Made by a program: the position numbers and the translations under genes
The notes under the pieces: generated by a model
The model's input: only the letters and a program-made list of their open reading frames with translations
Told to the model about the DNA's origin: nothing
Database searches by the model: none
In this document: piece by piece, positions 1 through 64,000 of the stretch
Layout of the letters: each line of letters begins with the position of its first letter
How positions within the stretch are numbered: position 1 is the stretch's first letter
Origin: Isurus oxyrinchus
Taxonomy: Eukaryota
Length of the DNA: 64,000 nt
Direction of reading: 5' to 3'
NCBI GenBank assembly: GCA_026770705.1
Contig: JANJGN010000013.1
Span: forward strand, 58,776,001 to 58,840,000

Positions 1-560
1 TGGTTCCACATTATCCTTCTTACTACTGACATCTCAGTACTAGGTTATTATGCCCCTAAAAAGAAGATTGTAGCAATTTTCTGCAACTGGTGATAGGCTA
101 ACTGGCTGTTGGTCTCCTATTTTCTTTATTCCTCCTTTCTGGAATATCAGGTTTATGTTTGCTACCTTCCAATCCTTGGAACTGTTCTAGAACCCAAGAG
201 ACCCCAGAAGCTCGATATCAACGCATCTCTGCGTCTACCTCGTGTAAAACTCTAAGATGCAGCTCGTCAGGTCCAGGGGGTTCATCACAATTTATTCCCA
301 TTAATTTCACCTGAAGTACTTACTAATTAATCCTGATTTATTTAGCTTTCTCCTTCTCGCACACTATCGGTTTCTAATTATTCCCGGATTGTGGCTTCTA
401 TCTTGATAACAGATATCCAGTTTTTGTTTAATGTCTCTGCCTATTCCTTCATCTCCATGTTGATTTCACCTGTCTTTCCCACTAACTTCCCCACATTTGT
501 ATTCATCGCCCTATTCCTAATTATATACATTTAGAAACGTTTGCAGTCTGTTTTTATGAC
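1..560 (-). mobile_element. Degenerate CR1-like LINE ORF2 fragment
   Basis: Antisense similarity to the CR1 region seen elsewhere in the window (e.g. 'ccttccaatccttggaactgttctagaa...gtcaggtccagggg'); no intact ORF; boundaries approximate. Confidence 0.5.
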
Positions 561-859
561 AGGTCTTTTTCCGCTTACAGTCTTGGACCCCCACCCCACC
601 CACAATCCTCTGGCATTGCGTTCTTTTGGAAATATATATCTACGCACACACAGGCACACACACATTTACTATGATGTCAGGGTGTGTAGAAGTGCTTCAT
701 CTGACCCCATAACAGTTGTGGAATTTGTTTTGAGAAATCTTCGCGCACTCTTTATAAACTTAACCTTAATAATATCGAAACGTCTGATGGGTAAAGCTAG
801 TTTTAAAAAACCCTTCCTATTTCCTTAATCAAAAATCAACACCAAACACTTAATGCCTG

Positions 860-1075
860 AAAATAAGAAAAGGGAGCAGGAAGAGACCGTTCGACCCTTC
901 GAGTCTGCTGCGCCATTCAACAAGATCATGGCTGATCTTGCACATCAACTCCACCTTACTGCACTGTCCCCAAATCCGTTAACTCGCCTAATACCCCAAA
1001 CCTGTGAATTTCTGTCTTGATTATTCACAACGGCTGCACATCCACAGCTCTCTGGGGTAGTCGATTCCAAATATA
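860..1075 (-). mobile_element. CR1-like LINE 3' tail
   Basis: Matches the 3' tail of the CR1 copies at ~13300-13385 (+) and ~27230-27310 (-): 'gagcagga...cccttcgag.ctgct..gccattcaa.aagatcatggctgatc'. Confidence 0.65.
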
Positions 1076-1191
1076 TTTTAAACGGTGGAAGCGCAAGTCC
1101 TGATCCTTGCGTCAGCCTAACATAATAGACTTCAGTTATTTTTCATCAGAAATAAAAGACACGAAACGGCGCTGCATTTGATATTCGGCCA

Positions 1192-1202
1192 TTTATTTTA
1201 TT
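1192..1202 (-). terminator. Candidate tandem poly(A) signals for the Ig C exon transcript
   Basis: Two overlapping AATAAA on the minus strand (TTTATT at 1192-1197 and 1197-1202); an ATTAAA lies at 1268-1273. Confidence 0.35.
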
Positions 1203-1403
1203 GAGAAGCTGTATAGGAAAGTCTAATAGTAATTAATTACTTAAGATGCCATAACCATATTACTGCCTTTAATTAACTTTCCCGGTTGCATTACCGTGAA
1301 TTAATGAACATTGACTTTTCACTTAACACCTGCAATCTTCCGGTGGAAGAACTTTAAAAATAGAAATTCTTACAAAGCGATGCTCCAACTGCAATAATAT
1401 AAT

Positions 1404-1536
1404 AACAAAAAACTGCGGATGCTGGAAATCCAAAACAAAAACAAAAATAAAAATACCTGGAAAAACTCAGCAGGTCTGACAGCATCTGCAGAGAGGAACA
1501 CGATTAACGTTTCGAGTCCGTATGACTCTTCAACTG
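1404..1536 (-). mobile_element. Short hammerhead-bearing repeat (Penelope/retrozyme-like), degenerate core
   Basis: Minus strand reads CAGTTGA-A-GAGTC-atacg-GACTC-GAAA-CGTT followed by the family tail 'cagatgctgtcagacctgctgagtttttccag'. Confidence 0.75.
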
Positions 1537-1653
1537 CAATGGCCATTTGCTTAAATCTCCGAAATGCAATCAATTTCTCCCGTTTTTGTCACATGAAAGA
1601 AATTAATAGGAATGAACAAACATTCTCAGCTGAGTCAAGTACAGTTTGCGAAA

Positions 1654-1976
1654 TCACATACAGTTGGGTCTTGAGATGTATGCTCGGAACGGGTTTGCCT
1701 GAGTCTCGTGTTTAACCAGACAGGAGTAAATCTCATGTGAGTTCCAGTCTGAGGCTGACAGGGTCAGATAACTGGTCACATTGAACGTGTTGTCCGTCTT
1801 CTGCTGGATCCGACTGGTCTGAACCCCATTGCCTCTGACACTGCCATCCATAGTTCATTCAATCTCCACAGCTCCAGAGATAAAACCGCTCACCAAACAC
1901 ACCAGCGTCGCCTTGTTCTTCGCTGTGATTTGATCCGATGAAGGCGGAAGGACGGAGACCGATGGTTTCTGAGCAT
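1654..1976 (-). pseudogene. Immunoglobulin light-chain constant exon, type II/lambda-like, with premature stop
   Basis: Acceptor ttttcttttacAG ends at 1977 (phase 1). One frame reads AQKPSVSVLPPSSDQITAKNKATLVCLVSGFISGAVEIE*TMDGSVRGNGVQTSRIQQKTDNTFNVTSYLTLSASDWNSHEIYSCLVKHETQANPFRAYISRPNCM*. Both C1-set cysteines and the penultimate Cys are present; TGA at 1855-1857 replaces the conserved Trp; the F-x-P proline is lost. Confidence 0.92.
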
Positions 1977-3264
1977 CTGTAAAAGAAAAAAAGTTTAGTA
2001 GTTTTAGGGAATTCCGTTGGTTGACACATGCGATTTTTTCAAAGTAATGTAATACGAATTTTGCCATTCCATTCAATATAAGAAATATATCCCTCTGCTT
2101 TGTGGGTGTATTCATCAGAGGGAGGGAGGCCGATGGGAGTTTTGGATCTGAAGAAGCGCAGTTCTGTGTTAATGGCGACTGGAGTTGATACATTGGGTCT
2201 GTCCACGTTTACAGAAAACAAAACATTTACATCATATTTCGTAATACCACGCCAGAGTAATATAAAATACATCTTAGCGTAAATGGATTGCTGACTATAA
2301 CATGGGGATTATATATTATATAGCTGCCGTGATGGCAACAATTAGAAACAAATTGGAAACACTGAACATATATTACATTTTCTCAAATGAGTTACAATGT
2401 GATGAAATTCTGATCAGTTTGACAACAAACCATGCAACCAGATTTTACTAATGAGCCTTGATGTTATAACCCTGAACAGTGTAGGTGCACTTGCTCAGGT
2501 AGTTTCACCCTGTGAGATTCTTCCCTCACCAGTTATACACTGTCGACCAAGTTAAACTGCACACTCAAGTTGCTTGTGCAGAAGATTTATATTTATATAT
2601 CTTCTCGAGCGAGTGTTAGAATTTGGGCGAATTTGCTTCCATCATTAAAGTCGAAAGCGTAACCATTAAATATGATCAACACTATTCATACAACGGAATT
2701 GTTACTTTGAGTCACATTCTGACTTCTCTGATTACCGGTCTGTGCATCGAAAGTACCAATAACTCAGGTCCGATTTCAACAGCAGAAATAACGCGAAGTT
2801 TCTGTCCGAGGGCGCATGCTCAATACACAATCTGACAATGTGAACAGTTCGAGCACAGTGAAATAATTTAATAATGCCACTGATCTTATGTTCACACACG
2901 TTGGTTTTAAAAAGACTCTGCGCTGACGTGAAACTTGGCAATGTTTCCTTCATTTCAGAAAGGACCTGGACGTGACTCGCTGTTTAATTGCAAACCCTCA
3001 AGCGCTGCATTAGAGAAGTGTACATGTCTTACTTATGGGCAGCTTTGTTAATTCGAAGCCTTACATAGGTTGCGCCACAATTAACGAACGCGCAATAAAT
3101 GAAATGTTTCCCCACTGCGCGGCCATTCACCATGGGCGCTCAGTTTAAACCAGTATTCGGACTGAACTTCATTTGTTACTCAAAGCCGCTATATTCGGTG
3201 CAAGAATAGTTTCAGCTAAAAACCTAATATCTGACCCAGTTGCATCACGGAGCTCTACTAAAAT

Positions 3265-3670
3265 TCAAGTCAATGAGAATCGGGGGTAACTCCAAAGGTT
3301 GGAGTCATACCCATCAGAAAGGAAGATGGTTGTGGTTGTTGCAGGCCAAAGTCCCAAGGTATTGCTGCAGCAGTTCCTCAGGGTAATGACCTGGACCCAG
3401 ACATCTTCAGCTGTTTCATCAATGGCCTCCTTCATAAAGCCATAAATGAGGATGTTCACTGATAATTGCACAATTCGTCAGATACCACATCAATTTGTCA
3501 ATATACAGCAAGATCTGGACAGCATTCAGGCTTGGGCTGATATGTGGCATCTAACATTTGTGCTACACAAGTGCCAGGCAATGACCATCACCATCAAGAG
3601 AGAACCCAGCCGTCAGCCCATGATCTTGATCATTACCATTGGCCAGAAACTGAACTGGGCCAGTCATATT
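3265..3670 (+). mobile_element. CR1-group LINE (family B) RT fragment
   Basis: ORF 3446-3715 'QQDLDSIQAWADMW...HKCQAMTI' is homologous to ORF 6996-7562. Confidence 0.75.
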
Positions 3671-5109
3671 GTCATGACAGCAGACCATAGCCCAAATTAC
3701 TTATGGACATGGTGAACTTTTAAGTAAGACATGTTTTTTTTAATTTAACAGGGCATAGAAGCAAAAACTGTGGGAGTTGACCAGCTGGTTTGGAGATTAT
3801 TGATCTGCAGGTTAGCTGGAAGGAATTGCCCTGCTTCCTTTTTGACTGTGGCTTTACTGACTGTGACTTGCTTCCAGCAAATATAATTTTTTTTACCTGT
3901 AAGCGCAGGGATGCCTAGTTAATGTTCTTCAGCTGTGGCCTTCACAGCACACCCGTGTACACCAGGCCTGGAACACCAAAACTAGCACACAGACATGAGG
4001 GGTGCAGTTGGATTTTTAATCCTTTTTCTTCTGTATTCCTGGAAGGGAAAACAACAAGCGCGTCTTTCACCCAGATCTGCTTTCTTTTCAACTCATACCA
4101 TGTCTGGGGTATAACTCACAGGAGATGGTAATCAGCCTTCATTATCTCCACAATCACAGGAGATTGCAGTTTAGTTTTTGCATTTCATCTTTTCCTTTGA
4201 AATGTCTCTGTCTGAAGGAGGCTTTGACACCTTTCGCGGTGCAACACTGTTCTCTGGGCTAGTTGCTCAAGTGCAATCACATAGGAATTTTCCAGCAAGT
4301 GGTCATTTTACAGCTTCAGCTCGCGGTTCACCACCACTTTCTCAAGATAAGTTGAGGGTGGACAATAACTGCTGTATATGCGGGTGATGTCAATCTCTCA
4401 AGAACGAATATCCAAAGCTTACTTATGCCCAAAATTCCGCAAATATATTAGGCCACGTGTTTGATTCGCCCCGATTTCGTTTCTCTTTACGCATAGAAAA
4501 GAGTTAAAGATGCAGTGGAAAATCATGCGCGAACGGTGCCACTGAAAGGACAAATTTATTGAAATCCCAAGAAATGGGCTGGGTGATTTTTGTCATTGTT
4601 TTTAAGGGTTGCAAGCATTTTGGGTTGACTGCTCGGTACTGTGATCTCTGATGTGTAATTCAACTGGCGAGCATGTGTAGAAAGATTGATTGAAAAGTGA
4701 AAAGTTCTCTCAAAACTTCGCTCACTCCACAGCTTCACTGTGCTTTCTCAAAGAGGTGCGTTTTACAGGATCTTGGCAAAAAATATCCCCTCTAGCTCTT
4801 AAACGTAAGGTTGCGTTTCGCCTTACACACCAATCTGTCAACATTGTCCATTTTAAATGCGTTCCTATGCACTTAAAGCCTGATTTTGTGGCATCGCTTA
4901 TGTCGGTGTCTCATTTCTCAGTTACGCTGTGGAAAAGGAATGTAACGACAGCTTTTGGTTGCGGTCGCTGCAGAATACCGGATCACCTCCTACATATTCT
5001 ATTAACATTGAATTCCTCTTAAGTTTTCCGCGTACTAAACCGTATCTTTAATTCTAAAAAAAATAAAGCAGCATTTTAAAATAGATGAGTCTCTTCTTCA
5101 ATATATATC

Positions 5110-6200
5110 AGGGGTGGGATATTTGACTGCCCAAGTGGAGGCTGATATATGAGTTTTGTTTTGACAGCATTCAAGAACAGGCCAAGTTTCCTGTATTTAG
5201 GGGATTGAGAGTGACTTGTAAATCTGGTGCAGAGTGGTCAAAGATGCTGCAGTCATTTGAAACATCATGTATGTCGATGGTGGTCAATTTAGGTTTGGCA
5301 GAGAGCAACTGAGGTTAAAAAGCTTTCTATCTAGATAATATTTAATACTGACACCAATGAGCAGTTGATCTTTGATGAGGTGAATAACCATTGTCAGGTA
5401 GATTGTAGATAGCATGTGGGCTACCAAACAGCCTTGCTTAAACACAGTCTGGATTTTGAAGGCATCTGCTGCAGATCTCCTACTCAAGACAGTTGCAGTC
5501 ATATCACCATGGAGCAATTACAGGATCGTGATGAAGTTTCTTGGACATCCAAATCTTTGGAGAACAATCTACAGATCCTTGCAATTTACTGAGTCAAATG
5601 CTTTGATTAAGTCAAGGAATAAAATTAAGAGTTCCTGCTGTTTTCTCGACATTTTGCTTGGATTTCTCTGGCAACAAAGACCATGTCAGCAGTTCCTCTA
5701 GAAGATCCAAAGCTACATTGTGTCTCTCAGAGGGATTTCCTCAGCCACAGGAAGTATCCAGGAGAATGTGTGTATGGACTTTCCCTGCTATGGACAAGAT
5801 GGAAATACCTGGATTGTTCTCATAGTATGATGGATCTCCCTTCTTCAGCATAGTTACAATTGTTACATTCCTGAAGTCCAAAAGGGTTGTGTGGGCAGTG
5901 GGGTTAGTTCTTTATCCACCTAAATCCATAGAACGGGCACATGGAGTCTTGCTGTGAGCAAAATTTTGCCATCTTTGAGTTCCTCAACTGGAATATCATC
6001 AGGGCTACAGGCTTTGTTGGTTTTCATCTGTTTGATTGCTTGTTGCAGCTTTCTTATTGATGGCCATTCACCCATGGATTCTACTGCAGGGGACTGGGGG
6101 ATAGGCTAGAAAATATCAGATGCCACTGTGGAGTTTACCATAAAATTTCCACTCACTATATCTATATCAGTGAAACATTCCTTTTTTCAATAGGGTTTAG
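5110..6200 (-). mobile_element. RTE-like LINE RT remnant
   Basis: ORF 5284-5517 'LHGDMTATV...AFKIQTVFKQGCLVA...LFNL' resembles the RTE-clade G-V-K-Q-G-C-x-L-A-P motif. Confidence 0.7.
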
Positions 6201-6223
6201 GCACGAGACCGGGATCTATTTCT

Positions 6224-6349
6224 CTGGAGAGTCAGACGGACTCGAAACATTAACTGTTTCTCTCTCCACAGATGCTGCCCTACCTGCTGAGTTTTTCCAG
6301 CATTTTTTGTTTTTATTTCAGATTTCCAGCATCTGCAGTATTTTGCATT
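6224..6349 (+). mobile_element. Short hammerhead-bearing repeat, 5'-truncated core
   Basis: GAGTC-agacg-GACTC-GAAA-CATT-AAC at 6229-6254 followed by the family tail. Confidence 0.75.
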
Positions 6350-6749
6350 CCCCTATTTCTCTAATCTTGGTTGCTAACCTGTGATGGTCACCGATTTGTG
6401 CTAATTGGTTCAAATAAGTCCACTAAACTTGCCCAATACTGGACAATTGGCTGAACACTGAACTTTAATAAGCCAAGCTGTACATGGATACTTTGTTTCT
6501 TGATTTTGACCAGGCACGGCCACCCCTCCACACAAGAGTAACTTTGGGGAATAGTGCAAATAGGGGTTAATTTGGGCTGTGTGCCAACCGTTTATAGGCA
6601 TGGTGGCCACCCAGTGATAGGTAATGGGGTATGATCCACACGTGCACAGTTGTAAAGGGAAGAACACAGAATTTCATCTCGGTAAAGGAGTTTGTTTGTG
6701 CACATCTAACATTTACATCGTACATGATAACATTTCAATGTTTTTGTAA

Positions 6750-9285
6750 TTCATTCACAGGATGTGGGCTTCACTTGCTGGGCCAGCATTTATTGCCCAT
6801 TCTGGCTGCCCTTGAGACGGTGGTGGTGAGCTGCCTTCTTGAAACACTGCATTCCATGTGGTGTAGGTACTCCCACAGTGCTGTTAAAAAGGGAGTTTCA
6901 GGATTTTGCCCCAGCGACAGTAATTGAACAGCGATATATTTCCAAATCCGGATGGTGAGTGACTTGGAGGGGAACTTCCAGGTGGTGGTGTTCCCTTATA
7001 TCTGCTGCCCTTGTCCTTCTAGATGGTAGTGTTCGAGGTTTTGGAAGGTGCTGTCAAAGGAGACTTGGTGAATTCCTGCATTGCATCTTATAGATGGTAC
7101 ACTGCTGCTACAATGCGTCGATGGTGGAGGGAGTGAATATTTGTGGATGTGGTGGAAATCAAGTGGACTGCTTTGTCCTGGATGGTGTCCAGCTTCTTCG
7201 GTGCTATGGGAGCTGCACTCATCCAGGCGAGTGGAGAGTATTCCATCACACTCCTGACTTGTGCCTTGTAGATGATGGATAGGCTTTGGGGAGTCAGGAG
7301 GTGAGTTACTCATTGCACGATTCCTCTGACCTGCTCTTGTAGCCACAGTATTTATGTGGCTAGTCCAGTTCAGCTTCTGGTCAATGGTAACCCCCAGGAC
7401 ATTGATAGTGAGGGATTCAGTGAAAGAAATGCCATCGAACATCAAGGGGTGATGGTTGGATTCTCTCTTGTTGGACAAGGTTATTGCGTGCCACTTGTGT
7501 GGCACGAATGTTACTTGCCACTTGTCAGCCCAAGCTTGGATATTGTCCAGGTCTTGCTGCATTTGGACATGGACTGCTTCAGTATCTGAGGAGTTGTGAT
7601 GGTGCTGAACATTGTGTAATCATCAGTGAACCTTCTGACCTTATGATGGAAGGAAGGTCATTGATGAAGCAGCTGAAGATGGTTGGGCGTAGGACATTAC
7701 CCTGAGGAACTCCTGCAGTGATGGCCTGGAGCTGAGATGACTGACCTCCAACAACCACAACCATCTTCCTTTGTGCTAGGTATGATGCCAACCAGCAGAG
7801 AGTTCTCCCCCTGATTCCCATTGACTCCAGTTTTGCTAGGGATCCTTGATGCCACACTCAGTCAAATGCTGCCTTCATGTCAAGGGCAGTCACTCTCACC
7901 TCACCTCAGGAGTTCAGTTCTTTTGTACATGCTTGAACCAAGGCTGCAATGAGGTCAGGAGCTGAGTGCCCTGGCGGAATTCAAACTGGTAATCAGTGAA
8001 CAGGTTATTGCTGAGCAAGTGCTGCTTGTTAGCATGGTTGATGAACCCTTCCATTACCTTACTGATGATGGAGAGTAGACTGATGGGGTGGTAATTGTCT
8101 GGGTTGGATTTGTCCTGCTTTTTGTGTAGAGGACATACCTGGCGACTTTCCACATTGCTGGGTAAACACCAGTGTTGTAGCTGTATGGAATCATATTGGC
8201 TGAAGACTGGCATCTGTGATGCTGGGGACATCCGGAGGAAGCCGAGATGAATCATCCGCTTGGCACTTCTGGCTGCAGATTGTTGCAAATGCACTGCTGT
8301 GCTGGACTCCTCCATCATTGAGATGGGGATATTTGTAGAGCTTCCTCCTCTGGTGAGTTGTTTAATTGTCCACCACCATCCACGACTGGATGTAGCAGGA
8401 CTGCAGAGCTTAGATCTAATCCGTCGGTTGTGGGATCTCTTAGCGCTGTCTATCACTTGCTGCTTATGCTGTTTGGCATGGAAGTAATCCTGTGTTATAG
8501 CTTCATCAGGTTGACACCTCATTTTTATGTGCTGCTGCTGGCATGCCCTCCTGCACTCTTCATTGAACCAGGGTTAATCCCCTGGCTTGATGGTAATGAT
8601 AGAGTGGGGGATATGTGGGGTCATAAGGTTACAGATTGTGTTTGAGTACAGTTATGCTCTGCTGATAGCCCACAGCACCTCATGGATGCCCAGTCTTGAG
8701 TTGCTAGAGACTTTCAACATCTACTCCATTTAGCACGGTGGTAGTGCCACACAATATGATGGAGGATACCCTCAATGTGAAAGCAGCACTTCGTTTCCAC
8801 AATGACAGTGTGGTGATCACTCCTATTGATACGGTCATTGATAGATGCATCTGCAACAGGCTGGTTGGTGAGGATCAGATCAAGTATGTTTTTCCCTCTT
8901 GTTGATGCCCTCACCACCTGTCTAACAGTTATGTCACTTAGGACTTGGCCAGCTCAGTCAGTAGTGATGCTACCGAACCACTCTTGGTGATGGACATTGA
9001 AGTCCCCCATCCAGAGTACATTCTATGCTCTTGCCACTCTCAGTGCTTCCTCTGAGTCATGTTCAGCATGGAGGAGCACTGATTCATCAGCTGAAGGAGG
9101 GCGGTATGCGATAGTCAGCAAGAGGTATCCTTGCCCATGTTTGATCTGATGCCATGAGACTTCATGGGGTCTGGAGTAGATGTTGAGGACTCCCAGGGCA
9201 AGTCCCTCCTGACTGTATATCACTGTGCCACCACCTCTACTGGATCTGTCCTGCTGGTGGAATAAGACATACCCAGGGATGGTGA
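6750..9285 (-). mobile_element. CR1-group LINE (family B): endonuclease + RT + 3' tail, frameshifted
   Basis: Minus-strand ORFs with 'YRPPSADES', 'NILDLILTN...SDH', 'NYHPISLLSIISKVME', 'GVPQG', 'QAWADKWQVTF'. Confidence 0.9.
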
Positions 9286-9489
9286 GGGACTGTGGACAGG
9301 CCTTTAAACTAACGGTGGGGAGGGTTGAGGGGAGTGTGAAGGAAGATTTAGAAAACCAAAGAAAAACATTGAGGCATCAGAACAGTATAGTAATGTGGGG
9401 AAAGACAAGCAGAGTAGGACAGGAAGAGTCAGAGAGTTTAACAAAAATTGTACATCAGCAAATAAGGACATTGCTCATAGTAGAAGTAA

Positions 9490-12400
9490 AAAAATGAAAT
9501 TAAAGGTTCTTTATCTCAATGCAAAAAGCATCTGTAATAACATAGGTGAATTAATAGAACAAACGGTGGTAACTAAGTTAGATCTAATCACCATTACAAA
9601 GACATGTTTACAAGGAGAACAAGGTTGAGAAATAAATATTCTAGAGTACAGTGATAGGGAGGCAATGACACGGTGGTATGGTCACTGGGCTAGTAATCCA
9701 GAGAATCCAGGGTAATGCTCTGGGGGCCTGGGTTCAAATCTCAGTATGGTAGATGGTGGAATTTGAATTCAATAAAAATCTGGAATCGTTTGTTGTTAAA
9801 AGCCCATCTTGTGCACAAGCAGGACAGACCCAGAATGTCCAATGGTGGCTCAGTGGTATATAGTCAGCAGGGAGTTGCCCTGGAGTCTTCAACATTGATC
9901 AACTTTGGACCCATGATGTCACATGGCATCAGAAAATCCATGGGCAAGAAAAACTTCTGTTGGTGACCAGGTATCACCAACCCCACCAAACTCTCCGTTG
10001 GTTGGAGTTGTACCTAGCACAAAGGAAGATGGTTGTTGGAGGTCAGTCAACTCAGTCCCAGGACATCACTGCAGGAGTTCTTCGGGGTAGTGTCCTAGGC
10101 CTAACCATCTTCAACTGCTTTGATGACCTTCCTTCCATCATAAGGCCAGATGTGGGGATGTCTGCAAATGATTGCACAATGTTCAGCACCATCACGACTC
10201 CTCAGATACTGAAGCAGTCCATGACCAAATGCAACAAGACCTGGACAATGGTAAAATTCATGCCACACAAGTGGCTGGCAATGACCATCTCCAACAAGAG
10301 AGAATCTAACCATCACCCCTTGGCATTGAATGGTATTACCATCGCTGAATCCTCCACTATCAACATCTGGAGGTTACCATTGATCAGAAACTGAACTGGA
10401 CTAGCCTTATAAATATGGTGGCTACAAGATTAGGTCAGAGGCTTGATATCCTGCGGTGAGTAACTCACCTCCTGACTCCACAAAGTCTGTCCGCCATCTA
10501 CACAGCACAAGTCAGGAGTGTAATGGGACACTCTCCACTTGCCTTGATGAATGCAGCTCCAACAATACTCAAGAAGCTCAATGTCATCCAAGACAAAGCA
10601 GCCCACTTGATTGGCACCCCATCCACAAATATTCATTTCGTGCACCACTGATGCACAGTAGCAGCATTGTTTATACCATCTACACAAAGCACTGCTGGAA
10701 CTTACCAAGGCTCCTTAGTCAGCACCTTCCAAATCCATGACTGCTACCATTTAAAAGGACAAGAGCATGAAAACACCACAACCTGGAAGTTCTCCTCCAA
10801 GTCACTCTCCATCCTTACTTGGAAATATATCGCCATTCCTTCACTGTCTGAATAATTGCAAATTAATGAGAATGGATCTGGCCACAGAAGGCCATGTAGT
10901 AGAATCACTAGGAGTGGAAATTTGGAATAGCAAGAATCAGAATACGCTGGTGCAAGTAGTTTGTAGGCCCCCTAACAGTAGTTATATCATCAGGCAGAGC
11001 ATTAAGCAAGATACAATTGGAGCTTGTAACAAAGGAAATGTAACAACTGTTGTGAAGGACATTACTCTTCATATAGACAGGGACAATCAAATTGGGAAGA
11101 GCGGTCTCAAAGATGAGTTTGTAGAATGTTTTCATGATAGTTTCTTGAAGCAGTACATCATGGAACTGACTAGAGATAAAGCTGTCTTAGATCTAGTATT
11201 GTGTAATGAAACAGGGTTCATTAGTAATGTGATTGTAAAAGATCCACTGGGAAATATTGATCATACCATTGAGTTCCATGTTAAGTTTGAAAGTGACAAT
11301 CACAAACAAGAATCTTGTGAGGCGAGAACTGGCTAAGTTCATTGGGTAAATAGACTAAAAGGCATGGGCGTTAACGAACAGTGGGAAACATTTAAAGAAA
11401 CACTTCAAAATATTCAACGTAAGTACATTCCGTTGAAAGACAAGCACTTAGCAAGAAAGACTCTTCCGTGGCTCACTCAGGACATAAAGGACAGTATTAG
11501 GTTAAAAGAAGACCCTTACAATGTAGCAAAAAGCAAGTATGAGGATTGGGAGTGTTTTGGAAACCAGCAGAGGACCACCAAAAAGTTGCTAAAAAGGGAA
11601 AAATTAGAATATGACAATAAACTAGCCAGAAATACAAAGACAGATTGTAAGAACCTTTAAAAGTTTTTTTTAAAAAGAGTCATGGAAGTAAATGCTGACC
11701 CCTTAGTAAAAGAAACAGGGGAAATTATCATGGGGAATGATGAAATGGCAGAGGAATTAAACAGCTACTTTGTGCCTATCGTCACAGTAGAAGACACAAA
11801 TTTCATACCAGAAACAGATGGTAACCCAGGCGCCAAAAAATGTGAGGAAGTTAAGGAAATTAATATCAGCAGAGAAAAAGTGTTGGTGAAACTTAAGGGA
11901 CTAAAATCCAACAAATCCTTGAGACCTGATGGCTGACACCCTAGGGTTCCAGAAGAGATAGCTGCAGAGATAGTGATGATGACTAGCCATGATTTTCCAA
12001 AATTCCTTAGATTCAAGAATGGCCTAATGTCAGTTGTTGGGAACATGCTAGAATCTGTTATTAAGGAAGTCTTAACAATGCACTTAATTATAACAAGTCA
12101 ACATGGTTTTGCCAAAGGAAAATCCTGTTTGACAAATTTATTAGGGTTTTTTGAGGACGTGGCTAGTAAGGTAGATGAAGGGGAACCAGTAGATGTAGTA
12201 TACATGGATTTCCAAAAGGCATTGAATAAGAACCCACATAAAAGGTTAATAGGCAAAATAAGGGCTCATGAAGTTTGCGGTAACAATTTAGCGTGGATAG
12301 AGAATCGGTTAATGGATAGAAAGCAGGGAATGGCCATAAATTGGGCTGTTTCAAGTTGGCAGACAGTGAATAGTGAAGTGCCGCAAGGTTCTGTGCTGGG

Positions 12401-13385
12401 TCCACAGCTATTTATAACCTACGTTAATGACTTAGAGGAAGAGGCAAAGAGTGATGCATCAAAGTTTGCTGATGATACCAAGCTCAGTGGGAAGGTGAGC
12501 TGTGGGGAGGACACAGAAAGGTTGCAAAGAAATATAGACAGGTTAGGTAAGTGGGCAACAAGATGGCAGATGGAATACAATGTAGTGAAGTGTGAAGTTA
12601 TTCACTTTGGTTGAAAGAATAGAAAAACAGAATACTTTTTAAAGTTTTTAAGAGTTGATGTTCAAAGAGACTTGGGTGTGCTTGTACAAGGATTGCAGAA
12701 AATTAGCATGCAGGTGCAGTAAGCAATTAGGAAGGTAAATGGCATGTTAGCCTTCATTGCAATGGGATTGGAGTACAAGAATAAAGAAACCTTGCTACAC
12801 TTGTACAACTTTTTGGTGAGACCACATCTGAAATACTGTGTACAGTTTTGGTCTCCACATTTAAGAAGGAATATGCTTGCAATGGAGGTAGTAAAGTGAA
12901 GGTTCACTAAATTGGTCCCTAGCATGAGGGGGTTGGCTTATGATGAGAGGCTCTGTAAATTGGACTTATATTAAATTGAGTTTAAAATAATGAGAGGCAA
13001 TCTCGTTGATACCTTCAGAATTCTGAAGGGGCTTGTTAGGGTAAACACTGAGAGATTGTTTCCACTGGTCAGGGAGTCTAAAACATGGGAGCACGGTCTC
13101 AGGATAAGGGGCCAATCATTTCAGATTGAGATGAGGAGAAATTACTTCACTCAAAGGATTATGAATCTTGGGAATTCTCTTACCCGAAAAGGTTGTGGAT
13201 CCTCCATTATTGAATACATTTAAGGCTGGGATAGATAGATTGTTGATCTCTCAGGGAATTAAGGGATATGGGGAGCAGACTGAAAAATGGAGTTGAAGCC
13301 CAAGATCAGCCATGATCCTATTGAATGGTGGAGCAGGCTCGATGGACTATGTGGTCTACTCCTGCTTCTATTTCTTGTGTTCTTG
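9490..13385 (+). mobile_element. CR1 LINE (family A), near-complete degenerate ORF2, interrupted by a family B copy
   Basis: 'KLKVLYLNAKSI' EN start at ~9495; EN resumes in ORF 10767-11336; RT 'QHGF..KSCLTNL..VPQGSVLGP..FADD' in ORF 11973-12614; 3' tail to ~13385. Confidence 0.9.
9657..10848 (+). mobile_element. Internally deleted family B element with tRNA-like head
   Basis: A-box-like TGACACGGTGG 9666-9676 and B-box GGTTCAAATCT 9731-9741, then EN and RT fragments homologous to 6750-9285. Confidence 0.8.
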
Positions 13386-14204
13386 TGTCATCACATTAAG
13401 GATTTTCACAGATATCTAACCAGGAAACAAAAGGCAGCAAAATAATTTTTTTTAAGTTTTGCTTTAAAGATCTATTAACTAATCATTTAAGAACTAATTC
13501 CTTTTAACCACATTGCCATCAAAAACCTGGTTACACTTGATTGGGCAATGTATAACTTTTATGGGGTTTCTGCAACAATGTTAGAGCAGGAAAGTTGACT
13601 CACTGACTTCAATGGTGGACTGCCCTGATGGTGTTTGGAGGGAAAGAAGTGGAGGGGACACTGTGAAGCAGTGATGGAGTACCATTTGGCAGCCCTGGTC
13701 TGTGCATGCTCAAATTTGTGTCAGTTCCAGAGGCTACTGGTTGTCAGCACTGACAATTTCCTTTCAATCACCAGTGCTGTCACCACAACCCCACCCCACC
13801 ACCCACAAAATCTATGCTGTAAAATGGGATGAAGGTCCTCAAATCAGCACTATTCAAAGGGATCATGAGCTGCGTAGAAGTTTGTTAGACTATTTCTTCT
13901 AGCTGTCAGTGAAGTTGCATATGATTTTGGAACTTTCTTGCACTTGACTAACATTTGAGTTGTCAACAGGGAGCAGTGTGGCTTTTGCAGAACTGCGTTT
14001 CTGCTCATTAAAAAGCTTCTGCCGCATCATTTTTTTTCCAGTGCTGGGTGGTCTAGTAGAACTTCCTCTGGGAATTGGGAGTAAGTGGGAGGATGCAGAG
14101 CAGGGCAAGCTACTACAAGAGGAAAGGGAAAAAGAGGAAAAAGGGCTCTCAGCAGTGGCTATGTCCACTGATCATCCTTAGGTAACAATTCTTAGGTAAC
14201 AAGA

Positions 14205-14770
14205 GTGAATGAGTGAAAGGGTGGATGAAGTGAGTGGATGGGTAGGTGTGTAAGTGAGAGTAGGTGTGTAAGTGATGAGGTTGGTGAAGTAGGAAGGTGT
14301 GTGAGTGGGTAGGTGGGTAGATGAGTGAGGTGAGTATATGGGTGAGGTGGTTGGGATGGATAGGTGGGTGAGGTCAGCAGGGTGGGTAGATGGATGAGGT
14401 GGTGAAGTGGGTAGGTGGGTGAAGAGGTAGATGGATAGGTGGATGGTTGAGTAGGTGGTTGGGTTGTGTGGTAGTAAGGTCAGGGCAGGGGTATGAGGAT
14501 GGTTGGATGGTAGTTAGGTTGGATCAGGGGTAGCCAGGTGGTCAGGGGGTAGTTGCATCGTGTCCAAGGGGTAGCTGGGTGTTTGAGGGTTGTTTATTGG
14601 TCGGGGGTAATCGGGCCGGATCAGGGGGTAGTTTAGTGGTTGGAGAGGTAGCAAGGTGGTTGGGAGGTAGTTGGGTCAGGTCTGGGGTGTAGCCAGATGG
14701 TCGGGGGTAGTCAGGTCGGGTTGTGCGGCAGTCAGTAGTGGGGGTTCAGGGGTGGATTGGGGGAGTCAGT
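14205..14770 (+). repeat. G/T-rich degenerate minisatellite (GGTAGGTGG-like units)
   Basis: Dense GG/GGG runs and very few C on the plus strand over ~560 bp. Confidence 0.8.
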
Positions 14771-14849
14771 TTTGGAGTTACCCAGTTGTTAAACCAGGTT
14801 TTAATTTGTCTAACATTTCCAGGGTAACTTTCTAGGTAATACCTCAGGA

Positions 14850-16765
14850 CCAAAGGACTCTTTGAATGATAAGGGAGATGATATGAGGAAAGATAAAAAG
14901 GGTGCATGATGCATGTTAGATTAATTCTTCAAGAAAAGAAACAGGCCAAATGCAGTAAATTGAGAGGGGAAGTGAAGAGGAAAATAAGACTGGCATAGAG
15001 AGAATAAAAGAAGAAAATGGCAGCAACATTAAAGGGAATCCAAAAATCTTCTATGAGCATATAAATAATAAATGGGTGGAAAGAGGTAGGGTGTGTCCCA
15101 TTAGGGATAAAGAGGGTGATATAGGCTTTGAAGCACAGGGCACGGCAGTACTCTGCATTGGTGTTTACTAAGGTAGAGGATGTTGACAAAATATCAATAG
15201 AAGTGGAGATGTTAGAGGTACTGAATGGGGTGAAAAATGATATGAAGAATATACAGCAAAGGCTGGCTATGCTTAGAGTAGAAAAGTGACCTGGTCTGGA
15301 TGGCTTGTGGAAGTGGAGAATGGAAGAGCTTGCTGTAATATTCCAATCCCTAAATATGGGGAGGTGCAGAGGGTTGGAGAGTGGTAAGTGTGGCATCCTT
15401 ATTCAAGAAAGAGTGCAAAGACATTCCTAGTAACTACACAATGAGTAAGGCTTTAGAAAAAATAATTAAGAAAATATCAACATTGGAAAAGATTGAGTTT
15501 ATTAAGGACAGTCAGCATGGATTTGTAAAGGCAGATCATGCTTAACTAATTTAAAGACGTAACAGAGAATGTTGATGATGGGAATGCAGTGGATGTTGTC
15601 TACATGGATTTTAAGAAAGTGTTTGACAAAGTACCATATTTAACTGGTTAACAAAATGAAGGATCATGGAAGAGGAAGGTCACTGTTAGCTTAGATAAAA
15701 AATTTGCTTACAGCAAGTCTAGTAAATTGTTGTTTTTCAGACTGGAGGATGGTAGACAGGGGTGCTCCCCAAGAGTCAGTTCTAGGACCATTGCTTTTTT
15801 AATGATTCTGTATGTGACTTTGATATTGGGATATAGAATAAAATTTCAAAATTAGCAAATTTGAAGCTGTGACAGATATTAAAGATGATACCAACCAACT
15901 ACAACAGGACATAAATAATCTATCAGAATGGGCAGACAAGTAGCAGATGGAATTTAATGTGGAGAATTGTGAGTTGATGCATTTTGGAAGAGAGGATAGG
16001 GAGAGGCAATACATACTTAATGGTACAGTTCTAAAGAGTGTGCCGGGACAGAGGAACCGGGGATCCATGGGCATCTGTCTCTGAAGTTGGCAGGACATAT
16101 TGAGAGAGTAGTTTGCAAAGCACCTGGGATTTGGGCTTCATAAATAGAGGTATTGAGTACAAAAGCAGGGAATTTAAGTTGAACCTTTATAAAGCTCTGG
16201 TTATGCCACAACTAGAGTATTGCATCCAGTTCTGATCATCACATTTTTAGCAATGATGTTGAGATTTGAGAGCATCCAGAGGAGATTTATCAGAATGGTT
16301 TCAAGAATGCTGGGTGGGGTGGGGGTTTGCGGGGTGGGGAGGGGTTAATTACAAGGTTAGGTTGGAGAAGCTGAGGTTGTTCTCTTGTTCTCCAAGGAGA
16401 TTGAGAGGACATTTGATGGAGGCGTACAACATTAGGACAGGTGGAGATAAAAAAGACAAAGAAAAGCTGTTCCCATTAGTTGATACCACAAGGCAATGGG
16501 ACACAGGTTTAAAGTTTTGGCCAAATGATGCAGGGGAATGTGAGGAAGTACCTTTTTATACAGCAACTGGTAATGCGCTGTGAGGGTGGGGGGAGCAGAG
16601 ACAATGAGTAACTTTGAAAGGAAATTGGATGGGCACTTGAAGGAAATATACTTGTAGAAATAAAGGGATAGAGCGGGCAAATTGGACTAATTGGATTGTT
16701 CTATCGAAAGCCCTAATGGCCTTGATAAGCCAAATGGCCTCCTTCTTTGCTGTAATGACTCTATA
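14850..16765 (+). mobile_element. Old CR1 LINE fragment (family A)
   Basis: Degenerate 'cagcatggatttgt', 'tacatggattttaagaaag', 'ccccaagagtcagttctagg' RT motifs and CR1 3' tail. Confidence 0.8.
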
Positions 16766-17150
16766 ACTTTGACTCTAGTAATTTGGCTGCAGAAGCTTAT
16801 GCAAAAATGTAACCTCCCCCTCTCCCTACATAAAAATGCAGGAGCTCATATGCAATCAAAGACAAGTTCCTCCAGAAGGAAAAAGTAAAACCTCTTCATA
16901 TGCACAAATGCCCACACAGAAAGAAGAGGACAACACATATTAATTCCTTTCCTTCCCAACACTATAGCCCTACTATTCTCCCTTGCCTTTCTTCAGTACA
17001 AAATATTTATTCATCTTGGCCTTGGAAAGTTCGTATTGTTACAAACTGTGATGGGAGGAATGCACAGTTAATTCCAGCTCCACTTCTCCACAGGTTGCAA
17101 CAGTAGTTTAAATGTTTAATTCACTCACAAAACTGGCCAATTATTACCAT

Positions 17151-18184
17151 TGATACTGTTTTCCCCAGCGTTGAAAGACTCTAACTAGGCTTCTTTCAGT
17201 AAACACAAATAACATTGATTTATTATGAAACAAACTTCTTTTTAAAAAACAAGTCAATAAACTGGATAACATACAAGTTGTAGTTTAGAAGTATAATAAT
17301 TTTCCTCTCTATAATAAAAGATATTCGAACCCCCATACACTCACGCACAAATACAAAATAGAACAAAACAAACACAGTACCCTGCAGAGGCTGAAGGATA
17401 GGAACGCTTCTTTTCAAAGGGTAAAATTCAAAAAGATCTTGATGCCGTTGATTTAACAGAATTCTGATCACAATAGATCCGGAAGTTCTTTCAGACAGAT
17501 TCTTTTTGTTGAAACTGTCCATGATGACTTTTACTTTGCAAACTCTCAAAAAACAGATGAGCTATCCCGATGAGATGTTTCTGAGGAAAGTTAACACAAA
17601 GATGGGGCAGAGAGAGGGAAAAACAGAGCCTTTTTCTTGCAGCCTGCTTCTAAGGCATCCCTACACTCACTCTGCCTGAGAGTTTTAGAGACTAAAATGT
17701 TCAAAAATACTTATCTTAGGCCAGTTATTTTTAACCAATTAGCTAGAATCTTTAGCCTGGCAACAGCAGTTCTTTGTTAACTTAGATGTACATAGTATCT
17801 TGTTTCTCTCCAGATATTCTCCACTGGGCATCTATCTTGACCCGTGGTTTCTGGAAAATGACATTTTCACAGCCCAGAATTTATATTGCAAACTTTTAAA
17901 AATAAGTCACGAGGATGAATGTCCAAAATTCAATGTCCTTCAAATTTTGATCAGTATTGATCTGTTCACCTGAACTAAAAGGGGGCCCAACTTTTTTTGT
18001 CTGAAAAACAAGCTTGGAAAGGACTTAATATTCTCATCTACACCCAGATCTCACAACAGTAACTAACTAGATTCCTGTTTATAAAGTAAGATATATTGAA
18101 AAATAATTTGAAAAGTTAAATATTCTTGTAGAGCAGTTTTATTTTCCATATATTAATCTTGAAATTTTTGAATTGTGCGCGACA
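17151..18184 (-). mobile_element. Probable solo LTR
   Basis: TG...CA ends, minus-strand AATAAA near 17219, LTR-like composition; no exact TSD. Confidence 0.35.
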
Positions 18185-18235
18185 CATGTTACACTGAAAC
18201 CAAGAACATAAACATTTCCAAGGTCAATTGCATTC

Positions 18236-18570
18236 CACTATAACCTCATCAGTCTGGAATGTTTGGGACCAAGTTATTTCTGGATTTTGGGATTTTTTGG
18301 ATTATAGAATAACATAAGAATGTCTAACCACAAGTGTGTGGATTGGAAAACATCCTAGACATAAATATTCACCTGAAACATAGAACAGTGATAAAACATT
18401 ATAAAGCAATAATAGAAAATGCTTTATTCATCCAAATGCTGTATCTTCCATGTTTCTGCTCTCAAAGTACTGTGCTAAAATGATGCGGTGAGTTGCTTGG
18501 GTCCGCTCAAAGGTTTTCAGACAACTGGTGTTTCTGAACAATAGATTTCTGGAATGGACAGGTTACAGTG
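18236..18570. mobile_element. Tc1/mariner-pogo-type MITE
   Basis: Imperfect terminal inverted repeats CACTATAACCT / AGGTTACAGTG, TA on the right flank. Confidence 0.5.
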
Positions 18571-19135
18571 TATTAAAACATTAACCTTGAGCTGTTACAA
18601 TGACCCGCCACTAAGTGGTGCTGGTTGATATGCCCTGCAAAAAATGATTTAAATGTTTCCTGGGAAAATGTTTTGGCAACCATTTGTTCTTAATAACTAA
18701 AACTTTTATTGTCTAAAAATTATTTAAAGTTAAATTTAAAAAATATAAAGTTACATATTTCTCATTAACATGACTACATTAATCATTTGAATAGCATTTT
18801 AATGCCCTCTTTGAAGTGGCTTGAAAACCAGACCCAATTGTCTATCCATGGTGAGGACAGCTTCTCCCAGAGCTTCTCCCATGTGCAGTGTGTCAAATTA
18901 ACCAAGATGCATCAATAATATTTAATCAGCTGAACTGCCTAATTTCATTTCTAGCTGGTTCTGTTCAACTGTTTTACAAAATCTTGGGAAAAAGAATCTA
19001 ACAGGATCAAAACATTTATGTAGTATCATTCAAAGTTTTCAAAATAGACAAGGGGCTGGATTTTGGTGCAGCAGGGGAAGTGTTGGTTTGACGATGAACT
19101 ATCAGCTTTCGCCCTCTTTTCCCTTCTGAAACAGA

Positions 19136-19505
19136 GGGGAGGATTTTCCCCCCATTGGGCAGGCTCAGCGGGGGCAGTCGGGAAGCCAACCCCCACCCAG
19201 TTGCTGTTGGAAACATCATCCTGCCCATGGATGGGGTTTCCTAAAAAATGCAAAGGCTGAATGACCCTTTCACCTGCCCGCCAACCATAAGGCTGAGTGG
19301 GCAGCGAAACATTTCTTTTAATTACCTTTTTAATGGCCTTAATAGGCCTTTCAATTGTCAGCGGGCGTGCTGCCAACTCCAGCATGCGCCCACCTACTGA
19401 AATATCATGCAAGTGCACAATGATGTCGGGATGCTCGCGCAGTGTATCATTTTCTGCTCGGTCATGTCGGGCATGTGCCCACTCGCCGAGCTAAAAACTC
19501 CCCCC
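19136..19505. mobile_element. GC-rich MITE, possibly PIF/Harbinger-derived
   Basis: Imperfect TIRs GGGGAGGATTTT / AAAAACTCCCCCC, flanked by AGA on both sides. Confidence 0.55.
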
Positions 19506-19599
19506 AGAGTGTAGAAATCCTAAAGTTGCAGTGTGGCATTGGGTACTCTGCCAGAAACTGCACTATGAGCACCATATACCCGCAGCTCCATAATTTGAC

Positions 19600-21090
19600 A
19601 CGACACCATCTCTTCCTCAAATTATCTGTTGTTGAAATCTTCATCCATGCCCTTGTTGCATCTAGACTGGAAAACATAATAATTCTCATAATATTATTGT
19701 GGTTTATTGTAAAAGTAGGTTAATAGTGGGGTTTGGATAGTTTCTGTGTGTGTATGCGGGGGTGTAATTGAATAGGAGACAGCTGGTCTGGAGGCTTTGA
19801 TTCATCAAATGGAGCTAGGTTTGAAATGCTAAATACATAAACATGGCTGAAGTTTTAGAATGTGAGTGGAGGAGAATTTGCATTTTTAGATAAATCAGGA
19901 CAGTTTGAATTTCTAAGAGATGGAGGAGGTTACACCTAGACAGAGAAGCTAGGCCAAGCAGTGTGTTTATTTTTGCCAAAGATTACTGATAATGAAAAGA
20001 TTTATATTATGAAGAAGTGAAGTTCCAAAGACATATGGGGACAATGGAATTTACATTAAAAGGGAGAACCAGGTATAAAGGAGAAATGAGGCTACGTGTC
20101 AGGGAAAGCATTCTAAGATCTACCAGAAGTGTGAAAAGCCTCCAGCATTTGTGCATTAAGCCTGCTGTCTACAAAAATAAAAGCTGGGAAAAGCCACTTT
20201 GAATTCTACCATCTAGGTATTGTGTTGATTTGTCTGGATCTGTTTAAATCTATTTTGTACTGTTGCCTTAGCAGGGGTGCAAATGGAAGCCAGATTAATT
20301 AGGGGCTTTAGGAGTTATTAAAGTAGTAATTTGTAGATCTATATATGTGCTTGAAATCTTTTATTTTGTTAATAAATGTTTAAGTTAGTTTTCTAAAAAA
20401 TATCTCTAAAGTCTTGATGAACCTATTATGACTGAATTCAGGGCATGCATCTCAAAATAAAAATACAAATTGCAAAACTGTTGTGACCGTGTGATTAAGT
20501 TTCCCTCGTAGGTTGGATCCACCTGGCACACATCATCCGCCGCGTCATAAAAATATCACAAAAATTCCTGACCAACCTCACATTCTGTCCTTTACTAAAT
20601 TGAGGTCATCCAAATCTCTGCTGCCTATATCTTAAATCACATCAACCCTGTACTTGATAACTTCTATTTTCTCCCGGTTAAGCAATGCCTCAATTTTATA
20701 ATTCTCATCCTTGTTTTAAAATCTCCCCATGGCCTCATCCTCCCTACGTACTTAATTTACAGACCTACAACCCTCCAAAATACCCATGGTCTTCCAAATT
20801 CTGGTCCCTTGAGTATTCACAATTTTGACCACTCCATTATTGGTGGTTGTTCCTTCAGCTGCAAAGGCCCTAAGCTCAGGAATTTCCTCCCTAAACCTCT
20901 CCGCCCCTCTACCTCTCCACCTTTGAGATGCTGCTTAAAACCAACCTCCTTGACCAAGCTTTAGGTCACCTGTTCCACCATCTCCTTCTGTGTGTCTGTG
21001 TCAAATTTTGTTTGAGGATGCCGTTATGAAGAACATTGGGACATTTTACTACAGTAAAGGTACTATTTAAATGCAAGTTGTTGTTGTTAT
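19600..21090 (+). mobile_element. L2-like LINE 3' end, interrupted by an LTR-like insert
   Basis: 'catccatgcccttgttgcatctagact' resumes after 20550 with 'catccaaatctctgctgcc'; ends in a (TTG)n tail at ~21080-21090; homologous to 61810-62290. Confidence 0.7.
19690..20550 (+). mobile_element. Probable solo LTR nested in L2
   Basis: Splits a contiguous L2 sequence; AATAAA at 20371; ends 'gcgtcataa'; termini degenerate. Confidence 0.5.
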
Positions 21091-21144
21091 AATTATATCA
21101 CCTTTCTTTTTTGTTTGTTAGAAAATGCAAGCGTAATATCTTTC

Positions 21145-24100
21145 TATTCTGTCACGGGATATGAGTATCACTGGCTAGATCAGCATTTATTGCCCTGCCC
21201 TAATTGCCCTTGAGAAAGTGGTGCAGACCGCCTTCTTGAACCACTGCAGTCTATTTAGTGTAGACACACTCACAGTGCTGTTAGGAAGGGAATTCCAAGA
21301 ATTTCATCCAGTGACATTGAAGCAAGGGTGATTATAGTTCCAAGTCAGGATGATGTTGGGCTTGGAGGGGAAGTGGTGTTCCGATGCATCCACTGACCTT
21401 GTCCTTCTCTAGTGGGTAGAGATCAAGTGTTTAAAAGTTGCTGTACCAGGAACCATGGCATGTTGTGGATGGTACACACTGCTTCCACTGTGTGTCTGTA
21501 GTGGAGGGAGTAAATGCTTAAGATGGTGTATGGGGTGCCAGTCAAGTGGGCTGTCTTGTTCTAGATCATGTCAAGCTTCTCATTCAGGCAAGTGGAGAGT
21601 ATTCAATCACACTCCTGACTTGTGCCTTGTAGATGCTGAACAGGTTTTGGGGAGTCAGGAAATAAGTTACTCTCTGCAGGATTCCTAGCCTCTGACCTAC
21701 TCTTGTAGCCACAACATTCAGCAGGGCTAGTCTAGTTCAGTTTCTGGTCAATGTTAACCCCCAGGAATTGATAGTGGGGGATTCAGTGATAGTAATGCCA
21801 TTGAACATCAAGGGGAGCTTGTTAAATTCTGTGGTTTTTTTTTTGGATGGCACTTGTGTGGCACAAATATTACTTACCACTTATCAGCTGAAGCCTGAAC
21901 TTTGTTCAGGCTTTGTGCCACATGGACACGGAATGATTCAGGATCTTGTAGGCCTGAAGCCTGCAGCCACTAAATTTTGCAATTTTATAGTTTTGCATTT
22001 TATTCCTGCTTTGCTCTTGATTTTAAGAGAACCCACATTATGCCCATATTGAAGATTCGTAAGTTATTTTGTAGACCTTGATTTAAAACTAATTGCAACT
22101 GTGCTTTAAGTCAAATAATTAATCAATATTAATCATTAACTGTGAATTTGTTTTCCCCAAGGCTTTGTTTCTCATGCTGGCCACGTTCACAGCTGTTATT
22201 TCATCTTTAAAACATTGTTTTCCTTTTCAGGTTACACTTACTAAAATAAAAGTTGCTATTGTTTAACAAAAATCAGTTTCTCACTGCATTTGATTACCCT
22301 TGAACTACAAGCCAAGACAGTGGATAATCTTACACAAGGGGTGCTTAACAATGGTGTGGAATCAGGCAATGGTGTTTGACTGATGGACAGTATAACCTTG
22401 ATGGTAGATGGGAGACACCATCAAAAGATGCATAAACAACTCCAAAATTGCAAAGTCTGTGAGCCATGCAGTGCCTGTGAGAAGAATTTGATAAGGGCTC
22501 ATGTTTACCAGGCTCTTTTTTTGAGAAAGCCTCGAAAGGCTGGAATGGGCCAAGAAGTGGACTTAGAGGAGCACAGCATCCAACGTTCAGGGCTGCAGCT
22601 GGAATGGATTAGTCAACCACTCAAGACTACAGGAGGAAGGGTCATTGATGGAGTGACTGACTGAAGTGTCCACCCCACTGCAAGGCTATCCAGAGACTAT
22701 GAACCAAGAGGAGTTTTACCATTTTGGGGAGCTGCCTTGAACAGACCAATTTGGGCTTACCATTTGTAACATAGTATTTACTTGTATGTATTTGTAAAAA
22801 ATGTAAGTCTTTCCTCCTTTCTTGTAATATTTATATATTTTTTCTTTCTTTATTTTATTGAAGTTACCTTTGTTTCACTTCTTTTAATCAGAATAATTGT
22901 TTAATAAAGGTTGTTGTTTTTACATATTGTTGGATATTGAGCCACACATTCCTGTTATGCCCAGAGTACGGCTCTTAACCTAACTGAGACTCTGCAAGGC
23001 CAGTACAATCTGCAGGTCATGAATGGTACTGAACACTGATCAGTGACCATCCCTGCTCTGACCTTATGATGGAGGGAAGTCAGCTGAAGATGGTTGGGCC
23101 TAGGACCCTACACTGAGGAACTCCTGCAGCATTGTCTTGCAACTGAGATGATTGGTCTCCAACAACCACAATTATCTTCCTTTAGCTAGGTATGACTCCA
23201 ACCAGTGGAGAGATTTCCCCCTGATTCCCATTGACTCCAGTAATGCTCGGCCACACTCAGTCAAATGCTGACTTGATGTCACGGGCAGTCACTCTCACCT
23301 CACCTCTGGAGTTCAGCTGTTTTGTCCATGTTTGGGCCAAGCCTGTAATAAGGTCAAGAGCCAAATAGCCCTAGCAGGACCCAAACTGAGCATCAGCGAG
23401 CAGGTTATTGCTGTGTAATTGGTGCTTGTTAGCACTGTCGACAACAACTTCCATCACTTTCCCGATGATCAAGACTAGACTGGAGGCTCGTAATTGGCTG
23501 GATTGGATTTGTCCTGCTATTTGTGGACAGGGTATACTTGGACAATTTTCCATGTTGTTGGGTAGATGCCTGTGTAGTTTCTGTACTGGAGCAGCTTAGC
23601 CAGGAATACAGCTAGTTCTGAAATACAAGCCTTCAGTGCTATTGCTGGGGTGTTGTCAATGTCCATAGACTTTGTCGTTATCCAGTGCCTTTAGAAATTT
23701 CTTGATATCATGTGGAGTGAATCAAATTTGTTGAGGATTGGCATCTGTGATGCTGGGGGCCTCCGGAGGAGGCCGAGATGGATCATCCATTTGGCATTCT
23801 GACTGAGGATTGTTGTAAATGCTTCAACCTTATCCTTTGCACTGATGTGCTGGGCTCCCCCATCACTGAGGAAGGGGATATTTGTGGAGCCCCCTCCTCC
23901 TATTAGTTGCTTAATTGTCCACCATCATTCACAACTGGATGTGGCAGGACTGCAGAGCGTAGATCTGATCCATTGGTTGCGGGGTCACTTAGTCTGTCTA
24001 TCACTTGCTGCTTCCTCTGTTTGGCATTCAAGTTGTCCTGTGTTATAGCTTCACAGGTTGACACCTCATTTTTAGGAATGTCTGGTGCTGCTCCTGGCGT

Positions 24101-24805
24101 CCACCCCTGCACTCTTCATTGAACCAGGGTTGATTCCTTGGCTTGATGGTAATGGTAGAATGAGGGATATGTGAGGTATCAGGTTACAGGTTGTGGTTGA
24201 ATAAAATTCTTCTGCTAATGATGCACATCACCTTATGCATGCCTAATTTTGAGCTGCTAGATCTATTCAGAATCTACCCCTTTTAGCACGGAGGTAGTGC
24301 CACACAACACGATGGATGATACCCTCGGTGCGAAGATGGGACTTCACGTTCACAAGGACTGTGCAGTTATCACTCCTACCAATGCTGTCATGGAGAAATG
24401 AATCTGTGGCAGGAAGATTTGTGAGGATGAGGTCAAGTATGTTTCTTCCTCTTGCTGGTCCCCTCACCACTTGCTGCATGCCCAGTCTTGCAGCAAAGTC
24501 GTTCAGGGCTAGGTTAGTAGTGGTGCTATTAGCCACTGTTGGTGATGGTAGTTTGAAGTTCCCCTCCCAGAATACATTCTGTGCCCTTGCTATCCTCAGC
24601 GCTTCAACCAAGTGATGTTCAACATGAAAGATTACTGATTCATCAGCTGAGGGAGAGCAGTAGCTGGTAATCAGCAGGGGGTTTCCTTGCCCATGATTGA
24701 CATGATGTCTTGAGACTTCATGGGGTTGGGAGCCAATGCTGAGAACTCTCAGGGCAGATCCCTCCTGACTATAAACCACTGTGCCGTCGCCTCTGCTGGG
24801 ATCTA
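21145..24805 (-). mobile_element. CR1-group LINE (family B), interrupted by a solo LTR
   Basis: ORF 24267-24881 is an EN domain ('NILDLILTNLP...GRSD'); homologous to 6750-9285; sequence is continuous across 21947-23007. Confidence 0.88.
21947..23007 (+). mobile_element. Solo LTR with 4-bp TSD
   Basis: TGTAGGCC...GGCCAGTACA termini; ATCT duplicated at 21943-21946 and 23008-23011; AATAAA at ~22903. Confidence 0.85.
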
Positions 24806-24819
24806 GAAAGGCATAGGAG

Positions 24820-25160
24820 ATCAGAAAGGAATGACAGAATGTAAACAGGTTGAAAATAAGCATGGGCGAATCTCTGATCAATTATCATCCATTTTTGTGA
24901 CAAAAAGCTGGAAGTATAGATGGAGAGTTAAGGGTGAAGTGAAAACTAGCCGAGTTAATGAGGGAGAGGGTATAGAGGGAAAGTGGACAGCTGACAGTGG
25001 AAGCAGATTGGATGATGTGCTAAGTGGTAAGAAGGGATATGGAATGTGGGTTGCTAAAGGCACTAGGGACATGATTGGATTAAGGAGTTCATTAAATATA
25101 AGAAATTGCTGATAGAAACTGTTGCTAAATGATGTAGGCCAGACTTTCCACGTAATCACC
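24820..25160 (-). mobile_element. L2-like ORF2 remnant
   Basis: ORF 24878-25162 ending 'FQLFVTKMDD' resembles the pre-RT F-F-x-x-K-I region; weak. Confidence 0.35.
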
Positions 25161-25689
25161 ACTGGAAATTTTAGGCTTCAGCCCTTGGTGAATCGAATTC
25201 CTTCCCAACTCCAACCCACATCCCCATACCTGAAAGGAGAATAAGTAAAGCAGAAAAAAAGATATGAGAGAAGCCAAAGGGGCTGGACATAGGGGTACAA
25301 AAATGGTAATGAAGGAGTTAAAAGCAGAGAAGAGAAAAGTACCCCAGCAGCAAAAAGAGAGTTACAGGGAAGAATTGGAGGTAGAGACAATAAATAAAGT
25401 CTGGTCTGTGTTGTCCATATCCCAAGAACAAATAATGCAAAACAGTGACACAAAGACAACGGAAAAGGACAAAAAGACCATATTTTCCAAATCCTCATGA
25501 AATCCATTAGGGTTTATGTAAAATCCAAACATTGACAATATTTAAATGTTCTGAGTACATCAAAACAGCCTCACCCCTAAACTATTGCAATAATTGGGCA
25601 ACACTTCAGGGGCAACTGTACAGCTGAAGGTGACATCTGTTATTCTTGGTCCTTCCACAGGATGGAGCCATTAGCACTTAAAACAATCA

Positions 25690-28320
25690 GAGAATCATGG
25701 AACAACACAGCACAGAAGGAAGACATTGGGCCATTTGAGCCTGTGCCCGCTCTTTGAAGGACCTGTCCAATTACTGCCACTCCCATGCTTTTTCCCCACA
25801 GCTTTGCTAATATTTCCCCTTCAAGTATTTATCCAATTATGTTTTGATTGTTATCAATGAATGTGCCTCCACCATCTTTGAGGCAACAAATTGCAGATGA
25901 CAATAACTTACTACATAAAAACCTCACCTCCTTTCCTATTTGGTTCTTTTGCCAAGGCCTTAAGCTTGAGTCATCTGCTTATTGAACTTTCTGCCACTGG
26001 AACCATGTTCTCATTATTTATACTATCAAAAGTCTTCATGTTTTGAACACATCTATGAAATCCCCTCTAACCTACAATGTTTCAGGGAGAAGGTAGGGGG
26101 GTTATTCTTCAGTTTATAGAGCATTGGTGAGACCACATCTGAAGTATTGTGTGCAGTACTGGTCTCCCTATTTAAAGAAAGATGTAAATGCATTAGAAGC
26201 AGTTCAGAGAAGATTTACTAGACTAATACTAGGAATGGGTGGAAGTAGAGTCTGAGTATTTTTAAGACAAAGCTTGATAGGTTCTTGATTAACAAGGGGG
26301 TGAAAGGCTATCGGGGGTAGGCAAGAATGTGAGGTTCAGGTTACATTCAGCATTTGCCACCAGGTCTCCCTGATCCTGCAACCCCTTCAAAATTGTACCA
26401 TTTAGATTATATTGTCATACCTCACTCTTTGTAGCAAATGAATCACTTCATACTTCACCGTTAAATTTCATCTGTCATGTGTCGGCACATTTCACAAACA
26501 TTTGAAGTTCTCCTGAAGCCGTTACTGTCCTCCTCACTCGTTATTGCATTTCCAAGTTTTGTATCTGAAAAATTTGAAATTATGCGCTGTATATCAAAGT
26601 TCAGGTCTTTAATATTTATCACAATAAGAATAGTGGGCCTAACTCTGATCCTTGGGGATTACCAATGTAAACTTCCATCCAGTCTGAAAAACAATCTTTC
26701 ACCATCACTCTCCATCATTCACCATCATTGTCCCTTTGCCAGTTTCATATCCACACTGCCACTGTCCATTTAACCACATGAGATTCAATGTTGCTAAGTC
26801 CATCACGTGTACTTTCTCAAACATCTTTTGGAAATTTCATATACGCAACATCAACCATACAATCCTCATCAACCCTTTCTGTTACATCACCAAAGAAGTC
26901 AATCAAGTTAGTCAAGCATGATCTCCCTTTAGCAAATCCATGTTGACTTTTATTTTTTATCCCATACCTAACTTGAGAAAGGTGTGCTCTATCATTTTGT
27001 TTGTGGCAGCATGATTGTCACTGTAGATCTGCTGTAGATGTGTGCATGGGTTTCCACCAGAGTCATGAACCACATGAAGAATGGATAACTCTTGTCACCC
27101 AGTAACCAGCCTTTGACTTTCTATGCTGGATCAAATAGATATGGCACAGGGAGATGGTGCAGAATGAAGTTGTCAGACCTGCTGCCATGATAATGGACAT
27201 TCACCTCATAAACATATGAACATACAAATTCAGAGCAGGAGTAGGCCATTTCGCCCTTCGAGCCTGCTCCACCATTCAATAAGACCATGGCTGATCTGAT
27301 TGTGGCCTCAATTCCATATTCCACCTACACCCAATAACCTTTGACCCCTTGATAGTCAAGAATCTATCTACCTCTGCCTTAAAAAGTTTCATTGACCATG
27401 CCTCCAACGCTTTCTGGGAAAGAGAGTTCCAAAGACTCATGACCTTCAAGAAAACATTTCTCCTTACCTCCATTTTAAATAGGAGATCCCTTATTTTTAA
27501 GCTGTGTCCCCTAGTTCTAGTGTCTTCCACAAGGGAAAACATCCTTTCAGCATCCACCATGTCAAGTCCTCTCAGGATCTTATTTGTTTCAATAAGATCA
27601 CTTCCCAATCTTCTAAACTCCAATCGGTACAGGCCCAACCTGTCCAACCTTTCCTCATAAGATAACCCCCCCTTCCCAATCCCAGGTATCAGATGAGTGC
27701 ACCTTCTCTGAACTGCTTTTAATGCATTTTTTTCTTAAATAAGGAGACCAAAACTGTACACAGTATTCTAGATGTGGTCTCACCAACTGTATCAAAACAA
27801 ATCCCTACTTTTATGTTCCATTCACCTTGCAATAAACAACAACATTCTATTTGCCTTCCTAATCACTTGCTGTACCTGTAAACTAACTTTTCCTGATTCA
27901 TGTACCAGGACATTCAGATCCCACTGTACCTCACAGTTCTGCAATCTCTCTCCATTTAAATAATATACTGCCTTTCTATCCTTCCTGCAAAAGTGGACAT
28001 GTTCACATTTCCCACATTATAACCCATTTGTCATATTCTTGCCCATTCACTTAGCCTATCTATGTCCCTTGAAAATTCCTTATGCCCTTTTCACAACTTA
28101 CTTTCCTACATATCTTTGTGTCATCAGCAAATTTAGCAACCATACATTTGGTCCCTTTGTACAAATCATTTAAATAGATTGTTAATAGTTGAGGCCCCAG
28201 CATTGATCTCTATGGCACTCCACTCATCACATCTTGCCAACTCGAGAAACACCCATTTATCCCTACTCTCTGCTTCCTGTTAGTCAACCAATCCTCTAAC
28301 CATGCTAATATGTTACCCCT
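25690..28320 (-). mobile_element. Mosaic of CR1 3' fragments (mostly minus; short plus piece ~26095-26345)
   Basis: ORF 27276-27647 'RLGLYRLEFRRLGSDLIET...TRGHSLK...WNSL' is the CR1 ORF2 C-terminus; several tails. Confidence 0.8.
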
Positions 28321-28689
28321 GCCTGTGGTCACATACCAGCTGCACATTGAGGGAATGAAAGCCCTTCAACCAAATGGTCGAATTCACAGGAGAAGGGAAT
28401 AACATATTGTTGGCACTTTGTGTATGGAAAGACTCAGTGATCTTCCTATGCAACAGTGCACTGCAAACCACGAGATATTGCTTACATCTTCAGCAACAGG
28501 TAGAAGAAGCCCGACCCATAAAATTTAAGAGCCATAGACACATTGAAAGCCACAGGCAATACTGTCCTTGCCCAGTTTGAGGCCACAGTTGTAGTTGTAG
28601 CACTTGGCAGATTTCAGTTACTAGCCCATTTGTGAAGCCATTCATGCCCCATCTGGACACAATCTTTGCCTCTTTGCTGTACCCATTCC

Positions 28690-29040
28690 CACTCTCTTTG
28701 GCTTTTGCATCATGAAATTGATTCTTAGTTAATCTCTCCCCCCCTCACCACCACCACCCGTGCCACCACCTCCCCCCCCCCCCCCCCCCCCCCCCACCCA
28801 CCCCCGGCCCCCCACACCGCAACCTACCACAGACCTTCCATTTTGTTCTTCCTAACCCCTCCCCCTTCCACTGACATAAAAACTCTTATATTTCTATCTT
28901 CCTTCCACTCTGATGAAAGGTCATTGACCTGAAATGCTAACTCTGTTCCTCTGTCCACAGACACTGCCTGACTTGCTGAGCATTTCCAACATTTTTTGTT
29001 TTGATTTCAGGTTCCCAGCATCCGCAATATTGTGCTTTTC
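28690..29040 (+). mobile_element. Longer hammerhead-bearing repeat (Penelope pLTR-like)
   Basis: CTGATGA(28910-28916)-A-AGGTC-att-GACCT-GAAA(28931-28934); cleavage-site region mutated to TGCT; upstream pyrimidine-rich part shared with 49825-49980. Confidence 0.8.
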
Positions 29041-29049
29041 TAAAAAGAA

Positions 29050-29750
29050 AATGGTACAATTTTAAAGGGAGTGCTAGAACCAAGAAACCTGGAGGTGTGC
29101 ATGCACAAATATTTGAAGGTGGCATCACAAGTTACAGAATTTATTTAAAAAAAATTTCAGGATCATTGGTTTTATAAACAGAGACAGTAAGAAGAAAAGC
29201 AAGGGAATTATGCTAAACTTTTAGGTTAGGCCTCAGCTGAAGTGTTATATGCAATTTTGGCAGCCATGCTTTCGGAATGATAACAAGACTATGGAGAGGC
29301 CAAAAAGGAGAGTTACTATGATAGTACCAGTGATGCCAAAGCTCAGTTTTCTGGGGAAGCTGGGGGAAATTTCCTTGAGAGTAAAGGCAAAGGAAGATTT
29401 CACGGATGATCAAAATTGTGAAGGAAAATAAGAAGAACTGGTTTCCACTGCCAGAAGCATCAATACCAGAGGACACAAATTAAAGGTCATTGGCAAAGGA
29501 ACCAAAAGCAAGATGAGCAGAATGATTTCTTTTATGCAGGGAGTTGTTATGATCTAGAATACACTGCATAAAAGGGCAGTGAAAACAGAATTGATGCTAA
29601 CTTTCAAAAGGGAATTGTATAGATACAAGAGGGGAAATGAATTGCAGGGTTATGGGAAATGCAACTAACTATATTGCTCTTTTAAGGAGTCACCACAGGA
29701 ATGAATGACCAAGTGTTTTCTTTCTGTGTTGTATAGTTGAATCATTCTGT
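29050..29750 (+). mobile_element. Old CR1 3' fragment
   Basis: Degenerate 'gttaggcctcagctg', 'ccagaggacacaaattaaagg' and tail. Confidence 0.7.
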
Positions 29751-29924
29751 GACTCACCTCCAATTGTTATTTATCGACAGGCACTAACGAAAGTTTATAC
29801 ACTAGCGAAAGTTAATCAAGAATTTCCTCAGGAGTTCTCCCTGTCCACCACCAGGAGAAGGACTCAGAGCGTATCTCATCACTAAAACCTTCCCTACGTC
29901 AGTCAGTATTATTCTGATGGTATT

Positions 29925-30130
29925 CAGTGAATCAGTGGTAGCACTTTCACCTCTGAAAGGTTCTGGGGTCAAAGCCTCATTCCAGGGGCTTGAGCACAGT
30001 TAGGTGTGGGGGGCATGTAATCTATCAGATGATAGGCCTGACTGTTCTCTCAGGTGGATTAAAAGATCCTAATGGCACTATTTGAAGAAGTTGAGGGCAA
30101 TTCTACTTATGCCTCACCAATATTTACCCT
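29925..30130 (+). mobile_element. Deu-domain-like SINE fragment
   Basis: 'ctctcaggtggattaaaagatcctaatggcactatttgaagaag' homologous to 63185-63585 (-) and 57850-58230 (+). Confidence 0.65.
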
Positions 30131-30184
30131 GGAACTCTCCACCTAACTCCACCATGTGAGTCCCTTGGCAACATGGACCACTGC

Positions 30185-30579
30185 AGTTCAGAAGGACATC
30201 CACGAGTAGAGGGAGCCTGTGTCTAAAGTCCATCCCAAAGGTTCTCCTCAGTACTATAGGACCATGTGCTGAGGGAGGCACTAAAGCTTGGGGCAGCCAC
30301 CGAAGGGGCGCAATGGGGAAAGGTCGCTGTCTAAGACCTTTCAGCCTTAGTGCACCGAGGGTCTGGGAATTGTATAGACCCCTCAGGCTGTATGACTCGC
30401 AATGAATGTATGCAGTAAATATTACATGTATCATTATTTTATTGAAGCTCCTCAAGGGTGCAACATGATCTATATACAAAGCTTGACTATCATTGCACTT
30501 TCTGTGATGGCCATCTTGAAATGGTTGGTAATGTTCTTTCTGATTTTTCATCAATAAAGCATATTTTTGCAAAAAAAAA
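30185..30579 (+). mobile_element. Tx1/L1-like LINE 3' end with poly(A) tail
   Basis: Encodes DHVLREALKLGAATEGAQWGKVAV*, homologous to ~61600-61672; AATAAA at ~30553 and an A-tail at 30571-30579. Confidence 0.7.
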
Positions 30580-31176
30580 CGTCCTCCTCAGCACTGTACT
30601 GCATTGAACTGTCAGTCCATTTTTCGCCGTATAGAGATTACATGGGGGATCTTCTGCCGAAACTTTAGCGCCGGATAGCGGCAGATCAGCAGCACGCTCG
30701 CCGATATCACAAGCGACTATCGCCAGACAGTATAGCTAATCCTGCAGCAGATCGATAATGCGAAAAGTATATAAAATTATAACTGCAAGTTCTGTTTCTT
30801 AAATTCTGATACAGAAAATCAAAGATGGGTATATTTATTACTGTGCAACTCGTTATTACTGTGATTGCCCATTTGTTCTGCTAACTTCCCGGCGAGGCCA
30901 TCCCATCCATTGCCCATTTCAGCTTTCCAATTCAGAACCTTCCTCAGCCACTTGAGACAGCAATCAAGCTGGAGTAAGGTGTAAGAGACAAGTTCTCTCT
31001 GAAGGACTTTGTGAACATTTTTTTCGGTTATAAGCGTTAAAACAGCCAGATTTATTGCCAGAGTTCCAGAGCTCTATATTGCGAGACTTAAGCTCGGGTC
31101 CTCAGGGTTTCACGGCTATCGGGCTTCCAGTACATTATTTATTAATTTTATTTTCGCAAATCTTTGCATAACCTGA

Positions 31177-31191
31177 CCACTAGATGGTGCT
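31177..31191 (+). promoter_or_regulatory. CTCF-binding motif
   Basis: CCACTAGATGGTGCT is a near-consensus CCACYAGRKGGCRS core in unique sequence. Confidence 0.6.
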
Positions 31192-31784
31192 CTCCGTTCG
31201 GCTACATGTATCATGTGCGATGTCACGGTAGAAGCTGTCCTGTCACATGCAACTAAGACAACAAATTTCTATATTTACAATTGAAGCCTATATAGGTCCA
31301 TAAAGCCTTTAACAGGCATAATTGCGTGGAGTGCATAGGGGTTACAAACAACCTCAGTGAAAATAATTTTAGGCTCTCAAAATGTATTTCTTGCACAAGG
31401 TAAGCCACACTTTCGGTCAACAGTAATTATGTTTCCTTAGGTTTTGAGCTGAGATTTCACTTGTTGATTTTATACGAATCTTCTTCAAAATGAGGATTGT
31501 TCTGAAGAACGAGTTGTTTTGTATCCACGCGAGGGCGAGCACACACGTTAATATAAGGCTATGGCGTTTGCTGTTAAATTTCTTTGGAGTAGCTATACTA
31601 AACCAGTGTAAATGACCCAACAAGGATGGCCCATTCTGTGCGGTACCAGTCAAGCTTTTCGTTGAGAGCGCGGTTCAGGTTAATTGCTGTATTACTTTAA
31701 ATCCGTTTCGAACAGTAATTCAGCCGCGAAACTCTCAAAGGGATCTCAAAAAATAAACACACAAATCAGTGAAAGCTGCGCCAA

Positions 31785-31934
31785 TAAAGTATTTTACAAA
31801 ACCAAGCGTTAGAGTTTATTCCTGAAGAGGTGGAATTGAAAATTCGAGAAGTTGTGCTAGTAAAGTATTTTTCAAAACCAAGCGTTAAAGTTTATTACTG
31901 AAGAGGTGGAATTGAAAATTCGAGTTGTGCTAAG
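31785..31934 (+). repeat. Two-copy ~76-bp tandem duplication at the 5' junction of a CR1
   Basis: Units 31785-31860 and 31861-31934 differ by a few substitutions and a small indel. Confidence 0.9.
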
Positions 31935-32460
31935 CCTGTATGGATCCTTGGTTAGGCCATACTTGGGGTACTACGCACAATTCTGTTTGTCATTTTATAT
32001 AAAAAACAAATAAAGACACTAGAGAGGCTACAAAAAAGATTTACAGGGATGAGACTAGAACTTCGCGGTCATACCTATCAGGAAAGGATGAACAGCGGGG
32101 TTTCTATTCTCTTGAAAAGAGAAGGCCCAAGGATGACCTGATAAACATTTTTAACATGCTGATACATTATGTTATAGCGTAGCCACAGAGTGTTTCCACT
32201 TATAGGGGGAAAAAACTGAGGCCTTAAATATAAGATAATCACCAAGAAAATCAAATAGTGAGTTCAGAAGAAAGTTCTTGCTAATGTGGAGTTCGCTTCC
32301 ACGAGCAACAGCGTAGATCCATTCAAGGGGACTTCGATGCCTATATGAAGGGGCAGGGAGTAGAGGGTCATACCGATTACATGGCAAAAGGCACAAATGT
32401 CGACACACACTGGTTGGGCCGAATGGCTGTTTCAATGCTGTACATTTTATATAATCCTAT
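31830..32460 (+). mobile_element. 5'-truncated CR1 fragment
   Basis: 'ggaattgaaaattcgag..ttggttaggccatacttgg' (GIEFK..LVRPHLEY region) through the tail. Confidence 0.7.
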
Positions 32461-32944
32461 CCAGGACAGTTGAATATTTATCGACAAATGAATTCTGCCA
32501 TTCTCGGGTGTACGCACTTCCTAATGACTGCAGTTCTGTGCAGAGTTCCCATTTTTATACCTATTACTTTAGTTGCATTCTGATGTCGATCATTCCATTC
32601 TTCTGTGCACTATTCAAAACATCCTGCAGCATCGTGTCTGGTTAATCCTTCCATTGCATTAGTTCTCGTATCCGTTTCCTTGTCCATCCTTTATCCAGCC
32701 ATGGGTTATATCTGAAATATATATATATATATATGTATTTCCTCTTGAAAGCAACCATAAAAGCTGGAACTCAGCGAAACTGCAATGTTAGAGAGAGCAT
32801 CCTTCAGATGAAGAATGAAGCCCCGGAGGCACAACTATCCCGGGAGTCTATGATACATATCAGAAGATAATTCCAGCGACATGAGCAATATTTACCAAGA
32901 AATTGTCGATGCTATTTAGGCTGCTCCATTTAAATATCTTCAGG

Positions 32945-35160
32945 TTAAGGTGCTTAATTGGGGGAAGGCTAATTATAACAATATTAGGCAGGAACTGAGG
33001 AATCTAGACTGGAGGCGAATGTTTGAGGGCAAATCAACAACTGTTGGGGCGGGGGTGGGGTGGGGGGGGGAGGCTTTCAAACGTCAGTTGATAAGAATTC
33101 AGGACAGGCTGTTCCTGTTAGGATGAAGGATAATTATGTCAAGTTTCAGGAACCTTGGATAATGAAGGATATTGTGAGATTAGTCAAAAAGAAAAGGGAA
33201 GCATTCGTAAGGGCTAGAAGGCTGGGAACAGATGAAGCCAGTGGAGAATATAAAGAAAGTAGGAAGAAACTTAAGAAGGAGTCAGGAGGGCTAAAAGGGG
33301 TCATGAAAAGCCATTGGCAACAGGATTAAGGAAAATCCCAAGGCCTTTTATACATATGTAAAAAGCAAGAGGGTAGCCAGGGCAAGGGTAGGCCCACTCA
33401 GGTACAGAGGTAGGAATCTGTGTGTAGAGCCAGAAGAAATGGGAGAGATACTAAATGAGTACTTCTCATCAGTATTCACCAAAGAGAAGGACTTAGTGGT
33501 TGATTTGTCTAGGGAAGAGTGTGTAGATAGCCTGGATCATGTTGAGATCAAAAAAAAGATGGTGTTAGGCATCTTGAAGAATATTAAGGTGGATAAGTCC
33601 CCAGGGGCAGATGGGATCTACCCCAGGGTACTGAGCGAAGTAAGGGAGGAAATTCCTGGGGCCTTGACAGAAATCTTTGTATCCTCACTGGCTATGGGTG
33701 GGGTCCCAGAAGACTGGAGAATGGTCAATGTTGCTCCATTGTTTAAGAAGGGTAGCAGGGATAAGCCAGTAAATTACAGGCCAGTGAGCCTTTCGTCAGT
33801 GATAGGGAAATTATTGGAGAAGATTCTTCATGACAGGATTTACTACCATTTGGAAGCAAATGGGCATATTAGTGAGAGGTAGCATGGTTTTGTGAAGGAG
33901 AGATCGTGTCTCACTAACTTGATCAAGTTTTTCAAGGAAATGACAAAGATGATCGACGATGGAAGGGCAGTGGATGTTATCTACATGGATTTTAGTAAGG
34001 CCTTTGACAAGGTCCCTCATGGCAGACTGGTACAGAAGGTAAAGTTGCACGGGATCAGAGGTGAGCTGGCAAGATGGATACAGAATTGGCTTGGTCATAG
34101 AAGACAGAGGGTAGCAATGGAAGGGTGCTTTTCTGAATGGGGAGCTGTGACTAGTGGTGTTCCTCAGGGATCAGTGCTGGGACCTTTGCTGTTTGTAGTA
34201 TACATAAATGATTTGGAGGAAAATGTAACTGGGCCAATTAGTAAGTTTGCAGATGACACTAAGGTTGGAGGTGTTGCAGATAGTGAAGAGGATTGTCAAA
34301 GGATACAACGGGATATAGATTGGTTGGGGACTTGGGCACAGAAATGGCAGATGGAGTTTAATCTGGACAAATGCGAGGTAATGCATTTTGGAAGATCTAA
34401 TACAGGTAGGAATTATACAGTAAATTGCAGAACCCTTAAGTGCATCGACGGGCAGAGGGATCTGGGTGTACAGGTCCACAGGTCACTGAAAGTGGCAATG
34501 CAGGTTGATAAGGTAGTCAGGAAGGCATATGGCATGCTTGCCTTCATCGGCTGGGGTATTGAGTATAAAAGCTGGGAAGTCATACTGCAGCTGTATAGAA
34601 CCTTGGTTAGGCCACACTTGGAATATTGCATGCAATTCTGATCGCCACAGTACCAGAAGGATATTGAGGCATTGGAGAGGGTGCAGAGGAGGTTTACCAG
34701 GATGCTGCCTGGTCTGGAGGTTAATAGCTATGAGGAGAGGTTGGAGAAACTTGGATTATTCTCACTAGAGTGACAGAGATTGAGGGGCAACTTGATAGAA
34801 GTTCACAAAATTATGAGTGGCATGGACAGAGTAGACAGTCAGAAGCTTTTTCCCAGATTGGAAGAGTCAATTACTAGGGGATATAGATTTAAGGTGAGAG
34901 GAGAAATCTTTAGAGGAGATGTGTGGGGCAAGTTTTTCACGCAGAGAGTGGTGAGTGTCTGCCAAAGGTGGTGGTGGAAGCAGGTACGATAATGGTGTTT
35001 AAGAGGCAACTTGACAAATACATGAATAGGATGGGAATAGAGGGACATGGACCCCAGAAGTGCAAAATGTTTTAGTTTGATAGGCAATATGATTGGCGTA
35101 GGCTTGGAGGGCCAAAGGGCCTGTTCCTGTGCTGTACTTATCTTTGTTCTTTGTTCTAAT
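32945..35160 (+). mobile_element. Relatively young 5'-truncated CR1 LINE (RT)
   Basis: ORFs 33439-33882 and 33892-34641 are in the same frame, separated by a single stop; KSPGADG, NYRPVSL, DFSKAFDKVPH, GVPQGSVLGP and FADD motifs are intact. Confidence 0.95.
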
Positions 35161-35944
35161 GATTCAAACAAGGTGTCAAGAATAACACCAAAATATAATC
35201 AGAATAGTAAGTATCTGGGCTATGTTAAGGGTAGTTTTTTTTTTATTTATTTATCTTTCTGCTCAGACAAGCTAAATCCCCACTTTTGGAATAATAGGAG
35301 GCTTGTTTTTTTTTTAAAAAGTAAAATAACAGCTTAAGTAAAAGAAAGCCCCAGAATTCACAGGAGCCATTGGGAATCGAGAAAGGTTTGGCTACAGGTA
35401 CAGCAATCATGTATCTACAACACCTGCATAAAACGACAAATAGTGCATATTCATACAGAGCCTTTCACTTATTCAGGGTGTCCGAGTGCATTTTAGGTCC
35501 AATTAGTTACTTTTAGAGTTCAATCACTGTTCTTGCATAGAAAGAGGGCACAGTGATTGCCCAGCAAAAGTTGCTACAATTAGCAAATGAGATGAATTGT
35601 CCAGATAATCTGCTAAAGTGACGTTGTCTTTCCCTTATATTGACATTCTTGCGAGTGTCCTGATGAATGCAAGGCGAAAAGCTTCGACATGTCTCTTTTT
35701 TCAGCAATACTGAAGTGGCGTTTTCTGATTTATAAGTGCTGGCCAGGACACGGGGTGGGGCGGGGAGGATCGCACATCATCTGTTTTCAATGGTGTCCAG
35801 GGATTGTTACTCATCCACCAGAACATGTAGGGCGGAGCTTCGCTTTAACGACTTGTTCCAATGAGGGAACAATCGAGAATTTAGCATTGACTCTCATCTA
35901 CACTGAAGCAGCTACGTAGGCTTTGTACCCTCGTGCTCGGTGAA

Positions 35945-36790
35945 AACCTATAAACATTTGGTATTTCTACAAACCATGTATAGATAACACTTTCATTTGT
36001 ATTAAACCCATCTAGTTATAAAACCCGTATATTTTCCAACCTGAGTAAAATGGTATAATATATTAATGTGTGGATATGTGTAAAATTTGCATGCGTTTCA
36101 AATCGATATATATGCGAAAACTGCAGGTATTTGAAATTATATAAAAATTTTATGCATAAACATTGTATGTATGAAACCTGCAAATATATAAAACCTTCAC
36201 TTATATAAAAGCTGCAGTTTTTTTCCAAGCAGTGCGTATAAAATTGTATATTTATAAATAATGGGAGTACACGAACCTGTGTATGTGGAGAACCCGTATA
36301 TGCGGAAACCATACTGAAATTAAGGTCTGTATATAACTGGTAACTTTATGAAACTTGGAAGTTTGTATTTGTGTAAACCTGAATATGGGCAATATCTCAC
36401 ATATATAAAATCTAAATATAAGTAAGATTAATGCTTCATTAACCACATGAGATCTGCATATAAATAAAACCTGTATAAAACTCATGTATAAAACTTATGT
36501 ATTAACAACAATATCGAACTTACATATTTGTATAAGCAGCACATTTTAAAATGTATTGATGTCTAAACTGTGTGTTTGTGCGTGTGTGTTGTGTAATAAC
36601 CTGCACGTATAAAAAGTTGTATTTGCAAAACCGGTAAATTTATGGAATTGCATATGGATAAAACTTTGTTAAAAATTGTATTTATAAGACATTACATCTG
36701 TATAGAACGTGAATTTATATGTAATATATAGAAACCTGTTTACTTATAACCCCTGTATAAAAATGAACTCATATTGAAACCTCTACTATC
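35945..36790 (+). repeat. Degenerate AT-rich minisatellite (TATAAAACCTGTATA-like units)
   Basis: Recurring 'aaacctgtat/aaacccgtat/aaacttgtat' cores at short irregular spacing. Confidence 0.7.
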
Positions 36791-37182
36791 TAGCATAAAT
36801 GTGCGCATGTCAAACTTAATTGTAGATTATTTTAGGAAAATTGCGTAAAACTGCCCAAATAAAATCCATTTCCTAGAACCGTTGCCTGTTCACAGTCCAC
36901 ACACCACCTGCGTGTACATCACTGGGACATAAGGCTTCATAACCCGAATTTCTTTGGTCCCTGAAATAAAATCAATGTCTCCATTGAACTGCAATTTTAC
37001 ATGCCCAGCAGCTTTCTGAATGTACTAGCTAATGCCTGTTAAAGCGTGTGATACCAGTAAACACGGAGGGTGTTGGCGGGCGGGGGAGTGTTGGGGGGGG
37101 GGGGGGGTGGGGGGGTGCTATTATCTAACCCGCTTTGCGGAGCACGCTTGGCCTCCCGAATGCATGCAGATGTTGCTGAAAG

Positions 37183-37284
37183 TTTCCCACGTGTCGAGAA
37201 GAAAGGAGAGTTTAGTAGCGGTCACAGACCTGACCTGCCCCGACAAAGCAAATGGACTAATTGGCCTGCACGCCGCGCATGCGC
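37183..37284. promoter_or_regulatory. CpG-rich regulatory module (CSL site overlapping an E-box, CCAAT, NRF1 palindrome)
   Basis: TTTCCCACGTG 37183-37193; ATTGG 37260-37264; GCGCATGCGC 37275-37284. Confidence 0.5.
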
Positions 37285-37810
37285 CTTCGATTCCTTCATT
37301 CAGTTCAAAACAATATGAGCCAGCGTATGTCACGCCAGTCAGCTTCCAGAGCTCAAATATTAAAGCAAGAACTATCCAATATTCGTCATATGTCTGTTTC
37401 TTTGACTTTTATTACCCGAAGGAGCGCGTCTACTTTTATTTTCAATAGATTTATTTATAAAGCCAGCATTATAAGAGCTTGTAATCATGGCAGAAGTTCG
37501 GATCTCTGGTCCTGAACCACGCGGATTTCAGCTACCCGATTCTGTCAACATCCAGGAATGGAGATGCAAAACTCTTTCCCGGCTGCTGAAGAGTAACTCG
37601 CTGTATTCATCTGCAAAGTTTAAGTACCAATCAAAGGGTCGATCCTGATTAAAGACCTTTCACTCTTTCCCTATTAGAAACCGATGTTTTGTCCACTTCC
37701 CTGGTGTTTTGAGATTTCAGCCTGCTACATTCAGCAGCTGCCCTTCCGAGTATCATTTTCCTCTTGACTCCCCAATAGTGTCGGATTATCACAACAATCT
37801 CTTCATTTAC

Positions 37811-37945
37811 AAAATGAAAAGCCTGCGGATGCTGGAATTCTGAAATAAAAACAGAAAATGCTGGAAACACTCAGCAGGTCTGGCAGCATCTGTGGAGAGA
37901 GAAATAGAGTTAACGTTTCAGGTCAATGACCATTCATCTGAACTT
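37811..37945 (-). mobile_element. Short hammerhead-bearing repeat
   Basis: Minus strand: AGTT-CAGATGA-A-TGGTC-att-GACCT-GAAA-CGTT-AACT, then the family tail. Confidence 0.8.
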
Positions 37946-38318
37946 CTCATTTATTCATTTAATTCAAGAAACTAATGAAAGAAACGTGACACTAAAATAA
38001 GTGAGAAATCCCCACCCACATGTACTGGCACGGTGAGCCTCATAGGAACATGCAGCCTCTTAACTATAACTTTGAGAATTTACTGTAACCTATGGTTCCA
38101 ATGCCTTAGGTATATCAAAGATGTGATTAGTGTTGGCGCATAATTTACACAGAATTCGGCTTTTAATACAGGTGAACAAAGCGACGTTTTTAACTTCCAC
38201 ATAAACTATGAGTTGTGCAGGTGGTTTCCACGTTTACTGAGTGACACGAACAGGCTGAGCGCACTGTGGATTTGATCCCTGATATTTTAAGCGGTGCTGA
38301 GATAGCTGGAATTGCCTC

Positions 38319-38508
38319 TTTCCCACGTGTTAAGAAACAAAGAGGACGCGTGCAGCTGGTGCTTTTCAGCAGAGACTTGGCTCACATCATTTATTCGGGC
38401 ATTAAACACCGAACAGTTGGTGAAATGGATCTGAAACACTAACAGAATGTAACACATATAGATTCCCACGTTTGAATAGGCCATTCATCTTTCTATATCT
38501 CTCCCACA
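38319..38508. promoter_or_regulatory. Candidate Notch-responsive enhancer of the HES5-like gene
   Basis: CSL sites TTCCCACG at 38320-38327 and 38463-38470, weaker CTCCCACA 38501-38508; E-box CAGCTG 38353-38358; class C site CACGCG (minus) 38347-38352. Confidence 0.6.
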
Positions 38509-38602
38509 CTCACATGCGTATACACACGTCTGCACACGCATTCACACACATAGACGCACACATACGCAGACATACATATCTACGTATACACATACACATA
38601 CA
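38505..38602. repeat. Imperfect (CA/TA)n microsatellite
   Basis: Alternating purine-pyrimidine run. Confidence 0.8.
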
Positions 38603-40020
38603 TTAAGTAATTATTAGGTGCAGCATTGAAATATTCGTTTGACTTAGCTGTTTGCCCTCCAACTCAATAAATAGCTACTATGATGTATGAACTCCAATAA
38701 ATATTTCAATATTAAAATTTTTATGCATATTTTATCTCCGTAAGAGTTATGCTATTGCAACCTGATTTTAAGGTGCAACTATGAGGGACTAGGCCTTAGA
38801 TTCTGATGTTACAGCTTTTTGGAAATTTAGCTGTAACACACTCCATGGCTGATGGCATATCCACTTCCTTTATCTTTATTTTTTTTAACTTAAATATTTC
38901 TCCAGTCTTAATGCAGTTAACAGCGACAATGGGCGAGTGCATTAACTCTGCACTATATTGGCAATGTTGCTTAAAAGGGCTACAGATAAGTGTCACAGTG
39001 AGGACATTTTACCCTGCAACTAAACCTGCGATAGCTAATCCATGAGTGCATGGAGCTGACAGTTCGTACCTGAAGCGAAAACAATAACTTAATAATAAGT
39101 TAATAATAACTTTTTTCACATCGATCAACATAAAACTGCAAAAGGAAACATTAATTCCACCTTTAGTAATAAACAGAGCAGTAACGATACGTCACAAGAT
39201 GTCATGATTCATCATACTTGGCTCTGTTCTTCTATGTTAAGGCGGTTATGAATCTTACCTGAAAAAGTTAATCTGAAAAAAAATCTGCTTCGTTGTGCTC
39301 AGAAAAATAACTGCAAGACGTCTATTTTTATCTTCCGAAATGTTTGGAGACTATTGACATTAACTTTGTAAATAGTAAATTGAGTAAGATAAATACAGTT
39401 AGACCGCTATTAATAATGATGTATGAAGGACCTGCCCAGAAAGCAGCAGGACAAGCTTGTACATTCACTGTACTTCTAAGCCATCGCAACACATATTATA
39501 ATGCAGCATTTCAAAATATCCGCTGACAATGGAACTAAAAAGAGGAAGAGGCTGTAAAGCTTAGAAATATGTTTATATTTGAAATGGAAAATGTCCTCGT
39601 TTAAAATGTATTTTATTTGAAATAACGGTCCTTATAAAATAAACTCACACAGGTTGATTATTAGAAATGAGTGATTAACAGCATGAGTCAGTATGACCGA
39701 AATAGACACTCTCCCGAAAGATAACATCTGTGATCACACAGGTCTTATTCTTCAAAGTAAAAGGAGAGAGATTACTTTAAAATGAACCAGCGATGTAGGA
39801 ACAGGCATACTTTCTGTCATAGAATTCCCTGCATAACAATGACGGGAGGGTCTTTCCCAGGGTCCTATAACCTCAGATGAGAGTAATTTCCTCTGACTTA
39901 CTGTGTCATACGTGCCGTCCAGATGGTCCTCAGAGACGGTCATGGACAAAAGGTTGAAAACGGTCCTTAATTCAGCATTTAGAAAGAAAAGCTTCTGCTG
40001 TTGTCGCTCTGGCGGCTATG

Positions 40021-40092
40021 ATTGGCTGCCGAGTGTGGGAAACACCAAGTGAAACAGGCACACGCTCTCTTTTGGACAGGAGGATGTATAAA
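40021..40092 (+). promoter_or_regulatory. HES5-like proximal promoter
   Basis: Reverse CCAAT (ATTGG) 40021-40025, CSL/RBPJ site TGTGGGAA 40034-40041, TATAAA 40087-40092, ~100 bp upstream of the ATG. Confidence 0.85.
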
Positions 40093-40188
40093 TTCCAAGG
40101 TCAGCTCCCGCTTCCCTCAGCAGTATCGCTGCAACCGAATCGAGTCTCACTGCTCCTTGCAGCTTTTCTGGCAGTATAGTCCGAAAGA

Positions 40189-40263
40189 ATGGCTCCTAAA
40201 ACCTCTGGCGTTGTCTCAAAGGAAAATGCCGAAGAAAAAGTCACACGAAAAGAAAAATACAAA
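40189..40263 (+). CDS. hes5: HES5-like transcription factor, exon 1
   Basis: ATG 40189; MAPKTSGVVSKENAEEKVTRKEKYK; donor GTAAGT at 40264 (phase 0). Confidence 0.88.
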
Positions 40264-40367
40264 GTAAGTCACTCTGCCTTTTAAAACGAATGTCGCCAGT
40301 TTCTGAATTAACTGATTTCTGCGCTCTATGTTAAAATGTATTATTAATTTTTCCCCTTTCTTTTCAG

Positions 40368-40548
40368 TTGATGAAGCCGATTATAGAAAAAAAGCGCCGA
40401 GATCGCATAAACAGCAGCATTGGCCAACTCAAGGCTTTACTGAGGGAAGAGTTTCAGAATCAGGAGCCGAACATGAAAATGGAGAAAGCTGACATCTTGG
40501 AGATGACTGTCAATTACCTGAGACTTCATAGTCAGCGAATGTTCACAG
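40368..40548 (+). CDS. hes5: HES5-like transcription factor, exon 2 (bHLH)
   Basis: Acceptor tttcttttcAG; LMKPIIEKKRRDRINSSIGQLKALL...KMEKADILEMTVNYLR; donor GTAATC at 40549 (phase 1). Confidence 0.95.
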
Positions 40549-40657
40549 GTAATCGCTTTCATATGCGTTTGACTGCTGATAAAAGGTATTATTTTTGTCA
40601 TTATTATCATTCTTCCATGACATCCATCTAAACCACCTTGCTTGTTTCTACCTGCAG

Positions 40658-40911
40658 TGACCTACAGTAAGAGTCTTACTCAGAATTTTAAACAGGGATA
40701 TTCACGCTGTCTGCAGGAGATTCAGCATTTTACCTTCTCCCCGGAAAGCAAGACCGACGTTCAGAATAAACTCGTGAACCACTTGCACAGAGCTCAGGAG
40801 CCCGCTAAGGGCCTGAGTCACTCTGCTCCTCCTATGCATCTTCCCAGCTGTCAACCGGGCACCAAGCAAGAGATTAAAGCCAGCATCACAGCGCTCTGGA
40901 GGCCCTGGTAG
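40658..40911 (+). CDS. hes5: HES5-like transcription factor, exon 3 (Orange domain, WRPW)
   Basis: Acceptor ctacctgcAG; QNFKQGYSRCLQE...KLVNHL...ALWRPW*; spliced CDS 75+181+254 = 510 nt = 169 aa + stop. Confidence 0.95.
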
Positions 40912-41737
40912 ATCGAGCTGAAACACTTGTGGACGTTTGCTAGAAGCAAGGAAGAGAAAGTTTCACGGCATTAAACGCTAGGGCTGTTCTCTGGTGTGAA
41001 ATAGTATTCCACAGTGGAAGAAATGTCATTAATAGCTGAGATTTTTTTAATGTATGAATTATTTAATTTTAAAATATGACCTCCGGGGCATGGCGCATTC
41101 TGCAATATTTGTAGGTGACTGATATCATACCTAAACTGGCAGCTAGCTCGGTACTTGTGCTGTCTATTGTTGTCTGTAGAAGGTGCTACCCGAGCTATTC
41201 TTTTATAAAGGAATGTCAGTGGTGTGTTGTGAGTAGTCTTCTTGCTGAGGACTGTTTGCATCTTTTTAAAGGGTGTGCTGTGCTTGTATGTTTATATATC
41301 AGTATTATACGAATGTCATCGGCGCCTTGCATTATAGTGAGTTTTCAAAATTTAGAGATAAATCGATTCGATTTTCATTGTACCGTTCAGCTCGACGGAA
41401 ATTCTATTCTGCTGCATTTCATGGTGTCCCTCGCACATCATAGTCCTGGACAGGAGATTTCTATTTGTATTATCTCCGATATATTGTTGCAAATTATTCC
41501 AGTCTGGCTGCTGTGTCAATGCCCCTGCATTATAGCAATGCGGAATCTGAATCAGGCCTTGCCCTCTTCTATATTTAACTGTATAATGCATTGTAACAAT
41601 GCTGGTCTAAATATACTTCTGTATTCGTGGTTCTGTTTGTAAATATGTCCTACCTGTACTGATATTGAATCCGTAAATAAGTTGCATTCACAATTCCGTG
41701 TTAAAATGTGTAGTTCATTGTAACAATGCTAATTCCG

Positions 41738-41743
41738 AATAAA
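41738..41743 (+). terminator. Candidate poly(A) signal of the HES5-like gene
   Basis: AATAAA ~830 nt after the stop codon. Confidence 0.45.
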
Positions 41744-42969
41744 TGATTGCATTCACAATTTCATCTACTGTGTCTAAAGGAATGTATGTTGAGGCATTCA
41801 TGATTTACTTGCAGCTGGTAAGTATATCACATGTCACTGAAAGTCAAAGTAGCTGAAAAATGCTTGTAAGACCTTATTTTAATACAATATTTCCTCAACA
41901 CTTCAATTACGTGTTTTATTATATTTGGATATTGGGGTAAATTCTCTCCTTTATTGTTTCTTCAATTACTGTTTGCCTATTTAATAACAGGCGACTTACT
42001 TTTTGTCTGGCTTGACGGATTAGGCGGAGAGGGTAAATGCATGGTCAGCTCACAGATCCCGCCAATATTTTGTCGTGGTGGATTATCATGCGTTCGCAGA
42101 GACGCTGCCCTCCCTCTGTCCCTCTATTTCTCTCCCATACTTTTTCGACTTAGAAACCACACAACTCCCCCTATGCGCATAATTTCTTTGTTATTAGTGC
42201 CATTTGATTACAACAAGCAATTTCACACTGAATAATTATGAGTCAATTAATCCTCAATTGAGGCAAATGTGTATCACATAACTGCTTTACACATTCAGAA
42301 TTTACGGATTAGCATTTATTGTTTGGCTTACATATTTGTTACATGAAAGGGAGCAAGAACTTGAGAGCATGGAAAGCGTTCAAAAGACAAATGTGGGAAC
42401 CTACATCCTATTCAAATATATATGATTTTAACTCACTCAAAACCCATTCACTTACATGGAGTTAAATTTGGCCCTGGGCAGATTTTGGAGTTAGGGAATT
42501 TGTTCGGTGGGGTGTGTTGATTAGTAAGAGATGACGTGGTGAGGCAAAGAGAATGTCTGTAAACAGTTAATGGACCACACGGGGGAATGTGTACGGTCAG
42601 CGTGGAGTGAGAGATACAGGTTAAGAGAGGATGAGAAGCAGACAGTTGAACGTGAAGCAACATGCATTGGATCTACAATCGATAACATTTTGTAGGAGAG
42701 TTAACAAGGGGAGAACGGGTGTTGGGAAAGACTGGGGGCGGGAGAAAGAGTCAATATATTATGGACTACAAGGTACAGTGGGTGAACTAGGGTCAAAAAT
42801 TGGTTGGTCCCAGTTTTACAATGTTATCTCAGCTCTTCAATTAGATTCGCCAAGTTGTAATCGCTCAAAGTTACCCAATTTATCAGTTCCCATTGTCTGG
42901 GAATTAAACCTAGAACGTTTTAATATCTAAGCAGGTTTGTTTATCATGAAAATGTTGTAGAACCTATAT

Positions 42970-43750
42970 AGTTTGATTTTATAGGAAGAACATCTACGGG
43001 CAATATAAAATAAGGGGTGAAATTTTGAAGGGGGTGCAGGAGCAGAAAGACCTGGGTTTATATGTGCATAGATCTTTGAAGGCAGCAGGACAAGTAGAGA
43101 GCAGTTAAGGCATATAGTATCCTGGGCTTTATCAATAGGGGCATGGAGTAGAAAAGCAGGGACATTATACTGAATTTAGATAAGACGCTCATTAGACCTC
43201 AGCTGGCATATTGTGTACAGTTCTGGGCGCCACATTATAGGAAGGATATGAACACATTGGAGAGAGTTTAAAAGAGATTTACAAGAATGGTTCCAGGTAT
43301 GAGAAATTTCAGCTAAGAGCAGAGATTAGAGAGATTGGGACTGCTCCCCTTGGAGAGAAGAAGGCTAAGAGGAGATTTAATAGTGATATTCAAAGATTTT
43401 CAAAATGTTCATGAGGCGGCTGGACAGAGTAGACTGGGACAAGCTGTTCCCGGTCATGAAAGGATCAAGAATGAGAGGGTACAAATTTAAAGTGATTTGC
43501 AAAAGAAGCAAATGTGATGTGAGAAAAAATGCTTTCACACAATTCGAGTCTGGAATGCACTTCCTGGGAGTATGGTGGAGGCAGGTTCAATCAAGGCATT
43601 CAAGAAAACATTAGATGATTATTTGAATAGAAGCAATGTGCAGAGGCATGTGGAAAAGGTAGGGCAATGGCATTAGGCCATAATGCTCATCTGGAGAGTC
43701 AATGTACAATGGGCCGAATGGCCTCTTTCTGTGTCGTTAAGATTTGGTGA
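42970..43750 (+). mobile_element. CR1 3' fragment
   Basis: ORF 43405-43614 'LDRVDWDKLFP...RGYKFKV'; CR1 tail. Confidence 0.8.
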
Positions 43751-44004
43751 TTTCGCAGGACAGTAAGAAAGCAACCAGGCATTTTTTAAAATGGACATGC
43801 TCCATGTGAACTGTTACCTGCAATAACATTCCTTTCATTTTTTGAATTCCATTTCCTTGTATTCAATCCAGGACGGTAAGCAAAATCTTTTTGATCATTT
43901 TCTCTGTGATTTCCAAAGGAGTGGGGCTAATAGCACTAAATCTAATAACTATAGGTAAATATTCAATTGCCTATCTATACAATGTTATGCAGAGAGGTAG
44001 AGGA

Positions 44005-45773
44005 GTGTTATACTGTCGACAGCGCATCTGCCTGAGGTCAGTGATGAAAAGATGGCTGTAGAGTAGTATAGTATAGTGGTAATATTACTGGGCTAGTAAA
44101 GCAGAGGCTTCTGCTGATAATTTGGAGATATGTGTTCAAACACCACCACAGTTGGGAGCTGAACTTGGAATATTAATAGTCGATTAACTGATAATGATTA
44201 TGAAGCTATCAAATCAGGACAGGCCATCCTTACCCAGTCTAGGTAACTTGTAACTCCAGACCCCAATGTGGTTGACTCTTAAGCCACTAAGTTTTATCAA
44301 GCCCCTACAGAAAAGTTGAATAAGAGCAAAACTGGATGGACCACCTAGCTCCATGATAAGTGTACGCCCAGTCAAGTCAACCCTACAAAGTCCTCCTCAC
44401 TGATCTCTGGGGACTAGTGCCAAAATTGTGTCTTATGACCCACAGACTAGTCAAGCAACAGGCTATCATAGGCATGCTCACTGAATCATACCTTACAGCT
44501 AACATTCCAGACTTTTCCATCATCATCGCTGGATATGTCCAGTCCCACTGCCAGACACCACTGCAAGAGTTCCTCAGGATAGCATCCTAGCTGATTTTTC
44601 AATGACTTTCCCTTTAAAATTAGTTTAGAAATGGGGATGTTCATTGATGGTGGCAGAGAGTTCTGTACCATTATCAACTCCTTAGATACTGAAGCACTCT
44701 TTGCCCACATGCAGCAATATCCAGGCCTGGAATGATGATTGGCAAGCAACATTTGCACCATACATGTGTCAGACAATGACCATCTCTAATAAGACAGAAT
44801 ATAACAATCTCACCTTGACATGCAATAACCTTTTCATCATTGAATCCCCCACCATCATCATCTGGGTTGGGGGTTCTGGGGATGTGGGGGTGTGTGTGTG
44901 GGGGCGGGGGGGGTGGGGGGGGGGGGGGCGTGGGGTGTGCTGCAATTCCCATTGAACAGAACTGAACTAGACCAGCTATATAAATATTGTCATTGCAACA
45001 GCAGGTCAGAGACCCAGAATTCTGCAGGGAATAATTCACCTCCTGACTTCTCAACACCTGTCCACCATCTATAAGTCATGAATGTGATGGAATACTCTCC
45101 ACTTGCCTGGATAACTGCAGCTCCATCAACGCTCAAGAAGCTTGATATCATCCAATACATAGCAACCCAATTGATCAGCACCTCATCCACCACCTTAAAC
45201 ATTCATTGCCTCCACCATCTGTGCACAATGACAGCACATGTACCATATACAAGGTGCACTGCAGCAAGTTGCCAAGCCTCCAACAGCACCTTCCAAATCC
45301 ACGACATTTACCACCTAGAGAAACAAGGTAGCAGACAAATGTGAGCACCAGCACTTGTAAGTTCTCCTCCAAGCCACACACTCTCCTGACTTAGAACTGT
45401 ATCACTATTCCTTCACTGTCACTGGGTCAAAATCCTGGAACTCCCTCTATAACCGCACCATGCATACCTACACCAAATGGATTGCAGCAATTCAAGAAAG
45501 CAGCTCACCATACCTTCTCTGGCAGTTAGGGATGGGCAATAATTGCTGGCCTTGCTAGCTACGCTCAGATCCCAAAAATGAATTTAAAAAGCATGTCCTG
45601 GAATGGTCTCTTTGTTTGACTTAATATTCTGAGACAACAGGCCAGACCTCTGTTTTCCACTTTCCACACACAAAGAGGTGTTATACTGTCGACTGTGCAT
45701 CTGCCTGAGGTCAATGATGAAAAGATGGCCAGAGAGTAGCATAGTATAGTGGTAATGTTACTGGGCTAGTAAA
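44005..45773 (+). repeat. 96-bp direct repeat pair (44005-44100 and 45678-45773)
   Basis: 'gtgttatactgtcgac...actgggctagtaaa' occurs twice with only scattered substitutions. Confidence 0.9.
44065..45590 (+). mobile_element. Internally deleted family B element with tRNA-like head and complete 3' tail
   Basis: A-box-like TAGTATAGTGG 44069-44079 and B-box-like TGTTCAAACAC 44133-44143; EN start 'GLVPKL...LVKQQ...LTESYL'; RT C-terminal fragment; tail to ~45590. Confidence 0.8.
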
Positions 45774-45945
45774 ACACAAATGTATTTGTAAAATTCATAG
45801 TAAAACTCAAAATAATTTCAGGCTGCTGATGAAGAGTTAGATTGCTTCCTTGAATTCTTAATACCTGACTGCCACGTTTTGCTAAGTTATACCACCACTA
45901 CACTGATACAAACAACTTGGAATGTGAAAAAGGTAGCATAACTAC

Positions 45946-46050
45946 AGAACAAAAACAGAATTACCTGGAAAAACTCAGCAGGTCTGACAGCATCGGCGGA
46001 GAAGAAAAGAGTTGACGTTTCGAGTCCTCATGACCCTTCGACAGAACTTG
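45946..46050 (-). mobile_element. Short hammerhead-bearing repeat with GUC cleavage triplet
   Basis: Minus strand: AGTT-CTGTCGA-A-GGGTC-atgag-GACTC-GAAA-CGTC-AACT. Confidence 0.8.
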
Positions 46051-47209
46051 AGTGTGTCCAAGACATGATGGTGACTGACAGTTAACTGCCAAGCATTGTT
46101 TGAAATTTAAACCAGGCAGTTTGACTCTGATTGGCTAAGACATTGCCCTGAGGAATGAACCAGTGAATGGCCGTCACTTATTTTGTTTATCTGAAACAGG
46201 CACAATGTGTGTATATGTTCTTTCTGTCTGCAAAAAAAGGGCCCTGTGTATTAATATATTCTGCTTCCAATACATGCAAATGCACCACACTGTAACTCCG
46301 ATTGGCAATCTTAAATTAGTTGTCAGTGTAATTCTATTGCACACTGAGGATTATTTAGCAAATGTTGTCAATCCCAGAATCACATCTAATGCTGAACACT
46401 TTGGCAGTAAAAAAAGCTCCTTTATTGAACTCAATATAAATCAGAAGGGGAGGTTGGAGACATGATAAATGATCTATGTGGCATATTCATAAGAGCTTCA
46501 CAGTGAAACAAAAGCATGTTTCTGTTAAAGTACATTTGTAGATAAAATGAGTTTTCTACACCTTAGGAATGCATCTGATTACAAAATACTTCTTGTATTA
46601 TTAGCTGTTTAGTCAATTAGTTAAGTGCACATATGGGTGTTGAAATTTTCATTGCTTACATGTTTCCAGCTGTGTATCTGTTAAATCATAATAATTCACA
46701 TCAAACTTTCTACTGATGTTAATGCTATTTTAAAAATATAACTAAATACTGTTAATATTTATCATCCATAAAACAATGTTTACATGTGTAGCTGCATCAC
46801 ATTTAATTAACAATTATCAAATTTTGCATAAATCTTTAGCATATCTCTAAGAGTCTGGAGTGCATTCACAGCGTAAATTTACAGGCTGCTTAAAATTGCT
46901 GAAGTTACAGGACATATGCAGAGTCACAGTCGAAGTCAGGAGATAAGGATGTAAAACTCTCTGGAGGAAATAGACTCCCTCCATCTGAATTTAAAACAGA
47001 ATGGAGCATATAATCCCTTTATTAGGAAACCAGGTGTAGAAAATGTTCGGGACGCCTCTCCATATATTTCAGTATTTCCAGCTCAGTATGAACCTGTAGC
47101 TAGAATCCATACCCAGACTTTGCACTGGAAGGAAAACTGTTGCTAAATTACTTCAAATATATTCATCCCCTAATCCATGCACATGTTGTCTTAAGAGATC
47201 TGTCTTCAT

Positions 47210-48305
47210 AGGAGAATAGGATGAGAAGCCATTTAGCCCCTCTAGCCAAATTTGTTTTTCAAGGAGTTCATGGCATATCTGTATCCTTGCTTCCATCCAG
47301 CTGCCTTACACTTGGATAGCAAAAATCTGTCCATCTCAAATTAAAATTATGAATTGAGCAAGCACCTGCCGCTTTTTGTTGTACAAAGTTCCATGTTTCT
47401 ACCATGCTATGAGTGAAGAAATGTTTCTTAACTTCCCTCTGAATGATCTGGCTTGGATTTTTAGGTCATGTCCCTTTGTCCTAGACTCTCTCGTGAGCAG
47501 TAAAGGTGTCTCTCTATCTACCCTATCAATTCCTTTAAAGATCCTTTAAAAAATCAATTAAATCACCACTAATTTTTCAATATTCCAAGGACTGCAAGAT
47601 AATCTTATGTAATCTCACCTTATCGTTTAACCCATGTAACCCTGGAAACATTTTAGTGATTCTCGACTGCATTTCTTCCAAGTCCCATATATCCTTTCCA
47701 GGATATGGTGCTCAGAGTTGTACACAGTACTCCAAAGGTGCTGTAATCAGAGCTGTAGCTGTAGCAAAATTTCATCACATTTATGTTCTAGCTCTCTAGA
47801 TATAAAGCTACCATTCTATTAGCATTTTTAATTACTTTTTGTGCAGGACAATTGCAACTTAGTCATCTGTGCCATTTGACCCCTAAATTTATTTAGACTG
47901 CCACTGTTCCAGACTTCTCGCTATTTATAAAATACACAAATCTATTTTGGTTGAAAATAAATAATCTCACATTTATTTGCATTGAAATTCATCTGCTACA
48001 GATTTGCTCACTCATTTAACATGTCAAAGTCTCTTTGTAATTTTATGCTGCTGTCCCACCAATTATTACACCACCAATATTTGAATAATCGATAGAATTG
48101 ATGTATGAATCTCTATTGTGATAATTTCATTATTAAACATAATAAATAGTTAAGGCCTGAGCACTGATCCTTGTGGGGCATTGCTAGTCAGTTCCTTTCA
48201 AGTCAAGTACATCTTCATTGTTCCAACCCCCTGCCTTCTTTCATTTAATCAATCTCCTAACCAGGTCAATTAATTTCCTTTCAATTCATAAGCTTTCATT
48301 TGAAC
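47210..48305 (-). mobile_element. Old CR1 fragment (continues at ~50085-50450)
   Basis: Antisense CR1 tail and RT motifs ('gcactgatccttgtgggg'); further CR1 sequence resumes after the gypsy and hammerhead inserts. Confidence 0.7.
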
Positions 48306-48315
48306 AGTCTGTTAC

Positions 48316-49818
48316 ATGGAACCCAATCAAATGAATAAATTGTTTGATCAGTTACAAAGAGCCAATTTGGTCATAAACTTGGCAAAAAGTAAATTTACTA
48401 AAGCAAAAATGACTTACTTGGGTCACACTGTGGGACAAAGCCAAGTGGCACCTAGAGAAGTGAAAATAAGAGACATCTTGGATTTTCCAGTGCCTAAGAC
48501 CAAACAAGAGATTCTGCGGTACACAGGCATGAGTGGATTCTATTGGAATTTGGTTCCAAATTTCAGTACTGTAGTAGCTCCCCTAACAAGCTTGTTAAAG
48601 AAAGGCAAGATACTTGAATGGGTGGGGAAGTATCAAATTGCCATTGACAGCTTGAAAGCTGATTATCGCACTGGTTTTAACAGCAGTGAATTATGCTAAG
48701 CCATTTAAACTGACTGTTGCTGCCAGAGGCATAGGTGTTGGTGCAGTGTTATTACAGAAGGACAAGAGGGGTATCGAATGGCCAGTCAGCTACTTTTCTC
48801 AAAAGTTAAATTCTTGCCAGTGGAATGAGAAACTTTGAGTTTGGTGTTGGCTCTACAACATTTTGAAATCTTCATATCCAACAACTCCTCAGAGACTATT
48901 ATTTATATGGATCATAATCCTCTAATCTTTTTCGCAAAGCTTCATGCAAAGAATCTGAGCCTATTTCATTGGAGTTTTATGCTATGACCATACAATTTGA
49001 AAATCATTCATGTAGCAGAAAGAGACAATATCATAGCAGATGCTTTGTCAGGAGTAAAAATGGAGGGACAAGAATGACTTGGTCAAAATGGACTTGTGCA
49101 GAATATGATTTATCTGGAAAGTCCTTATACATTTGATGTAAATACATTGTTACTGCTAGCATAAATCTGTGCAAGTAAAATAGAGATAGTGATGAAGAGA
49201 TTATAATAGAAAATCAAAATGCCTCTTAAAGATACCTCTTAATTTAATGTAATTTAAAGTGCATTTACTAGGTAGTGCAGACAGAAGGCCTAAAACTCTC
49301 TAGCAAGAAATCCTGCTGGGTAACTGAGTTTAGGGAACTCATGTGTTTTCTCTGAAGTTGAAGTAATAGTGAGTTTAGATTGCAGTTTTGGGTGTCTCAA
49401 GGAGAAATACCAGCTGAAGAAAAGCATCAAATGAATGCTCATAAGCCTGCCTGAAGAAAACTGTTCAAAACTGAGCTAACCCAAGCAAGAAACCTTGGCG
49501 TTGAAGCAATGGTAAATCTTCACTGGGGTTTTGTGCCTGTAACGATTGCTGAGATAAAAAGAATGGTGTGAGTTTGAATCTTTTTCTGGTGTTTGTATTG
49601 AAATCTTTCCAACATTTTTGTCTATTGTATATAGCTCATTGTGTTGTTGTATAATAAAAGTTTCACTCTGTGTTAAAAGTACACTGGCAAACTCCTGTGA
49701 GTGTGTTCAGTAACTGACCTCCACAGTTTCTAAGAAATAACAAAGTTAGATCCTGCCAAGTCACCTTCCACTCTGGGATCTGACTTGCCCAATATTAACA
49801 TCAGCTGTGTTTGTCACA
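48316..49818 (+). mobile_element. Gypsy (Gmr1-like) remnant: RT C-terminus + RNase H + 3' LTR
   Basis: ORF 48316-48699 'NLAKSKF..YLGHTVG..GMSGFY..PNFS..APLT', then PFKL..GVGAVL..DHNPL..NIIADALS; LTR end matches that of 52851-54268. Confidence 0.85.
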
Positions 49819-49824
49819 CCAATA

Positions 49825-50085
49825 CCACTTTCTTTGGCTTTTACCTCTTGAAATCTTTGTCATTTAATCTCTCCTGCCTTCTACACTATCACAGACCTTC
49901 CTTTTTGTTCTCCCTGACACCCCCCCCCCCCCACCACCCTCCGCCAACTTAAAACCTCTTACGTTTCTATCTCCCTTCTGTTCTGACGAAAGGTGATCAA
50001 CCTGAAACGTTAACTCTGCTTCTCTCCAGAGATACTACCTGACACGCTGAGTATTTCCAGCATATTTTTTGCTGTTTTTATTAAA
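49825..50085 (+). mobile_element. Longer hammerhead-bearing repeat (Penelope pLTR-like)
   Basis: Colinear with 28690-29040 including the C-rich tract. Confidence 0.8.
49980..50014 (+). ncRNA. Minimal type I hammerhead ribozyme motif, intact core
   Basis: GTT-CTGACGA-A-AGGT-gatca-ACCT-GAAA-CG-TT-AAC; stem I GTT/AAC, stem II 4 bp, palindromic AACGTT stem III. Confidence 0.7.
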
Positions 50086-52850
50086 TTCCCGTCTACTATT
50101 TTACAATATCAATGATTCGTTAGCCAGGACATACCCTGTACAAATCCCTGTAGGCTTTCTCGAACCAGTTCAAAGTTCTCTAAGTGTTCATTTACTCAGT
50201 CATTAATGATAGTTTCCAACAGTTTCCCCGCGTCAGTCTATAATTTCCGCCTTAAGCTCTCTCACTTTAAATGATGGAATTACATTGGCAATTTTCCAAT
50301 CTCAACGGACCTGAACCATAAGAACGACAGAAGATTATGGTTAAAACATCTGTAATTTCCTCACTTTCTTTAAAAGCCTGGGGTAGAAACCATCAGATTC
50401 TGGGGATTTGACAGTCTTCACTGCCATTATTTTCTCTACCATGGGTTTCCTGGAGATCATAAAGTATGCAACCGTACAAATATGCGTCAGTTATATTGTA
50501 AATAAGTATTCATGTCCCTGGCTATACAGTGTCACTCAGAGGTAGCGGAAAGTTATACCATAGACTTCGGATGCATCCGGGGTCAGTGAAGATTCGATGC
50601 TCCCTCGGTTAGTTTTAGTCTATGGAGATTACGGGCCAGACAACTGCTTTATCTTTTCAAAATGTGGCTTTTTGCAGGAAGAGGTGATACCCCACATGAT
50701 AAAAACTCACATCAATGCCAGGCTACCAAGAGTCGAATTGACTGCAGAGTCACGCTGCTATTGCATGGTTCTTGCTCTTTCACCTGCCCTCGTTCCCAGG
50801 GTTGGCTGCACGATGAACAACTTGCTCCATTTATTTTTATTCTCTGCTGCCCTCACCTGGAATGTGATGGGATTTGAAAGCGGACGTGAGGCGGCTGTCA
50901 AAGCCTTTTTCCCCGGTGTCGAAGATCAGCGGCGGTCGAATCCAACAGTTGTGCCGTCAGCGTAAAGAGACTCCGCTCAGTCAGAATAGAATAGAAGGGA
51001 GCTGACAAGCGGAACTTGCGAGCTGCTACGATGTACTTTCAAAATTTTAAAATCGTTTCGCGGCGTAATTGCCCCATTAACCGTAGCCACCTCACAAAGG
51101 CCAGGCATCTTTCTCCAACCCTCTACTGATCTTTCTAGAGTTCCCGGCTGCGTGTTCACTAGGGTCATTCCCACACTTCACGATCACACGCGAACCTACA
51201 GTTGTGGTTGAAACCAATATCAACCAGAAACTTAGTGAATAAAATACTAATACCGGAGTTAAATTGTCAATATTACAATCGCCAGAACAATTTCCGTCCG
51301 GCAACACTAGACATGAATGTGTTTAATCGAGGCTTTTTTTTCCACATGTGGGCGTCACTGGCTAGGCCAGCATTTATGGCCTATCCCTAACTGTCGCTTT
51401 CTTGAACTGCTGCAGGATGAGGGGATTGCAAAGAACATGTGGCGAATCATGAAAACAGATGGTGGCTAATAACATTTTCTCCGTGCACCGGTTATCTCAG
51501 AGTAACCCAATCATTTCCCAAATCGATTTGAGGGCAAATCTATCTTCAATGTCTAGCTTCCGATCTGCCAATTTCAATATTAAACTACCCAATATTGGAA
51601 GTAAACAACGCAAATGCTGTGATACAGGATATTATTCTGTTGTTCATATTTTGTTCCTCGGATTACTGCTGAATGTTTCTCACGTGCCACTCAAACAGGT
51701 CAGAGGTCAAGCCCCTGACCAACATTACAGAGCAAATCCTCTGAAGGCAGTAAACTTTAATGGGTAGGGGGTTACCGAGGAGCAGGTCTAATTCTTTTTC
51801 TAGTGGGTAGTCGGATATGCAAGATTTGCAGAATAGGTGAGAGACCACAATTAATAGGGCCAATAGAAGTTTAAATAATAAAATAGGCGTTATTAAACAC
51901 AATATTTCAGCATATCAATTGCAAACTTCCTCTTCATACTTGTCAATAAAGCAGGACATTCCTGTCCGGGTGTAGGGTAGGATAGTCCCCTGCTTTAGAT
52001 AAAACACAAGTCAGAAGAATGACTATTTTGTCTGCATCACTAATCACAGCACTTTACATTCATTAATTATATCTAAAGAGCTTTGGGGTGTTTCCGAGAA
52101 CAAATAGGGATGATACAATAAATAAATGAATAAATATGGATAAGTAGATTTAATGTAAAGCCCCAATAAGATGTTTATAAATACAAGTTCTTTACTTTCC
52201 ACATTCGAGGTCAATACAAAATTTCTATCAGGAATTGCTTAACAGACAACAATTAAATGTTGATCGTAATCTTCGTCCAGGTATTAGAAGTAAGGCGTTC
52301 CTGTAAAGTTTACGGTTTATGAAACAATAAAGTCATGGCTATTTATAACTTTTGGTCCACGTAGATGCCAATGGAGGTTTTCAAAACCCTATCAACCAAA
52401 TGTTGAAAACCGGTATTTCTCTCTAACAGACTCGCTGGTGGCGATGGGAGGAGCATTCCTAAAATCTCCTACCCTCAGATTAAACTGATTCTGGCAGGGA
52501 TTACAGCGGGCATCTGTGCTGTCCAGATCTTCCTCTCGGTGACATGCAGGCAATCGTTCTACAGGGCCGCTCCACCGTGTACAAAGAGTCACTGTTGTTA
52601 TTGTGCATTCTGGAGAGCTGATTGGGTAATGAGTGTGGGGAAACCGGCGAGAAACTCTACCTGAGCTCTACCTGTGCATTATGCAACAGGACTGCTGAGC
52701 GACACCCTGTGACTCTGGAACACCGAACCAATTACGGCAGTATCTAAAGATATAAAGACCCTTGCTCTGTGATGAATGTGACACAATTGAAGCACAAAAA
52801 TATTCTGAACTAATCGTTTCATTTAGAGTGTGCTGTAAATAACTCCCCTG

Positions 52851-54268
52851 TGTTAGGAACTAGATATAGTTTAAGCAATTGTATTTGGGTGTTAGGAATA
52901 AGCTATAGTTTTAAGCCTTAGCTTTAAGTTTAAGTAAGTTTATATGTTTTATTTGTGGGTTAAAAGGGTGAAACCTGTGTTTAGTTTCACTTTAAATAAT
53001 GTTACTTGCAAGTCTGTGGGTTTGTTTGTATACTTACATTTTAATGAGGTTTTAAGAAAAGGAGTTTAAGAAAGTTAAAACAAAGTAGAAAATTGGTCTG
53101 TTGCCTAGCAACAGGGGACCCACAGACACAGAGAAACAGAAATCAATTTGAGTTCAGTTGGCGATTATGTTCTAAGGTGAAGGAAGCAGTTTAAGTCACT
53201 CTCTAGCTGGACATGCTAGCAGATTGCTGAGGAAATGAGTCGAAGAATCTTAGATGAGTTGCTCTAAAGTTAAAATAACAGTGAATATCGAATGAGCTCT
53301 GGACCTCAAGGGAGATGCCAAGTTGTCAGCAGTCTTCTGGGAGAGGGAGCTGCAGGGAGCAGGTCCTAAAGGAAAAGGAGAACGGTCACAATAAGTCCTT
53401 TAAGATAAGTCAAAGGACAAGGTTAGGTATCTGGAACAAGATCCTGATCATTGGAAGTGCAAGCAAGGAACAGATGATAAGGGTCCAAATTATAGAGAGA
53501 AAGCTGCAAGAAGCAGGCTCAAGGCAAGGTGGGTTTGCAAGAAGCTAGATGATCTGTGGAGATAGCTAAAGGGTGGGGACTCTTTACCATGGGCATGTGG
53601 GGTAGTGGTGTTCTGTTGGCACGGCTGAGTATCTGAGAGAGAGTGTGGAAGGCAAAGCTTGAATGCACATGGTGATCCAGGTGAGAGGACCATCAGAAGG
53701 ACAGTTCAAAACCCTGGAGTGGACTCTTCTGAAAGGCATCTGAGAATAGGTGTCATTTGGGAGAAGATTTCAAAGTGATTCTTTGAGAGTGGAGATTGGA
53801 AACCCTCTTGTGAAAGACAGAGTTCAGTGAGACCAGTTGGCTTACAGTGTGACAAGCATCTGGGGAGAATTGGTGAGACATCCATAGGATCTATTTGGGG
53901 TGGCATCCGTCACTTGGTTTCAGTGTGTGGTGTGTCTGACCACAGGTCACTTATTGGTTTACATGGATGGTACACTTACTGTGAACATTAGAGTACAAGT
54001 GAGTTTCTGTAACTTGTGTTATCCTTACAAATCTGTATATATCTGTAAAGGTATACTTGCGGGTTAAGGAGTATTGTAATATAGTTCATCTTTTCTTGTT
54101 TAATAAATATTTTATTACTTTGTTAAAAGTTCATCACCTGACCCCTGTGACTCTGTTCAGTAGCAGCCCTCCAGGCTTTTAAACAAAAATAACAGTTAGG
54201 ATCTATAAAGCCGCGTTCCACCCTGGGATCTGACTTGTCCAGTAGCAACATCAGCTGGGATCATAGCA
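52851..54268 (+). mobile_element. Solo gypsy-type LTR with 4-bp TSD
   Basis: TGTTAGGA...TCATAGCA termini; CCTG duplicated at 52847-52850 and 54269-54272; AATAAA at ~54102. Confidence 0.9.
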
Positions 54269-55217
54269 CCTGTTTGTTTCTCATAATGACTGTGATATCT
54301 GAGATATGGTGTGAGATCATTTTGTTTATGGATAGATTTTTCCATTTTCTTTCAATCTGACTAAAGCAGCATTAGAGGATAAACAGTAGCATCAACAAGC
54401 TGAAGAATATTATGCAAATTGGTTATAGTGGAGGCCTAATTATGTAACCGTCCCTAAAGTGACATTAACTTACCTGAAGCATCTCAATCTAATGTCATTC
54501 GATGGTGCGTTTTTAAACAATGTTGCACAGCCAGAAATTAGGGGGCATGTTTTATTTCTTTCTTAATTGTTATTATTTCCCTGTATCCATCATTATAAAC
54601 GACTGTTATTTGTTTTTAGATGCAGAACTGTGTGCACCATGAGGATACGTGCCGTGTTTACAGAAAGGGGCTCACAGTATAAAACGCCAGATAACCTACT
54701 TCAGAAGAAACTGGTGAGCCATTTGCTGCATCCAGAGCCCAGTCAACACCCTCTGTTATTCTGCCTATTCTCTGTCCTTTCTTTCCATTTACACCTGTTC
54801 CCAGCAGGTAACTCTGCCCAGTCCCTGGTATTTCGATGACTCTTGTAAATCTGAAGCGCCATGGAAAACTCGCTTAAGTGAGAAAGCCACAACGATACAA
54901 GATAAGATACCTGTATTATTCTATTATAAAAATAGGTATTCCATAATGGAACACAAGTCATTGATATCTTCACATTGTTTCTTGAAGAGATATTACTAGA
55001 TTTTTCTTACTTAATGTTATATTGTCATTAAGGATTACAGTCACGTGCCCTCAAAATGCAGAAGACGGGACGCTTGTTAAAGAAATATTTCTGAGCCTTG
55101 TGTAATATTTTCTACAATAATTGCAGGACTGTAAATGCACAGAAGTTTGAATATCGGAGAACATCAGAGTAGACAAAAACTCTCCACATTGATGCCTGCC
55201 CGTGTGTGCCAGGAATG

Positions 55218-56291
55218 GAGAGTGATTTGTCTTCTTGCTGAAGCTACTTTGTATCTTTATGTGAAGGCTTCAGCTAATTAATAACTCAAGGATACTGCTT
55301 GTCCTCGAATATACTGTGTGTCAATTTAAGAATTAATGCAGAAAGTATCCTTTGTATACCTAGTGTTGAACGATGCATTTCGAGATGCAGACTTTGAATT
55401 CAGTGGTAATAAGACCACCGAGTCTCAAGAGATTTTTTTATATAACTAACTTAAACATTTATTAATACAAGAAAAATTATAAGCACATATATATGTCTAC
55501 AAAATTACTACCATAATAACTACAAAAATCCCCTAATTAATCTGACTCTCATTTAGACCCCCAGTAAGGCAACAGTAAATCTCATAAATTTAAAGAGACA
55601 TCTGGCAAAGAACAAACTGGACAGTCACATTCAAAATGAATTTCTTTCAGCTCTGGTTTCATGCAGAAGACTTGAGGTTTACAGACTAGAGGCTTCTCAC
55701 ACTTGATGGATCTTAAAATGCCTCTGCCTTACATACTATCTCATTTCTCCTTTATCCATGTCTTTCTCTTTGAATGTAAAGTTTCCATTGCATCACTAGG
55801 CTTTTAATTTTACCTGTTCTAACAATAACGTCTTTTGATTCCACCAATTTTATTACTAAGCTAAAAAAAAAAGAAAAACATTGCTTGGATACAAGATTTC
55901 ACCCATTATTTCGAATTTTTCTAATGCAAATTGCCCGTTTGACACCTATGTTTCTAAACTTCTCCATGTTGATCTAATTACCATTTCAAACCTGCTTCTT
56001 TCTATACATCAAAGCCTCTAGACCAACTCGCTTTAATCCAATTAAGACACACACTCATATAGACACAGTCACCACTAAACTCTATTTTAAAAAATAATTT
56101 CCAATAACATCATAGGCATTAATCTCTTCATGACAGAGAGTGATTTGCCTTCTTGCTGAAGCTACTTTGTACCTTTATGTGAAGCCTTCAACTAATTAAT
56201 AACTCAAGAATACTGATTGTCCTCGAATACAACGGGTGTCAATTTAAGAATTAATACAGAAAGTTTGTTCTGAATATCTAGAGTTGAACGA
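55218..56291 (+). repeat. 156-bp direct repeat pair (55218-55373 and 56136-56291)
   Basis: 'gagagtgatttg...gttgaacga' occurs twice, equal length, scattered substitutions. Confidence 0.92.
55374..56135 (-). mobile_element. One-end-truncated LTR related to 60342-61197
   Basis: Shares 'gtaataag.ccacc.ag', 'acaaa.ttactac.ataataac' and the terminal 'tcatgac(a/g)' with 60342-61197; left end missing. Confidence 0.7.
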
Positions 56292-57849
56292 GGCAAAGTA
56301 ATATTTGTCCGCGCTCTCCAGCTCCTGTAGATTTGCTAAGCAAGGCACGTGCGTCTTTAGAATGAAGAATACAGCCTGTGAAACGGGATACCGGGAAACT
56401 ATGTAAGAAAGATCACTCTTTTAAATGTGTCAGTGTTGGAAGCTGATCACGCTTAATGAGGAGAGTTTGTACCTTTCAGGAGATTAAATTGATTTTATTT
56501 ATTTATTATAACCAATTAAAACTGGTAAAGTAGAAATATGTTCATTTTAAATAACTTCATCAAAGTGCAATACTGAAATGTATGATATGTTGGTGTCTTC
56601 CTTATTCTTGGCATTCTGTGAATTTATTAGGAAGTGTGTGGTGTTCTCGTAGGACTGAAGGGATAAAATATTACTTGTTGAACGCACTTTAATTCAGAAC
56701 AGGTAGACGTAGATATACTGAATGATTCATTCGATGTAGTTTCACAGTGGTGGAAATGTATATGTATTTTGGAAAGTACACTTGGAGATGACGTAGTAGT
56801 GCTCTGCACGATTTGTTCAACAAAATACTCCCTTTTGTAATACTCGCTGAATAGTCAATTAGTTCACTGCATATATAAGCGATAAATATTTCCATTACAG
56901 GCACGTTGTACATGTTTAGAATGACACCAGTTCTTACGCATGTATCCATTGACTTCCCTCAAGTTACATTCTGATGTTATTCGGCAATGCATTATTAAAA
57001 CTTAAATCAATGTCCTTAGTACTTATCACGAAATAATGTTTATGTGCGTGATTATTTCATGCGAATAATTGTCTCATGTTTCGTAACACTAATGACATTT
57101 TGCAAATATATTTAATATGCCTCGGTCTACAGTGCGTTTATACTTGAGTTCTACTCGGCTGCACACAAACACTAAAGTTACAGAATAAATCCGGGGTTAG
57201 GGTCTAATGCAAACCCAGAGAGACAGATGTGAAGCGCCCTAGAGGGAAATGTTCTTATTTCACTTGGGTTTATTTCAGCGTCCAGTGTAGCTGCAATTTG
57301 ATATCAAGCAAGGTTTGAAGGGTGTTCAGGACTTCCTCCAAGTTCAAGGAGAATAAAATTTCTAGCCAGGAAGACACCGCCTAACTAGAACCCATACTCC
57401 AAGCAGACGCTGCAGTAAAACTATTGTTATACCACACCAAATATTTCCATCCCTAAAATCCACCCACATGCTGTTTTAAGAAGATTCATCTTCAGACCCC
57501 TGGAAATGAATATATTAAACCCAAATGTCAGGACGAGAAGAGTAGTTCAAATTCCTGACTTATTAACATCTGTGTACCGTTACACTAATGATATAATAAG
57601 AAACATGGAGTGATACAAAGGCATCACCAGGAGAACATAGATTGTGTTCCTAGAGGTTAAATTAAAACATTAAATTATTAAATTTTACACCACTTTAGTA
57701 ATGAAGTTCTGTTTTCAACTGTACCAATTGTTATTTAAACTATGTGGAGCTAAATAATTATTCTTACCATTTAGCGCATTAAATCAGTTTACTTTATGAA
57801 ACAATCTACATCTGGAATACCCAATTTGTGTGAAAATTTGTTCGCTGTC

Positions 57850-58230
57850 GGACATGGCAGATGGAAGCGCTCTTGCCTCCAAATTAGCAGGTTATGAATT
57901 TAAATCCCACTCCACGGGCTTGAACACGAAATCTAAGCATGGCGCTCCAGTAGACTGCAGTTGGAGGTTCTGGCCTTTGGGTGAGCCGTTGAAACATCTG
58001 CCTTCCATATCCTGATCAGTCCGAGATTTATTGCTTCAGTAAATCAGTACTGGCGAGGCCTTTTGTGGCCTTTTCAGTAGACCTAAGAGATTTCATGCCA
58101 TTATTCACAGAAGAGCAGGATACTTCTGCCCAGTGTCTTGGGCGATATTTATCAGCCAACCAACATTGTTAAAACAGATTATTTCGTTATTAAGCCCACT
58201 TGTTTGTAGCGCTTTGCTGTGCACAAAGTA
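57850..58230 (+). mobile_element. Deu-domain-like SINE
   Basis: tRNA-like head; 'gaagagcagga...gtgtcttgggcgatatttatc..caaccaacat' shared with 63185-63585. Confidence 0.6.
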
Positions 58231-58687
58231 GCTGATGTGTTGCGATTTCTTAAAGTCGTCGGAAGTACTATAAAGATGCGAGTTTTTGTTTCTTTCTCTT
58301 CCCCTGCAGTTTTTGTCTTTTCTCTCATTTTTACCGGGCTTAATTTCCCGTTCGCCTCCCCGGCCAGAAAAAAAGGCTCCCTGCCCTCCTTGTCCCATCC
58401 ACACTTTAATCCAATCCCTAACCTGCCACAGTACTGTTTTCTGAGCTCCAGCTTCACAGTTACTCTGGACCGTGGTCCAATTTGCAATGATGCTCTGCCC
58501 TCTAACTATGCTCACTTGAAAACTGCATTAGGCTTTGAATCGGTGCCTGAAGTGTTACGGGAAATTTAATGAAGTTTTAGAACTTTTTTCTGTACGCAGG
58601 TGATTCTACGATTAGCCTCTAACAATGAGCTTGATAAAATGGTCAATGTTTAGCGATGAAATCGACATAACCTGGGGTTTTGTGCTC

Positions 58688-59728
58688 TGTAGATATTGCC
58701 CTTAGTCTCCCAACCAATCGTTGACGAACCATTGATCAGAACCTCACCTAAGGAGATTGCAATAGACGTTTCCCGTCTCGCTAAAGGTTAGGTTTAACTG
58801 CACCTTAGAGCACAAGGACTAAATTGGCTCATGTAGAAACAACAAAGATTGTGCTTAAACCAAAATGACCAAATTTAATAAAGAAGTTAACAACAAGAAT
58901 CCTTGAAGCTTTTACTTTTAACACAAATCAGAACCACATTAATTAAACATGAATTAACAGGCAAAGCGTGGTCGGTACGATCTATAAATTACACCCAGAA
59001 AAGCAGATAGAACAAAGACTATCTCACAAGATTACAAGCATTTGTTTCTCTCCCAGCACAAATGTGGCACCATTTACACTCTCACGGTCATTCCAACTGA
59101 CCTCCAGAACGTGGGATCTCTCACAATTCTCACTCAATGGATTTGGTCCTCGAGTCACCTCCAATGGTACCTCCACTCAATCAAGTGCCCTGAAGACAGT
59201 CCTAACTCAAATAGCAGACTCCTGCAGAACCTTCTTATCTAGTTTCACGAGATTCCATGAGTCCTTTATCTGAAGCATAGCTGTAGAAGTGTCCCATTCA
59301 CATTTTTTTTCTCTAACCCTATCTTCGGCATTCTGTCCTTCTTAACTTTATTACACACACAGCTTCTTGGACTTGTGCCTTCACTGTTCTTCCCCTGCAG
59401 CAACTCTCCTCTGTCTGCAGCTGTCGTTTGTGTCTGCCAGCCATAGGATTTTCATAGGTTAACTTCCTTCCTTTTGGTACTGCTTCTAGTGTGGCACGTC
59501 ACTGGACCAGTATTTCTTATTATTCAAGAAAATTACAGTTGATCCTTTTGCAATTGATTCAAGCTCTTAAAAGCCCTTTTCAGAGATTGTTAAAACTAAT
59601 TACCGTTTCCATAGACGTTTTAAAGAAATTGCAATTTTTTTTACTGTACTCCTTCAGGTCAAAGGTAATCACGATTGCTAAACTGAGGCTGAAGGGTTCA
59701 CTTTCAATCAAATGCTCATATGTCTGCA
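58688..59728. mobile_element. Probable solo LTR
   Basis: Inverted termini TGTAGATAT / ATGTCTGCA; no matching TSD. Confidence 0.4.
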
Positions 59729-60099
59729 TTAATGTATAAATTATTCATAGATTATTTAATTTTTCTAAATGAATTATCTTGTGTATTCGCCAGTTTGTTG
59801 TAAATTTTATATATCTGATTGATCTCAGAGCAATTCAGAGAAGGCCCTAGTTCCAAGTCTACAATAGGTTTATTGAGTTTTTTTTTAATATCTCAGCAAT
59901 CACAAGATTCCTGCACACATGTTCATAGCTCTGGTTTTCATATGTGTGAATGATACTCTTTGTTTGTAACCCTTTAATAAAGTATTTTAAACTCCCTCAC
60001 AATTTGCATTAGTCTTTTAACCCTGTATTGGTTTAGTTCACATTGTATTTGTGTTTTATTTATACATAATCCACACAAGTAAAGGAACGTCTGTTGGGC

Positions 60100-61672
60100 T
60101 TAAGTAGTACCAGAGATGCAGCCGTGACCACATTGTGCCATAATTCTCCATTCAGTTAGACTATGATGTACCACCTGTCCTTCATAGAAATGTCTATGCA
60201 GAGAGATAACTTCGACCACAAATGGATGAGATAGTGGTTTGCATGTAATGTTCTTGAGGCTCTGTGAAAAAAAGGAGATGGTGGATTCTGTCAAATGGTT
60301 ACCCAAGCAGCCTACAAAAGTTACTTGACAGAATACCTCATTGTTATGATGTGGCAGATGATGTGTGCCAGGTGGATCAAATCTATGAGGGAAACTTGAT
60401 TGTGCATTTCATAACCGTTTTGCAATTTGTATTTATTTTGAGATTCATGCACTGCATCCAGAAGTAATAAGTCCACCAAGACTTTAGAGATCTTTTAAAA
60501 GTTAATATAAAAATATTTTATTAACAAAAACAGATTTCAAGCATGCACATACAACTACAAATTACTACTATAATAATAACTCCTGAAATGTCTAATTAAC
60601 CTTGCTCCCAGTTACATCCTATTTAAGGTAATGGTCCAAAAATCTATATTTTAGATTTTAAACAGATCTAGCAAATTAACACAATACACTGGACAGTGGA
60701 ATTCAAAGTGGCTCTCTCTAGCTTTGGTTTCTGTAGACAGCAGGCTTAATGCACAAATACTGGAGACTTCACACCCTTCTATTAGATCTTACAATGCATT
60801 CTTTTGACATATAGCTTCACTCTCTTTTATGTATATTTCATCCTTTTTAATATGTAAATTCCATTGTTTCATAAGTCTTGGAAACTGTATCTCCCTCATA
60901 ACATGAAAATTTTCATGTTGTCAATATTCTCATTAACCTCTTTGAAATTCAAACCTCCCTTCATCTATCTAAAAATGCAAAATCCTGTCACACCTTACAT
61001 GCTAAGACCCCAACCATGTTTACTCATTAGCATATAAAAGGCACTTCTACACCTTACTTCTTTTAACAACTTCAACTTGCAGTCTGCTGGGCTACAAAAT
61101 GTAATTAAATCACACACAGACCTAACTATTTACTGCTATAAGCCTACTTTACAATAAACCAGAAAAATATTATGAAAATTATTATACACTCATGACGCTC
61201 ATTGCAAGAACTTTCTTACAAGAACTAAGGTACATCTTGGCTAGTGATGAGAAGGCCCTTCTTGTCAGATTCTTCATGCACAAATAACGTTTTAGCATTT
61301 GCTGTTCTCCAGGCATTTATGGTGGGATGGAGGCTGTAGCCCATCTCCTTTTAGAATATGCATTTGCAAAGAATGGAAAGAGATGCAGTAGCTTTTGCTA
61401 AGGTCCATCCCAAGCAGTTCCATAACAGTAAACTCTGGTATGTATAGACTGTTCCCAGGAATGCACACTGAGACCAATATCACCACCGCTGAAAGACCGT
61501 CAACGCTGTGAAGGATGAACATGGCCTGCCTGAAACCTGTAGTTTTCCAGTGCAAGGAGTTGTCCAAGACCAAGTGTTGTAGCCTGGCAGATTCCAAGGA
61601 CTATGTACTGAGTGATGCATTGATACTTGACGGAACCAACACAAAGGCTCTAAAGGGAAAGGCCACAGTTTA
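60100..61672 (+). mobile_element. Tx1/L1-like LINE ORF2 3' part split by an LTR
   Basis: Degenerate ORF2 C-terminus continues across the insert ('cagaatacctcat'|'ctcattgcaagaactttc'); 'LFPGMHTETNI' motif; end homologous to 30185-30333. Confidence 0.7.
60342..61197 (-). mobile_element. Solo LTR with 5-bp TSD
   Basis: TGTTATGA...TCATGACG termini; CTCAT duplicated at 60337-60341 and 61198-61202. Confidence 0.85.
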
Positions 61673-61809
61673 GGACTCTACCAATATAGTGCACTGAAGG
61701 CTGGAGTTCATGTAAACACCCTGGGGCTGTATGCATCAGAAAATGCTTAAATACAATGTAAGTATAGCTGCAGGTATAATTGTCAATGGAACAACACTAG
61801 TAACATTGC

Positions 61810-62290
61810 CCAACATCACAGATGTCTCAGCTCGTCTGCAACTGAAATATTATTCATACCTTCATTACCTCGCGACTATTCCAATGCACTCGTGGCTGGT
61901 CCCCCACATTCAACCCTCAATAAAAGTAAGATCATCTAAAACTCTGCTGCCCATGTCTTAAATCGTACCTAGTCCTATTCCCCTATCACCCATGTGCGCG
62001 CTGATTGACATTAAGTCTCAATTAAGAAACATTGTTAATTTAAAATTCTCATCCTTGTTTTCAAATCTCTCTATGGTTTCACCCCTCCCCATCTATGCAA
62101 TCTCCCCTAGCACCACAACTCTGCAAGGTTTCTCCTCTCGCCTAATTGTGCATTTCCCCTGTTGTGCATCCCCGACTTTAACTGCTTCCCCGTTGGTAGC
62201 CGTGCCTTCAGTTGCCTAGGCCCCAGGCTCTGGTATGCCCTCCCTACACTTATCCACCCCTCTAGCTTCTCCTTTAAGACACTCCTTAAA
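61810..62290 (+). mobile_element. L2-like LINE 3' fragment
   Basis: Homologous to 19600-21090 ('catctaaaactctgctgccc', 'ttttaaaattctcatccttgtttt'). Confidence 0.7.
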
Positions 62291-62834
62291 ATAGTGGTCG
62301 GCAAACTATGGCTCACAGGTCACATCCGACCCGCAGGAGCTTGTAATTTGGTCCGCAGCTGCGCCATATGGTTGAATGGCCACAGAAAGTAGCTTCAGGT
62401 AAGAAAGGCAGACTTTTCTCCAGGAGTATAAGAGGAATTGTGTCCTTGGAATTGTGCCTTTGTTCAGCACCTTCAGTAAATCCGCACAGTTCAGACACTG
62501 GGACTACATATGTTAAATACAGTCTTTCTATTTCCTATCCTGAAATTCAATAAAAGGCTTTCCCACTTCTCTCGAAAATGATTTTAGACTCATTTTGTCC
62601 ATCAACCGAACAGGGCGGCTGCAGAGGAACTGAGAATACCGGCCCTCTTAGAGGACAATGTTTCCAAGATTAATTTCATCTTTGGATAAATTAGGTTGGA
62701 AGAGCAAATAAAAGGTCTGAGGGTTGGGACAGAGTTTCATGATCGCACTGAATGATGAGCAGTCTGGTCGGTTCATATAGTCTACTCCAGCTCCTAGTCC
62801 TTATGTTACTCTGCGGGTGTAGCATAATGTGATA

Positions 62835-63020
62835 AAAGCAAAATACTGCAGATGCTAGAAATCTGAAACAAAAACAGAAAATGCTAGAAAAACTCAGCAG
62901 GTCAAGCAGCATATGTGGCTCTGCAGAAGGGTCACACGGACTCGAAACGTTAACTCTGTTTCTCTCTCCCCAGATGCTGCCAGACCTGCTGAGTTTTCCA
63001 ACATTTTCTATTTTTGTTTG
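62835..63020. mobile_element. Inverted pair of hammerhead-bearing repeats
   Basis: Left arm 62835-62918 is the reverse complement of the family tail at 62969-63020; between them CTGCAGA-A-GGGTC-acacg-GACTC-GAAA-CGTT-AAC (62921-62954, +). Confidence 0.8.
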
Positions 63021-63184
63021 TAGCATAATCTGAGTGCGGGGCTGGGATGGAGAACAAACCAGGCTCTCTCGGGGGGTAGGGCAGTGCACGTGGAGGAGCA
63101 CTGAGAACAGCACAATGGAGGTCAACCCTCTGATTCCTGCTGATTTGGTGCAGTTTATAAAGGGCAGAATCCCAGGAGAGAAAA

Positions 63185-63585
63185 AGAAAGGCTTGCATTT
63201 CTGTAACACTTTTCATGACCATCGGGCATTTCCAAGCTCTTTACAGACCATGACGCACTTTCTGAATGTAAAACGTGGCAACTGATTTGCGTTCAGTAAA
63301 CGCCCACAAACAACAATGTAATAATAACCAGATAGTTGTTTTTTGTGATGTTGACTGCGGGATAACTATTGACCAGGATATTGGGGATAACTCTCCTACT
63401 TCTCTTCGAAATATTGCCATGGGATCTTTTACATCCATCGGAGCAGACAGATGGGACCTCACTTCAATGTCTCATCTGGAAAACGGCACGTCCGGCAGTA
63501 CAGTGCTCCTTCAGCACTGCACTTTCGTGTCAGGCTTGGTTTTTGTGCTCAAGCCCTGGAATGACATATTGCTGACTTTGAAGTG
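63185..63585 (-). mobile_element. Deu-domain-like SINE
   Basis: 'gccatgggatcttttacatccatc...cagtgctccttcagcactgcact' is the reverse complement of the central domain at 29925-30130. Confidence 0.7.
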
Positions 63586-64000
63586 ATTAAGGGTTGGATT
63601 GGATGTGATGGTCTGCAGTATAAGATAATTTAATTTGGTCTAATTAGGAATTACTTGGGGAGGGCGAGGGCTTAATTACAGACATCCAATCTTTAGGCCT
63701 CAAAGATCAAAACCTGTCTCTGTTCCGTTATAATGTATAAATGAGCCTGTTGATAAGGTTAAAACCAACAACTTCAATCTGATGTGCAATCATTTTCTAA
63801 AATTTTGCAAATTTTATGCCTAAATCAAAAAAATTCAAGATCAACATATTAACACTTAGAATAACAATTCAGGAGTTTAAACTGCCCGATTAATGCATTC
63901 CCTGTGAATTGCAGTCACTCTCGGCAGATTAATACTGTTGGGTTTATTCAAGTATTAATTGGACTGCTGGGTGTCGGTTAGCTCAGTTGCCCAGATAGCT

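What the first reader, a model, noticed from the sequence alone, without database searches (positions are those of the whole stretch)
1404..63020. Seven-copy repeat family carrying a minimal hammerhead ribozyme with co-varying stem II
Seen: copies at 1404-1536(-), 6224-6349(+), 28690-29040(+), 37811-37945(-), 45946-46050(-), 49825-50085(+) and 62835-63020 share the consensus layout (A)GTT-CUGANGA-A-[stem II]-GAAA-CG-UH-AAC(T), with individual copies mutated or truncated, plus a common ~100-nt tail. Stem II changes sequence but keeps pairing: GAGTC/GACTC, GGGTC/GACTC, AGGTC/GACCT, AGGT/ACCT (compensatory G-C to A-U at the closing pair). Established: minimal type I hammerheads with a palindromic, dimer-dependent stem III are typical of Penelope-like element pLTRs and non-LTR retrozymes. 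Inference: this is a high-copy, non-autonomous ribozyme-bearing retroelement family with at least two subfamilies, about one copy per 9 kb here and easily mislabelled as an ordinary SINE. Whether it is already described in sharks cannot be determined from the sequence.
Basis: partly seen in the sequence, partly recalled or inferred. Interest (0 to 1): 0.8.

Follow-up and report, generated by a model that had tools for sequence, protein, structure and literature searches.

The report
Shark Penelope-type hammerhead end fragments
These are seven old, mostly broken end-pieces of a very abundant jumping gene of the Penelope type, which carries a tiny self-cutting RNA motif, and this is a known kind of element seen here in a shark.

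Summary
The repeat family is real. blastn and nhmmer find eight arms at exactly the seven loci named. Laying contigs of two related species on one copy recruited 66,885 and 62,703 contigs.

The hammerhead reading holds for the family, not for each copy:
- Contigs that cross the core give a canonical CUGA(A/U)GA box. Position 6 is A in 91% by depth.
- In the window only 2 of 7 copies keep both core boxes with a stem II, and only 1 (49980-50014) is fully canonical.
- Two copies, c1404 and c6224, are not mutated. They were cut short inside the core at insertion, and perfect 10-bp target duplications abut them.

Stem II differs between the two subfamily consensuses by two compensated pairs. Seven sequences cannot make that significant.

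The anatomy is Penelope-like. It shows variable 5' truncation, 10-11-bp target duplications, and one fold-back insert with a 38-nt tail on one arm only.

No RT or GIY-YIG ORF lies in the window. I could not fetch one from elsewhere.

This is a known kind (Cervera & de la Peña 2014). The scan already holds 142 notes on it for this genome.

The parts
1396..1530 (-). Copy c1404, b-type. It starts inside the hammerhead core (first bases AAGAGTC) and carries the long tail. It is flanked by a perfect 10-bp duplication at 1386-1395 and 1531-1540.
6226..6352 (+). Copy c6224, b-type. It starts inside the core (GGAGAGTC) and has 101 nt from the predicted cut site to its 3' end. It is flanked by a perfect 10-bp duplication at 6216-6225 and 6353-6362.
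28683..29045 (+). Long copy c28690, a-type. About 225 nt lie upstream of the hammerhead, including a poly-C tract. The core boxes are at 28910-28936, but 15.2-16.1 are mutated (GAAAUGCU), so the A15.1-U16.1 pair is lost.
37810..37946 (-). Copy c37811, a-type. It begins 2-3 nt before helix I. The core has U4 to A, and the closing pair of stem II is U.U. It has the long tail and an 8-bp flanking repeat at 37802-37809/37954-37961; a repeat of 8 bp or more occurs in 7% of random spans.
45931..46051 (-). Copy c45946. The core is CUGUCGA (U at position 6), stem II is GGGUC/GACUC with loop AUGAG, and H17 is C. The tail is decayed and there is no significant flanking duplication.
49819..50085 (+). Long copy c49825, a-type, with about 160 nt upstream of the hammerhead.
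49980..50014 (+). The only fully canonical minimal hammerhead in the window: GUU-CUGACGA-A-AGGU(gauca)ACCU-GAAA-CG-UU-AAC. The predicted cut lies between 50011 and 50012.
62829..62918 (-). Inverted arm of the fold-back insert. It holds tail sequence only and includes the 38-nt terminal extension that the forward arm lacks.
62919..63018 (+). Forward arm of the fold-back insert. It holds a b-type hammerhead (CUGCAGA, where C6 is private to this copy) and a short tail of 67 nt after the cut site.
62818..62828 (.). Left copy of the perfect 11-bp target duplication around the fold-back insert. The right copy is at 63019-63029.
   Evidence: duplications of 11 bp or more in 2 of 2000 random spans

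Best explanation
The seven loci are old, dead terminal fragments left by a Penelope-like retrotransposon lineage, or by short elements that it mobilises. The lineage is extremely abundant in this probable shark genome and in a close relative.

Each fragment is the 3' end of the unit: a minimal type I hammerhead followed by a tail of about 100 nt.

Inferred mechanism, following published work on Penelope-like elements:
- The GIY-YIG endonuclease nicks an AT-rich target.
- Reverse transcription starts inside the tail of the RNA and usually stops early. That gives variable 5' truncation and 10-11-bp target duplications.
- Priming from both nicked strands gives head-to-head fold-backs that carry the terminal extension on one arm only.

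In active tandem elements the hammerhead would pair with a second copy through its palindromic ACGU to form helix III and cut after GUU. In this window the copies are single. Six of the seven are mutated or truncated, so none is expected to cut.

Shown here: family membership, copy number, a canonical consensus core, the target duplications, the fold-back and the one-sided extension. Inferred: the Penelope enzyme, dimer cleavage and the insertion steps.
For: Family and abundance:
- 8 arms at 7 loci.
- 66,885 (X1) and 62,703 (X13) contigs were laid at 80% likeness or more on one 190-bp copy.

Canonical consensus:
- Place 62924 (position 6) reads A in 59,362 of 64,899 depth units, which is 91%.
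- Loose-end consensuses before 62944 read CAGTT-CTGATGA-A-AGGTC-ATC-GACCT in 805 X1 contigs and 698 X13 contigs, at about 0.5 agreement.

Auxiliary min-hammerhead features match PMC4209133.

Stem II:
- 94.3% of cells pair, and 2 of 5 pairs are changed on both sides.
- RNAalifold predicts the same stem unprompted.

Insertion signatures:
- Duplications of 10 bp or more flank 3 of 7 copies, against 11 of 2000 random spans.
- The fold-back has a 38-nt extension on one arm only. This matches the 30-40-bp one-sided 'tail' and the inverted 5'-truncated copy described for Penelope-like elements (PMC8557442, passages).
- 15 listed and 468 unlisted joints were reported, most of the listed ones being 'opposite strands'.

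Geometry: the cut site lies 101-110 nt from the 3' end in duplication-bounded copies. In Anolis PAc the figure is 85-92 nt, derived from PMC11167929 passages.

Not a SINE: 0 tRNA genes and 0 Rfam hits at gathering score.
Against: - No RT-plus-GIY-YIG ORF is linked to any copy. The RT pieces in the window look like CR1/L2 by eye. GIY-YIG was absent from all 154 ORF pieces of 75 aa or more (10, 144).
- No tandem or pLTR arrangement occurs in the window.
- Rfam hammerhead models do not score, either at gathering score on the whole window or at E up to 10 on 49700-50200.
- The a-type closing pair is A-U, not the G10.1-C11.1 listed as typical in PMC4209133.
- Covariation on the seven copies is not significant.
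- No external copy could be fetched. The metagenome scan gave 44 loci with no blastn match to the family. The genome contigs and viral-contig scans gave 0.
- Cleavage was not tested.
Confidence: 0.8

Rival explanations
1. A dedicated non-autonomous element, a retrozyme-like or SINE-like 'mini-Penelope' with its own defined 5' end, borrows the Penelope enzyme. On this view the copies are not truncated copies of the autonomous element.
For: - The two long copies share a 5' edge near 28683/49819, with no similarity further upstream. Their length of about 270-360 bp is close to the 363-bp mean consensus reported for the one chondrichthyan in the 2026 preprint.
- Five of seven copies start within a 10-nt span, 25-35 nt before the cut site.
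- Copy number is very high.
Against: - Two of the five short copies start inside the core with target duplications abutting. That is truncation, not a defined start.
- No tandem units occur.
- No pol III head is present.
- The two long copies are 74% alike and have no significant flanking duplication, so their shared edge is weakly defined.
Confidence: 0.35
2. An ordinary SINE or LINE 3' end whose sequence resembles a hammerhead by chance and has no ribozyme history.
For: - Rfam finds no hammerhead.
- Only 1 of 7 copies is canonical.
- The DNA search pattern alone is weakly significant: 2 found, and 5 of 100 shuffles reach 2.
Against: - The consensus core is canonical in both subfamilies.
- All auxiliary features of the published Penelope min-hammerhead are present.
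- Stem II keeps pairing through two double changes.
- The stricter descriptor gives 2 sites against 0.03 expected.
- No tRNA, 5S or 7SL head is found.
- The LINE copies in the window do not end in this tail.
Confidence: 0.05
3. A fold-back DNA transposon (MITE) whose single-arm copies are halves.
For: One locus is an inverted repeat inside a perfect 11-bp duplication. Many 'opposite strands' joints occur in the contigs.
Against: - Six of seven loci are single arms with their own flanking duplications in three cases.
- The two arms of the fold-back are unequal, with a 38-nt extension on one only.
- The joints lie at variable points.
- The copies share a 3' end and differ at the 5' end, which is the retroposition pattern.
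Confidence: 0.03

Closest known systems
Minimal hammerhead ribozymes of metazoan Penelope-like elements (Cervera & de la Peña 2014, PMC4209133)
   Same: - Type I layout with no helix III loop and palindromic 15.2-16.2.
- One unpaired nucleotide between A9 and 10.1.
- Helix I of 4 bp.
- Consensus families within one genome that differ by compensatory changes.
- Most copies are dispersed single motifs taken for truncated elements.
   Different: - Stem II here is 5 bp, against 7-8 bp in the Schistosoma families described there.
- One subfamily closes stem II with A-U instead of G-C.
- The host is a shark, which the parts of that paper I read do not list. It names fishes, coelacanth, Xenopus and reptiles. 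Its supplements were not seen.
Poseidon element PAc of Anolis carolinensis (Frangieh et al. 2024, PMC11167929)
   Same: - The hammerhead lies about 100 nt before the insertion's 3' end.
- There are two alternative ends some 30-40 nt apart (the 'tail').
- Targets are AT-rich.
- Both DNA strands are extended in vitro, which fits fold-back inserts.
- None of the 5 short copies here starts at the cut site. That fits their finding that unprocessed RNA is the substrate.
   Different: - In PAc the ORF begins at stem II.
- Here the a-type consensus has an AUG in the core and an open frame to the 3' end, but 0 of 7 protein hits to the tail peptide is a Penelope-like ORF.
- No enzyme was examined here.
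Non-LTR retrozymes of animals (Li, Clavereau & Pollet 2026 preprint, 10.64898/2026.07.22.740005)
   Same: - Short non-coding units with a type I hammerhead, related to Penelope pLTRs.
- Monomer 'solo' copies are dispersed along chromosomes.
- One chondrichthyan was reported positive.
   Different: - That definition needs tandem units, each with a hammerhead. 0 of 7 loci here are tandem.
- No circular RNA evidence exists here.
- The chondrichthyan species and its consensus sequences are in supplements I could not open.
Schistosoma Sm-alpha / Sj-alpha SINE-like elements with hammerheads
   Same: A very abundant short interspersed repeat that carries a type I hammerhead.
   Different: Those have a pol III promoter and a canonical hammerhead with loop-loop contacts (review passages in PMC6765202; the rest is recalled). 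Here no pol III head is found.

Membership tests
Minimal type I hammerhead of Penelope-like elements | Conserved core boxes CUGANGA and GAAA | tested here: met
   The family consensus is canonical: A6 in 91% by depth, and loose-end consensuses read CTGATGA or CTGAAGA. In the window 2 of 7 copies keep both boxes.
Minimal type I hammerhead of Penelope-like elements | Stem II paired, with one unpaired nucleotide between A9 and 10.1 | tested here: met
   94.3% of stem II cells pair across 7 copies. The extra A is present in the 5 copies that reach it. RNAalifold predicts the same stem.
Minimal type I hammerhead of Penelope-like elements | G10.1-C11.1 closing pair | tested here: inconclusive
   G-C in 4 copies, A-U in 2, and U.U in 1. 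The a-type consensus is A-U.
Minimal type I hammerhead of Penelope-like elements | No helix III loop, and palindromic 15.1-16.1 that allows a dimer | tested here: met
   GAAACGTT is present in 4 of 7 copies (c49825, c37811, c62835, c1404). The other three read GAAATGCT, GAAACGTC and GAAACATT. In the contigs only CpG-type changes of 13-16% occur at these two places.
Minimal type I hammerhead of Penelope-like elements | Self-cleavage, as a dimer | not testable with these tools
   All runs were contigs, which cannot show RNA ends. No bench assay was possible.
Rfam hammerhead families | Score at or above the gathering threshold | tested here: not met
   0 hits on the window. No hammerhead appears at E up to 10 on 49700-50200. 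This is expected for a motif without helix III.
Penelope-like element (EN+) | RT plus GIY-YIG ORF physically joined to the repeat | tested here: not met
   No GIY-YIG in 154 ORF pieces of 75 aa or more. The RT pieces look like CR1/L2. Unchecked notes from this scan report such links elsewhere in the genome.
Penelope-like element (EN+) | High 5' truncation with a common 3' end | tested here: met
   The 5' ends lie 25, 26, 32, 33, 35, 193 or more, and 256 or more nt before the cut site.
Penelope-like element (EN+) | Inverted 5'-truncated copy adjacent, with a 30-40-bp tail at one end only | tested here: met
   Seen at 1 of 7 loci: 62829-63018, with a 38-nt extension on the inverted arm only, inside an 11-bp duplication. 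'Opposite strands' joints occur in the contigs.
Penelope-like element (EN+) | Partial tandem (pLTR) arrangement | tested here: not met
   0 of 7 loci.
Non-LTR retrozyme | Tandem repeat with a complete hammerhead in at least two consecutive units | tested here: not met
   0 of 7 loci. None of the 13 TRF rows carries the motif.
SINE | Pol III-derived head (tRNA, 5S or 7SL), and an A-rich or microsatellite 3' end | tested here: not met
   ARAGORN finds 0 genes. Rfam finds 0 hits. The 3' ends run straight into the target duplications.

The most novel reading that the evidence does not exclude
The short copies may not be random truncations. They could be run-off cDNAs made when the Penelope reverse transcriptase starts internally at the tail nearest the 5' end of a transcript that begins in the pLTR just upstream of helix I. 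On that view their clustered 5' ends mark the element's transcription start.

Two further observations point the same way. Stem II pairing is maintained through two double changes between subfamilies. None of the five short copies starts at the cut site. Together these suggest the hammerhead fold is kept for something other than trimming the template, such as protein recognition or start-codon context.
Probability: 0.15. Interest if true: 0.6.

Novelty: new member of a known kind. Interest (0 to 1): 0.27.

Why it matters
The finding adds a cartilaginous-fish instance, at a very high copy number of tens of thousands of contigs per run, to the known link between minimal hammerheads and Penelope-like elements.

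It gives repeat annotators a concrete anatomy, so these pieces are not filed as SINEs or exonised into gene models. One Heterodontus francisci model carries the tail peptide at both ends.

It does not change what is known about how such elements work. The clustered 5' ends and the subfamily-level compensatory changes are cheap to test genome-wide. They bear on the open question of what the hammerhead does for these elements.

Tried and rejected
- Rfam at gathering score on the window and at E up to 10 on one copy: no hammerhead. The only hit was a chance SNORD65 match.
- Metagenome pattern scan: 44 loci. None has any blastn match to the family at E up to 1e-6, so I treat them as chance 19-mer matches and did not use them.
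- Genome contigs and viral-contig scans with a 22-base tail pattern: 0 matches each.
- Word-based protein search with a 61-aa ORF across the fold-back: 1 candidate, none scored.
- Full HMMER search with the 39-aa tail-frame peptide: 7 hits.
  - Four are short ORFs or gene models that contain repeat copies (P0003, P0004, P0006, P0007).
  - Three are unrelated repetitive proteins (P0001, P0002, P0005).
  - None is a Penelope-like ORF, so the idea that the tail encodes the N-terminus of the element's protein is unsupported.
- Thermodynamic folding of monomers and homodimers did not reproduce the hammerhead pairing scheme. I do not use it.
- Covariation counting on 7 copies is not significant.
- Rejected as related: the weak nhmmer hit at 63163-63216 and the C-rich hits at about 37065 and 44865.
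- The RNA question stays open. X21 and X24 are only guessed to be RNA and are held as contigs. They lay 3,692 of 562,185 and 966 of 577,923 records on the copy, which does not show transcription or cleavage.
- Literature on sharks:
  - 'hammerhead ribozyme' + 'Penelope-like' + 'shark' and 'retrozyme' + 'shark' return only papers that use 'shark' for the shape of the motif, or in passing.
  - 'Penelope' + 'elasmobranch' and related terms return genome papers that only list Penelope among repeats (PMC8455134, passages).
  - So I found no description of this family in sharks in the held library.
- Not seen: Dfam and Repbase, the supplements of PMC4209133 and of the 2026 preprint, and Lünse et al. 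2017, which is not held.

Full report
WHAT IS THERE

blastn with each copy as query hits only those seven loci, apart from two C-rich low-complexity spots. A MAFFT alignment (A1) shows a shared block of about 135 nt. An nhmmer profile of that block finds 8 arms at the 7 loci (E from 2.6e-17 to 9.7e-38) and nothing else credible. Pairwise identity over 81-84 shared columns is 66-89%, so the copies are old.

THE HAMMERHEAD READING, COPY BY COPY

| Copy | State of the motif |
|---|---|
| c49825 (49980-50014) | Complete and canonical |
| c28690 | Keeps both core boxes and stem II, but reads GAAAUGCU, so the A15.1-U16.1 pair is lost |
| c37811 | U4 to A, and U.U at the closing pair of stem II |
| c45946 | U at position 6 |
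| c62835 | C at position 6 |
| c1404 | Starts inside the core |
| c6224 | Starts inside the core |

For c1404 and c6224, perfect 10-bp direct repeats abut the first element base (1386-1395/1531-1540 and 6216-6225/6353-6362). Repeats of 10 bp or more occur in 11 of 2000 random spans.

A structural descriptor finds 2 sites in the window against 0.03 expected. The simpler DNA search pattern finds 2 against 0.43 expected. Rfam finds no hammerhead, which is expected for a motif with no helix III.

THE FAMILY CONSENSUS

I laid contigs of four runs on 62700-63150 at 80% likeness or more.

| Run | What it is | Contigs laid |
|---|---|---|
| X1 | DNA, same species label as the window | 66,885 |
| X13 | DNA, a relative that shares about a third of the 31-mers | 62,703 |
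| X21 | Guessed to be RNA | 3,692 |
| X24 | Guessed to be RNA | 966 |

- Among contigs that cross the core, place 62924 (position 6) reads A in 91% by depth. The C there is private to this copy, and the b-type consensus is CUGAAGA.
- Place 62930 (position 10.2) reads A in 71% and G in the rest. Its partner, U11.2, is constant.
- Loop place 62935 reads U in 91%.
- CpG-type changes of 12-17% are seen at the three CpGs of the motif.
- Contigs of the other subfamily are clipped at 62944. The clipped letters give the consensus CAGTT-CTGATGA-A-AGGTC-ATC-GACCT (805 contigs in X1 and 698 in X13, at about 0.5 agreement).

Both subfamily consensuses are therefore canonical hammerheads.

The tool warns that depth is not copy number. 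I use the contig counts only as an order of magnitude.

COVARIATION

The a-type stem II is AGGUC/GACCU. The b-type is GAGUC/GACUC, with a G.U variant. Pairs 10.1-11.1 and 10.2-11.2 are both changed on both sides, and pairing is kept.

On the seven window copies:
- 94.3% of stem II cells pair, and 2 of 5 pairs show double changes.
- The whole-structure score is not beyond shuffles (59 of 500 as high).
- Sliding the partner drops pairing from 81.4% to 19-47%.
- RNAalifold finds the same stem without being told.

This is good evidence that the stem is real. It is weak evidence of repeated selection, because it may reflect one or two events.

WHAT KIND OF ELEMENT

The copies share their 3' end and differ at the 5' end. 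Their starts lie 25, 26, 32, 33, 35, 193 or more, and 256 or more nt before the predicted cut site. From the cut site to the 3' end is 101-110 nt in the three copies bounded by flanking repeats.

The locus at 62829-63018 is one insertion inside a perfect 11-bp duplication. It joins an inverted tail arm of 90 nt to a forward arm of 100 nt. The arms align over 52 nt, and the inverted arm alone carries a further 38 nt. Many contigs show joints between opposite strands at variable points. Family homology ends at 62831-62834, with AT-rich and poorly agreeing sequence beyond.

These features match published accounts of Penelope-like elements:
- Frequent 5' truncation, an adjacent inverted 5'-truncated copy, a 30-40-bp tail at one end only, and a hammerhead in the terminal repeat are listed in PMC8557442 (passages).
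- Internal initiation of reverse transcription, extension of both target strands and AT-rich targets were shown in vitro for Anolis PAc in PMC11167929 (passages).
- The auxiliary hammerhead features match those listed in PMC4209133 (parts 1-2 of 4).

WHAT IS MISSING

No Penelope enzyme is in the window. The RT fragments look like CR1/L2 LINEs, and none of the 154 ORF pieces of 75 aa or more hits GIY-YIG. No locus is tandem.

I could not reach other parts of the genome:
- The pattern scans of the three collections gave nothing usable.
- The word-based protein search was blank.

Earlier notes of this scan report GIY-YIG Penelope ORFs joined to this hammerhead elsewhere in the genome. They also describe the fold-backs as usual Penelope by-products. 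Those are unchecked notes, and I did not test the ORF link.

One earlier follow-up states that nearly every copy has U at position 6. My contig data disagree for the copies that align to c62835: A is at 91%, and no other letter reaches the 10% listing threshold. The U6 form, which c45946 carries here, may be a separate subfamily.

A SIDE IDEA, TESTED AND NOT SUPPORTED

The a-type consensus has AUG at A6-U7-G8 and an open frame to the 3' end. This recalls PAc, where the ORF starts at stem II. A full HMMER search with the 39-aa tail-frame peptide gave 7 hits, none of them a Penelope-like ORF. One hit is a Heterodontus francisci gene model that carries the tail peptide at both ends. That shows the family is present in that shark and can contaminate gene models.

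RIVALS

- A SINE is unlikely. There is no pol III head, no A-rich or microsatellite end, and the starts are variable.
- A MITE is unlikely. Six of seven loci are single arms, and the fold-back is asymmetric.
- Truncated autonomous copies versus a dedicated non-autonomous mini-element cannot be decided here. The shared 5' edge of the two long copies and the clustering of five starts within 10 nt keep the second option open.

COMPARISON AND NOVELTY

Minimal hammerheads in Penelope repeats have been known since 2014 and were reported in fishes, coelacanth, amphibians and reptiles (PMC4209133). A 2026 preprint reports retrozymes in one chondrichthyan and relates retrozymes to Penelope pLTRs. The species is named in a supplement I could not open.

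My searches of the held library found no description of this family in sharks. Dfam and Repbase were not available. I file this as a new member of a known kind.

VERDICT

The interpretation as a Penelope-type hammerhead family is well supported by anatomy and by the family consensus. 'Non-autonomous' and 'selected covariation' remain open. Interest is low to moderate.

Noticed in passing
window 1657-2208 (-): An open frame reads like an immunoglobulin light-chain constant domain. One of the 144 ORF pieces hits Pfam C1-set, and I assign the hit to this piece from its translation. Copy c1404 lies just 3' of it.
   Followed up: partly
window 40335-40908 (+): A HES-like gene. Pfam HLH and Hairy_orange hits occur among the ORF pieces. 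Two adjacent frames carry a bHLH segment and a C-terminal WRPW.
   Followed up: partly
window 6400-9400 (-), 9800-13300 (+), 31800-35100 (+): Three decayed LINE copies with RVT_1 hits. By eye they show a CR1/L2-type motif after the RT start. None ends in the hammerhead tail.
   Followed up: partly
window 48304-48835 (+): An open frame that by eye looks like the RT-RNase H junction of a Ty3/gypsy-type pol. It lies about 1 kb upstream of copy c49825. I did not confirm it separately.
   Followed up: no
protein P0006 (XP_067897430.1, Heterodontus francisci): A 276-aa gene model named as a phosphoinositide kinase carries the repeat's tail peptide near both ends. It is probably an exonised or mis-annotated copy.
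   Followed up: partly
alignment A2 columns 58-64 with 120-126 (for example window 6271-6277 with about 6327-6333): RNAalifold pairs GAUGCUG near the start of the tail with CAGCAUC near its end. Most of these pairs do not vary. This could be the structure where reverse transcription starts, but that is untested.
   Followed up: no
window 28740-28815 and 49915-49940: Both long copies carry an expanded poly-C/CCA tract about 100-170 nt upstream of the hammerhead. Similar G/C-rich tracts at 37065-37128 and 44865-44942 gave the only off-family blast hits.
   Followed up: no
runs X21 and X24 laid on window 62700-63150: In the two runs guessed to be RNA, 0.66% and 0.17% of records contain the repeat, against 0.18% in the DNA run X1. 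The contigs that carry it are up to 7 kb long and hold it on either strand. This fits copies embedded in longer transcripts or DNA carry-over, and it does not show expression of the element itself.
   Followed up: partly
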